Shown here: positions 1-64,000 of the stretch, one piece after another | Layout: every line of letters starts with the position of its first letter | How positions within the stretch are numbered: the stretch's first letter is position 1 | Made by a program: the position numbers and the translations under genes | Assembly: GCA_963798085.1 (NCBI GenBank) | Contig: CAWCRS010000002.1 | Location: forward strand, 256,001-320,000 | DNA from: an uncultured Gemmatimonadales bacterium | GTDB taxonomy: Bacteria; Gemmatimonadota; Gemmatimonadetes; Longimicrobiales; RSA9 | Reading direction: 5' to 3' | Length of the DNA: 64,000 bases | Notes under the pieces: generated by a model | What the model saw: the letters and a program-made list of their open reading frames with translations, nothing else | Databases searched by the model: none | Told to the model about the DNA's origin: nothing

Positions 1-894
1 GCCGAGCTTGCGGTGCCTCGCCCTGGCCATGTTGAACTCCTCCTGACACACCCTGGATGCGATGTAGTGTGGCGAATACAGCGGCACGATGCGCGCGCTG
101 CTCACGATGGCCCGATCCATCTCGTCCTGCCAGGAATCGCCCGGTTTGATTTCGAGCGTGTCGACGAAGATACGGAACTGCGGCAGCTGCCGGCGCAACT
201 GATCCGCGAACGCCGTGGCGGACGGGCCGTCCTTGCGCGAATAGCTGATGAAAACGTCGTAGAGCAGTGGACGCGATACCGGAGTCGTCACGTTTGCGGC
301 CTGGGCGCCAGCCTTGATGGCCGCGAAGCGGCGCCGCAGGTCCTCGGCCTTCGCAGGGTTGCGCTCGACGATCTTGATGGTCTCGAGTGGCAGGCCGCGC
401 TGCAGCCAGAGCATGGCGGCGCGGACGAGCGGCTCGAAGATGGCCGAGGCCGGCACGCGTGCATTGCCCGACGCCACCAGCGGCAGCGCCACACTGCGGA
501 TGGGCGGAACGCCCCAGGCAAAGGGCATGAGGCAGCGGAAGATGTCACCCACGACTTCCGGTGGTGAGCCGCGCAGCAGCGGCTCGAAGCAGAGCAGACG
601 CTGGAAGTGGAAGCGGGTGACGACGTCGGGCGGCAGCGGCCCGGTGAGCCAGCACCCGAACGTCGCCCGCAGATCCTCGGCCTTGTGCTGTGCCAGATCC
701 GCCACCGACAGCCCGCGCTGTTCGAGCGCACCTATCAGCGTGTTGGGGACGGGGTCGTAGTTGTCGGGGAACGCGGACACGACCAGCAGGTCTACGCTCT
801 CCTCTTCCGGGATGGCAGAGAGATCGCCCTGATAGAGGCGGATCTGACTGTCGCCATCCGCGCGCTGCACGGTCAGGCTTTCGAGCAACTCCAT
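1..894 (-). CDS. Macro-domain + TIR-domain fusion protein (3' end runs off the window; absent from the ORF track)
   Basis: Manual translation from ATG 894 (GGAG RBS): MELLESLTVQRADGDSQIRLYQGDLSAIPEEESVDLLVVSAFPDNY...RSVALPLVASGN (macro-like), then YDVFISYSRKD...IFVDTLEIKPGDSWQDEM...YIASRVCQEEF (TIR with Glu at the catalytic position). Confidence 0.8.
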   Translation of the reverse strand, partial: MELLESLTVQRADGDSQIRLYQGDLSAIPEEESVDLLVVSAFPDNYDPVPNTLIGALEQRGLSVADLAQHKAEDLRATFGCWLTGPLPPDVVTRFHFQRLLCFEPLLRGSPPEVVGDIFRCLMPFAWGVPPIRSVALPLVASGNARVPASAIFEPLVRAAMLWLQRGLPLETIKIVERNPAKAEDLRRRFAAIKAGAQAANVTTPVSRPLLYDVFISYSRKDGPSATAFADQLRRQLPQFRIFVDTLEIKPGDSWQDEMDRAIVSSARIVPLYSPHYIASRVCQEEFNMARARHRKLG

Positions 895-987
895 GTTCGC
901 CTCCGCTACGTGTACACCGTGCGTACTGCGCGCGCCACACCCGCGCGTCGCATCACTGGCCTGTGCGTGCGAGGCCGGGCTCACCGG

Positions 988-1719
988 TCAGGGCGCGCCC
1001 AGGTAGCGGGCAGGCAGGGCGCGCTCCTCCACGCGACCGGCGCGCCGCGACACGTGATACGCCGTTGCGGCGGGCCGCGAGCTGACGACGCGGCGCAGGC
1101 GAGTGCCCACATAGTGCAGGGCCGCGCCATCGTCCACGCCGTACCCGGCACTCAGCCTGCCAGAACGAATCAGTCGCTGGTACGCCGGGCGACGGCCGAT
1201 CTCGCCATCATAGTGCGGGCAGTGACTGCCGCGCAGCCAGCCGAGCGCGCGGATCGGCTGGAGCCTTCGGGAAAGCGAATCGCTGAGGCCCTCCCGGAAC
1301 CAGCAGAGCGAGCCCGCGCTCAGACCGCACATCACGGCGCCTCGCCGCCATGCCCGCCGCAGCAGCCGGTCAATGCGCCAGGCGCGCCACAGCAGAACCA
1401 GGTTGTGCGTGCTGCCGCCGCCCACATAGAAGATGTCCTGGCGCGCGATGATCGACGCGAAGTCCGGCGGCGGCGTGACGAAGAGCGGCAGATGCGTGGG
1501 CGCGCAGGGCAACCGCGTGAAGGCGGAATAGAAGCGCTCGATATAGCTGGCGGCATCGCCGCTGGCGGTGGCCAGGAAGCAGATCGCCGGCCGCTTGCGA
1601 CGCGCACATTCGAGCACGTACTCGTCGAGCAGCGGGTTGTCCGGCTCCATGGAAAAGCCGCCACCTCCCATGGCTATGATCTGCCCCGCTCGCCCGCCCA
1701 GTCCTCGCGCTCCGGCCAT
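988..1719 (-). CDS. pepE: Peptidase E (S51 family)
   Basis: IIAMGGGGFSME, YVGGGST, GLSAGS nucleophile motif, CPHYD. Confidence 0.88.
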   Translation of the reverse strand: MAGARGLGGRAGQIIAMGGGGFSMEPDNPLLDEYVLECARRKRPAICFLATASGDAASYIERFYSAFTRLPCAPTHLPLFVTPPPDFASIIARQDIFYVGGGSTHNLVLLWRAWRIDRLLRRAWRRGAVMCGLSAGSLCWFREGLSDSLSRRLQPIRALGWLRGSHCPHYDGEIGRRPAYQRLIRSGRLSAGYGVDDGAALHYVGTRLRRVVSSRPAATAYHVSRRAGRVEERALPARYLGAP

Positions 1720-1923
1720 GACCCGCTCGCCTCCCGGTTGTCTTCGACGCAAGCGTCCAGAAGCTAATCGGTGCCTCGCGTGCGCGCGCGGGCACACGCC
1801 GCACGCAGGCAGGCGGCGTGTGCTGTTGGCCGCACGAGTTGACTGCCCGGCGCATTGGTGATCGATTGGCCGTGAATCCCGAGACCCATCGTCGCCTGCA
1901 GTATTTCGTACGGGAGGCCCGGC

Positions 1924-2442
1924 ATGAGCGCAGTTTCGACGCGGCGGGTGCACGCAGCCCGCAACGGCACCGGCCTGCTGGTCGTGCTGATGGCCATCGC
2001 CAGCGGCTGCCAGCGCCCCGCCCCGGCTGGCTACCAGCCGCGTGTGCGCGACATCACCGTCACCACCGTGCCTCTGCTGGTGAGGGAGGCGCGCGACCTC
2101 TATCCGTTTCTGAAGGATGCATTCGCGCCCGGTGGCGTGCTCGACGGCAAGGAAGTCTATGCCTTCTCGCCCAGCACGCTCACGGTAGTGGAGGGCGATA
2201 CCATCCATTTCCGGCTGATCAATCCGGAAGACGACGACCACTCCTTCGTGGTGCAGGACCTGGCCGTGCCCCTGCCGCCGCAGAAGATCACGGAGGCCAC
2301 GTGGGTGGCGAAGCGCGCCGGCATCTTTCCCATCCTGTGTTCCGTGCCCAGCCATCTGCCCATGATGTCGGGCCAGCTCGTGGTGCTTCCGGCGTCGGCC
2401 ATGGCGGGTGCAGAGACAGCGGGCAGTCAGGCAGCTCGCTGA
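1924..2442 (+). CDS. Cupredoxin-domain lipoprotein
   Basis: Lipobox IASGC; FSPSTLTVVEGD, H-S-F, C-x4-H-x2-M copper-site-like pattern. Confidence 0.75.
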   Translation: MSAVSTRRVHAARNGTGLLVVLMAIASGCQRPAPAGYQPRVRDITVTTVPLLVREARDLYPFLKDAFAPGGVLDGKEVYAFSPSTLTVVEGDTIHFRLINPEDDDHSFVVQDLAVPLPPQKITEATWVAKRAGIFPILCSVPSHLPMMSGQLVVLPASAMAGAETAGSQAAR

Positions 2443-2472
2443 CGCGCTGTTAGAGACGCGGCACGGTCCGGC

Positions 2473-3477
2473 TCAGGCCGTCGGGCGGCGCTCGCTGTCC
2501 AGCATGGCCATCGCCTGCGCCGGATAGCGTTCACCGACAGCGGCGCCGGGCGGCACGGCCTGCTCGATGCGCGCGAAATCGGCGGCGCCGAGGGACAGGG
2601 TTTCCGCGGCCAGCGCTTCCTCGAGCCGGTCGCGACGGCGGGCACCCACCAGGGGCACGATGTCGTCGCCGCGCGCCAGCACCCAGGCGATGGCTACCTG
2701 CGCCACGGTGGCGTCCAGCGACTGCGCCACACTGCGCAGCGCTTCCACCAGCTCGAGATTGCGTCCCACATTCTCCGTCGCGAAGCGCGGACTGAAGGCG
2801 CGCACGTCGCCGGGGACCACGGCACGCTCACGCGACCAGTGTCCGCTCAGCAATCCGCGCGACAGCACGCCGTACGCGGTGATGCCCACGCCCAGCTCAC
2901 GGCAGGCGGGCAGAATCTCCCGCTCGATGCCGCGCGACAGCAGCGAGTATTCGATCTGCAGGTCGGCCACAGGGTGGACGGCGTGCGCGCGCCGCAGCGT
3001 GTCCGCGCCGGCCTCGGAGAGACCGACATGGCGCACCCAGCCGGCCGCGATCAGATCGGCAATGGCGCCCACGGTTTCCTCGATGGGCACGGCGGGGTCG
3101 ACGCGACCCGGCCGGTACACGTCGACGTAGCTGGTGCCCAGGCGGCGCAGTGTGTAGGCGAGGGACGTGCGGACCGCGGCCGGGCGGGCATCGAAGCCCA
3201 GCCAGCGCCCGGCGGGGTCGCGCTGGGCGCCGAATTTCACGCTGATAACAGCCTGTTCGCGGGACCTTCCGCGCAACGCCTCGCGGATGAGCAGCTCGTT
3301 GTGACCCATGCCGTAGTAGTCGCCCGTGTCCAGCAGCGTCACGCCCCGGTCCAGCGCTGCATGGATGGTGGCAATGCTCTCGGACTCATCGGCCGGACCG
3401 TAGAGGTCGGACATGCCCATGCAGCCGAGTCCGACGGCGGAAACGCGCAGCGCCTGGCCCAGGGTTCTGGTCTTCAT
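2473..3477 (-). CDS. Aldo/keto reductase
   Basis: GLGCMGMS, LDTGDYYG, QIEYSLLSR, AYGVLSRG. Confidence 0.93.
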   Translation of the reverse strand: MKTRTLGQALRVSAVGLGCMGMSDLYGPADESESIATIHAALDRGVTLLDTGDYYGMGHNELLIREALRGRSREQAVISVKFGAQRDPAGRWLGFDARPAAVRTSLAYTLRRLGTSYVDVYRPGRVDPAVPIEETVGAIADLIAAGWVRHVGLSEAGADTLRRAHAVHPVADLQIEYSLLSRGIEREILPACRELGVGITAYGVLSRGLLSGHWSRERAVVPGDVRAFSPRFATENVGRNLELVEALRSVAQSLDATVAQVAIAWVLARGDDIVPLVGARRRDRLEEALAAETLSLGAADFARIEQAVPPGAAVGERYPAQAMAMLDSERRPTA

Positions 3478-3565
3478 GCTTTTCACCGCGCAGGAGAGGG
3501 TGGCGGCCGGAGGCCGCGCCAACAGCGTGTCAGTTCGCGCCTCGCGGCGTGCCAGCGGCTGCGCA

Positions 3566-4219
3566 TCAGGTGGCGCCGGGGTTCGCGCGCAGGGTACGCG
3601 CCACGCGCACCCAGGCGACGAGCACGAGCAGCGCGGCACACGCGCCCAGTACCAGGAACACGCGCATCAGCGCGGCCGGTACCAGGCCACGCGTCCAGCC
3701 CAGCACACCCAGGCCGGAGACGGTGCCGAGCGCGTAGCCCGTACGCTCCAGCAGACTCAGCGGAGCGCGGGCACCCGCGCGACTGCGCTGCGGCCACAGC
3801 ACCAGCTTCAGCCGGTCGTAGTCCCAGCACAGCAGGAACACAGACCCGAGCAGCATGCCTCCCGTTATGAAGGGCGTGCCCACGAAATGCAGCGACACGG
3901 TGATGATGAAAATGTTGAGCACGATCGGGAAGCAGAGCACGGCGCCCAGTGTGGCGGTGCGCGGGATCAGCAGCAGCATGGCGGTGACGAACTGCGCCAG
4001 CCCGATGAAGTGCCAGTACGCACCCGTGCGATAGAGTGCCTCGAAGAACAGCCCGACGGGGTTGTCCATGCCCATCGAGGTGAAGCGCTCGCCCAGCAGC
4101 TTGACCAGGCCCGTCGGCAGGAAGGCCAGCGCCAGCATGATGCGCGTAAGGATGGCCAGGCGCTGGAGCGCGGACTGGGCGCGGGCCCGTGTGTGCAGCC
4201 GATCGAGAAAGTCTTCCAT
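3566..4219 (-). CDS. DoxX-family membrane protein
   Basis: [15 protein letters not shown]...YWHFIGLAQ...[12 protein letters not shown]; multiple TM segments. Confidence 0.75.
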
Positions 4220-4395
4220 TTGGATCACCGTGGATGAAGTAGCGCGACCGTTGCCCATGCAGCGCGCACGCGTCCCGAATTTACCAGCAATCCGCGAAAC
4301 AAGGCAATGGCGGGATGCGTACGTTCTGCGGTCACACAGCCGGGCCGCTGCGCGAGCGCCCCGGCCATGTGCGCGTGCGCTAATGTCAGGTTAGA

Positions 4396-4604
4396 CGAAA
4401 CGGGCCATGCCCGCGCGGGCCTCAGTGCGGGATCCTGGCGCAGATACAAATCCGGGCCCGGTTCCGCGGGCTGCACCCAGCGCTCGATGCGGTCGCGCGT
4501 CTCCGCGTACAGGCGCTCCGCCACGGCGTCCAGCACGAAGCCGGCGACGGTGGCAAAATTCGGCTCGTCCAGCGCCGTCAGGAGGCGATGGGCCGCGGCT
4601 TCCT
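4396..4604 (-). pseudogene. Start-less gene fragment bracketed by inverted TAA-N6-GTTAGA motifs
   Basis: Protein-like frame KEAAAHRLLTALDEPNFATVAGFVLDAVAERLYAETRDRIERW begins directly after a TAG inside the motif at 4605-4619. Confidence 0.35.
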
Positions 4605-4616
4605 TCTAACAGTGCA

Positions 4617-5069
4617 TTATGGCTCATCGGCGGCGTGCTCCGCCTCTGGTTCGGCAAAGTCAGCGGGCTCGGCCGGCCGGAAGCTCAGGTCGAGGGCGAG
4701 CCAGAGCGCCTTGCTGAGCGGGTAGGTGAGGACCGGGAACAGCAGCAGGAACGCGACGATACCCGCCTCCAGCCAACCCCAGCGCACCTGGGGCCAGGCG
4801 ATCCAGACCCCCAGACCAATCGCCAGCGCCAGCGTGACCAGCGCCAGGATCAGATTGAGCGTGTACGCGCCAATGAAGTAATCGCTCTGGCCGCGATCGA
4901 AGTGCAGCCCGCACACGGCGCACGCGGTCCGTTGCTGCAGCCACGTGGCGAACATGCGGCCCTGGCCGCAAGAAGGGCAGCGCAAACGCAGCGCCCGCGC
5001 GGTGCGGCGCAGGAGAGTGGCGTCGCGCGACGCCGCCGCGGCTGCGGAGTCGAATACAGGCTCGGCCAT
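4617..5069 (-). CDS. DUF983-like membrane protein
   Basis: RCPSCGQGRMF...CAVCG zinc pairs followed by two TM helices and LWLALD. Confidence 0.8.
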   Translation of the reverse strand: MAEPVFDSAAAAASRDATLLRRTARALRLRCPSCGQGRMFATWLQQRTACAVCGLHFDRGQSDYFIGAYTLNLILALVTLALAIGLGVWIAWPQVRWGWLEAGIVAFLLLFPVLTYPLSKALWLALDLSFRPAEPADFAEPEAEHAADEP

Positions 5070-5100
5070 GCACCAAGATGGCACGACGCGCGGCTGTACG

Positions 5101-5889
5101 TCAGCCCGCGGCCAGCTTCTGCCGGATCCAGTCGGCGTAAGAGGAGACGCGCGTGTAGTACTCGACGACGCCGTAGCGCCCGCGGCCGCGGCCCATTCCG
5201 TCCTGCGCGACGGACACGCCCAGCACCCAGAGCCGGCCCTCCACTTCGAGCAGCGCCGGGCCGCCGCTGTCACCGGGCCCGCTGATGCCCTCGAGGTCGG
5301 TGGTACCGGGCGACGACGGGTCGTCGAAGGTCCAGCGCAATACATCAGCGCCGGCGTCCTCGACGCGATTGGTGGCGCCGCGCAGCCGGCCATCGGCGCG
5401 TGCCGGTCCGGTCAGGCCGGTGCCGGTGTCGCCACTGCCCACCACAGTCACCACCCGACCCACCTCGTCACGCGCGGTCCAGGGTGAGGCGACGCGCGGC
5501 GAGGGCACGTCCGTGGCCAGTCTTACTAACGCGATGTCAGAGGGGCCGCCGTCGGTCCAGCTCTCGTGGATGGCGATGGCCTGTATCGCGTAGTCCCTGC
5601 CTGCGACCGTGACTCGCAGCGTATCGCCCCGGGCCGCGCGCTGCCGCAGGTCGGCGGCGACGTGGGCAGCGGTGAGCACCCAGTGCGGCGCGATCAGCAC
5701 ACCCAGCCCGTTGCCCCCTCGCCGGGCGGGATCGGCGCGCCGCGGCAGGTTCAGCTCGACGAGCACATTGCGGTAGCGTTCGCCCAGCGCGAGGTAGCGG
5801 GCATCAGGACGGTCATGGCGGATGACGATGGGCACGCTCAACCCGGTGGCCAGCCAGAGGGCGAGCAGCGTTTGGAACCGCGTCGACAT
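5101..5889 (-). CDS. Secreted trypsin-like (S1) serine protease
   Basis: Signal peptide; LTAAH, DIALV, GDSGGP catalytic triad motifs. Confidence 0.9.
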   Translation of the reverse strand: MSTRFQTLLALWLATGLSVPIVIRHDRPDARYLALGERYRNVLVELNLPRRADPARRGGNGLGVLIAPHWVLTAAHVAADLRQRAARGDTLRVTVAGRDYAIQAIAIHESWTDGGPSDIALVRLATDVPSPRVASPWTARDEVGRVVTVVGSGDTGTGLTGPARADGRLRGATNRVEDAGADVLRWTFDDPSSPGTTDLEGISGPGDSGGPALLEVEGRLWVLGVSVAQDGMGRGRGRYGVVEYYTRVSSYADWIRQKLAAG

Positions 5890-5989
5890 GTAGTGCCTCG
5901 TGAGGAAAGGCGCGCACGGTGAAAGCATACACCGGCGCCGCCATGCGTGTTTGCCTTGTGCGTCGCCCGGCCGTGGTGCGGCGGGCTGA

Positions 5990-6082
5990 ATCGCCCGGTG
6001 GCATTGGCGATGTCGAAGCCGTGGCGGCACCGTCAGCGAGGGCGAGCAGCACCTGCGCGGTGCTCCAGGTCATGCGTGGCAT
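5990..6082 (-). pseudogene. Truncated PadR-like transcriptional regulator N-terminus
   Basis: GGAG RBS, MPRMTWSTAQVLLALADG, then in a shifted frame RHGFDIANATG; sequence degenerates before the wHTH is complete. Confidence 0.45.
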
Positions 6083-6174
6083 GGCTCGATCTCCATCCAG
6101 GTCTTTCTCTACGTAGCGGGATCTGACAGGGCGAGCCCGGCCGATGGTTGGAAGGCAGGGGCAGGCGCCGGCGC

Positions 6175-6657
6175 TCAGGGCTGGCGCACGGGCGCGAGGC
6201 CGCGCGGGCCCAGCTGGTAGCGCGTGTAGACGGGCTGGGAGGCGGCGCCCTGATAACCGTTTGTCAGCTTGCCCAGCTCGATCTGCCGGCCGCTGATGCG
6301 CGGGCGGCCGTCCGAGTGGTAGAGCCGGCTGGCCAGGCCATCCGGCAGTACATTGAGGATCTGCAGTGCGTAGTAGGGACCGCTGCCGGGATTGCGCGAG
6401 ATCACGACGTACTCGAGATCGGCATCGTCATCGAGCTGGCGATAGCCGGCTTCGAAGAAGGTGGAGTCACGCAGGCTGCCCCAGATGGCGACGCGCACGA
6501 CCTGTCCGGCGTCCTCCGTGCCCACGTGTGCCACCAGCCAGCCGCCGTCCACTTCGACGCGCAGTTTGCCGGGTGGCGAGGCCTGACGGCCCATTACGGC
6601 CGCCGGCAGCAGCATGATCGCGGCCAGGCCCGGCAGCAGTCGGATGTGCAGTCGCAT
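6175..6657 (-). CDS. Hypothetical secreted protein
   Basis: Signal peptide MRLHIRLLPGLAAIMLL; protein-like composition. Confidence 0.6.
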   Translation of the reverse strand: MRLHIRLLPGLAAIMLLPAAVMGRQASPPGKLRVEVDGGWLVAHVGTEDAGQVVRVAIWGSLRDSTFFEAGYRQLDDDADLEYVVISRNPGSGPYYALQILNVLPDGLASRLYHSDGRPRISGRQIELGKLTNGYQGAASQPVYTRYQLGPRGLAPVRQP

Positions 6658-6708
6658 GTCCGCAGTCCTCGCGTTGGTGTGTGGCAGTGCTCGCCGGCGC
6701 ATGTGCAT

Positions 6709-7804
6709 TCAACGCGCGAGCAGCAGACGATCTGCCTGGTCCATGCGCCGGCCCACGCGGAAACCGGTGGCGTTCGCCATCATGACCGTGCCCAGCCCGC
6801 GTGTCGGGTAGAGCCGCATCATGGAGTGGAATCCGCCACCGCCGCCCTCCTTGAAGCAGAACGGTACGCCATCCAGGGCGCGGGTGTGCCAGCCCAGCGT
6901 CATGGGAATGGGCCTCCCATTCGCAGTGGACTGGGGCTGGAACAGCAGGGCGCGTGCGGCGCTGTCGAGCAGCACCGACTCGGGACGCAGCAGGTCGCTC
7001 AGGAATGCGCCGAACCCGCGACTGGTGCCTACAATGCCGCCGAACGCGGGGCCGTTGGTGTAGTGGCTGCGTATGACGACCCAGCGACCCACGCGCTCGC
7101 CGATGAGGGCGCCGTCGATGAGCAGTCGTCTGGCGGCGTTGAGGAAGGAGAACTCCTCGAGGTGGCCGCCCGCCTGGCGTTCCGGGTCCGCGATGCGGTA
7201 TGCGAGCGCGTCCGGACCAGCGCCCAGCCGCTCGAACACATTGTTAGTGACGTGCGTCGTGAAGGGCGCGCCTGCCACCTGTTCGATCACCCTGCCCAGC
7301 AGCCAGTAGCCAATGTTGGAGTAGCGGTAGCTCCGGCCCGGCGGCGCTGCCAGGCGGGGGTGGGCGCGCAGCACTTCGGCGAGAGCGGCAGCCTCATCGA
7401 AGCCGTCGTGGGCCGCCGCCGGATGCACCCAGCGGAGCGGCAGCGGATTGGGAATGCCGGATGTGTGGCAGAGCAGCTGGCGGATGGTGACACCGAAGCC
7501 ATAGGGATTCGACGGCACGTGACGTACGAGCGCGTCGTCGAGGCCGAGTGCGCCCAGCGCCACGAGCTGCAGTGTCGCCACCGCCGGTGATGGTCTTGCT
7601 CATCGAGTAGGCCATCAGCGTGGTGGACGCGCTCATGGCGAGGACGGGATCGAGCCGCGCGTGCCCGTGCGCGCACTCCAGCACGACACCGTTCGCGTCC
7701 ACGACGAGGTACTGCAGACCGGGCGTTTCGCCACGCGCGACCATCCCGCTCAGCAACGATCGCACATTGTCCTGCGCGCTCGCGCGCAACATTCCGGCAT
7801 GCAT
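6709..7804 (-). CDS. Serine hydrolase, beta-lactamase class C-like (frameshift near 7585)
   Basis: YSMSKT (SxxK) in ORF 7394..7966 joins LLCHTSG, YSNIGY, KEGGGGGF in ORF 6709..7581. Confidence 0.85.
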
Positions 7805-7818
7805 CGCGGGCGGAAGTC

Positions 7819-8967
7819 TCAGTCGTCCGCGCGCAGGGAGAAGATGGCAATGCGCGGGTCGTGCTCGCGCAGGAAGCTGAGCATGTTGGGCCTGCGATTC
7901 TGATCGAAATGCGACGACCCGCCATAGATCACGCCACGACCCCGCGGCGGCATGTTGCGGGCCCACACGTAGTCACGGGTTGTCGCACCGAGGGGGAACT
8001 CGCCGAACCGGAAGAGGATGAAGCGCGACTCCGTGTCCAGCGCATACACGCCCTTGCCCAGCGACCTCGCCTGCTCGATCAGCTTGAAGTAGGGGTTGTC
8101 GGCGGGGTCTGCCGTGACTTCGTCGCCACGCGTGTTCCAGTTGGTCTGATAGAAATGCAGCAGTGTGCCGCGACTGCGCGTGTACGCGTCACTGCCCGGA
8201 TGCGCGCGCAGGTACGCGTTGAGGGCGGGCTGCAGGTCCTCGGGCAGCATCTCGATGGCGATCCAGTCGATGACAGGCGAGGCGAGGAGGCGGCGAGCGA
8301 GCTCGCCGGGACCGGTGCCGCCGTGCGTCTCGCCAATGAGCACAACGGCGTGTGGCGAGGCGGCGAGGCCGAGCGTGTCGTTGCGGAACGCGACGACATC
8401 GCTGGCCTGAGGATGGTGCATGCGCCCGTCGACGATGCGCTCGATGTCGAAGTACGGGTTGGGCACGAGGTAGCGCGCCAGACCGGCGCGCTCCAGCAGC
8501 GCACGGAATGCGACGGGCTGTGCCGGATAGGCCGCGGGATCCTGCAGCTCGATGCGCGCGTACGCTCCCGGTACGGGATTGCCGTTGAGCATGAGCTTCG
8601 TGCCGTCGTGGAACGTCACGCGCGTGCCATCGCGCAGCGCGAGCGTAACCGCGAACGTCTCCATGTGCTCGAGCGTGGCGTACTTCGGCACCATGTCCGC
8701 GACCACGTTCTTCAACGATCCGCGCTGCAGTGCCTGCACGCCGAAGAAATCCGTGAGCCAGGGGCTGGGTTGTGCGACGCGGTCGAACAACGCCTGTGTG
8801 CCCACCGCCTGCGCGATGGCGCGGGCTTCGTCCAGCGTGAACGTCTCGACCGGCGTATCGAGCGCCACCACCAGCGCCGGCGACCGAGCGGCCCGGCGCC
8901 CGCCGCATGCCGCTGCGAGCAGGCATGCGACCAGCGCGGCGCCGCGGGCCCGCTGCCGTGACTGCAT
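7819..8967 (-). CDS. Lipoprotein with C-terminal ChaN/EreA/TraB-like domain
   Basis: GGAGGAG RBS, lipobox LAAAC; VLIGETHG...WIAIEML...RD...YGGSSHF. Confidence 0.55.
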   Translation of the reverse strand: MQSRQRARGAALVACLLAAACGGRRAARSPALVVALDTPVETFTLDEARAIAQAVGTQALFDRVAQPSPWLTDFFGVQALQRGSLKNVVADMVPKYATLEHMETFAVTLALRDGTRVTFHDGTKLMLNGNPVPGAYARIELQDPAAYPAQPVAFRALLERAGLARYLVPNPYFDIERIVDGRMHHPQASDVVAFRNDTLGLAASPHAVVLIGETHGGTGPGELARRLLASPVIDWIAIEMLPEDLQPALNAYLRAHPGSDAYTRSRGTLLHFYQTNWNTRGDEVTADPADNPYFKLIEQARSLGKGVYALDTESRFILFRFGEFPLGATTRDYVWARNMPPRGRGVIYGGSSHFDQNRRPNMLSFLREHDPRIAIFSLRADD

Positions 8968-9105
8968 CTCTCCTCCTCCTTCGTCCGCACCGTTGCGCGG
9001 GACGAAATAGCGGCGCCGACGGGATGCGGCAATCGGCCTCGTCTTGCCCGGCGGCACGGTCTCCCCGATCATGGCGAGAACGACGCACCTCATGCCAGGA
9101 AGCGA

Positions 9106-10371
9106 ATGCTCAATCTCTTCGACATTGTTGCGCTGATCATCACGGTAACCGCAGTGCTGAGCTACCTGAATCGCCGGGTGCTCAGGCTGCCCACCACGAT
9201 CGGCGTGATGGTGGGCGGGCTGGTGCTGTCCCTCGTGCTGCTCGGGCTGGGCGCACTGCACGTGATCCGCCCGGCGCGCGTGGAAGCGCTGGTCAGCTCG
9301 TTCCGCTTCGATACACTGCTCATGAACGGCATGCTCAGCTTCCTGCTCTTCGCGGGCTCGCTGAACGTGGACCTCGAGCAGCTGCGGCGGCACCAGGGGA
9401 CGGTAGCCATCCTGGCTACGGCGGGCACGCTGATCTCGACCGCCATCATCGGCTTGGCTACGTGGCAGGTTTTCGGCCTGCTGGGCATGCAGGTGTCGTT
9501 CGCGGCTGCGCTCGTGTTCGGCGCGCTCATCTCGCCCACCGATCCGGTCGCGGTGCTCTCGATCCTGGGCGAAACCAACGCGCCCGCCGACCTGAAGATG
9601 CTGGTCGTGGGCGAGTCGCTGTTCAACGACGGCATTGGCGTGGTGCTCTACACCATCGCGCTGGGGGTTCTGGCCACCAGCGGCGCGCCCAGCGCTTCCC
9701 ACGTCGGGCTGCTGTTCCTGGAAGCGGCGGGCGGCGGTGTGCTGTGGGGGCTCGTGCTCGGCTTCGTGACGGTGCAGATGCTGCGCCGGGTCGATGACTA
9801 CACGGTCGAGATCCTGCTGACACTGGCGGTGGTAACCGGCGGTTATGCGATGGCGGAGCGGCTCCACGTTTCCGGCCCGCTGACCATGGTGGTGGCGGGC
9901 ATCATTGTGGGCAATCCGGGGCGGCGGCTGGGCATGAGCCAGCGCACGCAGGCGCACCTCGACACCTTCTGGCTGGTGATCGACGAGATCCTGAATGCCG
10001 TGCTCTTCGTGCTGATCGGTTTTGAAACCCTGGTCCTCACGATCGAGCCCGGCTACTTCATGGCGGCGGCGATAGCCATTGTCGTATCGCTGGCTGCGCG
10101 GTGGATATCGGTGGTGCTGCCGGCAGCGGCCATGCGGCCGTGGACGCGCATGGACCGGGCGACGGTGCGTATCATGACCTGGGGCGGGTTACGCGGCGGC
10201 ATCGCGGTCGCGCTCGCGCTCGGCCTGCCCGCTCGCGACGAGCGCGATCTGCTGATCTTCATGACCTACGCCGTGGTCGTGTTCTCCATCCTGGTACAGG
10301 GCCTCACCGTCCGGCCTCTGCTGCTCCGGCTCTATCCCTCTCACCGCGGAGAAAGTGAGGGCGCAGAGTAG
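9106..10371 (+). CDS. Na+/H+ antiporter (CPA1)
   Basis: ISPTDPVAV, GESLFNDG, WGGLRGG motifs; about 12 TM segments. Confidence 0.93.
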   Translation: MLNLFDIVALIITVTAVLSYLNRRVLRLPTTIGVMVGGLVLSLVLLGLGALHVIRPARVEALVSSFRFDTLLMNGMLSFLLFAGSLNVDLEQLRRHQGTVAILATAGTLISTAIIGLATWQVFGLLGMQVSFAAALVFGALISPTDPVAVLSILGETNAPADLKMLVVGESLFNDGIGVVLYTIALGVLATSGAPSASHVGLLFLEAAGGGVLWGLVLGFVTVQMLRRVDDYTVEILLTLAVVTGGYAMAERLHVSGPLTMVVAGIIVGNPGRRLGMSQRTQAHLDTFWLVIDEILNAVLFVLIGFETLVLTIEPGYFMAAAIAIVVSLAARWISVVLPAAAMRPWTRMDRATVRIMTWGGLRGGIAVALALGLPARDERDLLIFMTYAVVVFSILVQGLTVRPLLLRLYPSHRGESEGAE

Positions 10372-10519
10372 GGGCGCGCGGTGCTTCTGTTCCTCTGAGT
10401 CCAACCCGCCGTTCTGCAAGAATCTGTTAGGATCGTTCCCGGGTCCAATGTACCAGAGCCGTCACTGCCGGCAGTGGCTCCCTGATTCGCCCCACCATCT
10501 CACGCCGTGCTCTGCGACC

Positions 10520-11248
10520 TCAGTGCTCCTCGCCGTGAGAGGCCGGCCGGAGGCGCTCCCAGCGTCGCGGGATGGCGGGAGGGACGGCGATCCAGCGGCC
10601 GTGGTGGCGGCGCTCGCAGGCGCGGAAGGCGCAGGGTCGGCCCATGGCGTGGACGTGAAAGCGGTCCATGAGGTGGAAGTGCAGGTGGGGCATGGCGGAG
10701 TTGCCGGAGTTGCCGACAGTGCCGAGCATGGCACCGGCGGCCACGTCATCGCCTTCGCGCACGATGATGCTGTTCTGGCGCAGGTGTGCGTAGAGGCAGA
10801 CGCCGCTCTGGCCCTCGGTCACGACGTAGTTGCCGCACAGCGGTCGCCAGTCATCGGCGGTCATGCGGATGGGCCGGAACTTCAGGCCGAAGCGCACTCT
10901 CGCCATCTGCCAGAGCGCGTTGACCCAGCGGCGGTCAGGCCAGCCGTCGAAGGCCTTGAGCACGCGGCCGGCTTCGGCGGCGAAGACCGGTGCGTTCCAG
11001 CAGCGGAATGATGTGACCGGCGCCACCAGCCACGCGTGCTGCCATGCATTGGGCCCGAAGGGCGTGAGCCAGCGAATGCCGGGCTGCACGAAGTCGAACG
11101 CGAAGCGCTGGCCCAGGAAGTCGGTGCCATGGCTGGGCACGCGCGTCGCGGGCGTGCGCATCGCGGTCCAGGTTCCGCGCAGCGGGAAGTCGAGGATGGC
11201 GACGTCGCTGTTATCAGGCATGATGTCGTCTGTCCGGTTCGATGCCAT
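10520..11248 (-). CDS. M23 family metallopeptidase
   Basis: H-x7-AFD, LYAHL, GTVGNSGNSAMPHLHF. Confidence 0.85.
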   Translation of the reverse strand: MASNRTDDIMPDNSDVAILDFPLRGTWTAMRTPATRVPSHGTDFLGQRFAFDFVQPGIRWLTPFGPNAWQHAWLVAPVTSFRCWNAPVFAAEAGRVLKAFDGWPDRRWVNALWQMARVRFGLKFRPIRMTADDWRPLCGNYVVTEGQSGVCLYAHLRQNSIIVREGDDVAAGAMLGTVGNSGNSAMPHLHFHLMDRFHVHAMGRPCAFRACERRHHGRWIAVPPAIPRRWERLRPASHGEEH

Positions 11249-11356
11249 GCTCGCGAACCGGGCTTCGCCGTGCAACCGCACTGCCACGGATGGGTGCTGC
11301 GGGGCGATGGACCGTGAGGCGGGCGTTGCGACCCGCCGCGGCGGGCCGACGCGCCA

Positions 11357-13507
11357 TCAGTGGGCGCGGCCGGCGCTCCCCTTGCCTGCCGTGATGGCGG
11401 ACCACGTCGCATTGCGGAAACGACCGGCGTCATGCACGGCGCGCAGTGTCTGCCGCAGGCCGGGCAGCAGTGCCCGGCCGCGGTCGGTGCCGGCGAGATC
11501 GTCGACTTCCCACGGGTCGACGCTGATATCGTACAGCTCCTCCGCACCATCGCCGTTGCGTATGTAATGCAGTGATCCCAGCACCAGGGACTTCATCGGT
11601 CCGCGCTTGATGGGTCCATCGAAGTCGGACAGCGCGTAGGGGTTGGCTTCAGAGAGGATGTCTTCGCTTGTCGTATCCGCGGTGGTCCATGCCCGCCGCA
11701 GCGAACTTCCGGGGAACGGCGTCGGCGCGAGCCCGGCGAGGTCGGTGATGGTGGCGGCCATGTCGCGGAGCGAGAAGGGCCGGGCGATGCGTACGCCCTG
11801 CGGCACAGTGCCCGGCAGCACGGCCACGAGCGGCACGTGGATGAGCGGCGAATACAGGCTGTTGGAGTGGCCTTCCAGTCCGTGCTCGAGGAACTGCTCG
11901 CCATGGTCGGAGGTCACGATCACCAGCGTGTTGCGCAGCAGTCCCTTCGCCTCCAGTGCGTCGAGCAGGTGACCGAGCGCGTCGTCCATGAAGGCGATGG
12001 CACTGTCATAGCGGTCGATGACGGACTGTTCCTCGTCGCTCAGCAGCTCCTTGTGGTTCGGCCCGGTGACCAGCGAATCGCGAGCGTATCCGGGCGGGAA
12101 CGCGTCCAGGAAGCGGGGGAAGCGCTCGTAGGGATCGTGCGCATCGAAGTAGTTGAGAAAGGCGAAGAAGGGCCGCGGCCCCACGTCGTCCAGCCAGCTC
12201 AATAACTCCCGGTTAACATCGGTGGCGTACTTGCGCGCGAACAGGCGGGGTCCGCCGGGCACGAGCGCACGCACGGCTTTCGTTGCCAGGGCGAGCATCT
12301 CCGCCGACTCCAGCCATGTGGGCAGGTCCAGCTGATGGTCCCGGTAGGCAGTGAAGCCGCGCGCCAGTCCGGTCTTGTGCGTAGTGAAGATCAGGTTGCC
12401 GACAAAGCCGCCGGTCACGTAGCCGTGTTCGCTCAGGAAGCCCGCCAGCGTGGGATACGCGTCATCCAGCGTGTGCACCCAGTCGCTGGACAGCTCGTTG
12501 TACCAGCGGCCGGTCATGAGGCTGGCGTGGGAGGGCAGCGTCCAGGGCGCGGCGGAATACGCGCGGTCGAACACCGTCCCGCGCTCGCTCAGCCGTGCCA
12601 GGTGCGGCGTCGTCGGCCGGGGATAACCGTAGATTTGCAGGTTGCCGGCGCGCACCGCGTCGAGCACCACGAGCAGCACGTTCGGGCGCGCGGGATCGGC
12701 GGTCACCGCCGCCATGCGCGAGCGTTCGCGCGCGTGGCGAACGGGGTGCAGCCCGATGAAGGCGATGAGCGTGCCTCCCGCCACCAGCGCGCCCGCCGTA
12801 TTGGCGTAACGCAGCAGCGCATCGCCCCGGCGTGACAGCAGTCGTGCCAGCTGGTAGCCGATGCCCAGCGCCAGCACCACCTTCGCAATCGGATGAATGC
12901 CGGAGCGCTTGAGCGCGAGCAGCAGGCCCAGCACGCCCAGCGAGAAGAGCACGAAGAGCAGCGAGCGCAGCGCGAGCCGGCGCTGTGGCACCGCGCCGAG
13001 TCCGTAGAGCAGCAGCGTCGCCAGCACGAAGAGGGCGGCGAGTCCCGTGGGAATCATCCAGAGCGCATCAGGATTCGACCACTCGAAGAACACGCCGTCG
13101 ACGCGATACTTCAGCGTCTTCGTCAGCACCTCGAGCGCACCGAACACGAGTCCGCTCGACAGGGCGATCGTGCAGGAAGCGGCGAGGCCGAGCGCCGGCT
13201 CGCGCTGGAACAGGCGCTGGCGCACACCACGCACGCCACCGGGCGACAGCAGCGCGGCGAAGCCGGCAACGGCAATGCCGCCCAGCAGCAGCGTGATGCC
13301 CAATGCGACGCGGCTCCAGCGCCGCAGGTAACCGTCGAGTGTGTAGTGCCCGCGGCCGCCGAGCATGTGGTTCAGGAAATCGAAACTCCGGCCTTCCTGC
13401 GCAGAACGAATGAGGTGGGGCGCCACGTACCAGGCCATCGGCAGCCAGCACAGCAACACGAAAACTGCGATTGCCGCGTAGCGAACTGCGAGTTTCCGCT
13501 TCTCCAT
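11357..13507 (-). CDS. Membrane-anchored sulfatase/alkaline-phosphatase superfamily protein
   Basis: N-terminal TM helices; PNVLLVVLDAVRA, WTLPSHASLMTG, DAHDPY, TSDHGE. Confidence 0.88.
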   Translation of the reverse strand: MEKRKLAVRYAAIAVFVLLCWLPMAWYVAPHLIRSAQEGRSFDFLNHMLGGRGHYTLDGYLRRWSRVALGITLLLGGIAVAGFAALLSPGGVRGVRQRLFQREPALGLAASCTIALSSGLVFGALEVLTKTLKYRVDGVFFEWSNPDALWMIPTGLAALFVLATLLLYGLGAVPQRRLALRSLLFVLFSLGVLGLLLALKRSGIHPIAKVVLALGIGYQLARLLSRRGDALLRYANTAGALVAGGTLIAFIGLHPVRHARERSRMAAVTADPARPNVLLVVLDAVRAGNLQIYGYPRPTTPHLARLSERGTVFDRAYSAAPWTLPSHASLMTGRWYNELSSDWVHTLDDAYPTLAGFLSEHGYVTGGFVGNLIFTTHKTGLARGFTAYRDHQLDLPTWLESAEMLALATKAVRALVPGGPRLFARKYATDVNRELLSWLDDVGPRPFFAFLNYFDAHDPYERFPRFLDAFPPGYARDSLVTGPNHKELLSDEEQSVIDRYDSAIAFMDDALGHLLDALEAKGLLRNTLVIVTSDHGEQFLEHGLEGHSNSLYSPLIHVPLVAVLPGTVPQGVRIARPFSLRDMAATITDLAGLAPTPFPGSSLRRAWTTADTTSEDILSEANPYALSDFDGPIKRGPMKSLVLGSLHYIRNGDGAEELYDISVDPWEVDDLAGTDRGRALLPGLRQTLRAVHDAGRFRNATWSAITAGKGSAGRAH

Positions 13508-13843
13508 GTACTCCGATCCACGATGAACGCGGCAGCCCCGAGCTCCGGGCGCCCGCGACGCTGGAGGCAAGAACGCTGCCGTGCCCTGCTGTGCATTGCC
13601 GCCTGCACAACGGTCACACCGCGCGCCACCCGAGGCAACGGTGCAACAGGCAGAGGCGAGCGCGGCGGCCCGGTCGCCTTGTTGCCGGCTGCTCTCGCGC
13701 GGCGGCTTTCAGCGGTGCACTGCAGGGCCGTGCCGTCCCTGATTTCAGGGGTACTGCAGGGCACGATTCTTGACCCCCTCACCCGCCGAAACACGGCTGG
13801 CGGACCGTTGACAACGTCTCGGCCTGGAGCACAAGCTCAACGC

Positions 13844-14257
13844 ATGTTGCTTACCATCGACGACATCACCGTGGGCGATACCTGCACCGAGCAGGTCGAG
13901 TTCACGCCCGAGAAGACGGCGCAGTTTCTCCGCCTCACGGGCGATGCGGCAGGTATCCATACGGTCGAGTCGTTCTCCCGCGGCATGGGCTACGACAACC
14001 TGGTCGTGTACGGTTTTCTGCTGAGCCTGCAGTTTTCGCGAATGCTCGGCATGCAGCTGCCTGGCGAGAATACGGTGATCGGTTCCATTCAGCTGGACTT
14101 CCACGAGCCGGTGTACGTGGGAGACACGGTCACGTACACGGCGACAGTGCGACGCATCATCAAGCCTCTCGGTCTTGTGGCGCTGGATCTGGACGTGCGC
14201 AAGAGCAATGGGACGCTGTGCGTCCAGGGGAAGACGACGTGCGCCTTCAAGGCCTGA
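13844..14257 (+). CDS. MaoC/hot-dog fold dehydratase
   Basis: FLRLTGDAAGIH, LGMQLPG, FHEPVYVGDTV. Confidence 0.85.
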   Translation: MLLTIDDITVGDTCTEQVEFTPEKTAQFLRLTGDAAGIHTVESFSRGMGYDNLVVYGFLLSLQFSRMLGMQLPGENTVIGSIQLDFHEPVYVGDTVTYTATVRRIIKPLGLVALDLDVRKSNGTLCVQGKTTCAFKA

Positions 14258-14351
14258 AGCGGCCGGAACCGTCTCACTCGCCGACAGCCATCGAACGCGT
14301 GCGCAGCCGCCCCGGCATCACTCACTCGAACGCCCACGTCTGAGGCGACCC

Positions 14352-15246
14352 ATGGCATTGGAAGCACTCGAACGGTTCCAGAACGAGCTGTTCAGCAACG
14401 CGCAGATTTTCCGCAAGACGTTCCAGGACGTGCAGTCCGCGTTCGGACCGCCATGGGAGGCCGAGTTCGACGAGCACCTGCGCAATCTCTTCGGCGACAA
14501 TGTCGAGGCGTACCGCAGCGCCATTCGCGGCTACAGCCGCTTCGCCATCGATGCCATGCGCCTGCAGCGCATCTTCAACAAGAAGAAGAAGTACGAGGAC
14601 CAGAGCTACGAAGAGGCGTACGAGCACGTCTACATGAACCCGGATTACATGATGAATCTGTACCTTCCGGGTATTTTCGTTTCCCACTTCCTGTGGCGGC
14701 ACCACTACCGTCAGTTCGGCTACTACAAGCAGCAGTTCCTGCCGCGGCTGGACTCGGTGACCGACCGGCGCTTCTACGAGGTGGGCACGGGCACGGGCTT
14801 CTACACGGTCCAGGTCTACCGCCACGAACCGCGCTTTCACGGGTACGGCATTCGACATCAGTCCGCATTCGCGGCAGTTCACCCTGAACAACATCCGCGG
14901 CTGGGGCTTCGAGTCGCGCTTCACGTCGATGGAAACGAACATCATCAATGCCGGCCTCGAGCCGCTGCCGGTCGTGCAGTGCATCGAGGTGCTGGAGCAT
15001 CTTTCGGATCCGCAGACGTTCCTGGACCACCTGCGCAAGATGCTGTTACCGGGCGGGCACGGCTTCATCACGGCGGCGCTGACGGCGCCCAATGCGGACC
15101 ACATCGACCTGTACTGGACGCCGCAGGACGTGATCGACCAGCTGGAGTCCGCGGGCTTCAAGGTCGAGGATCACATTGAGGAGCTGGCGTACGAAGGCGC
15201 GCCCGGCGAGATCGTGCCCAAGGTGGCGGCCTTCATCGTGTCGTAG
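14352..15246 (+). CDS. Class I SAM-dependent methyltransferase (frameshift near 14851)
   Basis: YEVGTGTG, then G-I-D-I-S after a one-base shift, then IEVLEHLSDP...LLPGG. Confidence 0.8.
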
Positions 15247-15265
15247 CCGGACGAGACGCAGAAGC

Positions 15266-17135
15266 ATGGATGAATCGAAGAACGTGAACCGCAGTGGTGT
15301 GGGCCCGGCTGCACTGCCGCCGTTCCCGCAGCTGCAGCGCTGGAATGCGACGCCGCTGCCGGATCTGCCCGCACTGAAGATCGCGGTGCTGCGCAATATC
15401 GTGCTGGACCCGGTGGTGCCCCACCTGCGCTGGCTGGCCTGGCGCGAGGGCTTCAACGCTTCGGTGCGCTTCGGCGAGTACGACAACATTGTGCAGGAAG
15501 CCGTGGGCGGTGCGCCCGGCCTGCTGGACGAGAACACGGACTGCGTGCTCGTCTTCATGCGCCTCGACACACTCTCGCCGCGGCTGACACTCGATTACGC
15601 CAGCCTGTCGAGCGAAGAGATCGCCGGCGAAATCGAGCGTATCCGCGCGACCGTTACGGACGTCATCGCGGGGATCCGCCGCCAGACCAGCGCGCTCGTG
15701 CTGTGGCACAGCTTCGAGCAGCCGGTGCAGCCGGCACTGGGCATTCTGGACGGCCAGCAGCCGGGTGAGGGGCAGACCGGTGTGGTGCGCAGGCTGAACG
15801 ACGCGCTTGCGGATGCATTGCGCGCGACGCGCAACGCGTACAGCGTCGACATGAATCGCCTGCTGGCTCGCGTGGGCGCGAACGAGTTCTACGATGCGCG
15901 CTACTGGCACGCGGCGCGGGCGCCGTACACGCTGGCGGCCGTGCGCGAGATCGCGTTCGAGGCCACGAAGTACCTGCGAGCGCTGAAGGGTCGCGCGCGC
16001 AAATGCCTGGTACTCGACTGCGACGGCGTGCTCTGGGGCGGTACCATCGGCGAGGATGGCCTGGCCGGGATCAAGCTGGGCACCACGTTCCCGGGTTCCG
16101 CCTACCGCGAGTTCCAGCAGGAGATCCTGAACCTGCACAGGCGCGGCGTGCTGCTCGCGCTGTGCAGCAAGAACAACGCGGACGATGTCTGGGACGTGTT
16201 CGACCGGCACCCCGACATGGTGCTGCGGCGCGAGCATCTCGGCGGCGACGCGCGTGAACTGGACGGACAAGGCGACCAATCTGCGCGAGCTCGCGCAGGA
16301 GCTGAACATTGGTGTAGACAGCCTGGTCATGGTGGATGACAGCGACTTCGAGGTCGACCTGATCCGCGAGTTCCTGCCCGAGGTCACGGTGATCGGCATG
16401 CCCGCGGGCAAGCCCACGGAGTATCGCGGCATCCTGGCGGGCTCCGGGCTGTTCGACACGCTCACGCTCTCGGCGGAGGACCGCGCGCGCGGCGCCGCCT
16501 ACCAGGCGGAAGTGGCCCGCAAGCGGCTGCAGAGCGAAACGGCCGACATGGGCTCGTTCCTGCAATCGCTGGCGATGTCGCTGGAGATCCGGCTGGCCGA
16601 CGATTTCGCGCAGCCGCGCATCGCGCAGCTGACGCAGAAGACGAACCAGTTCAACCTGACGACTCGCCGTTATTCGGAAGAGGACATTCAGCGGTTCCGG
16701 GAAAGCGACGACGCGGATGTCATTTACCTGCGGTACCGCGACCGCTTCGGCGATGCCGGCATCGTGGGCGTGTGCATCCTGCGCTACGAGCACGACGCGG
16801 CGGTGGTGGACAGCCTCATGCTCTCCTGCCGCATCCTGGGTCGCAGCGTAGAGCAGACGTTCCTGGCGCACTGCCTGGCGCGCGCCGGCCTGCGCGGCGC
16901 GGTCCGCGCGCTGGGCGAGTACCGGCCCACCGCGAAGAATGCACAGGTGAAGGAATTCTATCCGGCCAATGGCTTCTCTTCTGCGGCCGGGCTTGCGGAA
17001 GGCGTCTATCGCATCGAGCTGGCCGCGCTGCCTTTGCCGGCCGCCACGCTGTTCCGCATCGAAACCGATCTCATGCAGGAAAGCAGTCTACCGGAGTCAC
17101 GAGTACTCGGGATCCAAGGAGAAGCCACGGCATGA
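15266..17135 (+). CDS. fkbH: FkbH-like HAD-IIIC glyceryl transferase/phosphatase with GNAT C-terminus (frameshift near 16243)
   Basis: KCLVLDCDGVLWGG, CSKNN, then NWTDK...MVDDS, RIAQLTQKTNQFNLTTRRY, LSCRILGRSVE. Confidence 0.9.
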
Positions 17136-17380
17136 AGCAGCGCGTGTTGCGTATCGTCAGCAATGTGCTGGGCCAGCCGGTCGAGAGTCTCGACGGTGCG
17201 TCGTCGCCTGACACCGTCGAGTCCTGGGATTCCCTGAACCACATGAATCTCGTGCTCGCGCTCGAGGAGGAGTTCGGCGTGCAGTTCAGCGACGACCAGA
17301 TCATGCAGCTGCTCTCGGTCGACGCCATCATCGCCGCCCTCGGCCAGGTGGTGCCGACCAACGACAATGTCGCTGGTTGA
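17132..17380 (+). CDS. Acyl carrier protein
   Basis: WDSLNHMNLVLALEEEF phosphopantetheine motif; ATGA overlap with fkbH. Confidence 0.9.
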   Translation: MKQRVLRIVSNVLGQPVESLDGASSPDTVESWDSLNHMNLVLALEEEFGVQFSDDQIMQLLSVDAIIAALGQVVPTNDNVAG

Positions 17381-17966
17381 TGTCGGCGGTGTTCTCCGCG
17401 GCTACAGTTTCCGTCAGCTGCTGGGCCGGCTGGCGGAGGAGTACCTGTGGTGGGTCATCCGCAGCTGGCCCGGCTTCGAGGGTGTCTACTTCCGCTACCT
17501 CTTCCTGAAGCTCTTCACGAAACGGCTGGACGGCTTCTGCTGGATCGCGCAGGGCTGCTCCATCGTCAACTGCCACGCCCTGTCCATTGGCCGCAATTTC
17601 GCCACCAGCCGCAATGTCATGATCAATGCGCTGGGCGGCCTCGAGATCGGCGACGACACGGGCGTGGGTCCGAATTCGGTGATCCTCGCGCTGGAGCACC
17701 GCATGGTGAGTCCGGGCGGCCATTTCGGGGCGCAGGCGAGGCGCCTGACGCCCATCCGCATTGGCTCACGCGTCTGGATCGGCGCGAACTGCTTCCTCAA
17801 GGCAGGCATCACGGTCGGTGACGACGTGGTGGTGGCCGCCTGCTCCAACGTGATCGGCGATGTTCCGGCTAACAGCCGCGTCATCGGTTCCCCGGCCCGG
17901 CCCTACTTCGAGGTACTGCGCGAAATGGCCGGAAAGAGTCATGGCCGCGCCGGCAAGAGTTCCTGA
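17367..17966 (+). CDS. Left-handed beta-helix acyltransferase
   Basis: Hexapeptide repeats, IRIGSRVWIGAN, GSPARP. Confidence 0.87.
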   Translation: MSLVDVGGVLRGYSFRQLLGRLAEEYLWWVIRSWPGFEGVYFRYLFLKLFTKRLDGFCWIAQGCSIVNCHALSIGRNFATSRNVMINALGGLEIGDDTGVGPNSVILALEHRMVSPGGHFGAQARRLTPIRIGSRVWIGANCFLKAGITVGDDVVVAACSNVIGDVPANSRVIGSPARPYFEVLREMAGKSHGRAGKSS

Positions 17967-19689
17967 GAACGGCGCGTTAGCCCCGGACGCCGCATCCGCC
18001 ATGGCCAGCACAATGCCTCGCCGCGCGCGCTCGCGCTATCTGCTGGTGGCGCTGCTGGCCGCGCTGCTCTACCTGCCTGCGTTCTGGTGGGGCGCACCGC
18101 ACGCGACTACTGCCGAGCGCGCGCACGCCTGGGGCGTGGATGATGAAACGCCGCTCGGCCCGCTGACCGAGCTGCGCGCCATCGTGCACCCCACACCCGG
18201 CCGCAACCTGGGGTACCCGCTGGGCTACGTGTTCATGGCGGCCGCCGCCTACTCGCCCTACCTCGCGTACCTCGAACTCAGCGGCGGGCTGGGCCCGGTC
18301 CGCGCCACCTACCCCTATGGTCTCGCGGATCCCGTCCGTGCGCTGCGCAACCTCACGGTGATCGCGCATTTCCTGACCGTGCTGCTGGCGGTGGGCGTAA
18401 TCCTGTGTGCGTACGACGCCGCACGCAGCCTGTGGGATGAGCGAACGGCGCTGCTGACAGCGGCGTTCGCGGCGGTGGTAACGCCGATGTTCTACTACGG
18501 CCGCAGCGGCAATGTCGACGTGCCCATGCTGTTCTTCATTGCCCTGGCGGTGGCGCTCTATGCGCGCGCGATCCGGTACGGCCTGACCGTGCGCCGCGCG
18601 ATCGTGCTGGGGGCCGCGGTGGGCGTGGCGCTGGGCACCAAGGAATCCGCGCTGGGTGCGTTCCTCGCGTTTCCCTTCGTGCTCGCGTTCACACACTGGG
18701 GCGGCAGGCGGGAACCGGCGGCCGCGCGGCCGTCATTCAAGGCACCGCTCGTGGCGCTGCTCGCGGCGTTCCTGGCGCTGGGTCTGAGCAGCGGCCTGTT
18801 CGTCGAGCCGGGCCGCTATTTCGCACACATCGCCTTCCTGCGGGGCCGCATCGAGTCGGCCGCGACCGGCGAGGTGATTCCCTTCACCTATCCGAACACG
18901 TGGCAGGGTAACATCGCGTTTGGTACGCTGATGCTGCAGCACCTGGCGGCGCTGCTGACGTGGGCGGGGCTGGCGCTGGCCGCACTGGGCCTGGGCTGGA
19001 CGCTGCTGCGCGAGCGACGCAGTGCGCTGCTGGCATTGCCCGCCTTCACCTACCTCGGCTTCATGTTCGTGGAGGCGCGAACGGAGCAGCTGCGTTATGT
19101 GCTGCCGGCGGGCTTCATCATGGCCGCCTTCGCGGCGAGGGCTGTGGTGCTGGGGTGGCAGTCCCGCCATGTCTGGCTGCGCGTGGCCGTCTCGGCGGCT
19201 GGCCTCTACGCGCTCGGCGTCTGCCTGCTGCAGGGCGCAGACCTCACGTGGCAGATGCTGCACGACTCCCGTTACACGGCAGGGGAATGGCTGGAGCAGC
19301 GGGCACCGGCGGGAACGCGCATCGAGTATTTCGGCGCCAGCCAGAAGCTGCCGCCGCTGCGTGGTAATGTCGAGACGGCGAGGGCGAACGAATTCCTGGG
19401 CATGTTCCGGCGCCCGTCGACGGACAGCGCACAGGCGGAGGAGATCCTGGCGGGGTGGGCGGCGCGGCGGCCGGCGTTCGTGCTGGTGATTCCGGACCAC
19501 TCGTCGAAGCCGGGGCAGCCGTACGATAACACCATGCCGCCCCGGCTCTATGAGGCACTGCTGCGGGGTGATCGCGGGTACCGCCTGGCCGCGCTGTTCC
19601 AGACACCGCGGCTGTTCTCGTGGATCGCGCCGATTCCGCTGGACTATCCGGTCGTCAATCCACCGATCCGCGTCTTCGCGCCGGACTGA
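17941..19689 (+). CDS. GT-C (ArnT/PMT-like) membrane glycosyltransferase
   Basis: WGVDDE acidic loop, many TM segments, NVDVP, ALGTK, RYVLP. Confidence 0.78.
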   Translation: MAAPARVPENGALAPDAASAMASTMPRRARSRYLLVALLAALLYLPAFWWGAPHATTAERAHAWGVDDETPLGPLTELRAIVHPTPGRNLGYPLGYVFMAAAAYSPYLAYLELSGGLGPVRATYPYGLADPVRALRNLTVIAHFLTVLLAVGVILCAYDAARSLWDERTALLTAAFAAVVTPMFYYGRSGNVDVPMLFFIALAVALYARAIRYGLTVRRAIVLGAAVGVALGTKESALGAFLAFPFVLAFTHWGGRREPAAARPSFKAPLVALLAAFLALGLSSGLFVEPGRYFAHIAFLRGRIESAATGEVIPFTYPNTWQGNIAFGTLMLQHLAALLTWAGLALAALGLGWTLLRERRSALLALPAFTYLGFMFVEARTEQLRYVLPAGFIMAAFAARAVVLGWQSRHVWLRVAVSAAGLYALGVCLLQGADLTWQMLHDSRYTAGEWLEQRAPAGTRIEYFGASQKLPPLRGNVETARANEFLGMFRRPSTDSAQAEEILAGWAARRPAFVLVIPDHSSKPGQPYDNTMPPRLYEALLRGDRGYRLAALFQTPRLFSWIAPIPLDYPVVNPPIRVFAPD

Positions 19690-19764
19690 CGACGGAACGT
19701 CGTCGCCCTGTCACATCCTGACCCGTGTCACGGGCGACGGGCGCGTACTGCTGAAAGCGGTGGT

Positions 19765-20088
19765 TCAGCGACGACGCACAGCACGCTTGCGCGCCGTCGT
19801 CTTCACTTTCGCGCGGCGTGTTGCCTTCTTCGCCGGCTTGCGTGTGCGGGCGGGTGCACTGGCGACGGCACGGGCCAGCTGATTGACCAGACGATCGAGT
19901 TCCTTAGCGCGCCGGCGGGCCAGCTTGAGCACGGCGCCCTGCCAGCCGGTGGGCGCACGGCGGTGACCCGGATTGTTCGGGTCGAGCCGGCACAGCGCGA
20001 GTACGCCGGGGCTCGAGCCCATGTCGCGCGCCAGATCCTTCAGCGTGGGCCCGCTGATCAACTGCGTCGTGACTTGCTGGAAGTCCAT
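19765..20088 (-). CDS. Small hypothetical protein, HTH-like N-terminus with Lys/Arg-rich tail
   Basis: PTLKDLARDMGSS...; tail RKPAKKATRRAKVKTTARKRAVRRR. Confidence 0.6.
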   Translation of the reverse strand: MDFQQVTTQLISGPTLKDLARDMGSSPGVLALCRLDPNNPGHRRAPTGWQGAVLKLARRRAKELDRLVNQLARAVASAPARTRKPAKKATRRAKVKTTARKRAVRRR

Positions 20089-20240
20089 GTGTTCACCAGC
20101 CCGAAAGGGTGCGTACCCGGGGGACGCGCAATGTTGAGTCAGGGCCGGGCGGGGCGCAAGGGCAACCGGCTGCAACAGGCCATTTCGGTCGGACCGGCCC
20201 GCCGTCCGTCCGCCCGCGGATCTGCTCATGCGCTGTTAAG

Positions 20241-20457
20241 CGGCACTGCCACCCTGTCCGGTTACCGCAGGGCGTTTGATCGCCGCGATCATGGGCGTGA
20301 CCGCCATGAGCGCGCGGATGGGAAGCGTGATGGGAGGGCCTGGCTCAGCAAATCCCGTGTCAGTGAGTGCAGCGGTCAGAACGGGCTGGAGAGGGCGAAG
20401 CTCAGCAGGAAGAACGTCCGCACGGGCCCGGCCCCGGGGCGAAGCAGCCGTGTCCAT
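20241..20457 (-). pseudogene. Degraded CPBP/CAAX-protease-like N-terminal fragment
   Basis: VRTFFLLSFALSSPF* then LPIRALMAVTPMIAAI in another frame; bracketed by motif copies at 20226 and 20469. Confidence 0.4.
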
Positions 20458-20494
20458 GGCGCCAGCGATAACTGAACGTTAGAACGCCGGGACT

Positions 20495-21229
20495 TCAGCC
20501 CGCGCCGGCCGGACCCGGTTCGAGGCTGCTCCAGCCGAACAGTGCGGGCAGGTCGGCGACGCCGTCCAGCATGAAGTCGGGCATGGCCGCGCGCAGCATG
20601 GCATCCGGCTGGGTGCCGCTGCGCACGACCGCGGTCCAGGCCCCCGCGTTCCTGCCCTCTTCGATATCGAGCACCGTGTCGCCGACCTTGAGGACCTGGC
20701 GCGCTTCCGTGATCCCGAGCTTGGCCATGGCATCGAGGATCATGCGCGGGTCGGGCCGGCCGGCGCCCAGCGTTTCGGCACTGGCCACGTACGCCACCAG
20801 CCCGGCCTCGCGCCAGCCGAAACGCGCCACAATGCTCTCGACCAGCTCGGGCGGGAATCCACTGCCCAGGCCGGCGTGCACGCCATGATGCCGCAACAAC
20901 TCTAACACGCGTGTTGTGCCCGGCATTTCGCGCATGTCCGCCACCTGTGCTTCCAGCCGGCTCAGGAGTCGGGCGACGATTGCGTTCACCTCTTCGTCGC
21001 GTGGCGGCGTACCGGGCCGCTTCAGGCGCAGCAGTTCACGGACGGCGCTGCGTTTGTCGCGGCCGCGGTGCCTGGCGAGATCGTCTGCGTCCACGCTCAC
21101 GCCGGCTTCGGCGAAGCTGGCGCGCAGTGCTTCGACCACGCGCGAGCCACCGCCAGCCGCATCACTCACGGTCGTGCCGGCCATGTCGAACATCACGAGG
21201 TGGATGGCGGCGGGATCGAAGGTGCTCAT
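20495..21229 (-). CDS. HAD hydrolase (phosphonatase-like)
   Basis: FDMAGTT, GRPDP, KVGDTVLDIEEGRNAG. Confidence 0.88.
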   Translation of the reverse strand: MSTFDPAAIHLVMFDMAGTTVSDAAGGGSRVVEALRASFAEAGVSVDADDLARHRGRDKRSAVRELLRLKRPGTPPRDEEVNAIVARLLSRLEAQVADMREMPGTTRVLELLRHHGVHAGLGSGFPPELVESIVARFGWREAGLVAYVASAETLGAGRPDPRMILDAMAKLGITEARQVLKVGDTVLDIEEGRNAGAWTAVVRSGTQPDAMLRAAMPDFMLDGVADLPALFGWSSLEPGPAGAG

Positions 21230-21277
21230 GGTTGGACAGGCGACGACGCCGTTCGGGCCACCGTCGCCTCGCCGGTT

Positions 21278-21697
21278 TCAGCTGCGCGTGTCGAGCGCGC
21301 GGGCAGGCTGCGCATCCCACGCATCATTGTCGGACTTCGGCGGGATCATGACGATGACGCCCTTGCCGCCATCACTGTCCAGGCAGTCGCCCGCGAAGCT
21401 CTTGTCATCCTGAAGCAGCAGCGTGCAACGCACCGTCGCATCACCGGGCGAGAACGTGAACAGCAGGCGCTTCGCTTCCACCTTGATGCCGCTGGCCAGC
21501 AGCTCGCCCATGGGCGTCTTGAGCGTCAGGTGTGTGGTGTCACCGGCGACGCGCACCTCGAACGTCGCAGCGATCGCGTCTGCATCGGGTGGCTTGATCG
21601 TGCCCGTCCACGTCCCCGCTTTCAGTTTCTGCGCCCCGGCGGACACGGGCAGCGCGCACAGCGCCAATGCCATGAGACACAGGATGCGGCCCCGCAT
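21278..21697 (-). CDS. Hypothetical secreted protein
   Basis: GGAGG RBS; signal peptide ending AGA-Q; GTWTG. Confidence 0.65.
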   Translation of the reverse strand: MRGRILCLMALALCALPVSAGAQKLKAGTWTGTIKPPDADAIAATFEVRVAGDTTHLTLKTPMGELLASGIKVEAKRLLFTFSPGDATVRCTLLLQDDKSFAGDCLDSDGGKGVIVMIPPKSDNDAWDAQPARALDTRS

Positions 21698-22092
21698 AAC
21701 GTACCTCCCTCTGGGTGTGAGACCACCATACGCGGCGCGCGCAGGCCCGGTTTCCCCGGCGGGCCGGATTCGCCCTCTGCGAAAACTGCGTACCCCGCAG
21801 CACGCCGGCCGGCCGGTGGCGGGGGGCGCGACGTGGCACGCGGCGAGGCGCGCGCAGTCCGGCCGGCCGGCGTCGGGCTCTCGCGGCGGGCCGGCGGATC
21901 GACCACCCGTCGTCGCCTGTAATGTGCTGTCAGACACGGTGCAGCCGGTACAGCTCGACGGGCGGGTTCCTGAGGCAGCGGGCTCGACTCGAGATCTCCG
22001 CCCGCTGTTCCGCACTCATGTACGTGCGCGGCAGGGCGACAGGCCCCAGATTGTGGATCAACCATCCCGACATTGCACATTCGTGAGGCCGC

Positions 22093-25000
22093 ATGACCAG
22101 GACATCGCTACCGGTTGGAGTCTGGGTCGCACTGTGCGCACTGGCGCCCACCGCCGTACGGGCGCAGGCGCCGGCGTCACCGTTCGATTCGCTGCATTTC
22201 CGATCGATCGGCCCGGCGGGCACGGGCGGGCGCATCCACGACCTCCAGATCGATCCGACGAATCCGGCGATCCTGTACGTGGGCGCGGCCACGGGCGGGA
22301 TCTGGAAGTCCACGAACAAGGGCGTCACGTGGACGGACATCTTCGGCGGGCAGCCTGACAACACGTTCGGTTCGCTGGCCATCTTCGAGGGCGACCCGCG
22401 CATCGTGTGGGCGGGCACGGGTGAGAACAACAACCGCCAGAGTTCGTCCTGGGGCGGCGGCGTCTATCGCACGACGGACGGCGGCGAAACATGGAGTTAT
22501 ATGGGCCTGCACGACACGCGCTCGATCGGCCGCGTCGTGCTGCACCCGACGAATCCCGGCATCGCATACGTCGCCGCCGTGGGCAATCTCTGGCGAGGCA
22601 ATGAGGAACGGGGCGTGTTCAAGTACGACGGATGCGGGCCGCACGTGGACGAAAGTGCTGTACGTCGACACGCTCACGGGCGCCACCGACCTGGTCATGG
22701 ACCCGCGCGATCCGAACGTGCTCTATGCCGCGACCTATCAGCGGCTGCGCCGGGCGTACGGCTTCAACGGCGGCGGGCCGGGCAGCGCGATCTACAAGAC
22801 CGATGGACGGCGGGAATACATGGGGCAGGCTGGAGAACGGAATTCCCGCCGGTGACAAGGGGCGGATCGGTCTGGCGATTGCACGCTCGCATCCCGATGT
22901 GCTCGATCGCGACGATCGAGCACGCGACTGCCGGCTGGCACGTACCGCACCGAGGATGCGGGCGCGACGTGGAAGCGCATGAGCGCAGTGAACCCGCGGC
23001 CGATGTACTACAGCAAGCCGACGATCGACCCGAACAACGATCGGCGCGTGTGGCTCCCGGGCACGTACATCCTGAAGAGCGAGGATGGCGGGGCGACGTT
23101 CGAGGAAGAGCCGACGTCGCCGACGTACGATGTGGGCCTGAAGACGGACCACCATGTGATCCGCGTGGACCCGGCGAACTCGAATCACATCTACGTGGTA
23201 GGCGATGGCGGGCTGCACGAGAGCTTCGACATGGGCAAAACGTACACGCGCGTGAACAACATTCCAGTCAGTCAGATCTATCGCGTGGCCGCGGACGATC
23301 GCGATCCGTACTGGCTCTATGTGGGCCTGCAGGACAACCACTCGTTCATGGGCCCGAGCGCGACCCGCCACTGGCTGGGCATCCTGAATCAGGACTGGAT
23401 GGAGATCGGCTTCAGCGATGGCACCGGCAAGGCCGTGGATGTGCGCGACTGGCGCAAGGTCTACTCGTCCTCGAGCAACGGCAATCTCTCGCTGGTCGAT
23501 CCGCTGACGGGTGACGCGATGGGCATCAACCCGCGTCCGCCCGCGGGCGAGCCACCCTACCGCTATGACTGGGATGCGCCCGTCATGGCATCGCGACACA
23601 CGCCCGGCACCGTCTACCTGGGCGGTAACCGCCTGTTCATCTCGAAGGATTACGGTTCGACCTGGACCCGCACGGAAGACCTGACGCGCCAGATCGATCG
23701 CGACACCATCCCGATGATGGGGGTGCTCGACCGCGACATCAAACTGTCGCGCAATGATGGCGCCGACATCAGCGAGATCTCGAATTTCGCCGAATCGCCG
23801 ATCGATCCGAAGATCCTGTGGGTGGGCACCGATGATGGCAACGTCCAGCTGACGACCGACGGCGGCAAGACATGGACGGAGCTGAGCCACCACATCACAG
23901 GCGTGAGAGACGGCACGTTCGTGGGCGACATCGTCGCCTCCGCCGCCGGACGCGGCACCGCCTACGTTTCCTTCGATGCGCACCGTGATGGCGATTTCCG
24001 GCCGTACCTGTTCCGCACGACGGATTTCGGTCAGAGCTGGACACCGGTGGTCACGGGACTGCCGACGGATGATGCGTCGATCCGCGGGCTGGCCGAATTC
24101 CCGGGTCATCCTGACGTGCTGTTTGCGGGCACGGAGCGGGCGCTGTTCGTGAGCCGGGACAGTGGCGCGCACTGGACGCGGCTGCGCGCCAACCTGCCGA
24201 CGACGCGGTACGATGACATTCTGGTCCATCCGCGCACGAAGGATCTCATTCTGGCCACGCACGGCAGAGGCATCTGGATTCTGGATGACGCCTCGCCCAT
24301 CGCCGAGCTGACGCCCGCCGTGGCCGCGCAGCGCGCGCATCTCTTCAGCGTGCCCCTCGCCACGCTGATGCTGTACTGGGAAGACGTCTCCAACATGAGC
24401 CATTACTTCTTCACGGCGGAGAATCCGGCCGAGGGCGCGACGTTCACATATCACCTGGGGCAGCCGGCGGCGAAGGTGCGACTGCTCGTAACGCGCGGTG
24501 GCAGGACCGTGCGTGAGCTGACCGGGCCGGTTTCTGCTTCCGTGATCCATCGCGTCAACTGGGACCTGCGCTATCCGCTGCCACCCGGTGTGGGCGGCGG
24601 TGGTGGCGACGAAGGTGGCGGCGATCAGCAGCGACCGGGCGCCATTGCGCTGCCGATCCCATCGCACGAGATCGGTCCGCGCGGCCCGCACATCGCACCG
24701 GGCAAATTCACAGTCACGCTCGAGGTGGATGGCCAGGCCGTCGCAACGCAGCCATTCGAGGTGCGAGCGGATCCGGCCTCATCGATCACGGCCGCGCAGC
24801 ACAAGGCGCGCGATGCCTTCGTGGTGGAAGCTTCGGAACTGCTGCAGACGATCGATACGCTGGCAAATGCGCTGCACTCGAGGAGCGCCGCCGCCAGTGG
24901 TGAGGAAGCCGCTCGCCTGCGCGCGCTGGAGGTGCGGCTCGTGGGTGGTGGTGGCGGCCGCGGGGGTCGGGGTGGCGGCGGCGGCCGAGGCGGCGCGGTG

Positions 25001-25162
25001 CAGCCGCTTCGCCAGCGACTGGCGGCGCTGCTCAATGCGTTCACCGGCTCCGGTGCGCGCACCGGCACCCTCGCCGCGCCTACCAGCACCTTGAAGTCCG
25101 CGCTGGCGGAAGCGAAATCGGATCTGCACGCGGTCGAGAGCGAGGTCAACGCGCGCAGATAG
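22093..25162 (+). CDS. Sortilin/VPS10-like BNR (Asp-box) beta-propeller glycosyl-hydrolase-like protein; several frameshifts at 22620-22940
   Basis: FRSIGPAGTGGRI, repeated Asp-boxes (KSTNKGVTW, RTTDGGETW, KSEDGGATF, TTDGGKTW), GLQDN, ATHGRGIWILD. Confidence 0.85.
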
Positions 25163-25212
25163 AACAGCGCATTAGCACAGCACGAAACTCCACCCCGGGG
25201 AGTCTCGCACCC

Positions 25213-27687
25213 ATGGCGAATTTCACCGTGAAGCCCGCGCTGCGTCAGCTGGTCGAGAACCGCCTGAAGGCCGAAGGCGTTTCGCAGAAGACCTGGGCCG
25301 GAGCCGTCCTCGCGGCTTTCGAGAGTCGGGAGGCGCTGGAGGACTACCTTGGCGGCGGCGAGGCCACGCAGCCAATCTCGACAGAGGCGCCGTCTGCACG
25401 CCCCGCCGAGGCATACCTTGCCTCGCTTACCGTCGAAGGCTTTCGCGGCATGGGTCCAGCGCGGACGCTGGACCTGAACGCCGCGCCCGGCCTCACCCTG
25501 ATCGTCGGTCGCAACGGTTCAGGCAAGTCCAGTTTTGCGGAAGGGCTGGAGGTGCTGTTCACGGGCGACAGCCAGCGCTGGGCGAATCGTCCCAGGGTCT
25601 GGAAAGATGGCTGGCGTAACCTCCACCATCCGCACCCGACTTCGATAACAGCCGAGTTGCTGCTCGCCGGGACAGGGCCCGTGGAGGTGAGGACGGAGTG
25701 GGATGCGGAAGCCCCGCTGGATTCGTACCGCACCGTGGTTCAACCGAAAGGCAAGCCGAAAACCTCGCTGGCCGCGCTGGGCTGGAACGAAGCACTCGTC
25801 TCCTACCGCCCGTTCCTCTCCTACAATGAGCTGGGGTCGATGCTGGACGAGGGCCCGTCAAAGCTCTACGACGCTCTGTCTGTGGTGCTGGGGCTGGAAG
25901 AGATCGTGTCGGCTCAGAACGTGTTAGCGAAGGCGAGGACGGAGCGCCAGAAGGCATTGAAGTTGGCAGAGACGGAGCGGGACGGGCTGTGCGATCAGCT
26001 GGAGCAACTGCTGGATCAGGGCTCGGACGACAGGGCGTCCGCAAGTCTCGACGCGCTGGACCATGACGACTGGGGCCTCGCCACATTGGAGAACCTGGTC
26101 TCCGGTGCTGCCACGGCGCAGGATAACACTGTGTTGGGTGTCCTGTTGCAGGCAGCGGGGATCGAGGTTCCCGACGCGCAGACCGCGGCGCAACACGTCG
26201 CGGCGCTGCGTGAGGCCGTTGCTCAACTGGAGGCCGTCGCGGCCACGGATGCGGAGCGATCGCGAAAGCTGGCGCGGCTGCTCGAGGCGGCGCTCGAGTT
26301 TCAGCAGAATCACGCGGTGTCGGATTGTCCGGTCTGCGGCACGGCGGATGCCATCGGGCCCGACTGGAGAGCCTCCACGCAGGCGGAAGTCGCGCGGCTT
26401 CGGGAGCTGGCCGCGGCAAGCGACGCGGTGCACCGCCGGGCGGATGCGGCACGCGATCAGGCACTGGCGCTGCTGCGGACCGCTCCCTCGAAACTGCTCG
26501 ACCCGTTGCAGATGATGGGAATCGAGGGTGTGCAGGCGGCGCGTGAATCGTGGGCGAATTGGACCCGGGGCGCGCAACTTCGTGACCCCATGGCGCTGGC
26601 CGATCATATCGAATCGCAGCACGCGGCCTTCCTGCGCGCGACCGACAACCTGAAGCAGAATGCCGCGAGGGAACTGCAGCAGCGACAGGATCGCTGGAAG
26701 CCGGTCGCGGCGGCCATCGCCGGCTGGATTCCAGACGCCAGGTCAGCCCTCGAGGGCGACGAAGAACAGGAATTCATCAGTGATGCGGAGAAATGGCTGA
26801 AGACCGCGGCGGCGGAGATTCGTAACGAGCGGTTTGCCCCGATCGCGGAGCAGGCGATGGAGCTCTGGGGGATGCTGCGCCTCAACAGCAACGTGGATCT
26901 GGGGCGGATCCAGCTGACAGGAGCAGGGTCGCAACGCAAGGTCAGTCTGGATGTGACCGTGGATGGCGTGGCCGGAGCGGCATTGGGCGTCATGAGCCAG
27001 GGAGAGCTTCACTCTCTGGCGCTGAGTTTGTTCCTGCCCCGCGCGACGCTCGCGGAAAGCCCGTTCCGCTTCGTGGTGATCGACGACCCTGTGCAGTCGA
27101 TGGATCCCGCGCGGGTGGACGGCCTGGCGCGCGCACTGAACGAGATCGCGCGAACGCGGCAGGTCATTGTGTTCACGCATGACACGCGGCTGCCCGATGC
27201 GGTCCGCCGGCTCGGCATCAAGGCCACGATACTCGAGATCACGCGCCGGCCCGAGTCGGTCGTCGAGGTGCGTACTGCGCTCGATCCGGTGCGCGCGCAC
27301 ATCGAAGATGCTCTCGCCCTGGCGTTCACGGCTGAGCTTCCCGGAGATGTGCTGCAGCGGCTGGTGCCAGGTTTTTGCCGTTCCGCTCTCGAAGCCGCCT
27401 TCACGCAGGTCGTGCGCCGTCGACGCCTTTCCGCGGGAAATGATCACGCGGCCGTGGAGGATGAGCTCCGGAACGCGCCGAAGCTCACATCCCTCGCCGC
27501 ACTCGCCCTGTTCGATGACCGGGAGCGCGGTGGCGACGTCATGAACCGTCTGAACAAGTTCGGCGCCTGGGCAGGCGATGTCTTCAAGAACTGCAAGGAC
27601 GGAGCACACGTCGGCGCCGCGGTGGATTTCAGGATTCTGATCGACAACACGCAGGACCTCTGCGACCGTGTCGTCGCGCTCAAGTAG
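25213..27687 (+). CDS. Rad50/SMC-like ABC ATPase with zinc hook and HEPN-like C-terminus
   Basis: GRNGSGKSS Walker A, coiled coil with CPVC, MSQGE signature, VIDDPVQSMD Walker B, FTHD; tail FCRSALE...CKDGAH. Confidence 0.85.
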   Translation: MANFTVKPALRQLVENRLKAEGVSQKTWAGAVLAAFESREALEDYLGGGEATQPISTEAPSARPAEAYLASLTVEGFRGMGPARTLDLNAAPGLTLIVGRNGSGKSSFAEGLEVLFTGDSQRWANRPRVWKDGWRNLHHPHPTSITAELLLAGTGPVEVRTEWDAEAPLDSYRTVVQPKGKPKTSLAALGWNEALVSYRPFLSYNELGSMLDEGPSKLYDALSVVLGLEEIVSAQNVLAKARTERQKALKLAETERDGLCDQLEQLLDQGSDDRASASLDALDHDDWGLATLENLVSGAATAQDNTVLGVLLQAAGIEVPDAQTAAQHVAALREAVAQLEAVAATDAERSRKLARLLEAALEFQQNHAVSDCPVCGTADAIGPDWRASTQAEVARLRELAAASDAVHRRADAARDQALALLRTAPSKLLDPLQMMGIEGVQAARESWANWTRGAQLRDPMALADHIESQHAAFLRATDNLKQNAARELQQRQDRWKPVAAAIAGWIPDARSALEGDEEQEFISDAEKWLKTAAAEIRNERFAPIAEQAMELWGMLRLNSNVDLGRIQLTGAGSQRKVSLDVTVDGVAGAALGVMSQGELHSLALSLFLPRATLAESPFRFVVIDDPVQSMDPARVDGLARALNEIARTRQVIVFTHDTRLPDAVRRLGIKATILEITRRPESVVEVRTALDPVRAHIEDALALAFTAELPGDVLQRLVPGFCRSALEAAFTQVVRRRRLSAGNDHAAVEDELRNAPKLTSLAALALFDDRERGGDVMNRLNKFGAWAGDVFKNCKDGAHVGAAVDFRILIDNTQDLCDRVVALK

Positions 27688-28046
27688 CGATCCGCGCGCG
27701 CTGCTTGCCGCCGCGCGCAAGCTGATGGCCAGGCCTGACCCGAAAACAGCAGGGTTATGGCCGCGCGGGAGCCGCGCTGCTCGCCCGGCAGGCACTGGAG
27801 TCCGCGCTCGACGATCTGTGGCGCGAGCGAGCGCCCGGCCTCGAGCAATGCTCGGCGCGCGCGCAACTGCTCTGTTTGCCGGATTATCTGCACCATGGCG
27901 ATCTGGCCGAGCGAGTGGCGTACGCGTGGGCCGGGCTGAGCCGGGCCTGTCACCATCAGGCGTATGAGTTGCCGCCGACGGCGGGCGAGCTCGAGGGGTG
28001 GATGAGCGTGGTTGGAGAGCTGGTGGAGGCCGGAATGACACACTGA
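27668..28046 (+). CDS. Small HEPN-like helical protein (frameshift near 27768)
   Basis: After a +1 shift reads WPR-GAALLARQALESALDDLW...RAQLLCL...AWAGLSRACHHQAYELPPTAGELEGW; overlaps the ATPase stop. Confidence 0.65.
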
Positions 28047-28226
28047 CGGTCGGGCAGCAGCTTACCTGCGCCCAGCCCTTCAGGTCAACGCTTGCAGATA
28101 CCGGACAGATATTCATGTCCGAAGTACCGTGTCACCAGGTTTGCGCTATCGAGCGCTTCCCCACGTAGCGATCGCCCTACGGCTTCGATCAGGAAAATTG
28201 CGGGCACTCTGCTTACGTGTGGTTGA

Positions 28227-31200
28227 CTATCCGTTCGACGACCGTCCCCGCCCACCGCGACGCGCCGCTCGGGCAACACGCTGTTGGGACTCCGCATCGC
28301 TCCGGTCCTCAATGTGAGAGCGAAGGAACGCACCGGTATACGATGCCCTGCTCGCTGCTACCTGCTCGGGTGTGCCCGCCACCACGATCTCGCCGCCGCC
28401 GTGCCCGCCGTCGGGACCGAGGTCGATGACCCAGTCGGCCGTCTTGATCACGTCCATGTGGTGCTCGATCAGCAGCACGGTGTGACCGGCATCGACGAGG
28501 CGGTTCAGCGACTCGAGCAGCTTCTCGACATCGGCCAGGTGAAGACCCGTCGTCGGCTCATCGAGGATGTAGACCGTGTGCTTCGAGCGCTGCAGCTTGC
28601 TCAGCTCCGTCGCGATCTTCATGCGCTGCGCCTCGCCGCCTGACAGCGTGGTAGCGGACTGACCGAGTGTCAGGTAGCCGAGGCCGAGGTCGTTCAGCAC
28701 CTCGATCTTGCGGCCCACCGCGCTCTCGTTCGCGAAGAATGTGACGCCTTCCTCGATCGACATGTTCAGCACATCGTCAATGGTTCTGCCGCGCAGAGTC
28801 ACCTCGAGTGTGTCGCTGTTGAAGCGCGCGCCCTTGCAGGCCGCACACATGACTTCGACATCGGGCATGAAGTAGAGCTGCGTCCTGATCACGCCTTCGC
28901 CCTGGCACTCCTCGCAGCGGCCGCCCTTGACGTTGAAGCTGAAGCGGCCCGGCTTGTAGCCGCGCTCGACGGAGAGCGGCGCGCGTGTGAACAGGGCGCG
29001 GATCGTGTCATAGAAGCCGACATACGTAGCGGGGTTCGAGCGGCTGTTGCGGCCGATGGCCGTCTGGTCGATGCTCACCACGCGGTGAATGTGCTCGAGC
29101 CCGTCAATGCCGTCGTGCGCGCCGGGCAGTGTGCGCGTGTCCACCAGCCGCTTCCAGAGGGCCTTGTAGAGGACTTCGCTGATCAGTGTGCTCTTGCCCG
29201 ATCCGGACGCGCCCGTAATGGCGACCATCATGCCCAGCGGGAACGTGACGTCAATGTGCTTCAGGTTGTTTTCGCTGGCGCCGCGCACGATCAGCTTCCT
29301 GCCATTGCCCTTGCGTCGCTTCTTCGGTGTGGGAATCCAGCGCTTGCCGGAGAAGAACTGGCCCGTGGGTGATGCCTCGCAGGCGAGGATGTCATCCATC
29401 GTGCCCTGTACGACGACATGGCCGCCGTGCACGCCCGCGCCCGGGCCCATCTCGACGATGTGGTCGGCGGCGCGGATGGTGTCCTCATCGTGCTCGACGA
29501 CGATCACCGTGTTGCCGATGTCGCGCAGACTCTTCAGCGTGGCGATCATCTTGACGTTGTCCTTCGGGTGCAGCCCGATGCTCGGCTCATCGAGCACGTA
29601 GAGCATGCCCATGAGGCCCGAGCCGATCTGCGTGGACAGACGGATGCGCTGCGACTCGCCGCCGGACAGCGTGCTCGAGCGGCGATTGAAGTTGAGGTAG
29701 TCGAGGCCAATGCCGAGCAGCAGCTCGAGACGGTTGCGGATCTCGTGCAGCACCTGCCGCCCGGCGTCGGCGCTGCGCCCTGTCGGCTCGATGGTGCCGA
29801 GGAACGCGTGCAGCTCATCGAAGTTGAGCTGGCCGAACTCGAACAGTGTGCGACCCGCGATGGTGAAGAGCTGGCGCGTGGCGCGCAGGCGAGCGCCATT
29901 GCAGTCCGGGCAGGTGTGCTCGAGCATCACTTTCTCCAGCCATGCCTCCATGCCCGAACTGGCTTCGCCACGCTGCCGGTAGCGGCGGTAGTGCCGCTCA
30001 ATGCGGCGGGCAATGCCGCCGAAGCCCACTTCCTTTCCCTGCAGGTCGTCGTGACTGACTTTCGCCTCGGGCGGCAGCACCACCGGTATCTTCCTCGCCT
30101 CAATGCCATAGAGGATGGCATTGCAATGCGTGTCGGCCAGCTTCTCCCATGGAGTGTCGAGCGAGAAGCCCACCGCCTGTGACAGGCTGTACATCAGGCG
30201 GCCGTCCCACGTGTCGGGATTGTAGCGGAACGCCTCGCGCACGAAGCAGCCGCCACGGATGCTGCGGCGAGGATCGGGCACGAGCAGGTCGGGGTGCGTG
30301 AGTTTGTGCACGCCCAGTCCGCCGCACGTGCGGCACGCGCTCTCGGGCAGGTTGAACACGAAGTATTCGGGCCTGATCTCGCCATAGACGAAGTGGTGCG
30401 TGAGGCTGCAGTGTGCGCGGTAGAAGCGCTGGGTCTCTGCCTTGCCGGCGCCGCGCATGACCTGCACCTGCATGAGGCCATCGCCCACAAGCAGCGCGGC
30501 GGCAATGGCGGCCTTGATCGCCTTCTCGTGCTTGCGGCCGACGATCAGCCGATCGACTACCGCATCCATGTCCTTGACCTGCGACTCGTCGAGCTCAATG
30601 TCCTGAGCGATATCCACGGTGCGGCCATCCACGATGAGCCGGCGACAGCCTTTCTTGCGCACTTCCGTGAGCACGAATTCCAGGTCTTCGCCGTAGACCT
30701 TGAAGACGGGCGCGCGCAGTTCGATCTCCCCGCCTTCGGGCAGGGACAGGATGGCCTCGAGGATCTGGGCTGCACTGCGGCTGGGTGTGTGCTCGCCCGT
30801 ACGCGGGCAGTGCGGCTCGCCCACGGTGGCAAACAGCAGGTTGAGATAGCCCGCAATGTCCGTGAGCGTGCCCACGGTCGAGCGCGGATTGCTGGACATC
30901 GTCTTCTGCTCGATGGAGATGACGGGCGAGAGGCCGAAGACGAAGTCGACATCGGGCCTGGTGACCTGCGCCACGAAGCGCTTGGCGTAACTGGACAGCG
31001 ATTCCAGGTAGCGACGCTGGCCTTCGGCGTAGATGGTGTCGAATGCCAGGCTCGACTTGCCCGAGCCCGACAGGCCAGTGACCACCACCATCTGGTCGCG
31101 GGGAATCTCGACGGTGATGTTCTGCAGGTTGTGCACGCGCGCGCCCTGCACGGCGATGGTGGTGCGCGGCGCCGCCGGTGCCGCGTCCGGTTGCGCGCGG

Positions 31201-31274
31201 GGCGCCGATTTCGCCGGACTGCGCTTGCGCGGCGCCGCTTTCGCCGCCGACTGTTTCCTGCGCCCGCCCTTCAC
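28227..31274 (-). CDS. uvrA: UvrA-family ABC ATPase (probably an accessory, non-housekeeping copy)
   Basis: [21 protein letters not shown], two LSGGE signatures, zinc fingers, LDEP; GTG start overlaps upstream stop (GTGA). Confidence 0.92.
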
Positions 31275-32203
31275 AGGCTGTCTCCGTTCTGCCCACCGGG
31301 ATGGAAGAAGGCCAGCTCCTGCATGCTGAGGTTGCTCCGTTTCGTGAGTTGCACCGACGCGGCCGCCTTGCCCAGCAGTCCCTGATCGGCCAGGTACTCG
31401 CACGCGGTGGTCACGCCACTGACGCCGTACTGTTTCGTGAACCAGTCCTCGATCTCCGTGCACGAGCGGATCTCGCCGACCTCGCGCAGGTGATCGAGCA
31501 CGGGCGCGAACAGGCGGTTTGCGCGCGTCGACATGTACTCGTCCACGGTGTCCAGCGCGGCCTGCACGTTCTGCTTCGTCTTCTTCTGGTTGAGCAGTTC
31601 CGAATAGATCACGCGGAACAGCTCGGGATTCAGCTTCATCGCCTGTGGTATTACTTCGCGGTCGGCGATCTGGCGCGCCTCAATGACTTCGATGCGGGCC
31701 AGTGAGCCGGCTGCCATGAGGATCCAGAGCGCGGTGTAGTCGAGGTCGCCGCGTGTCAGCAGGAACTTGTGCGCCTTGTAGATGGCGGGCAGTGCGAAGG
31801 TCGCGGCGCGCAGCAGCTGGAGATGCGTGTCGCGCTCGCCCAGCTCGCTCAGGCCCGCGCACAGCTGCGCAATCGTATCGTCGTGCGTGTAGAGCAGCCG
31901 CCCGCGTGTCAGGAACGTGTGCACGAAGGAGTTGTGCAGCGAGCCCTCGACGATCCGGCGGAACTCCGCACGCGGGATCAGCAGTGCGTGCACGTTCACG
32001 CCGTCCGCGTAGAGCGCGCGGTCGCTGGACGCGACCTTGCGGTCATTGATCGTGACCAGTACGAGGTCCACATCGGACTTCTCCCAGACGCGGTCGTGCG
32101 ACAGGCTGCCGCACAGGATGGCGGCCAACACAGAACGGTCCTCCTTCACCTGCTCGATCAGTCCATCGAGCGCGCGCGTAAACTTCTGTTGGGTGCTATC
32201 CAC
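31271..32203 (-). CDS. Pol-beta-type nucleotidyltransferase-like protein with helical C-terminus
   Basis: AAILCGSLS...SDVDLVLV (GS...DxD motif). Confidence 0.72.
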
Positions 32204-33971
32204 TGTCTCCTCCGCGGCGCAGTCTCGCCGCCGCCTCTTTCATGCCCCGTCGGGCCGCCAGGTCCGTGGCCGTCAGCCCCTGCGTGTTGCGCACAGCGGG
32301 ATCCGCGCCGTACGACAGCAGCAGCTCGATCACGGCGAGGGCCGCGGTTTCGTCATCGGGCAGCCCCATGAGCGGCGTGTGGCCGTCTTCCTGCACACGC
32401 GCCAGCGCGGGCTCCTCGCGGAACAGTTCGCGCAGCCGGTCCAGCCTGCCGGTCACGACCAGGCTCCACACGTCGCGGCTGACGGGACTCAGCAGATCCA
32501 CGACGCGCGGGTGCTGCTCGTACACGGCAAAGGCAAGCGGCGTGTTATCCCAGTTCTTCTCGCGCGGGTCGATGGCCGCGCCGCGCGCGAGCAGCAACGC
32601 GATGACCCGCAGTGCATTGTTCGACGCCGCGGCGTGCAGCGGCCGAACCGCGCGGTCGTTTTCGACATCGGGCGAAACGCCCAGATCGAGCAGCATCTCG
32701 ACGATATCGGCGCGGTCGCGGCGCGCGGCCTCGTGCATTGCGCTGTACGATGCGCGGTACTCCGGGTGTTCCGCGAGCAGTATCTCCGCCTGTGCCCGAT
32801 CCAGCCGGAGACACGCGGCCGTGAATGCGTCCTCGCCTTCCAGCACCAGCGGCCTGTGTGGCGTGCCGTACTGCGCCAGCAGCGACGCCAGTTCATCGAA
32901 GCCGCGGCGCGCGGCCTCCTCGTACAATGTGTGTTTCCGCTGCACGCGTGCGTGCGGCGGCTGCGCGGGCTCCGGACTCGCGCCGTGCTCGATAGACCAG
33001 CGCGCCAGAGGCAGATCGTTGTTGCGCACGGCCATGCCCAGCACGTAGCGCGCGCCTTTGCCATAGCCGCCCATGTCGATCATCGACCACTCGGGATCCT
33101 GCCAGTCCGCCGCGTGCCCCGCCTTGACCGAATATTCGTGAATACGCTGCATGATCCAGAGCATGTCATTACCGAAGTGCGCATTGTACAGCACCTGGAT
33201 GTCGTACGGGTTGGCGCCGCGTTCGAGCAGCAGCTCGGCCAGCGCGTGCGCGTGCGGATGCGGCGGCGCGTTCTCCTCGCCGGCGCCGAGCACGCCCGTG
33301 AGCGCGGTGTAGCGCGGCCCGAGCGACGACTCATCCACGATGAAGTGCGCATTGGCATCGGCGCCGTGGTCCAGCAGCAGCTGCGCGATGCGCAGCGCGT
33401 GCTCGCTCGCGGACGGCTGCGGCAGCCGTGCATAACACAGGAACATCAGCGGCTCCCATGGCTTGGGGCCGATGCGCGGGCCTCCCGATACGATGGTGGC
33501 GACGCGCTCCGTCGCGGCTTCGGGCCGCTGCGCCACGATGCGTTCGACGTCCGCAAGATCGCCGCATACGACGGCCGTATGGATGCTGTCGTGCGTGATG
33601 GCCGGGTCCTGCTGCAGCAGGCGGGCGGCCGCGTTCATGCGCCGGCTGCGCGCGGCGCCCCCGTTCACAATGACGGCGCAGGCATCTTCGAGGAACCACG
33701 CGACACGCAGCGCGTGCGCATCGTCGCCTGCAAACGTACCGGCTTGCCGGTCTTCGAGGCGATCGCGCAGCGCGGACCAGCCGGGCAGCCCGTACTCGCG
33801 GGCGAGGGCGTGCTGGACATCGCGCAGGCCGGGGGACGCCGGAGCCGCGGGCCACGCCGCGCGCAGCCGGACTCCCGCCTGTTCGTCGCCCGTGCGCAGC
33901 GCCTTGAGCCAGCGCTTCGCTTCTTTCCTGAGGTTGTCGAGGGTGCTCGCGTCGGTGAGCCGGCGGCGCAT
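32196..33971 (-). CDS. Ankyrin-repeat protein with N-terminal 'LRKEAK...AREYG-W' helical domain
   Basis: [31 protein letters not shown] repeats; N-term [15 protein letters not shown]...[14 protein letters not shown]. Confidence 0.88.
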
Positions 33972-34105
33972 GGATACCTTCCTTCCGTGATCGCCTGGTG
34001 TCCGCTTGCGTTCAGGCCGGAAGAAGGTCTGTGATGTCACGGCGAACGTCGTCGGGTGGGAGTCCTCTCCCTTGCCGCGGACTGGAGGCGCCCCGTGGCG
34101 CACTG
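33972..34105 (-). promoter_or_regulatory. Structured 5' leader RNA, copy A (candidate translational cis-regulator)
   Basis: 5' hairpin GCGCC/GGCGC; GTCCGC(34082-34077)/GCGGAC(34005-34000) long-range stem; GGGAG/CTCCC hairpin; anti-SD ACCTTCTTCCG complementary to CGGAAGGAAGGT. Confidence 0.65.
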
Positions 34106-34111
34106 GCGGGC

Positions 34112-34140
34112 AATGTTGCGTGACCTCCGGCGACTGTCAA
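34112..34140 (-). promoter_or_regulatory. Sigma70-type promoter of the ankyrin-NTase-uvrA operon
   Basis: TTGACA-17 bp-AACATT. Confidence 0.55.
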
Positions 34141-34477
34141 CCAACGCAGGCGCACGCGGGCCGCGACCCCGTGCCCGGGCGGCCGGCGGAACCCGGCGGA
34201 GCGCCAGCGCAGGCAGTCCGACGGCGGCATGAGACGGTTTCGTCGCCTGCTACATACAATCGGGAAACACATCCAGCCTTTCCATCCCGGCCGCGGAAAC
34301 TCATGGTCCGCCGAGTGGTATCAGCGGTCCGCGTCGGCTTTTTTCTTGCATGGGCCGGCGGCAAGCGGCGGCAGACCCGCCCGTTGCGATTCCACCCCCG
34401 CGATCCGGCGATGATGCGGCCACCGATCCGGTGGGTTATCCTTACCTTAGCCACCAACTCATTGAGAGGAGACACCC

Positions 34478-35179
34478 ATGCGTCGTGTACTCGGTTCCGC
34501 GGTTGCACTTACCGCCGTCCTGCTGCTTCCACGAATGGTCGCTGCCCAGGGCGGGATGGATCAGGCCAAGAAGGTCGCGGGCGGCGGCATCTCCGTGGCC
34601 GGCTGGATGGGGATGGTCGATCCGACGGAGACCGGAATGGATGTGAGCGGCGCGAAGTTCGCCAAGGAAGGCGCCGGGTTCCACGTCACGACCGGTCCCG
34701 CAATCACGTACTGGAATCCCGCGAACAAGGCCGCCGGCGACTATACCGTGAAGGCCACGTTCAACGAGCCCAAGTACATGAACCTCAACACTCACCCGCA
34801 CCCGTACGGGATCGTGATCGGCGGGAACGACATGGGCACGCCCAACGCCACGTACCTGTACTGCGCGGCCTACGGCAACGGCAAGTTCATCATGCGCGGC
34901 TTCGGCCCCGCGGCGTTCGCGCTGAACGGCCGCATGGGCGAAGCGAATGATGCGGTGCACAAGGCGGCGGGGCCGGGCGAATCGGTCACGCAGGAAATTG
35001 CCGTGTCGGTCAAGGGCGACAAGGTGGAGTGTTCGGTCAACGGCACGGTCGTCGGCAGCTACGCCAAGTCCGATGTCGTGGGTGCCGGCAAGCTGAAGAG
35101 CACGGATGGCGTGTACGGCATCCGCTTCGCACACAACACGGAAGGCACGGTCTCCGGCTTCACGATGACGAAGAACTGA
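34478..35179 (+). CDS. Hypothetical secreted beta-sandwich protein
   Basis: GAGGAG RBS, signal peptide, strong codon bias; HPHPYG, GIRFAHN. Confidence 0.75.
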   Translation: MRRVLGSAVALTAVLLLPRMVAAQGGMDQAKKVAGGGISVAGWMGMVDPTETGMDVSGAKFAKEGAGFHVTTGPAITYWNPANKAAGDYTVKATFNEPKYMNLNTHPHPYGIVIGGNDMGTPNATYLYCAAYGNGKFIMRGFGPAAFALNGRMGEANDAVHKAAGPGESVTQEIAVSVKGDKVECSVNGTVVGSYAKSDVVGAGKLKSTDGVYGIRFAHNTEGTVSGFTMTKN

Positions 35180-35211
35180 CAGCGCATTAGCAGCGCTGCT
35201 CCGGCAGCTCG

Positions 35212-35253
35212 AACCCCGGCGTCATGCGGCATGGTCCGTATGGCGCCGGGGTT
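35212..35253. terminator. Long hairpin between convergent genes (likely bidirectional terminator)
   Basis: AACCCCGGCGTCATGCGG / CCGTATGGCGCCGGGGTT 18-bp stem with G-U pairs. Confidence 0.55.
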
Positions 35254-35287
35254 TCCGTATTCCGTCAGTGCGTATGCGCGCGGATCG

Positions 35288-36742
35288 TCAGCGCTGTGGC
35301 GGCGGCACCGTGACGGCCCAGAGTCCCTGATCGAGCTGCAGGATGTCCTGCGCATCGGCCGCGGTGAAATAGCCGAAGCCGCCGTCGCCCCAGGTCACGC
35401 CCCAGTTGTTGGCGAACTTGAAGCGTGACGTGGCCGGATCGTAGCCGACAATGGTGATCACCGTGCTGCCCAGCGTGGCCTGGTTCGCGCCGGCGGGCTT
35501 TACGAGCCCGGTACGGGTGGCGTCGTCGGTGCTCCACGCTTCGGTCGCAGTGGCCACGGCGAGCACCGGCGTCTTCCTGTCGAGTGTCGCAAGGATCGCG
35601 TCGAGGCCGGGGATCTGCGTCATGGTGGCCTTGTAGTCCGCGGCGGCGTTGTCGAGATCTCGCCAGGTGACGCCGGCGGGCAGACTGCGATTCAGTGCCC
35701 GGTACGGCCAAATCGATTCGGGCGGCGCGCCGAACTGCCGCGCGACGTAGATCGTGGTCTCGAGAAACGTGCCCTCGCCCGTGACTTCGTCGTGGCGCTT
35801 CGCCTTCTCGTAGATGTAGCGCATGGAGAGGCGCAGCGGGCGGCCCTGTGCCGAGAGCGAGGCATCCATCGCCGTGGCACACGCGGCCGCGGCCACCGTG
35901 CCTTCCTGACCGACATCCCTGACTTCGGCCCAGGGTGCGAGGTCGACCGCTCTGGGCGCTGCAACGATCAGCGAAACCGCACTGCCTCTGCGAATCGATG
36001 TCTGCGACGCAGGCTTCTGCTCGAGTACCCAACCCGGTGCTTGCTCGTTGGTCGCCTGTTGCGTGACGTCGCCCACAGCCAGGCCGACGCCGGCAAGGTC
36101 ACGCGTGGCGCGCTCGAGCGTCAGCCCGCTCACATTCGGCACGTTCACGCGCTGACTGCCTGCCCACGTGTAGACGGAGTAACCGCCGGCCGCCAGCGCG
36201 AGCGCCAGAACGACCGCAGCGGATCGCCAGTGGCTGCGCAGCCGTTCCGAGAGCGAGCCGCGCGCTCTGCGCCGCTTGATGTCCCGGCAGAGCCGGCCCA
36301 CATCGTCGTTCCATGAGCCGTCGCGCACTTCCGCCTGCTGCCGCTCGGCGAGAGCGCGGATGTCCTCGGGCAGATCCGCGGCGCCCGGCAATGCCGCACC
36401 GCCGACGAGGACGGGAATGACGAGAAGGCCGTTGGCGAGCGCGGCATGGATCTCGCCGCGCACCCAGTCATCCGCGTTGTCCAGACGACGCTGGCCCGCC
36501 GCATCCGTGAGTGTGGTCCAGTGCCTGCCGATCACGGCCAGCAGCACATCCGCCTGTCGCAGCTGCTGATTCAGCGTATCCGCGTAGTCGTCACCGCGCT
36601 GGATGTCGTCGACATCCATGAACACGGTGTCGGCGCCGAATACGCGGGAGAGATGATCGTAGAGACGGCCGGCGTGACCGGCCGAATCGTCGCGGCGGTA
36701 GCTGATGAAGATTCCGCTCACACTCGATCCGCGCGGTATCAC
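35288..36742 (-). CDS. TIR-TM-PASTA-papain(C1)-like fusion; peptidase apparently inactive
   Basis: IFISYRRDD...WVRGEI (TIR); TM; VPNVSGLT...QKPA (PASTA); VRDVGQEGTV, LSMRYIY, TIVGYD, NNWG...WGDGGFGY (C1). Confidence 0.82.
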   Translation of the reverse strand: MIPRGSSVSGIFISYRRDDSAGHAGRLYDHLSRVFGADTVFMDVDDIQRGDDYADTLNQQLRQADVLLAVIGRHWTTLTDAAGQRRLDNADDWVRGEIHAALANGLLVIPVLVGGAALPGAADLPEDIRALAERQQAEVRDGSWNDDVGRLCRDIKRRRARGSLSERLRSHWRSAAVVLALALAAGGYSVYTWAGSQRVNVPNVSGLTLERATRDLAGVGLAVGDVTQQATNEQAPGWVLEQKPASQTSIRRGSAVSLIVAAPRAVDLAPWAEVRDVGQEGTVAAAACATAMDASLSAQGRPLRLSMRYIYEKAKRHDEVTGEGTFLETTIYVARQFGAPPESIWPYRALNRSLPAGVTWRDLDNAAADYKATMTQIPGLDAILATLDRKTPVLAVATATEAWSTDDATRTGLVKPAGANQATLGSTVITIVGYDPATSRFKFANNWGVTWGDGGFGYFTAADAQDILQLDQGLWAVTVPPPQR

Positions 36743-37015
36743 CGTCTGCGGTGGCGGGCCTGCCGTTCGACACGCGACGCGTGGCTCGAAACAGCGGCAG
36801 ACGTTCGTGCGAGGATGGGCTGGCGGCCGGGCTGCGTCAAGATCCGAATCCCGCGGAGCCGTGCCTTCGGATCAGAGCTGGCTCGACGCATACCCGCTGG
36901 CTGGTGTGCGACGCGCGTCGTGGGCCGGTGGGCCGGCCTGCGGGCGCTTTGCCGCCGGTTGCCGCTTCGTCCGTTCGCCGGGAGCCTGCGCCCACGACGG
37001 CACGGGTGGACTGCA

Positions 37016-37882
37016 TTATTTCCCGGCTAACAGCTCGCGAGCCTGACTCAGCGACTGGCCCTGGCTGTAGATGTCTGCCCACACATTGCCGGTGTCCGCA
37101 ATGCGCCGCTCCAGGTTGCGCAGCGTGAACGTCTGCGGCGCGACTTCGCCGCTCTCCAGCTCCTCCCACGTGCACGGCGCAGAAATCGGTGCGCCGGGCT
37201 TCGCGCGTACCGTGTACGTGGCGGCGAACGTGGCGCTGTAATCGTTGCGGCCGGTGTCGACGAGGATGCGTCCGCCACGGTCCGCCTTGCTGAACTCCTG
37301 CGTCAGGTGCACGGGATCGCGCTGCACCATGGCGCGCCCCACCGTGTGTGCGAAACTCGAGACTTCGCCGGTGTGCGCGCTGCCATCGAGCGGAATCGCG
37401 ATGTGGTAGCCCTTCGAGCCCGACGTCTTAACCCAGCTGCGCAGGCCCAGCTCGGCGAGGAAGTCACGCAGGCCGAGCGCGGCGGCGCGCAGCACGGCGG
37501 GCTCGTCAACGAGCGGGTCGAGATCGAACACACAGATGTCGGGGTGCACGAGATCAGGTGCGCGTGACACCCACACGTGTGCTGTGATGCAGTTCTGGTT
37601 GGCGATCCAGAGCAGGCCGCGCGTGTCCGTAATGAGCGGATAGTGCACGATGCCGCGGTTGTGGTGCACTTCCACCCGCTCCAGCCATTCGGGGAAGCCC
37701 TTCTTCACATCCTTCTGGAAGAAGCCTTTCTCACCCATGCCGCGGTGGTAGCGCTCCATGGTCAGCGGCCGTGCGCGGATGTGCGGCAGCATGAGCGGCG
37801 CGATCATTTCGTAATACGCTGCCAGCTCGCCCTTGGTGATGCCGTCCTCGGGGAACATCACCTTGTCCGGGTGCGTGATCAC
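37016..37882 (-). CDS. ligD: LigD polymerase/primase domain protein (NHEJ)
   Basis: ITHPDKVMFP, TKGELAAYY, FDLDP, KTSGSKGYH, YTVRA. Confidence 0.92.
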   Translation of the reverse strand: MITHPDKVMFPEDGITKGELAAYYEMIAPLMLPHIRARPLTMERYHRGMGEKGFFQKDVKKGFPEWLERVEVHHNRGIVHYPLITDTRGLLWIANQNCITAHVWVSRAPDLVHPDICVFDLDPLVDEPAVLRAAALGLRDFLAELGLRSWVKTSGSKGYHIAIPLDGSAHTGEVSSFAHTVGRAMVQRDPVHLTQEFSKADRGGRILVDTGRNDYSATFAATYTVRAKPGAPISAPCTWEELESGEVAPQTFTLRNLERRIADTGNVWADIYSQGQSLSQARELLAGK

Positions 37883-37916
37883 GGAGTCTGTCTGAACCGT
37901 GTTGCTGCGGCTGGCC

Positions 37917-39404
37917 TCAACGGAAGGTCAGCCGCGAGAGGGTTTCTGCGCGAAGACCGGACCGCGTCTGGAAGTCCTGAATGCTGGCGAAGGCCTGCGC
38001 GTCACGGGCGCGCATCCAGCCAGTCACCTCGGCTTCGCTGATGCCCGGGACGAGGCGCATCACGCCTTCCTCTGCCGTGTTCAGGTCGAAGGAGAGCGGT
38101 TGCGCGTCACCGAACGCGACCAGCGTGACCGTAACGCCCGGCACTTCGACGCGAATCTGCGGACCGAGATTCTGGTAGAGCACACGCGGATCTCGTGCGA
38201 TCTCCGTCCGCCAGCGCGCACGCGCCGCTTCGATCGCCGTATTGCTTCGCTCGGTGAGATCGAGCCGCAGCGCTCCGAGGTAGTGGTCGCGCCACAGGGT
38301 GCGAGCCTGGCGATCGACGAACACGCCGCGACTCAGATCGCAGAGAAGATCGATGACCTCGTTCGATTCTGCCGGAAAGCGGCGAAGCCAGGCCTCGATG
38401 AACAGCAGCAGGAACGGGTCATCCGGCTTTCGTCTGCCGGGGCCGAGGATGTCGGACAGGGCAGTCAACACCCTCTGTTGCCGGTCGCGAATGATCTGCG
38501 GGGTCGGTGGATCCTGCCCGCGCACCAGCAGGCTGAAGAAGAAGCTGGCGTAGAAACCCTCGGATTGCAGCAGCTGATTGGCGTCGCGCAGGCTGGCGAA
38601 GTCGCGGCTCTTTTCCAGCTGCACGCGCAGATAGTCCGGCCCCTTCCAGGCAGGTGAAAACGCGAAATTGTTCTCGCGCACTTCGTAGTAGCGTGCTACT
38701 GTCTGTGAGAAGCTCAGCAGGTCGCCTGCCGGTCTGTGGAATTCGCCGAGCACGTCCGGAACGCCGAACAGGAACTTCTGATGATGGTACCGCTCCCGGA
38801 GGAACGGATCGGTGGCCAGATGCGCCTCGAGCGTTTCCAGATGAATCGCAAAGCCTTCGTCGAATGCAGTGCCGCGGTCCGTCAGCGCGGCCGTGGTGTG
38901 TGAAATAGCGGCGATCTCCGTCCTTGGAATGCCCTCACCGCCATTCAGCAGCGAGAGCACCACGTGACCGGTTTCGTGAAGGAATGTGGTAGTGAACGCC
39001 CAGTCCTGCGGTGCCAGCATGATGAAGGGCGTGCGTGCGTGATCACCGGGGTTGCGGTCATCCACGAGACGGAATCCCACCGCAGCCTGGTTGCCACCGG
39101 GCTTGAGCGCCACGAAGTAGACCGCGGAGTCTCCACTGCGGCCCTGCGTACTGAGGGCCCATGCCCTGGCGTACAGGTCGAGCGCCATACGCGCAGACTC
39201 ATTATTCAGCCATGCACCGAATGTTCGCAGCCGCGCAGCGTCGGTAACGCGTCGATAGGTCTGCGCACCCTGCACCGCGACGGTATCAGCTGGCTCGACA
39301 AACACGACGCGGACCTTGGCATCCTGGGCCTGTGCCGCCGAGCCCCAGAGCACCCACAGCAGCGGCAATGAACGGGCAATGCTGAAAGGAAACCTCGATC
39401 GCAT
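37917..39404 (-). CDS. Secreted hypothetical protein with HExxH motif and C-terminal HhH
   Basis: Signal peptide; FLHETGH, AFDEGFA; DLNTA...LVPGIS. Confidence 0.65.
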   Translation of the reverse strand: MRSRFPFSIARSLPLLWVLWGSAAQAQDAKVRVVFVEPADTVAVQGAQTYRRVTDAARLRTFGAWLNNESARMALDLYARAWALSTQGRSGDSAVYFVALKPGGNQAAVGFRLVDDRNPGDHARTPFIMLAPQDWAFTTTFLHETGHVVLSLLNGGEGIPRTEIAAISHTTAALTDRGTAFDEGFAIHLETLEAHLATDPFLRERYHHQKFLFGVPDVLGEFHRPAGDLLSFSQTVARYYEVRENNFAFSPAWKGPDYLRVQLEKSRDFASLRDANQLLQSEGFYASFFFSLLVRGQDPPTPQIIRDRQQRVLTALSDILGPGRRKPDDPFLLLFIEAWLRRFPAESNEVIDLLCDLSRGVFVDRQARTLWRDHYLGALRLDLTERSNTAIEAARARWRTEIARDPRVLYQNLGPQIRVEVPGVTVTLVAFGDAQPLSFDLNTAEEGVMRLVPGISEAEVTGWMRARDAQAFASIQDFQTRSGLRAETLSRLTFR

Positions 39405-39570
39405 GGTCCTGCCTCCGAACACCGGGCCTGCATTTCAGCCGCATGGAACATGCGTCGGCGCGTGCGCTCTGCGGAATGGGGCACATGTCCTGATATTGCG
39501 CGCCAGCGCGCCATGCCTATTGATGGGAGCGCCGCTGCACCGCTGTACCGCACCTGAAAAGTGACGTGCC

Positions 39571-40995
39571 ATGTCTCTCACCGCGATACTGCTGGCCCTG
39601 CTCGCGTGTCCACACCCGGGACCCGCAGGCCGGAATGCTGGCGGCGAAATGCAGGCCGCCGTCCCGGCCGGCGACACATTGCGGGCGCCCCCCGTTCTCG
39701 AGAACCAGTCGCGTGAGCCGCACACCGTGGAAGTCACGCTCACGGCGAAGCCCACGCGGCTCTCGCTGCTGCCCGGCGTGGAAACCGATGCCTACGCATA
39801 CAATGGCAGCATCCCGGGACCCACACTCGACGTGCACGAAGGCGATCGCGTTCTCATTCATTTCCGCAATGCATTGCCCGAGCAGACGACGGTGCACTGG
39901 CATGGTCTGCACATTCCGTGGGCGACCGACGGCAGTCCATTCAAGCCCATCCCGGCCGGTGCGCAGGCCGATCTCGAATTCACCATCCCAATGGGTACCG
40001 CGGGCACGTACTGGTACCATCCACACGCTCAGGCGCTTGCACGGTCGCAGATGGCAAAGGGACTGTTCGGCGCGATCATTGTGCGCGCGGCGGACGATCC
40101 GCTGCCTGCGATTCCCGAGAAGCTGCTGGTTCTGAGCGACAACCGTTTCCTGCCCGACGGGTCGATCGATCTGCCGGACCGGCAATCGCCGCAGGGAAAC
40201 GTGGATTTCGAGAACGGGCGCGAAGGCAATGTCGTGTTCGTGAACGGGCAGATCATGCCGGCGATTCGACTGCGGCCCGGCGAGACGCAGCGCTGGCGCG
40301 TGGTCAACGCGTCCTCTGCCCGTGTCTACCGTCTCGCGATTCCCGGTCACGAGATGCTGCACGTGGGCGGCGATGGTGGCCTCTTCGAGCGACCCGTAGC
40401 CGTCAAGGAGATCCTGATCGCAAATTCCGAGCGTGTCGAACTGCTGGTGCGCGGCACCGGAGCGGCAGGCAGCCAGACAGTACTGCAGGACCTGCCCTAC
40501 GACCGCTACATCCCGCAGACGCGCCCCGCTGACTGGGAGAGAACGAGCGACCTGCTGAGCCTTGAGTACACGGACGAACCGACTGTTCCGCCCGCCGCGA
40601 TACCGGCCACACTGCGTCGCGTGGAGTGGCTCGACACCACGTCGGTCACGACCCGGCGAGTCATGGTGCTTACGCAGGGTTTCATCAACAACAAGGCGAT
40701 GGACATGAACCGCGTCGATGAGCACGGCTCGCTCGGTTCGACAGAAATCTGGGACATCGAGAATCTCGTCGGCATGGATCATCCCTTCCACCTGCACGGG
40801 TTCCGCTTCCAGATACTGGATCGCAATGGTGTGCGCGAACCGTTTCCCAGCTGGGAGGACACGGTGAATGTGCCGAAGCACGAGTCTGCCCGGATCGTCG
40901 TACGGTTCGAGGACTACCCCGGGAAGTGGATGTTCCACTGCCACATCATGGACCACGAAGAGGGCGGCATGATGGGCATCCTCGAAATCACGTGA
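39571..40995 (+). CDS. Multicopper oxidase
   Basis: HWHG, WYHPH, HPFHLHG, HCHIMDHEEGGMM. Confidence 0.95.
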   Translation: MSLTAILLALLACPHPGPAGRNAGGEMQAAVPAGDTLRAPPVLENQSREPHTVEVTLTAKPTRLSLLPGVETDAYAYNGSIPGPTLDVHEGDRVLIHFRNALPEQTTVHWHGLHIPWATDGSPFKPIPAGAQADLEFTIPMGTAGTYWYHPHAQALARSQMAKGLFGAIIVRAADDPLPAIPEKLLVLSDNRFLPDGSIDLPDRQSPQGNVDFENGREGNVVFVNGQIMPAIRLRPGETQRWRVVNASSARVYRLAIPGHEMLHVGGDGGLFERPVAVKEILIANSERVELLVRGTGAAGSQTVLQDLPYDRYIPQTRPADWERTSDLLSLEYTDEPTVPPAAIPATLRRVEWLDTTSVTTRRVMVLTQGFINNKAMDMNRVDEHGSLGSTEIWDIENLVGMDHPFHLHGFRFQILDRNGVREPFPSWEDTVNVPKHESARIVVRFEDYPGKWMFHCHIMDHEEGGMMGILEIT

Positions 40996-41009
40996 AAAAG
41001 AGACGGGAC

Positions 41010-42305
41010 ATGATACGGCATGTGAGCGTTCCGCGATGGAGCCGTCTGTACGTCGCTCTGGCCGCGGTCGTCGCGGCAGTCGGCATGGCCTTCACGGGCG
41101 TCGCGCGGGAGTCCGGCACTGCGAACATCATCCAGGGGCCGGGCGAGGAAACTCGGACGCAGATCGAGGTCAGCCGCCAGCAGCAGATCGAACGCGGCCG
41201 TCAGCTCGTGATCGAAGACGCGTGCAGCTTTTGTCATGGCGGCGTTGTCACCCCGGATCAGGAGGGCTGGCTGGTTGGCGCTACGAAACCGGAACTCGAG
41301 TTCCTGATTGGCCCTTGCGCCCTGCAGGCCGGCGCACAGCCATGCTTCAGGACCCGCCCGCGCAATCTCACGCCGGACAACCTCACGGGCATCGGACGCT
41401 TCACCGAGCGCCAGATCTTCAACGCGCTGCGCTTCGGGCTGCGACCCGAAGAAACGGCGGACGTGGAGATCACTTCCACGACGCCGGGGCAGGGAAACTT
41501 TCCACTGAACCCCAGGTATCTGGCGCCGCCCATGCCGTGGCCCGGGTGGCGCAACATGCCCGATGATGAGTTGTGGGCTATCGCGGCGTACCTCAAGAAC
41601 GGCGTCAAGCCGGTGAGCAGCCGCATTGCCGACAGCGACGGGCCGCCCGATTTCTGGGCGGGTGCCTATCCGGTGGAGTTTATCGGCACCTGGCCGGCTC
41701 CGCCGTTCCCGACCGCCAATGAAGTGATGCCTGCGCGCGCGGCCGACCTCGAGAAGATCCGGCGAGGGCGGCAGCTCGTGCTCCAGCACGAGTGTGGCGG
41801 CTGCCACGGCGGGATGAGCAATCCCGCAGGTAAGGGCTTTCTCGTCGGCGTGACACGTCCCGACGACCTGCTCCCCGTCGGGGCCTGCGCGGTCGAGCCC
41901 GGTACAACGCCGTGCTACCTCATGCGGCCGCGTAACCTCACGCCGGACAATGCCACCGGCACCGGCAGGTACAGCGAACGCCAGATCTTCAACGCGTTGC
42001 GCTATGGCCTGCGACCGAGCACGACGCCGGACGTCGACATCACGTCGGGAACGCCGGGCATGGGCAAATTCCCTGCGAAACCCGACTACCTGGGGCCGGA
42101 CATGCCGTGGCCGTCTTTCCGCCACATGCCCGACAGCGATCTGCGGGCCATCGCCGCGTACCTGAAGCGCGGCCTGCGTCCTGTGAGCAACAAGGTGGAG
42201 GACAGCGACAAGCCACCGGAAGGCTGGGCCAGCGCCTACTCGGTCGAGAACATCGGCAGCTTTCCAGCGCCGGCGTTTCCCACTAACAGAGAGGTCAAGC
42301 GGTAG
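41010..42305 (+). CDS. Di-heme cytochrome c made of two tandem homologous domains
   Basis: CSFCH and CGGCH, each followed by RPRNLTPDN-TG-GR-ERQIFNALR-GLRP and P-MPW. Confidence 0.85.
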   Translation: MIRHVSVPRWSRLYVALAAVVAAVGMAFTGVARESGTANIIQGPGEETRTQIEVSRQQQIERGRQLVIEDACSFCHGGVVTPDQEGWLVGATKPELEFLIGPCALQAGAQPCFRTRPRNLTPDNLTGIGRFTERQIFNALRFGLRPEETADVEITSTTPGQGNFPLNPRYLAPPMPWPGWRNMPDDELWAIAAYLKNGVKPVSSRIADSDGPPDFWAGAYPVEFIGTWPAPPFPTANEVMPARAADLEKIRRGRQLVLQHECGGCHGGMSNPAGKGFLVGVTRPDDLLPVGACAVEPGTTPCYLMRPRNLTPDNATGTGRYSERQIFNALRYGLRPSTTPDVDITSGTPGMGKFPAKPDYLGPDMPWPSFRHMPDSDLRAIAAYLKRGLRPVSNKVEDSDKPPEGWASAYSVENIGSFPAPAFPTNREVKR

Positions 42306-42413
42306 CGCAGGCCGGGCTCGACAAGATCGCACGCGCTCGTTCGCAGGACGGCGCTCACGCAGCGGCCGGCGAAAGTCCGACATCAGCACCACCATCGGCT
42401 GCGGACGGTGGTG

Positions 42414-44903
42414 CTACACGCGCCGTTCGACCAGCTCGTTCCAGTCGCGGAAGCCTTCGGTCTCGGCCACCAGCTGGCGGGCACGCTCGAGGCCGAGCAC
42501 GAAACCCCCGTCAGCACCGTGGCGCAGCGCGAGCCGGTCGCGCACGCCCCTGCGCACCGCATCGACGTGATTGTAGCCGGTGTTCCAGGTGCGCAGGTCA
42601 ATGCCGTAGTGGTCGACGATCCGGCGCGCCGCGGCGTCGTCACCGTTGTCATGGGCGGCGACGAAGTCGTCCGCCAGCGCCGCACACTGCGCCAGCGTCG
42701 TCTCGGGTGGCAGGGTTGCGGTGGCTTCGTACGCGCGCAGCACATCGACAATACGCTGGTGGCCGCGGCGGGTGGCCCAGGCCATGGGCGTCGCCCACGG
42801 CGCATCGTCGGGCAGGCTCGTTCGGGCGCCGCGGCGCAGCAGGTATACGACCATGCGCAGCTTGCCGTGCCTTGCGGCATAGCCGAGCGGCGTGGACGAA
42901 TACTCGACATCGCGCACGTTCAGGTCGGCGCCGTGGTCCAGGAAGATGGCTGCGCGCTCAATGTCGCCATTCTGCGCGAAGCGGTGCAGCGGCGTGATGC
43001 GCAGCCAGTCCGGCCGGTTGGGATCCATGCCGTGCGCGAAGAGCAGCTCGTTCGCCGCGCGTGAGCGGCCGGCCACGGTCACGCGCTTCGGCAGGTCGGG
43101 CGCATAGCGCAGCACCAGGCGCAGGAACGGATCGTACCCGGCGGCATTGCCCAGGATGTCGGGATCGTCAGCCCGCGCCGGATTGGCGTCGAACACGGCC
43201 GCGGCCGTGACGAGATCGTCCTCGTGCGCCAGCAGCTGCACCTTGCGCGCCGCGCCGTACGACGCCAGCAGCTCGATCATGCGCTTGTCGCCGCGGCTCA
43301 TGGCAATGGTCAGCGTGTCCGCCGAGCTTTCTACCTCGACGTTCGCATACGCGCCGCGCTCGAGCAGCAGCTCCGCCACTTCGTAGTGCCCGTTGTAGAC
43401 GGCGGAGTAGAGGGCGATGCCGCGCGGTGCAATGTGCTCCTCGGGCAGGTTGGGGTCCGCGCCGTGGTCGAACAGCAGCCGCACGATCTCGAGGTGGCCC
43501 GCCGCCGCCGCATTGCGCAGCGGTGTGCCGGAACAGGCGTAGTAGGTGACGTATTCCGACGGCCTGTTGGCGAGTGAAGCGTCGCCTGCAAGCAGTTCCT
43601 GTACGCGCTCAATGTCGCCGATGTACGAGGCGGTGCAGATGTCGACATACGCGCCGCGGGAACGCAGGTGCTCGATGATCTGGCGCGGCGCCGTCGGATG
43701 GTCGTAGAGCCAGCCGCGGTAGGAGTAGTCGCCGTTGGCCAGCTGGATGGGCCGCGCCCCATCGGCCCGCTTCCCGTTGATGTCCGCGCCCCGTTCCAGC
43801 AGCAGGTCGATCATGGCGGGATTGCGCGTCATGGTCGCCCAGTGGATGGGCAGGTTGGTGGACTCGTCGGCGGCGTGGATCAGCTCGGGCTCTGCGTCCA
43901 GCAGCTGGCGCACCCTGTCCAGGTCGCGGGACCGGATGGCCTCGGCGATGGCGGCGCCGCGCGGCGAGAGGTGCATCGACTCCGCCAGCTTCGCCTCCAG
44001 CAGCTTCTCCATTTCCGTGAAGCCGCGCTCGCGCGCCTCCTCGAGCGGATTGCGGAACGGCTGCGCGCCATGGTCCAGCAGCCAGGCCGCGGCAGCGATC
44101 TGGTTCTCCTGCACGGCAAAGCCCAGCGCGGTGCGGTACTCGTACGCGCTGCGCAGCAGTGCCGGATCCTTCGCGACCAGGCGTTCGAGTGTCGCGATGT
44201 CACCGGTCATGGCAGCGCAGAACATCTCCCATACATCCACGCCCATGCCCGGCGACCAGAACAGCGGCTCGTTCTTCTTCAGCGCTTCCGGCCGGATGAG
44301 CAGTGCGACACGGTCGGCGAATGCCGGCCCGCTCAATGGCCTCGCCGCGTTCAGGTTTTCCTCAATGTCGCTCATGTGTTTCCTCAGCCGCTGTCTCGCC
44401 GAATACAGGCGAGTCTTCACGACATTCGCATTGACGTTCAGGAACTCGGCGATCGCGCTTTGCGAATGATCGCCCATGTAGTAGAGCAGCACGACCTGCT
44501 GCTCCGCTTCCGACAGTGTGCCGATCGCCGCACGCAGCGCGGCGCGCGTTTCCCGCACTTCCAGCGCCGCTTCCGGCGATGGCGCCGTCGAAGCGACATG
44601 CATGGCCGCATCCAGTGCGGTCACCGCGTGCTGCCGGCGCCGCGCGATGCGATCGCAGTGCTTGAACACGATGCTGCGGAACCACGCGGGGAACGCTGCG
44701 GGCTCGCGCAGTGCGCGCAGCTGGCGGTGCGCCTCGACGAACGCCTCCTGCGCCGCATCTTCCGCGAGATGGTAGTCGCCAAGAATCGACGTGGCATACG
44801 CCACTGCGATGTCCTGGAAGCTGCGCACCAGCTCGCCGAATGAGCGGCCGTCGCCCGCCTGCGCCGCGCGCACGAATGCCGTGATCTGCTCCCTGTCCGG
44901 CAA
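42414..44903 (-). CDS. ECF sigma-70 factor fused to ankyrin repeats and a C-terminal 'AE-GF-W' helical domain
   Basis: AGGAGG + TTG start; AEDAAQEAF, FPAWF, VKTRLYSARQRL (sigma2/sigma4); TPLHRFA, TPLGYAA ankyrin repeats; tail LERARQLVAETEGFRDWNEL. Confidence 0.88.
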   Translation of the reverse strand: MPDREQITAFVRAAQAGDGRSFGELVRSFQDIAVAYATSILGDYHLAEDAAQEAFVEAHRQLRALREPAAFPAWFRSIVFKHCDRIARRRQHAVTALDAAMHVASTAPSPEAALEVRETRAALRAAIGTLSEAEQQVVLLYYMGDHSQSAIAEFLNVNANVVKTRLYSARQRLRKHMSDIEENLNAARPLSGPAFADRVALLIRPEALKKNEPLFWSPGMGVDVWEMFCAAMTGDIATLERLVAKDPALLRSAYEYRTALGFAVQENQIAAAAWLLDHGAQPFRNPLEEARERGFTEMEKLLEAKLAESMHLSPRGAAIAEAIRSRDLDRVRQLLDAEPELIHAADESTNLPIHWATMTRNPAMIDLLLERGADINGKRADGARPIQLANGDYSYRGWLYDHPTAPRQIIEHLRSRGAYVDICTASYIGDIERVQELLAGDASLANRPSEYVTYYACSGTPLRNAAAAGHLEIVRLLFDHGADPNLPEEHIAPRGIALYSAVYNGHYEVAELLLERGAYANVEVESSADTLTIAMSRGDKRMIELLASYGAARKVQLLAHEDDLVTAAAVFDANPARADDPDILGNAAGYDPFLRLVLRYAPDLPKRVTVAGRSRAANELLFAHGMDPNRPDWLRITPLHRFAQNGDIERAAIFLDHGADLNVRDVEYSSTPLGYAARHGKLRMVVYLLRRGARTSLPDDAPWATPMAWATRRGHQRIVDVLRAYEATATLPPETTLAQCAALADDFVAAHDNGDDAAARRIVDHYGIDLRTWNTGYNHVDAVRRGVRDRLALRHGADGGFVLGLERARQLVAETEGFRDWNELVERRV

Positions 44904-44967
44904 TTGCCTCCTTCTGGTAGATGGACCCGGGCAGTGCTGCAAAGGTGTGAGGTGGCGGGCGGTGGAG

Positions 44968-45002
44968 CGAATGCTGGAACGAATGCTGGAACGAATGATG
45001 GA
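44968..45002. repeat. 12-bp tandem repeat x3 upstream of the sigma-ankyrin gene
   Basis: CGAATGCTGGAA CGAATGCTGGAA CGAATGATGGA. Confidence 0.8.
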
Positions 45003-45132
45003 GACCCGGCCGCAAGCGAACGATGGGCGCGAGCGCAATCGCGGAAGGGAAAGCGCGCGGCGCGAGTGCAGCAGGATGCGCTGACCCCGGGCGCGGGTCC
45101 CGGGGCCAGTGGAATCGGATGCGGTTACCCGA

Positions 45133-45678
45133 CTAGTTCCCGCCGCCCTTGCTCGAAGGCGGCACCATCCCGTTCAGCCGCAGGTACGTCACCAGATTGC
45201 CGTAATGCTCGCCGTCGTGCGTGGCATTGATGACGAGCGCGTGCAGCCGGGTCACGTTCTGGCCGAACAGATTGGCCGGCACGCGCACCGCCGCATCCGT
45301 CTGCTGGTAGGCCTTGTCGCAGTATTCGTTGGACTCGCGCATGGCCTGCACCAGACCGGCCTTGGTGGTGACAGCCTTCTCGACCGCATCCTCCGCGGGC
45401 GGCTGCTCGCCCAGCGCCATGGCGCAGAACATTCGCTGCGAGCCGGCCACGTGCCCGATGATCTCGCCGAACGTACGCACTTCGGGCGTCGGCCGATACG
45501 AATACTTGGCCTCCGGCATGTCCTGCGCCGCCTGCAGGACATAACCGCTCATGGACTGCCACTGCCAGCGCACCGCCTGGACCGCGGCGTTGCCCGCACC
45601 GCCTCCGCGCTGCGCCTGGGCGGCGAGCGGCGTGATGGCTACCGACACGAGCGCGAGGACCGGGAAAGCCCGCGACAT
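45133..45678 (-). CDS. DinB-family secreted protein
   Basis: MPEAKYSYRPTPEVRTFGEIIGHVA, HDGEHYGNLVTYLRLNG. Confidence 0.88.
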   Translation of the reverse strand: MSRAFPVLALVSVAITPLAAQAQRGGGAGNAAVQAVRWQWQSMSGYVLQAAQDMPEAKYSYRPTPEVRTFGEIIGHVAGSQRMFCAMALGEQPPAEDAVEKAVTTKAGLVQAMRESNEYCDKAYQQTDAAVRVPANLFGQNVTRLHALVINATHDGEHYGNLVTYLRLNGMVPPSSKGGGN

Positions 45679-45790
45679 GGTCACCTCTCTGAAGGAGTGC
45701 CCGGGGACAGGAAAGCCGAAGTTTGCGCCCCGACGGCACTGGACCGCAAGGCCGGGTGGCGACAACAACGGTTACTCGCGGGCTGGAGCC

Positions 45791-46240
45791 CTATGAGCGC
45801 AAGTCGTCAAGGAACTCGGATGCGGGAGCGACGCCCGTCACCAGGAGGCCGTCGCGCGCACGCGCCCAGGCCACATGAAGCAGATGGCGCTCGGTGTTGT
45901 AGACTTCCTCGAGGTCCGAGTCATCAGTGACAGCGAGAATGGCTGCTGGAGAATGCGCTGTCCCAGATCCCCGGTGAAGAACAGACCATTGCCCGTGTCA
46001 CCAGCCAGTGCGACAAGGAATCGAATCTGCGGTACGCCCAGGTCCTGCGCCTCATCTGCGACAATGTGTTCGAATGGACGCCGACCTGTTTCGCTGTAAT
46101 GCTCTGCGAGCGCACGGTGCATGCCGGCGGATGTCATGAGGCGGCGCGCCGCGAGCATGGCTCGGACACGGTCGAAAACGGCCCATAGCTTCGCGCGCTG
46201 TGCTTCCGGCAATCGTGTCTTCCTCCCCAGTCGCGCGACT
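45791..46240 (-). pseudogene. UvrD-like helicase remnant (5' part and an internal block deleted)
   Basis: RLGRKTRLPEAQR...IVADEAQD...FTGDLGQRI fused out of frame to EEVYNTERHLLHVAWARARD...EFLDDL*. Confidence 0.75.
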
Positions 46241-46452
46241 TCGCCTTCCCTTGCCAGACCAGCTGCGGGTCGAGGTCACGGTTGCGTCGCTCGTAGGCGA
46301 CGCGTATCGGATCCTGCGCTTCCTTCCTTCTGCAGCACCGACTGGTATTCCGCGGTCGGAATGTTCTTCCGCCTTGCCTCGTCGTGCTGGAGCGTCGCTG
46401 CTTCACAAGGCTTTTTCGTGCCGCGCGCGCTGCCCGGTCGCTTCGTCGCCAT
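46241..46452 (-). pseudogene. N-terminal remnant of a type III RM Mod-like DNA methyltransferase
   Basis: TLQHDEARRKNIPTAEYQSVL...RNRDLDPQLVWQGK (frameshifted), truncated at the helicase junction. Confidence 0.65.
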
Positions 46453-46462
46453 GTGAAATCCT

Positions 46463-46831
46463 TCAGGAGTTGCGGTGCGCCAGCGAAAGCTCTTCCGCCA
46501 CTGCTGACAATCTGTTATCCCGCGTCCACAGGCTGGCCGTGCCGTTCAGGGCAACGGCCGCGAGCAGATGGACATCGACCCAACCAATGCCACGACCCAT
46601 CAGCGCGTTCCGCTCGAGGTAGACCAGCGCTTCGTCATCCGTTGCGACGGGTGCCGCCGGAAGGCCGCGGATCAGGCCGAGCAGCTCGCGGCGGTTGCGC
46701 AGGTTGCCGCAGGCCAGTTCACCAAGGACGAACGGATGCATCAGGACCCGTCCCGCGTTCAGCTCGGCCGCGAGACCCGGCTCGCGGCCCCGCAGGTGAC
46801 CGATCCACACCGACGTGTCGACGAGAATCAT
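46463..46831 (-). CDS. vapC: VapC PIN-domain toxin
   Basis: MILVDTSVW, HPFVLGELACG, GIGWVDVHLLA, LWTRD. Confidence 0.93.
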   Translation of the reverse strand: MILVDTSVWIGHLRGREPGLAAELNAGRVLMHPFVLGELACGNLRNRRELLGLIRGLPAAPVATDDEALVYLERNALMGRGIGWVDVHLLAAVALNGTASLWTRDNRLSAVAEELSLAHRNS

Positions 46832-46835
46832 GACT

Positions 46836-47033
46836 TCACGCCGAACGGGCACGCCGTCGCGGCGGCGTAACCACCGCGGGCTCGCTGCCACCGAGGCGGG
46901 CCAGCTGGCGGGCACTCTCGCGCTCGATCAGCGCACGCAGCGCTTCGCGAACGAGCGCCGTCCGCTCCTTCATGCCCGTGAGCTTCTGCGCCTCGCGCAC
47001 CAGCTCATCATCCAGATTGATCGTCGTCCGCAT
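46836..47033 (-). CDS. vapB: VapB antitoxin
   Basis: MRTTINLDDELV...LVREALRALIERESARQLARLGGSEP; directly upstream of vapC. Confidence 0.9.
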   Translation of the reverse strand: MRTTINLDDELVREAQKLTGMKERTALVREALRALIERESARQLARLGGSEPAVVTPPRRRARSA

Positions 47034-47119
47034 GCGTTCCACCAGTTTCGAGTATGCATGGAATCTACACCATCTGGTGCCGGTACCCATGCCTTTGTGG
47101 GACTCAGACCGGGACGGAA

Positions 47120-47215
47120 CATGGAAACGGAGAGTGGACCGCCGCATGTCCTCGAGGTACTCCAGGCTCAGGTCGACATCCTCGCCGAGGATGCCCGCGT
47201 TGCGCGTGATGGAGG
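47120..47215 (-). pseudogene. Possible internal remnant of a type III restriction (Res) subunit
   Basis: ITRNAGILGEDVDLSLEYLEDMRRSTLRFH resembles, from recall, an internal segment of Res proteins partnered with this Mod type. Confidence 0.35.
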
Positions 47216-47303
47216 GGCTCCGATGCGGATGTGTTCTGGCAGGCTCGCCCAGCAGGGTCCGCGGCCTGGTGCAACGCGAGGGCCGTGCATCTCCACAAGC
47301 CCT

Positions 47304-48191
47304 TCACCGGCCCATCTCGCGCACGACTTCGTGCGGCGATTTGTCCGGACGCAGCCCGAGCAGTCGGGCGTGGCGCAGCTTGCCGTGCCCGGTCCACTCG
47401 ATGAACGCGACCTGCACGACGAGCTCGGGGCGCACCCAGTGGGCGCGCACGCGCGGCAGGCCCACGGCGCGCGTGAACGGCGTTTTCGGAATCTCCAGCG
47501 CGTCCATGCGCGCGCGCAGGTCGAGCAGCAGCGCCGTATCGAAGCCGGTGCCCACCTTGCCCGCAAACACGAAGTCAGCGCCATCGTAGTAACCGACGAG
47601 CAGGGCGCCGAAGCCCACGCGCTTGCCTTGCGGATCCGTGAATCCGCCCACCACCAGCTCCTGCGATGCTTCGCACTTCATCTTGAGCCAGTGCGGCGAG
47701 CGCCGGTGCTCGTACGGCGAGTCACGGCGTTTGGCGACGACGCCCTCCCAGCCTTCGCGGCACGCACGCTCCCACGGCTGCGCATCGTCCACGCGCTGCA
47801 CGAGGCCGAGCGGCGGCGCGAGGGGCAGCTGCTCGAGCAGTGCGCGGCGTGCATCCAGCGGCAGCTGCGTCACGTCCTGTCCGTTCAGCCACACGATGTC
47901 GAACACATGGTACACGATGCGACCGGCATGGCCCCATATGCCGAGCGCCTCGCCGTCCAGGATCACGTCGTGCACAGGCAGCGCCGCAATGGCTCGCCCC
48001 ACGGCGGGATACGCGCCGTCCTGCGGCAGCCGGTTGCGCGACAGCAGACGCACGTGTGCACCATCCTTGAATGCGAGCAGCCGGATGCCGTCGAGCTTGC
48101 GCTCGAATACCCACTCCGGTCCGGTGAAGCGCTCCTGCGTGAGCGTCGCGGCCATGGGCACGATCCAGTCGGGAAAAGCGCTCTCGGTCAT
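47304..48191 (-). CDS. ligD: ATP-dependent DNA ligase (LigD ligase domain)
   Basis: ERKLDGIR (KxDG), ILDGE, EGVVAK, WLKMK, GKVGTGF, LRH. Confidence 0.93.
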   Translation of the reverse strand: MTESAFPDWIVPMAATLTQERFTGPEWVFERKLDGIRLLAFKDGAHVRLLSRNRLPQDGAYPAVGRAIAALPVHDVILDGEALGIWGHAGRIVYHVFDIVWLNGQDVTQLPLDARRALLEQLPLAPPLGLVQRVDDAQPWERACREGWEGVVAKRRDSPYEHRRSPHWLKMKCEASQELVVGGFTDPQGKRVGFGALLVGYYDGADFVFAGKVGTGFDTALLLDLRARMDALEIPKTPFTRAVGLPRVRAHWVRPELVVQVAFIEWTGHGKLRHARLLGLRPDKSPHEVVREMGR

Positions 48192-48543
48192 GGCCCGGCT
48201 AACAGGGTGGATGCGTCGGCTTGCATGGTTGGTGGGCGAGCGGTGAGGTCTGTCGCAACCGCAGACCGGGCTCGAATCGGCCGTGTTTCCGGCGACGACG
48301 GGTGCCCGTTCTTCCGGCGGCAAGCCTACCGCCGGCTCCACCGAGCGTCAACACGGCTCAGGCGCGCGATTCATCACGGTTCCGGTCCCGTTCTTCCCGC
48401 GGCCCTTTCGTGGAGTCACGCAGCCACGCTCCGTGCCTGCCCGCCCGCAGGTTGCGTGGCGCCGGGCCGCGGCGTTACGTACGCTGGCATCCTGCACACA
48501 GCCAGGCGATGGCGCGAACGCACGCGGGGAATCCAGACTCAGC

Positions 48544-49656
48544 ATGAACCGGAACCGCAGTCCCGACCCACAGCGCATTGCGCTCAGGCCGCTCGCGCTG
48601 GGCGCGCTGCTCTTCCTGCTGGGAGCGATGGTCGGCATCGGTGTGCGCGACTTTCCCATGAAGTCGCGCACACCCATGGGCGGTTCACTGCGCCAGCTGC
48701 TGCTGATGACCGTGGGGCCGGATACGGTGAACCTGTATGTGGCCGTGCTCGCCGTCCCGTTCTTCGTCTGGGCCGCGCGCCGCTGGCCGGTCGCGCGACC
48801 CGTCTCGCGCAGAAACTTCCTCGTCCAGACGCTGCTGATCCTGCTCGTGGCGGGACTGGGCGTCGTCGCCTTCTATCTGGTCGTGGACGGACGCAACCCG
48901 GGCATGCGCGTGATGCCCGTGTTCTTCGCCACCTACCGCGCCGCCGCGACCCTTCCCGTGATCGCGGGTGTCGCCATTCTGGGGCAGGCCATCGAGCTGG
49001 GTACGCGGGCGCAGCGCAGTGCGCTGGATGCGGAGCGCCTGCGCGCCCGCCTGGCCGATGCCCGGCTGGCCACGCTCACCGCGCAGCTGCGCCCGCACTT
49101 CCTGTTCAACACGCTGCAGAACGTGTCCACGCTGATGTACGAACGCCCCGCGGATGCTGACGCGCTGTTAGCACACCTGGGCGAGCTGCTGCGCGCATCC
49201 TTCCGCTTTGCCGACACGCGCACCATTCCGCTGCACGAGGAGCTGCGCCTGGTGCGCGACTACATCGAGATTGCGCGCGTTCGTCATGGCGAGCGGCTCA
49301 GCTTCGAGCTGGATGTCGAGGACGCGGCGCTGGCCGAGGCCGTACCACCGTTCCTGCTGCAGCCCATTGTCGAGAATGCCATCGAGCACGGCCTCGACGA
49401 CGAGCTGGCGGGCGTCCACATCGCGATCCGCGCGCGTTTGGCTGCCGGTGCGCTCGCTGTCGCCGTGTCCGACAGCGGGCGCGGCCCCAATGCCGGCGCC
49501 GGCGATAACAGCGGTATCGGGCTGCGCAACACGCGCGAGCGGCTGGTCGAGACGTTCGGTGCGGCGGCCTCGCTCACCCTGCGGCCGCTGCCCGGTGGTG
49601 GCACGATCGTCGAGCTGCGCATACCGCCGCGCAATGCCGACGGAGGAAGCCGCTGA
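48544..49656 (+). CDS. LytS-type sensor histidine kinase
   Basis: QLRPHFLFNTL, LQPIVENAIEHG, GIGLRN. Confidence 0.92.
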   Translation: MNRNRSPDPQRIALRPLALGALLFLLGAMVGIGVRDFPMKSRTPMGGSLRQLLLMTVGPDTVNLYVAVLAVPFFVWAARRWPVARPVSRRNFLVQTLLILLVAGLGVVAFYLVVDGRNPGMRVMPVFFATYRAAATLPVIAGVAILGQAIELGTRAQRSALDAERLRARLADARLATLTAQLRPHFLFNTLQNVSTLMYERPADADALLAHLGELLRASFRFADTRTIPLHEELRLVRDYIEIARVRHGERLSFELDVEDAALAEAVPPFLLQPIVENAIEHGLDDELAGVHIAIRARLAAGALAVAVSDSGRGPNAGAGDNSGIGLRNTRERLVETFGAAASLTLRPLPGGGTIVELRIPPRNADGGSR

Positions 49657-50417
49657 GCGCGCGCGTCCTGATCGTCGACGACGAAGCCCTCGTGCGTCGT
49701 CGTATTCGCACGCTGCTGGAGGAGCGCGCTGACATCGTGGTGACCGGCGAGTGCGTGGATGGCCTCGATGCGATTCGCGCGATCCGGCAGGAGCGGCCGG
49801 ACATCGTGTTCCTCGACGTGCACATGCCCCGGCTGGATGGCTTCGGCGTGCTGGCCCATCTGCCTGCGCCCATCCGTCCGGTCTTCGTCTTCATCACTGC
49901 GTACGACGAGCACGCCATCCATGCCTTCGACGTGGGCGCCGCGGATTATGTACTCAAGCCGATTCGCCCGGACCGCTTCGCACTCGCGGTGGATCGCGCG
50001 CTGGGCCGGCTGGATGTGCTCCCCGCGGAGCGTGCCGCGCTGGACGCCGTGCTGCAGAATGCGCGGGCGCACGGCCGTGTGCTCGACCGCTTCGTCGTGG
50101 AACGGCGGGGCCGCATGCAGATACTGCCGGCAAGGTCGGTGCGCTGGCTGGAATCGGTGGGCAACTACGTGCGCGTGCACGTCGAGGATGGCACGTCACA
50201 CGTGGTGCGCACCACACTGCGCGCGCTGGCCGATCAGCTGGACCCGCAGCGCTTCGTGCGCATCCACCGCGCGACCATTGTGCAGGCCACGCGCGTGACG
50301 GCGCTCGAACCGCGCGGCCATGGCGATGCCACGGTCACGCTCGATGACGGCACGCAGCTCGCCGCCAGCCGGGGCCGCGTCGCCGCGCTCAAGGCGCTGG
50401 TTCCGCGCTTGCGCTGA
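49653..50417 (+). CDS. LytTR response regulator (apparent CTG start)
   Basis: VLIVDDE, FLDVHMP, TAYDE, DYVLKP, FVRIHRA. Confidence 0.9.
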   Translation: MSARVLIVDDEALVRRRIRTLLEERADIVVTGECVDGLDAIRAIRQERPDIVFLDVHMPRLDGFGVLAHLPAPIRPVFVFITAYDEHAIHAFDVGAADYVLKPIRPDRFALAVDRALGRLDVLPAERAALDAVLQNARAHGRVLDRFVVERRGRMQILPARSVRWLESVGNYVRVHVEDGTSHVVRTTLRALADQLDPQRFVRIHRATIVQATRVTALEPRGHGDATVTLDDGTQLAASRGRVAALKALVPRLR

Positions 50418-50453
50418 GTCCTGCCGAACCACAGCGCAGGCGACACTCCGCCG

Positions 50454-51317
50454 TCAACCTCCCTGCGCGCGCAGCCAGGCCGCGACCTCGTCCCGCTTCC
50501 CGTACTCGGCCCAGTCTAACGGCGTGCCAGCATGGGCCTGGTCGCGCGCATCCAGTCTGGCGCCAGCATCGACCAGCACGCGCACGGCATCCAGCGAGCC
50601 GGACCAGACCGCGTGGTGCAGCGGCGTTCCGTGCGCGTAGAGGTCCTCGCTGGGCGCGTTCACGTCCGCGCCCAGTGCCAGCAGGCGCCGGAGTGCTTCG
50701 GCGTTTCCGTTCAGCGCGGCCTGCACGAAGGCCATCTGGCGCTGGCGTGCGTTCGTGGTCTGCGCCAGGGCGGGCAGTGCATCCCACATTTCGAGGCTCG
50801 CCGCAGCAGCCAGCGTAAGCGGCGCGCCGCGCTCGAGCAGGTGCGCGGCCGCATCCCAATGCCCATTGACCAGCGCGGCATCAGGCGAGCCGTCGAGTGA
50901 CGCACCCGCGTCGACCAGCCCATCGATGAGGCCGATCTGCACGCCGGCTTCCCTCGCCACCCCCGACCATGCGACCAGCCGCAGCGTGTAATCGAGCTGC
51001 TCCTGCAGCGTGTCGACACCTGCGCGGCGGGCCGCTTCAATGAGGATGCGCGCGATCTGCGCAATGTTCGCTGGTAATGTGTTGTTGCGGACGGGATCTT
51101 CCGCCACGAACCAGAGCAGGTACGGCCGCGCGAAGAAGCCATCGAGTGCTTCCGCCACCTTGTCACGCAGCCAGGCCCCCGGCCGGTCCAGACGCGCGCC
51201 GAGCAGAACCGGATGCGCGGCCAGCATGCGCTCCAGCTCGGCCGTATTGCCGGCATCGATCGCGCCGACGGCCTCGCGGAAGAGTGCGTCGAGTCGGATT
51301 TCGTCGGTTCCCGGCAT
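50454..51317 (-). CDS. Ankyrin-repeat protein (no N-terminal helical domain)
   Basis: PYLLWFVAEDPVRN, LLALGADVN, TPLHHAV, TPLDWA. Confidence 0.85.
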   Translation of the reverse strand: MPGTDEIRLDALFREAVGAIDAGNTAELERMLAAHPVLLGARLDRPGAWLRDKVAEALDGFFARPYLLWFVAEDPVRNNTLPANIAQIARILIEAARRAGVDTLQEQLDYTLRLVAWSGVAREAGVQIGLIDGLVDAGASLDGSPDAALVNGHWDAAAHLLERGAPLTLAAAASLEMWDALPALAQTTNARQRQMAFVQAALNGNAEALRRLLALGADVNAPSEDLYAHGTPLHHAVWSGSLDAVRVLVDAGARLDARDQAHAGTPLDWAEYGKRDEVAAWLRAQGG

Positions 51318-51346
51318 CGGTTCCCTCCAGATGGGAATGCAGCCTG

Positions 51347-53158
51347 TCAGCGGTACCCGGCGGCCTGCAGCTCGAAGAGTTGCGCGTAACGGCCATTCGC
51401 TCTCAGCAGCTCCTCGTGCGAGCCCAGCTCGGTGACTCTGCCATCGCCGATCACCGCGATGCGGTCCGCGATGCGCACCGTCGAGAAGCGATGCGAGATC
51501 ACAATGCCAATGCGGCCGCGCAGATTCTGCTTGAGTTCCGCGAAGATGCCCGCCTCCGCTTCGGGATCGAGCGATGAGGTGGGCTCATCGAGGATCCAGA
51601 TGTCGGCGTCGCGGTACATCAGGCGGGCCAGCGCCAGCCGCTGCCATTCTCCGCCCGACAGGTCGTGTCCGCCCTCGAAGAGTCGGCCCACGCGCGAGTC
51701 CAGGCCCTTCGGCATCTTCTTCACCAGCCAGTCGCTGCGCGCATCGCGCAACGCGGCGAGCACGCGATCGTCCGCGACCACGCCATCAGGCCGGCCGATC
51801 ATCACGTTCTCGCGCACCGAAAGCTCGTAGCTCATGTAGTCCTGGAACAGCACGCCAATGCGGCGGCGCAGCGCGTGCGGATCCAGGTTGCGCACGTCTT
51901 CACCGCCCACGCGTATGCTGCCGTTGTCCGCATCGTAGAAGCGCAGCAGCAGCTTGACGAGCGTGCTCTTGCCCGCGCCATTCTCACCCACCAGCGCGAT
52001 CAGTTCGCCGCGTCGTATGTCGAGATTCAGACCGCGCAGTGCCGCTTCCGGCGTGCCCGGGTAGCTGAACGTGACGTCGTCGAACACAATGCTGTCGATG
52101 GTCGACGGCAGATCGTGCGCATGCGGCGGACTCGTCACCAGCGGCTCAATGGCCAGGAACGAGAAGTAGTCATCGAGGAACGTCGTGTGCTGATCGACAG
52201 CCACGAACGTGCTCGACAGATTGCCCAGTGTGCCTGACACCGACGTGAACGCGCCGATCACCAGCACCACACCACCCGGATCGATCTGCCCGGTCAGGCC
52301 ACGCGCGGCCACGAACAGGTACGCCAGCGCGAGGGTGGTGCCGGTCACGAGCCCGGTCAGGATCGAGATATTCGTGCCCGAGCGGTACATGCGCTCGCGC
52401 TCCGTGAAGAGCTGCTCCGTCAGGCAATGGTGTCTCCCCAGCAGGTACTCCGCCAGCACGTACGCGCGCAGCTCTTTCGTGTTGCGCGGCTGCACGAGCA
52501 GATCGCCCAGATAGTCGCGTTCGCGTTCTTCCGGCGTCTCCTTGTAGAAGAATGCGTACAGCTTCGCTGTCACCCGCCGCTCGAGCGTGAGCGAGATCAC
52601 GGCGGCGGCAAGGGCGAGGATGACGAGTACCCAGTGGAGACTGGCGAGCAGTGTCGCCATCAGCAGGATGGTAACAACGTTGTTAGACAGGCCCAGCACG
52701 GACCAGGTGAGGTCGCCGGGGCGCCAGGAAACATCGCGTTTGGCGCGGGCCAGCCGGTCGTGCCAGTCGGAATTGTCGAAGTGACCGAGGTCGACGCTCG
52801 CGGCCTTGGCCAGCAGCCGCCGCTCCGCCTCCAGCTGCACCCGCCGTACGAACAGGTTGCGCCCGTAGCCGGTGTATGCGCCCAGCGCGCGCTGCACACC
52901 AGCCGTGATCCACAGCCCAATGACGACCGGCAGAATGTCGCGCAGCGTGAGCGACTGCGCCCTCGCCTGGGCAATGCGATTCACGAGTTCCGCACCCAGC
53001 CAGACGGCGAGTGGCGTCGTCGCCGCACTCACGACACCCAGCAGTGTGAAGCGCACGAGTGCGCGCGGCAATGCCGCCCATGCGAGCGCCAGACCCTGCC
53101 GCAGGTTTTTCCGGACGCGGCGGGCGCGCCCCATGGCTGGCGGAGGAGCTTCTTCCAT
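51347..53158 (-). CDS. ABC transporter ATP-binding/permease
   Basis: TM domain; GENGAGKST, LSGGEWQR, ILDEPT, SHRFST. Confidence 0.93.
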   Translation of the reverse strand: MEEAPPPAMGRARRVRKNLRQGLALAWAALPRALVRFTLLGVVSAATTPLAVWLGAELVNRIAQARAQSLTLRDILPVVIGLWITAGVQRALGAYTGYGRNLFVRRVQLEAERRLLAKAASVDLGHFDNSDWHDRLARAKRDVSWRPGDLTWSVLGLSNNVVTILLMATLLASLHWVLVILALAAAVISLTLERRVTAKLYAFFYKETPEERERDYLGDLLVQPRNTKELRAYVLAEYLLGRHHCLTEQLFTERERMYRSGTNISILTGLVTGTTLALAYLFVAARGLTGQIDPGGVVLVIGAFTSVSGTLGNLSSTFVAVDQHTTFLDDYFSFLAIEPLVTSPPHAHDLPSTIDSIVFDDVTFSYPGTPEAALRGLNLDIRRGELIALVGENGAGKSTLVKLLLRFYDADNGSIRVGGEDVRNLDPHALRRRIGVLFQDYMSYELSVRENVMIGRPDGVVADDRVLAALRDARSDWLVKKMPKGLDSRVGRLFEGGHDLSGGEWQRLALARLMYRDADIWILDEPTSSLDPEAEAGIFAELKQNLRGRIGIVISHRFSTVRIADRIAVIGDGRVTELGSHEELLRANGRYAQLFELQAAGYR

Positions 53159-53200
53159 TCCGCAAAGGTACGGGAAGGCGCGCGTCCGGAAAACGTGCGC

Positions 53201-53602
53201 TCACAGCGCGCGCGTCCACTCCTGGCCGAATCCCAGAACGTGACCATCCGGATCGCGCACCGCGAATTCCTTCATGCCGTAGTGCTGGACGACAGGCGGG
53301 TACACCACCACCGCACCCTTCCCCGACAGCTCGGCGAAGAGCGTTTCCGCATCACGCACCCAGAAGAACACATCCCACGTGCCACCCTGCCGCTCGTTCG
53401 GGCAGATCAGGCCTGCCTCCGCGACACGCCGTAACATGATCGGCGATCCGTCCCGGCTGTACACCGCAAATTCCGGCGGCTCGCCCGCTGCATACTCGCA
53501 ACGAAACCCCAGCACTTCCGCGTAGTAGCGTCCCGTCGCCGCGACGTCCGGAACCGGAAAGTATGGCGCCGCACGAATGAAATCCGCCGAACCCGCCGAC
53601 AT
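53201..53602 (-). CDS. VOC/glyoxalase/bleomycin-resistance family protein
   Basis: YYAEVLGF, YGMKEFAVRDPDGHVLGFGQ. Confidence 0.88.
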   Translation of the reverse strand: MSAGSADFIRAAPYFPVPDVAATGRYYAEVLGFRCEYAAGEPPEFAVYSRDGSPIMLRRVAEAGLICPNERQGGTWDVFFWVRDAETLFAELSGKGAVVVYPPVVQHYGMKEFAVRDPDGHVLGFGQEWTRAL

Positions 53603-53894
53603 GCCGCACCTCCCACCCGGATGGCAAGCTGCTCTGTGCAGTCGCCAATCCTCAGACCCGGCCGCCACCACGCAAGCCGCCTGTGGCCGACAGCCGCCAC
53701 AAGCCCGGTCACGCGCTGCAATGTCCTGTTATTCAATCCGTTGAACATGCCCGGATCCGTTCCGTCGCGGAGCAACTGCGCGCAGTTGCAGGCAGGCGCA
53801 GCGAATCCGCCGGCTTCCGTTCTCGGTTCACCCCGTTCAGGGAAGGCTTCCGGTCCGAGAGCGAAGCGGCGACCAACGCGGCATGGCCCGGGCG

Positions 53895-53924
53895 TTGCCG
53901 GCAGGCCCGCTGCGCGACTATCTT
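53895..53924 (+). promoter_or_regulatory. Sigma70-type promoter of the second leader-ankyrin gene
   Basis: TTGCCG-18 bp-TATCTT. Confidence 0.5.
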
Positions 53925-53930
53925 GGCCGC

Positions 53931-54061
53931 AGGCGTGCAGGACGCCTCCCGTCCGCGGGCAGGACCGAGTCCACCTGTGCTGTGCGTTGTACGAACGGTT
54001 CGAACGAACCTCCTTTCGCCCGTCGCCAGCGGACCCGGGCATTCACCACAGGAGGCTCGCC
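53931..54061 (+). promoter_or_regulatory. Structured 5' leader RNA, copy B
   Basis: AGGCGT/ACGCCT hairpin; GTCCGC(53951-56)/GCGGAC(54029-34) stem; GGAC/GTCC hairpin; anti-SD CCTCCT(54009-14) complementary to AGGAGG(54050-55). Confidence 0.65.
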
Positions 54062-55306
54062 ATGTCTGCTCGCCAGTTTCCATCCCATCCGGATCCGCGT
54101 CAGCTCAAGCACCAGGCAAGGGATCTGCTGCGTGCATTCCGCGCACTCGAGCCGGGTGCGTCCGCGGAATTCCGTGCACACCATCCGTATCCTGATCGCA
54201 CCGGCCCCGCGAATGCCATTCTTGCCAATGCGCAGCTCGTGCTCGCCCGCAGTTACGGCGCCTCGAGCTGGACGCAACTGATCACAGCGTGCCGCCTGAT
54301 CCACGCCCTGCAGCACGACGACCTGGATAGCGTGCGCGAACTCGTGGCGGCGCATCCCGCGTTGACGCAGGACCGCGGCGCGCGTGACGATGGCGGCTGG
54401 CGCACGGCTGCGGCGGCGGCCGCGAGTCTGGCGCTGCGCCGCGTCGTCGACATGCTGCGCCAGCGCGGCGCCCGCGACATCGCGAGCGTGTCGGCCCGGC
54501 CCGAGCTGCGCCCATGGCTGGACACGCTGCGTCTGCTCGGCCGCGTCGGCGCGCGCTTCCCCTTCGACGCGGTTGGTGGCGCGGTCGAACTGCTGGATGG
54601 CGACAATTTCGCCTTCATGATCGAGATCGGCGGCGCCATCGAGGATGAGCGCGGCGACTGGCGCTCGCGCGTGGCCCTCGCCCTGGAAACGTACACGCGC
54701 CATCCCGCGGGCAAACACCGTGTTCTCGAGACCATGGCCGCGCATGGCATTCCCCTGCCCGACTCGCCCGTCATGGCGCTGCACCGCGGGCGCATCGATC
54801 TGCTGGAAGCACACCTGCAACGCGATCCGGCGCTGCTGCGGCGCACTTTCGTACACGCCGAGATCTATCCGCCCGCACTGGGCTGCCACGCGGAGCAGGC
54901 GCTGGCGCTGCACGGTGCGCCGCTCGATGGCGCAACACTGCTGCACATCGCGACCGACTTCGAGGAACTCGAGATCGTGCGCTGGCTGCTCGACCGCGGC
55001 ATGGACGTGAACGCGCGCGCCCGCATCGATGCGACCGGCTTCGGCGGGCACACGGCGCTATTCAGCTGCGTCGTCTCGTACAACGCCGGTCGCGGGACGG
55101 ATCCGGTCGCACAGCTTCTGCTGGAGCGCGGCGCCAATGCCAATGCGCGTGCGTCCATCCGCAAGGGCCTCGCCTTCGCGCGCGATCCTTCCGTGCACGA
55201 GTATCGCGCTGTCACGCCACTGGGCTGGGGCCGCCGGTTCCATGACCCGTCGTACGTCTGTCAGGCAGCGCTGCGTGCAATCGCAGCGCACGGCGGACAG
55301 GAGTGA
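54062..55306 (+). CDS. Ankyrin-repeat protein with N-terminal 'QLKHQA...ARSYG-W' helical domain
   Basis: [12 protein letters not shown]...[38 protein letters not shown]. Confidence 0.87.
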
Positions 55307-55452
55307 TATGCTGTAACGCCCGTGGCGGAACGGGAGACATCGTCATCCCGCTCCCGGGCCAGGCGATACCCGGCTGGTGGAGAAAATGGCCAGTGCGGCG
55401 CTGCACTCGCCCGGTATGGATCGACAGAACGTTCATGCGCATGGAGAAAGCA

Positions 55453-55851
55453 ATGGACATCAGAAGGAGCGGCTCGCAACCCTCGGGCAGGGGACCCGCG
55501 GAATGGTTCACAGGCATCGTTCGCATCGACCCGCTCTTCCAGGCCCCCGATCCGGCGCGCGTACGCGCCGCCAGTGTCACATTCGAGCCCGGCGCTCGAA
55601 CGGCGTGGCACACGCACCCGCTGGGCCAGACGCTCATCGTGACGGCCGGCTGCGGCCTCGCCCAGCGCTGGGGCGGTCCGATCGAGGAGATCCGGCCTGG
55701 TGACGTGATCTGGTTCCCGCCCAGTGAGAAACACTGGCACGGCGCGACATCGAGCACAGCCATGATGCACATCGCGATTCAGGAAGAACTCGGCGGCAGG
55801 GCCGTGGACTGGCTCGAGCAGGTCAGCGATGACCAGTACCAGACCCGCTGA
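55453..55851 (+). CDS. Cupin-domain protein
   Basis: [23 protein letters not shown]. Confidence 0.9.
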
Positions 55852-55883
55852 TCGCACGAGCAGGCAAGACATCAGGAGGAACA

Positions 55884-56178
55884 ATGCAGATGCGATGGCC
55901 TGGCAGCAGCGGCCTGCAGCGAAGACGCGTCGCTTGGCAGCGTCACGCCCATCTGGAAGGCGTAGTTCGAGTCATGGCGTATCCCGCGTGGTCAAGCCGA
56001 TTCGAGCCCGGCAACTGGCGCGCAGCTGATCCACGACGTCGGTTTCGATTCTGTGGATGCCGGGCCGTTGCGGATCGCACGCTACACCGAACCGTTCGCA
56101 CTGCTCATCGGCCAATTGGCGTACGAGGGAGACGCAGGACCGGAACTCGCGTACCGCTTCGTGCGGTTGGGAGAGTGA
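55884..56178 (+). pseudogene. Fused remnants: aldo/keto-reductase-like start and NADP/F420 oxidoreductase-like C-terminus
   Basis: AGGAGG + MQMR-PGSSGL; later LIHDVGFDSVDAGPLRIARYTEPFALLIGQLAY...RLGE*. Confidence 0.55.
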
Positions 56179-56186
56179 GTGTCAGG

Positions 56187-56390
56187 ATGGCGGAACTCGA
56201 TGGCTGGGAGAGCTTCCATCTGATCGTCGGCGCCGCCGCGGGCGCTCTGATCGGATTGCAGTTCGTCGTAATGACGCTCATTGCAGAAGGACCACCGGAA
56301 CGGGCGGCGGAGGCCAATGCCGCATTCGGCAGCCCGACGGTCGTGCTGCGCGCGAAAGCAGACGCCGAGCGGCGTCGGCGGGATCCCTGA
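56187..56390 (+). pseudogene. Truncated membrane protein
   Basis: WESFHLIVGAAAGALIGLQFVVMTLIA...AFGSPTVV then abrupt end. Confidence 0.5.
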
Positions 56391-56464
56391 CAGACCGGAG
56401 ACCGGACTGCCGCGACACACGCCGCGGCAGCACGGTCTCCTGAGCGCCAGTGGCCGGGCGCCCG

Positions 56465-57208
56465 CTAGGGCTCGTTGTGAATCGTCACGTGCCAGGTGGT
56501 GGTGCCGGTGATCACACCACTGGGCAGATGGATCTGGGCCATCAGGCTGTACGATCCGTTCGGGTAGCCGGGATTGCCCGCGGTATCGCGAGCCGCCGTG
56601 TCCAGTGTGCAGACCTGCTTCGCCTGGCCCAGCGGCACTTCACCGCACGGCACCTTCGGGCCCGCCCCCGCCACCAGGCGCAACCACATGCCGGCGTCTA
56701 TGACGATGGTCTCCATGTGCACATCCACGACACCGTGGATGTCCGCGGTGTCCACTTTCGTCGTTGTCCCTGCCTCGGTAATGCTCGTGATGGCGACTGT
56801 GGGCGGCGGGTCCCTGAGGATCTGGGCCACCTGCACGCGCACGCTGTCGCTCGCGGCCGGTCGCGCGGAAGACACGGCCACCACGGTCGCCCTACCCGTC
56901 TTCACACCCTGCAGTCGCGCTTCCGTACTGGACAGCGGCGTCACCAGCACGATGGACGGATCGCGCGAGAGGAACGTGACGCCGCGATCCGTGACCGTGT
57001 CGGCGGCGTGCAGCTGCACCGGCAGCGTGACGCTGTCACCCACGCCCAGGCTGATCTGCTCCGATTCGATGACGACCTCGAACGGGATTTCCTCGCCCGC
57101 GGGAATGCGCGTGATCGCGTCCGAACAGCCTGTCAGCAACGCTACGGTACCTCCAACCGACAACGACAGCATTACACAGGGAACGACATTTCGAACGTTG
57201 AGGCGCAT
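56465..57208 (-). CDS. Ig-like domain lipoprotein
   Basis: AGGAG RBS; lipobox LTGC; beta-rich Big-like segments. Confidence 0.65.
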   Translation of the reverse strand: MRLNVRNVVPCVMLSLSVGGTVALLTGCSDAITRIPAGEEIPFEVVIESEQISLGVGDSVTLPVQLHAADTVTDRGVTFLSRDPSIVLVTPLSSTEARLQGVKTGRATVVAVSSARPAASDSVRVQVAQILRDPPPTVAITSITEAGTTTKVDTADIHGVVDVHMETIVIDAGMWLRLVAGAGPKVPCGEVPLGQAKQVCTLDTAARDTAGNPGYPNGSYSLMAQIHLPSGVITGTTTWHVTIHNEP

Positions 57209-57377
57209 TCGGGTTCTCCTTTCGCCGGCACGCGTGCGAGGCCGGGCCTGAAGGGTTGACGCACAGATGGGCCCGGGGGAAGGTCGGGCGCAGCGGTGTG
57301 AGTGTACCGCGAAGATGCGTCGACTCGCGGCCGTGATCAAGGAACTCGTCAGCCGCCTGTGGAAACTCCGGCCTAAC

Positions 57378-58823
57378 TCATTTGTTAACGGGCAGCTGCG
57401 CCCGCGCCTCGGCGGCGTCCCGCGCACCCGGGGCGGCGCCGGCCAGCAGCTCCAGGCCAATGCGGTCGGCGCCGCGCCGCACGGCAAACGCCCTGCCGTT
57501 CGCGACGACCACCGCGATGCGATCGAGGTTGTTGATGTCCGCCAGCGGGTCGGCATCGAGCAGCACCAGATCCGCGACCATGCCGCGCGCGATGCTGCCC
57601 AGCGAGTCCTGGGCACCGAGGAAGCGGGCGGGTTCGATCGTCGCGGAACGCAGCGCAGCGAAGGGCGTGAAGCCGGCGCGCACGAACCAGCGCAATTCTT
57701 CGTGCAGCCCGAAGCCGGGCGGACTGTTGCGCAGCGGGGCATCGGTGCCGGTCATGACGTGCACGCCCGCACGGTGCATGGCACCCACCACTGCCACGCG
57801 TTTCTCGAACAGCGCCAGGCCCACGCTGTCGGCGCCGGGCGGCACATCGGGCGGCATCGGGAAGATGCCTCCGACGTAGTCGCGCAATGCCTGGGGCAGG
57901 TAGCGCGCCAGCGTGTCGCCCGGCAGATCCCGCTTCGGCCAGCGCGCCACTTCCAGCTGCGCCACGAGCGTGGGTACCATCCACGTGTCGTTGCGCACGA
58001 AGCGCGCGAACAGCGGGGCGGGGTCTTCACTGCTGCAGCGGCCCAGCGCACCCTGCACGGAATAACGCGGTGTCAGGGCCACGCTCTCCTGCGGCGTGCA
58101 CAGGTTGGGAATCGTCAGCAGGTGCTCGATGCTGTGCTGCCCGGAGTCCGACGCTTCCTCGGGACGCACACTGCGCGGCACGTGACCGGCGAACGTGATG
58201 CCCCTCGCCCGTGCCGCGCGCGTGATGGCGAAATACGTCGCGCGCGTCAGCTGGCTGTGCACTTTCACGAAGTCGACGCCCAGCCGCAGGAGCGAATCCA
58301 CCGCCGGTTGCGCATCCGCAGGCAGGCGCACGAGCAGGTGCGGAATCGGCACATCGCCACCTTCGAGGTAGGGACCCGACAGCACCATGCGCGGCCCGAT
58401 ACGCGTCCCTGCCATGATCTCGCGACGCCAGGTCGTGAGCTGCTCCCAGTCACCCGCCATGTCGCGCACACCCGTGACGCCGTTCGCGACGTACAGCGGC
58501 AGCACATCCTCGCCGCCCGGCATCGTCGTGTGCACGTGCATGTCCCAGAGCCCGGGGATCAGATATTTCCCTCGCGCATCGATGACACGCGCACCAGCAG
58601 GCGGCCGTCCGGAATTCGCGGACGTGACCGCCACGATGCGGTTGCCGCGAATCACGACGCGCTGGTCCGTGCGCGGCTGCTCGCTCGTGCCATCGACCAC
58701 GGTCACGTGATCGAAGACGAGCGACGGCGGCACGGTCGTGTCGATGGTGCAGCCCGTCAGGACGATGGCGAGACCAATGAGCGCAACGACTGGACTACGC
58801 CTGGCGTCGGCGCGCACGCGCAC
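57378..58823 (-). CDS. Amidohydrolase family lipoprotein
   Basis: PGLWDMHVH, FVKVH, GH, SIEH, GTDAP, ADLVLLDADP. Confidence 0.92.
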   Translation of the reverse strand: MRVRADARRSPVVALIGLAIVLTGCTIDTTVPPSLVFDHVTVVDGTSEQPRTDQRVVIRGNRIVAVTSANSGRPPAGARVIDARGKYLIPGLWDMHVHTTMPGGEDVLPLYVANGVTGVRDMAGDWEQLTTWRREIMAGTRIGPRMVLSGPYLEGGDVPIPHLLVRLPADAQPAVDSLLRLGVDFVKVHSQLTRATYFAITRAARARGITFAGHVPRSVRPEEASDSGQHSIEHLLTIPNLCTPQESVALTPRYSVQGALGRCSSEDPAPLFARFVRNDTWMVPTLVAQLEVARWPKRDLPGDTLARYLPQALRDYVGGIFPMPPDVPPGADSVGLALFEKRVAVVGAMHRAGVHVMTGTDAPLRNSPPGFGLHEELRWFVRAGFTPFAALRSATIEPARFLGAQDSLGSIARGMVADLVLLDADPLADINNLDRIAVVVANGRAFAVRRGADRIGLELLAGAAPGARDAAEARAQLPVNK

Positions 58824-58925
58824 GTCCTTTCACGATTCGGGAAGCGGGGCAGCAACTAGGCGAGAGGCTACGCTACCCAATGGCGCCGGGCAGCGCCAGC
58901 GGCGCAGCGCCCACGGCCGTCCGCT

Positions 58926-59690
58926 TCAGCCGCCGCACCTGCGTTCGAGGGTTGCCAATGCGCTCAAGGCGGGCTGTACAATGGTGCTGTCGCCTGCGCT
59001 CGCGCCCATCAGCGCCTTGCGCATCCTCCTCAGCTGGTCCGGCTGCACCGCCTGCGACACAGCCTCGTCGCCGCACAGCGGTTTCCCGGCATCAACGCCG
59101 TCAATGCCTTCCAGTGTGGTACGCACGGTTTCCAGGGCCTGTGCGCGATAGGCGCCTGCGGGATGCGTCTCCAGATAATGCCCTGTTGTGAGCAGCAGCG
59201 CGCCCATGTAGCAGCCGGCGATCCCCTCGCACTCGCCGGGAATGCCGGCGCTGGCCGCCTGCCATGCAATCTCGTCGGATACCCTGACGCCAGGATAGCG
59301 GTCGTGCAGCTTCCAGTACACGTCCGAGGGAACGAGCCAGTTCGCGCCCGGCTCGCTGAACGCGATGTCAGGATGCGACTCCGTCCAGGCCCTGGCGCCC
59401 GGCGGCGGCGGCGGCTCACGCGACAACGAAGTGTAGGGGCTGAATCCGTCCATGCCCGGCGTCTTGCTCACACGGTCGATTGCGCGCAGGCGAAGCAGCT
59501 CCAGCTCGGCCCGCACTTCGTCGTCACCTGTCCATTGCTGCACCGCACGTTCAATGAATGCGACCCGCGTGGTCTCCGCTGCGAAATCCGCCACCGGCCG
59601 CTGCAGCGAATCGCGGATCGCGGGCGCCGGGCTGGCGGGCGGCACCGGCGCCGGGCGGCCACACGCCAGGGCGAGCAGCGCCGGCATCAT
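58926..59690 (-). CDS. Hypothetical lipoprotein (start uncertain)
   Basis: Lipobox LALAC; GECEG...C. Confidence 0.55.
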   Translation of the reverse strand: MMPALLALACGRPAPVPPASPAPAIRDSLQRPVADFAAETTRVAFIERAVQQWTGDDEVRAELELLRLRAIDRVSKTPGMDGFSPYTSLSREPPPPPGARAWTESHPDIAFSEPGANWLVPSDVYWKLHDRYPGVRVSDEIAWQAASAGIPGECEGIAGCYMGALLLTTGHYLETHPAGAYRAQALETVRTTLEGIDGVDAGKPLCGDEAVSQAVQPDQLRRMRKALMGASAGDSTIVQPALSALATLERRCGG

Positions 59691-59880
59691 TGCGACGCAG
59701 CAGACACCTCTCGCCCTCGCCCGCTGTTGCCGGGCACACTGTGCGACTGGCACTCCGAGCCTCCCGCAGTTGTGCATGCCGAACCGGTCCGTCGCGTCAG
59801 TGAGTATCGGCCCCCCAGTTCGTTGTTGCGCCACACCGGGTGCACGCACGCCGGGCCGGGTGGCGAGTCGCATGAGTGTG

Positions 59881-60420
59881 TCAGCCGGATCGTTGGGCCG
59901 CAGCACGCGCGGTGAGCAGGTCGACATACGCGACATCGATCAGCGTGGCAGTGTCCAGGTCCAGCACGCGCAGCAGGGCGTGCGCGATGCTCTCGCCTTC
60001 GGCCGGCGACTGCTCGTCCGACAGCACGACCTCCAGCTCGAGGAACGAGCCCAGCCCCTCCACAGCGTCCAGGTGAACACGCGTGTTCGCAATCCGGTAG
60101 AGCCGCCTGTGCTTGCGCACGCGACCCGCCGTGCCCAGTGCGCGCGCGAGAACGTCGCGCAGTGTGTCCGGCGCCTGCGTGGGCGCGATGCTGTACCGGG
60201 ACAGCTTCGGGCCCGTCGTGTCCGGCCTCTCGTACGCGATCAGCTCCCCGCGATCCGGCGTGAACTGACGCAGCTTGAGCCGGCCCGCGGCGCACGCGAA
60301 GAACGTGTCGTCCTGCTCCAGTTCGAACGGGCCCGAATCCGCGAGTGCTCTGACTTTCGCCTCGAGTACGGCCGGATCCGCCACTGGCAGCTTCACTTCC
60401 ACATTGCGACCCAAACTCAT
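59881..60420 (-). CDS. CYTH-domain (class IV adenylate cyclase-like) protein
   Basis: NVEVK (ExExK), QDDTFF, RLKLR, VRKHR, FLELE. Confidence 0.88.
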   Translation of the reverse strand: MSLGRNVEVKLPVADPAVLEAKVRALADSGPFELEQDDTFFACAAGRLKLRQFTPDRGELIAYERPDTTGPKLSRYSIAPTQAPDTLRDVLARALGTAGRVRKHRRLYRIANTRVHLDAVEGLGSFLELEVVLSDEQSPAEGESIAHALLRVLDLDTATLIDVAYVDLLTARAAAQRSG

Positions 60421-60562
60421 CCCCTTTTGTTATCAGTTGCATCGCTGTGCCGCGGGCGCCATCTCTCTGCATTCCGCGATCGCGGCGGGTTGCGCGCTGC
60501 ACTGGCCGGCCGAATACTGCGCACTTCGCCCCTTCGCGCCATCCACACCGGAGCACGGACGG

Positions 60563-62545
60563 ATGTGCAGGCGACGATTCTCCTTCACGCTCGCGTCGGT
60601 CTTCTGCCTCACCGGCGCATCCTCCGCCTTCGCGCAGGCGACAACCTCGGGGCCGCTGCGCCTGCCGAAGCTGTTCGCGGACGGCATGGTGGTGCAGCGC
60701 GACACGCGCATCCCCGTTCGCGGCTGGGCTTCGCCTGGCGCCGACATCAATGTGACGTTCAACCGCAATGTCCAGCATGGCTCCGCCGCCAGCAATGGGG
60801 AGTGGCAGGTGACATTTCCAGCCATGCCCGCCGGCGGCCCGTACGAGCTGACGGTCGAGAGCGGCGCCGAGCGCATTACACTGCACAATGTGCTGGTCGG
60901 CAATGTCTGGATCGCATCAGGGCAGTCCAACATGGAGTTGCGTGTCGCGGAGGCGAACAATGCGGCGCGCGAAATCGCGAACGCGCACGACCCGCAGCTG
61001 CGCCAGTTCAAGGTTCCCGATTCCTGGTCGTGGACGCCCGAATCCGACCTCGCCGGCGGCTCATGGACCGTCGCTGACCCGCAGCACGCGGGCGATTTCA
61101 GCGCCGTGGCGTACTACTTCGCGCGCGACCTGCGCACCACCATCCATGTGCCCATCGGTATCATCAACACATCGTGGGGCGGCAGCGCCATCGAGCCGTG
61201 GATCTCGCGCGCAGCGCTGGGCCTGGGCGACAGTGCATGGTCCGCCGTCGTGGACGGCGAGCGCGCATTTCAGGCCAGTGTCCGGGCTGGCCTGGAGGCG
61301 AAGCTCGGTGGACTGCCCGCGGCGGACAGCGGCCTCGTGAACGGCACCGCAGTCTGGGCCGATCCTGCGTACGATGATGCTGCCTGGACGATGCTGCCTG
61401 TGCCCGGCGCCTGGGAACGCGCCGGCTACCCGGGCCTCGATGGCGTTGCGTGGTACAGGACCACCGTCACGCTCTCCGCCGACGAGGCCGCACAGGGCGC
61501 CCGCCTGAGCCTGGCCACCGTCAATGATGCCGACATGACCTGGGTCAACGGCACACTCGTCGGCCAAACAGAGCGTTATAACCTGCCTCGGCTGTACGAC
61601 GTGCCTGCTGCCGCGCTGCACGCCGGCCGCAACGTGATCGCTGTGCGCGTGACCAATGGCGGCGGCAATGGCGGCATTATCGGACTGCCGTCGCAGGTCT
61701 TCCTCGAAACCGGTGTCGGGCGGCATGCGCTCGACCCGCAGTGGAGGTTCCGGGTGGCCCTCGTCTCCATCCGCGAAGACGGCCAGCACATCAACAAGAT
61801 TCCCACGATTCTCTACAACCGCATGCTTCACCCGCTGCTGCCCTTCCCCATTGCCGGCGTCCTCTGGTATCAGGGCGAGTCCAACGCCAACAACAATGCG
61901 CAGGCCTCCGCCTACCGCGCGCAGTTCGCCGCACTGATCACCAGCTGGCGCAACGAATGGCAGGGTGGCAGCGGCGGACGCGGCGGGCGGAAGGACTTCC
62001 CGTTCCTGTGGGTGCAGCTGCCCAATTTCGGCGCCGTCGACTCGGTGCCGCCGCTGCACGCCGCCTGGGCCACCATGCGCGCGTCGCAGAGCGCCGCGCT
62101 GGCGCTGCCCGCCACCGGCCAGGCCATCACCATCGACATCGGCGACCCCGGCAACATCCACCCGCGCGACAAACAGGATGTTGGCAAGCGCCTCGCGCTG
62201 CTCGCACGCGCCGTGGCCTACGGGCAGGCCGTGGAGTCCCGGGGCCCGACCTACCGCCGCCACAGCATCAGCGGCGGCCGCGTCACCATCGAGTTCGACC
62301 ACAGCGCCGGCGGGCTCGTGTCGCATGCGCCGGATAACACACTGCCAGGATTCGCCATTGCCGGCGCCGATCACAACTTCGTGGCGGCGCAGGCCCGGAT
62401 CGAAGGAAATCGTGTCGTCGTGTGGAATGCGAGTGTGCCGCAGCCGGTGGCCGTGCGTTACGCCTGGAGCAACAGCCCGCCGAACGCCAGCCTCTACAAC
62501 CAGGCCGGTCTGCCGGCGCCGCCCTTCCGCACCGACACGTGGTGA
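60563..62545 (+). CDS. Sialate O-acetylesterase family protein
   Basis: SGQSNM, WGGS, WYQGESN, IHPRDK, PFRTD. Confidence 0.92.
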   Translation: MCRRRFSFTLASVFCLTGASSAFAQATTSGPLRLPKLFADGMVVQRDTRIPVRGWASPGADINVTFNRNVQHGSAASNGEWQVTFPAMPAGGPYELTVESGAERITLHNVLVGNVWIASGQSNMELRVAEANNAAREIANAHDPQLRQFKVPDSWSWTPESDLAGGSWTVADPQHAGDFSAVAYYFARDLRTTIHVPIGIINTSWGGSAIEPWISRAALGLGDSAWSAVVDGERAFQASVRAGLEAKLGGLPAADSGLVNGTAVWADPAYDDAAWTMLPVPGAWERAGYPGLDGVAWYRTTVTLSADEAAQGARLSLATVNDADMTWVNGTLVGQTERYNLPRLYDVPAAALHAGRNVIAVRVTNGGGNGGIIGLPSQVFLETGVGRHALDPQWRFRVALVSIREDGQHINKIPTILYNRMLHPLLPFPIAGVLWYQGESNANNNAQASAYRAQFAALITSWRNEWQGGSGGRGGRKDFPFLWVQLPNFGAVDSVPPLHAAWATMRASQSAALALPATGQAITIDIGDPGNIHPRDKQDVGKRLALLARAVAYGQAVESRGPTYRRHSISGGRVTIEFDHSAGGLVSHAPDNTLPGFAIAGADHNFVAAQARIEGNRVVVWNASVPQPVAVRYAWSNSPPNASLYNQAGLPAPPFRTDTW

Positions 62546-62556
62546 CCAGGCCTGGC

Positions 62557-63840
62557 ATGGTGCTGCTCGCGCACACGCACGGCGCCCGATCGCATTCCAG
62601 GCGACGATACGGCCTCGGCCGCCGCACCCTCTGCCTGCGCATCGCTCTCTTTGCCATCCTGCTGGCGGCCGCGTGCGCACGGCCGCAGACCGGCGCCACG
62701 CAGAACACGCGCTGGATCGCCACCTGGGAGGCGCCGCCGCAGCTGACGGAAACGCGCAACCTGCCGCCTCCGCCCGGTCTCGCCAACAGCACATTACGGC
62801 AGCGCCTGCACGTGTCGCTGGGCGGACCGCGCGCTCGGCTGCGCCTGTCCAATGAGTTCGGCGATGGCCCGCTCACCATCGCCGCCGCGCGCATGGCGCT
62901 GCCCGCGGGCGCCGGCGCCATCCAGCCCGGCAGCGACCACGCCCTCACCTTCGGCGGGCAGGCCGGCATCACGATTCCGGCCGGGACCGCCGCCACATCG
63001 GACGCGTTCGACTACGACATTGCGCCACTGTCCGACGTCGTCGTCAGCCTGCGCATCACCGTCATGCCTGCCGCCGTGACGGGGCACCCGGGCTCGCGCA
63101 CCACTTCGTTCCTGCAATCGGGCGACTGGTCCGCAGCCCCACAACTGCCATCCCCCGCGACCACCGAGCACTGGTACGTGATCAGCGGACTCGAGGTGCT
63201 CGCGCCGGCCCGAGCCAGAGCCATTGCAGTACTCGGCAATTCGATTACCGATGGACGCGGCTCCGGCACCGACCGTGATGATCGCTGGCCCGATAACCTG
63301 TCGAGGCGCCTGCAGAGCGACGCGCGTACCCGCGACATCGCCGTGCTGAATGCCGGCATTGGCGGCAATTGCGTGGTACAGGGCGGACTCGGGCCCACCG
63401 CGCTGCAACGATTGGATCGCAATGTGCTCGAACAGCCCGGCGGCCATTGGCTGATCGTGCTCGAGGGCGTCAACGACATCGGTACTGCCGGGCCGGGCGA
63501 TGCGTCCGCTCGCGTGGCGCAGGACCTGATCGCCGCGTATCGCCAGATCATCGACCGTGCCCATGCGCGAGGTCTGCGCGTCTACGGCGCGACCATCCTG
63601 CCCTTCGGTGGATCCTTTTACGACAATCCCGACCACGAGGCGGCGCGTCAGACCGTCAACCAGTGGATCCGCACGAGCGCTGCATGGGACGCGGTCATTG
63701 ATCTGGACGCGGTGGTGCGTGATCCCGCCGCGCCCGCGCATCTGCTCGCCTCGGCCGACAGCGGCGACCACCTGCACCCCGGCGAACAGGGCTATCGCAT
63801 GATCGCGGACGCGATCGACCTCGGCCTCTTCGTCGACTAA
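62557..63840 (+). CDS. SGNH/GDSL hydrolase lipoprotein
   Basis: GNSITDG, NAGIGGN, GVND, DHLHP. Confidence 0.9.
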   Translation: MVLLAHTHGARSHSRRRYGLGRRTLCLRIALFAILLAAACARPQTGATQNTRWIATWEAPPQLTETRNLPPPPGLANSTLRQRLHVSLGGPRARLRLSNEFGDGPLTIAAARMALPAGAGAIQPGSDHALTFGGQAGITIPAGTAATSDAFDYDIAPLSDVVVSLRITVMPAAVTGHPGSRTTSFLQSGDWSAAPQLPSPATTEHWYVISGLEVLAPARARAIAVLGNSITDGRGSGTDRDDRWPDNLSRRLQSDARTRDIAVLNAGIGGNCVVQGGLGPTALQRLDRNVLEQPGGHWLIVLEGVNDIGTAGPGDASARVAQDLIAAYRQIIDRAHARGLRVYGATILPFGGSFYDNPDHEAARQTVNQWIRTSAAWDAVIDLDAVVRDPAAPAHLLASADSGDHLHPGEQGYRMIADAIDLGLFVD

Positions 63841-63906
63841 CCAGCCGTTTGGCCCGGCCACCGGCCAGCCCGGCGGCCCGCCGGTTCAATCACGCCGGGC
63901 CCGCCC

Positions 63907-64000
63907 TCAGCGCTGGCTCCAGGGCGGCACCACCCGGTTCATGCGGGCATACGCGATGGCCTGGCCCAGGTGTTCGTGCATGTCGTTGGCCATCAGCGTG
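63907..64000 (-). CDS. DinB-family protein, C-terminal part (5' end outside the window)
   Basis: DMHEHLGQAIAYARMNRVVPPWS*. Confidence 0.75.
   Translation of the reverse strand, partial: TLMANDMHEHLGQAIAYARMNRVVPPWSQR

Follow-up and report, generated by a model that had tools for sequence, protein, structure and literature searches.

A double-pseudoknot leader RNA tied to a small helical N-terminal domain: a putative translational autorepression cassette

The window, a stretch of 64,000 nucleotides from the genome of an uncultured Gemmatimonadales bacterium, contains two genes whose products, as had been predicted, are both ankyrin proteins (gene A, 591 aa; gene B, 414 aa). Each gene follows a leader. 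The original prediction described leaders A and B as homologous structured 5' leader RNAs, and every coordinate was confirmed on the sequence. In leader A (minus strand), GTCCGC (34082-34077) and GCGGAC (34005-34000) are 71 nt apart, the latter lying 28 nt from the ATG at 33971; in leader B (plus strand), GTCCGC (53951-53956) and GCGGAC (54029-54034) are 72 nt apart, and the ATG at 54062 follows after 27 nt. The core CGCCTCCnGTCCGC is common to both leaders and was found within the window only at these two sites. The features, with the proposed helices and the basis of each assignment, are as follows.

34135-34140, minus strand: -35 element TTGACA of leader A (sequence; position kept in homologues; strict scan negative)
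34112-34117, minus strand: weak -10 element of leader A, 17 nt past the -35 element (sequence, comparative peak)
33972-34105, minus strand: leader RNA A, whole (covariance model match of 102 bits; no Rfam match)
34088-34101, minus strand: leader A hairpin P1, whose loop 34095-34092 pairs with 34056-34053 as pseudoknot PKa (mutual information, pair counts, P1 counts)
34075-34085, minus strand: leader A P2, 2 bp (34085-34084 with 34076-34075), closing the GTCCGC loop (34082-34077, the 5' strand of PKb) (comparative)
34053-34071, minus strand: leader A hairpin P3 (34071-34058), a conserved A and the 3' strand of PKa (34056-34053) (comparative)
34018-34028, minus strand: leader A anti-SD strand of P4a (sequence, anti-SD:SD comparison)
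33993-34017, minus strand: leader A hairpin P4b (34017-34013 with 33997-33993), whose loop GCGGAC 34005-34000 is the 3' strand of PKb (pair counts)
33976-33987, minus strand: leader A strand of P4a containing the SD (sequence, anti-SD:SD comparison)
33747-33971, minus strand: N-terminal helical domain of gene A, with homology to the beginning of Glyoxalase_8 (four helices, AF2 pLDDT 90)
32196-33971, minus strand: coding sequence of gene A, 591 aa, domain plus ankyrin repeats
53895-53900, plus strand: -35-like element of leader B (sequence; strict scan negative)
53919-53924, plus strand: -10-like element of leader B, 18 nt past the -35-like element (sequence)
53931-54061, plus strand: leader RNA B, whole (covariance model match of 94 bits; no Rfam match)
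53932-53946, plus strand: leader B hairpin P1, whose loop 53938-53941 pairs with 53974-53977 as PKa (mutual information, pair counts)
53948-53958, plus strand: leader B P2 (53948-53949 with 53957-53958) around GTCCGC 53951-53956 (mutual information, pair counts)
53962-53977, plus strand: leader B hairpin P3 (53962-53972) and the 3' strand of PKa (pair counts)
54009-54014, plus strand: leader B anti-SD (sequence, anti-SD:SD comparison)
54018-54040, plus strand: leader B hairpin P4b (54018-54022 with 54036-54040), GCGGAC 54029-54034 in the loop (pair counts)
54050-54055, plus strand: leader B SD (sequence)
54062-55306, plus strand: coding sequence of gene B, 414 aa, with ankyrin repeats after the N-terminal domain (54062-54292)

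Sigma70-like promoters had been proposed in front of both leaders. Comparison favours them, the pattern TTG-N3-N16..19-NANNNT being located just upstream of the leader in 111 of 192 homologues (shuffled sequences: mean 9.8, maximum 22), but a strict promoter scan detected no site at leader A or leader B. The -10 element of leader A fits the consensus at 3/6 positions only. No sense-strand terminator is present in either leader, i.e. none between RNA and gene.

Next, we examined the fold of the RNA. In the homologue alignment, all leader helices covary, and the comparison supports an H-type pseudoknot (P1/PKa) with two inserted hairpins, P2 and P3, as the fold of the 5' part. In PKa, which the original prediction overlooked, the P1 loop is paired with CCYG after P3. 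The second long-range helix, PKb (GUCCGC:GCGGAC), connects the 5' part with the loop of the downstream hairpin P4; it is paired in 99.8% of cases, with double changes at five of the six pairs, and because GTCCGC sits in a small loop we regard it as a kissing interaction. The pairing of anti-SD with SD, predicted to covary, is supported in the wider alignment. The idea of a pseudoknot-like hiding of the RBS survives in its anti-SD:SD component but not in its geometry, since anti-SD and SD form the nested base of P4, whose loop holds GCGGAC, and the kissing helix is GTCCGC:GCGGAC. In only 106 of 186 leaders did the cognate pairing of anti-SD and SD outdo that with the nearest neighbour's SD (22 ties, 58 losses). 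Folding of single sequences placed neither leader above shuffled ones (z 0.00 and -0.47). Apparent covariation at A4 columns 24:29 and 23:40 was taken to be a one-base misregistration of one subfamily and was left out.

Both paired and unpaired core nucleotides are near-invariant across about nine phyla. There are also short variants that keep the 5' part alone and in which a local hairpin replaces the kissing helix; one of them (L265) has no SD-like sequence. Because these variants retain the 5' part alone, this part is likely to be the conserved recognition unit.

The cost of opening the RBS was computed with pseudoknots ignored. With the 5' part free, it amounts to 10.8 kcal/mol in the leaders and 8.7 kcal/mol in 30 background genes, and the predicted unpaired probability of the SD is 0.25, compared with 0.44 when the anti-SD is shuffled. 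Locking the 5' part raises the mean computed cost from 10.8 to 13.8 kcal/mol, a modest predicted rise seen in 147 of 186 leaders; the effect is opposite in 24 of 186, and leader B itself goes from 9.7 to 6.0 kcal/mol.

Comparison of the two proteins revealed that the original prediction was wrong in calling them otherwise divergent: a helical N-terminal domain of about 70 residues, lacking annotation, is common to both (29% identity). Of the top 150 matches, 149 have the domain start no more than 25 residues from the N-terminus, and 103 carry it in two or three tandem copies. Its ankyrin-type subfamily alone comprises more than 10,000 clusters at 50% identity and has a mean net charge of +4; for Glyoxalase_8 domains the mean, +1.2, is close to neutral. 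The domain shares homology with the beginning of Pfam PF20066 Glyoxalase_8 (hhalign probability 96.8, E 2.6e-10, 53 columns), which 9 of 23 ankyrin-type members also match weakly (best E 4.5e-5), as well as with the N-terminus of NCBIfam PRK05973. Neither entry has any RNA-related annotation, and the ankyrin-type domain has one extra helix. Genes of these relatives carry leaders of the same topology and different sequence; between the ankyrin, Glyoxalase_8 and ATPase types the RNA core sequence differs strongly and follows the protein subfamily. In Pfam and NCBIfam, the domain matched no family known to bind RNA. Searches for similar folds with two domain models found nothing clear: the best VIA Z scores were 4.4 and 5.3 (the second to DUF1244 3fyb, rmsd 2.4 over 47), the best Foldseek E was 1.5, the best E in a PDB sequence search 0.016, and the ESM Atlas returned hypothetical-protein clusters only.

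The leader RNA is present in about nine phyla. In the host genome, the covariance model finds six copies at E<=1.1e-13, the next match having E 0.49; they precede six of the seven genes with the N-terminal domain, and the seventh has a variant leader. Each gene has a single RNA copy, as judged by covariance model matches. Of 120 DNA-pattern matches, 110 precede the domain, versus 0/120 in the upstream control. Across 151 host-phylum genomes, 68 of the 73 RNA matches adjoin a domain match, and none of the remaining five is an intact leader before an unrelated gene; conversely, the RNA accompanies 68 of 75 domain genes, seven being without an RNA match. What follows the domain is variable: in a sample of 50, ankyrin (44), LRR (2) or no family (4), with VOC, LON, ClpX zinc finger, DnaB/KaiC-like ATPase and PhyH as further C-terminal partners, and no neighbour gene or pathway is common to 69 downstream frames. 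The leader RNA is tied one-to-one to the N-terminal domain, not to ankyrin or a pathway. Ankyrin as a partner of the RNA had been considered and was ruled out, as four ankyrin loci without the domain in the host genome have no leader.

A cis-acting structured leader, riboswitch-like or protein-binding and without a known family, had been anticipated, and the data agree. Rfam 15 cmscan gave no match at gathering score in the window, chance matches only on leaders A and B (E>=1.5) and none at E<=1 on 12 loci of variant type. A search by title and beginning of the abstract found no publication on the motif; an earlier mention among the hundreds of unnamed candidates in the supplements of PMC11109978, PMC5737381 and PMC8632094 is conceivable. 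Of the two options, protein binding is somewhat favoured, since the RNA goes with a single N-terminal domain.

We propose, with a probability of roughly 0.6, that binding of the domain to its own leader locks the fold that hides the SD, so that the whole acts as a portable translational autorepression cassette. It would consist of a sigma70-type promoter, the folded leader RNA and the small basic helical N-terminal domain. After expression of the RNA, its 5' part would fold into the compact pseudoknot of P1/PKa with P2 and P3 inserted. When protein is in excess, the N-terminal domain would bind this fold, which would dock through the kissing helix on P4, whose base pairs anti-SD with SD, and translation would fall. 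Without protein, G-rich 5' strands may compete for the anti-SD and the RBS would open more easily; C-terminal domains perhaps tune binding. The proposal draws on the link between domain and RNA, which holds in both directions while C-terminal domains and neighbours vary, and on distant domain subfamilies carrying leaders of different sequence and the same topology. Less favourable to it are the lack of a match to any known RNA-binding family, the near-neutral charge of Glyoxalase_8 domains, the modest and in some leaders reversed energy effect, the outcome of the cognate anti-SD comparison, the short variant with no SD-like sequence and the seven domain genes with no RNA match. Promoter, leader and first codons might also stay together in domain shuffling simply by being physically linked.

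Ribosomal-protein leaders such as the rpsO/S15 pseudoknot are autogenous protein-binding leaders, and our leader, like them, consistently precedes the gene of one protein family. Regulation of a protein's own expression through 5' UTR structure is treated as an accepted class in PMC11109978, and the protein-binding candidates presented there, like the Chlorobi-RRM motif RF01697 listed in PMC2864571, are likewise structured leaders before the gene of one domain. A pseudoknot near the RBS and, probably, negative feedback are further traits in common. Unlike in those systems, the domain belongs to no family known to bind RNA, has many unrelated C-terminal domains as fusion partners and reaches up to seven paralogues per genome, and its RNA has no Rfam match.

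Other explanations must be weighed against autorepression. A near-invariant core shared by so many phyla would fit a small-molecule pocket, and a compact aptamer-like double pseudoknot beside a separate expression hairpin, with a 5' part able to stand alone in short variants, would suit a new riboswitch class, the main rival. Its 5' pseudoknot would bind a small molecule or ion and dock on P4, with the domain either travelling along as a passenger or sensing the same signal. Riboswitches, however, usually spread to unrelated genes of one pathway. Here no intact leader was found before a gene without the domain (in pattern matches, host-phylum genomes and variant types), the downstream genes share no pathway, and the core tracks the protein subfamily with topology kept, so that we consider a riboswitch unlikely. 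A precedent for its docking exists: as described in PMC10907184, the env8 type of cobalamin riboswitch docks by kissing loop L5-L13 on the RBS hairpin, and has, like our leader, a folded 5' domain with a kissing helix to a downstream hairpin controlling the RBS. Unlike the riboswitch described there, our leader has an H-type pseudoknot core instead of a four-way junction, and its SD lies at the base of the stem rather than within the kissing loop. We found no Rfam cobalamin match and no B12 genes, the downstream genes being domain-ankyrin fusions.

The one-to-one link of a pseudoknotted RNA before a single gene with a domain often repeated in tandem would also be expected of a stable RNA-protein particle in which the leader, or a fragment processed from it, acts as cofactor or antitoxin-like inhibitor of the C-terminal effector. 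In type III toxin-antitoxin systems, tandem RNA repeats and then a terminator precede the gene; the single RNA copy per gene, the lack of a terminator in A or B, the conserved anti-SD:SD pairing and C-terminal domains that include plain repeats and metabolic folds, not nucleases, make such a particle improbable. Little probability likewise goes to a factor-free element, i.e. a constitutive damper, thermosensor or cotranscriptional folding timer with which a domain of other function travels by linkage. P4 is indeed predicted to hide the SD even with a free 5' part, but this reading does not account for a 5' part whose tertiary fold is conserved, whose nucleotides include invariant ones and which is kept even in short variants that lack the kissing helix or the SD.

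Autorepression by the domain may be part of something larger. ANTAR is a small helical domain with diverse fusion partners, whose cognate leader RNA motif controls expression. The present system resembles it in these respects. It differs in that a double pseudoknot stands where ANTAR leaders have twin hairpins, the leaders lack a terminator and the domain is N-terminal; Pfam ANTAR was not among the families matched at E<=1 by 23 domain members. Tentatively, an unrecognised superfamily of RNA-binding domains and its cognate double-pseudoknot RNA might form a portable post-transcriptional module on unrelated proteins, with ankyrin, LRR, VOC, LON, zinc-finger and ATPase domains as sensors that release repression, a one-component signalling at the RNA level parallel to ANTAR. 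As paralogues have a common RNA core, they might cross-regulate as one regulon.

Rfam rarely lacks widespread structured bacterial RNAs of this complexity, and for this one a candidate partner can be named, a small soluble domain. If the domain binds the RNA, the N-terminus of thousands of proteins labelled 'ankyrin', 'glyoxalase' or 'helicase' would gain a function, and the system would offer a novel RNA-binding fold along with a feedback part that is compact and transferable. If it does not, the leader becomes a strong candidate for an orphan riboswitch, and one that occurs in cultured strains.

No relative was confirmed on viral contigs. Three raw RNA runs compared with a Burkholderia locus (L035) gave no reads covering leader or gene, and upstream of them the only matches were partial and of low identity; the organism of these runs probably lacks the locus. 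The motif occurs in records of cultured strains of Variovorax, Methylosinus, Burkholderia, Streptomyces and Nonomuraea.

Leaders A and B precede ankyrin genes A and B in the following surroundings.

Leaders and other features of the same region (window coordinates)
25213-27687, SMC-like ATPase gene
28227-32203, minus strand, nucleotidyltransferase frame, its start overlapped by the stop of gene A, then a UvrA-like ATPase
33972-34105, minus strand, leader A
35288-36742, minus strand, upstream of leader A, fusion of TIR, PASTA and papain-like peptidase, possibly a defence protein
37016-37882, LigD primase-polymerase gene
42414-45038, minus strand, ankyrin repeats fused to an ECF-type sigma factor (regions 2 and 4), with neither the N-terminal domain described below nor a leader
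46463-46915, PIN domain gene
49692-50417, LytTR response regulator gene
53931-54061, plus strand, leader B
55303-55851, plus strand, cupin frame, overlapped by the stop of gene B

Translational coupling of genes A and B to the overlapping frames is possible; the nucleotidyltransferase, UvrA-like and cupin neighbours are not conserved elsewhere.

On checking the sequence, the geometry claimed in the original prediction held: GTCCGC and GCGGAC enclose 71 nt in leader A and 72 nt in leader B, GCGGAC lies 28 and 27 nt, respectively, from the ATG, and both leaders start 7 nt past a -10-like hexamer. The proposed sigma70-like promoters stood in comparison but not in a strict scan, which found no site at leader A or leader B; of 192 leaders, 111 have a sigma70-type promoter immediately before them (shuffle mean 9.8), and from this position we place the RNA start at the 5' hairpin P1. 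Either leader alone folds no better than shuffles. Since single-sequence folding and the strict scan are both negative, the case for the leaders rests on comparison. No match in the window reached gathering score in Rfam 15, whose search the prediction had called for; leaders A and B singly gave chance matches only, and the class, variant-type loci included, is absent from that catalogue.

Mutual information among 95 protein-selected leaders recovered the expected helices together with PKa, which pairs the P1 loop with CCYG after hairpin P3, and a 2-bp stem, P2, closing the GTCCGC loop. The 29 pairs of the 6 helices, scored over 94 distinct rows, form in 90.6% of cases and 23 of them show double changes, a level reached by 0 of 500 shuffles, slid controls giving 43-54%; PKa, P2 and PKb (the kissing helix GTCCGC:GCGGAC) are absent from the model behind the alignment, though PKa and P2 were first recognised in this very alignment. 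When changes were placed on the tree of downstream proteins, coincident ones numbered at least 10 at 19:63 (PKa), at least 11 at 48:56 (P3), at least 12 at 153:173 (P4b, the hairpin above the anti-SD:SD stem base) and 1-2 for five of the six PKb pairs. Variants of the PKb 5' strand with matching partners include GTCCAC, GCCTGC, GTTCGC, GTCCGA and GCCCGA, and P1, placed by pairing, has 4-8 pairs in 193/194 leaders. Part of the covariation at 34:167 comes from loci of the unpublished genomes G015 and G016 (L002, L004, L014, L015, L018, L020, L021, L023 and L024), which are included in alignments A1-A4 and model R1; L179 and L268 display the same covariation.

With 8 long leaders excluded (n=186), the pairing energy is -13.5 kcal/mol for an anti-SD and its own SD and -10.2 for an anti-SD and the SDs of other leaders, the best of 5000 permutations being -10.8 kcal/mol; own SD beats that of the nearest neighbour in only 106/186 cases (22 ties, 58 losses). 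In a subgroup of leaders, L117, L126 and L127, a further hairpin separates P4b from the SD, with anti-SD:SD complementarity kept.

Proteins A and B have in common an N-terminal stretch of about 70 residues without a Pfam call. The host genome (6.2 Mb, 12 contigs) contains seven genes with this domain, and a covariance model finds the leader at six of them (E<=1.1e-13; next match E 0.49); the seventh has a variant leader, read by eye and weakly matched by the model. Ankyrin was considered as the partner and rejected: four ankyrin loci of this genome that lack the domain also lack the leader, two of them looking operon-internal. The leader's partner is the N-terminal domain. Downstream proteins scanned for families (50, from 69 over 140 aa) contain ankyrin in 44 cases, LRR in 2 and no family in 4. 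The domain profile matches 10,443 clusters at 50% identity; among its best 150 matches, the domain starts within 25 residues of the N-terminus in 149 and is present in 2-3 copies in 103. AlphaFold2 gives confident 4-helix and 3-helix domain models.

An exact DNA pattern of the leader has at least 120 matches in species genomes, 80 of them named. By their names, these 80 fall in Acidobacteriota, Gemmatimonadota, Actinomycetota, Verrucomicrobiota, Planctomycetota, Pseudomonadota, Armatimonadota, Latescibacterota and Chloroflexota. The domain follows at E<1e-3 in 110 of the 120 matches listed (upstream controls 0/120); on inspection, the other ten are 5 chance matches, 3 at contig edges and 2 before a broken domain gene. 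Across 151 genomes of the host phylum, a domain match adjoins 68/73 RNA matches and an RNA match is found at 68/75 domain genes (92 protein rows minus 17 second matches in the same frame), by an RNA model partly trained on the same loci, with 21-37 candidates scored per genome. The five unmatched RNA matches comprise two domain starts at contig ends, one decayed domain gene and two half-leaders. A less dereplicated, protein-first count gives a leader at 100/112. Cultured strains have the leader too: it can be seen, for example, in records of Variovorax paradoxus, Methylosinus sp. C49 and Burkholderia cenocepacia, before a gene marked 'hypothetical' or left unannotated.

The domain matches Pfam Glyoxalase_8 (PF20066) weakly in 9/23 members and PRK05973 in 8/23; profile comparison with Glyoxalase_8 N-termini gives a probability of 96.8. 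At 23 Glyoxalase_8 loci (excluding two that match the C-terminal half of the family), a kissing 5' strand precedes a GGTGAA anchor in 21 and has an exact downstream complement in 20. Nineteen aligned leaders of this type show double changes at all six PKa pairs, in a register read from these same sequences. Their RNA model has 16 matches in 151 genomes (13 training sequences, 3 held out), every one upstream of PF20066. Further subtypes were read by eye at two PRK05973 loci, L262 and L263 (domain plus DnaB/KaiC-like ATPase), with a C-rich/G-rich kissing helix, and before three domain-VOC fusions, L155, L264 and L265, where a local hairpin replaces the kissing helix in a short leader; L155 and L264 have a small hairpin right next to the SD, and in L265 no SD was seen. 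Domains downstream of Glyoxalase_8-type and other-subtype leaders are VOC, LON, ClpX-finger, ATPase and PhyH. All these leaders, ankyrin-type included, form one RNA class with several subtypes.

The class is real, widespread and uncatalogued, with a specific candidate protein partner, and its mechanism is one we infer. A nested model (n=194) leaves the SD window 0.25 unpaired, and shuffling the anti-SD raises this to 0.44. The modelled cost of opening the RBS is 10.8 kcal/mol if the 5' part (P1, PKa, P2 and P3) is free, 13.8 if it is kept folded and 12.0 if it is shuffled, against 8.7 in 30 background genes. Holding it folded raises the cost in 147/186 leaders and lowers it in 24/186; leader A follows the trend and leader B does not. 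These modelled energies are weakly consistent with a switch that turns off when the 5' part folds. A bound factor would stabilise that fold, and we favour the encoded domain itself (probability about 0.6) because the leader stays strictly with one domain while C-termini, phyla and RNA sequences vary. A metabolite stabilising the fold seems unlikely, and a stable RNP, or a leader with no factor involved, each less likely again.

No paper on the class was found in the mostly open-access literature searched. The word 'ankyrin' was absent from the five main texts searched for it among PMC11109978, PMC8632094, PMC5737381, PMC2864571, PMC10907184 and preprint 10.64898/2026.09.15.751765, as was 'glyoxalase' from four of the same set; neither occurs in 8 supplements of PMC2864571.

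In the host genome, 20 Pfam matches were grouped into ten ankyrin loci; nine of these loci, together with six of the seven domain genes, lie within about 150 kb on a single contig (G000:C2:~240000-390000). The seventh paralogue, L027 (G000:C2:239551-239950), has a divergent domain, no ankyrin and no Pfam family, and its variant leader carries two compensatory changes in the kissing helix, L198 being listed likewise. L026 (G000:C2:322000-326300) is a tandem pair of leader-plus-gene units, the first protein combining domain, ankyrin and glyoxalase. At L025 (G000:C2:375635 onward), an intact leader precedes a gene split across three frames by two frameshifts, either a pseudogene or an assembly error; similar breaks occur at several MAG loci. 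Decayed copies are also found: L231 has a leader with an internal deletion, L272 and L273 are half-leaders joined to unrelated frames, and L274 is a half-leader joined to a domain remnant.
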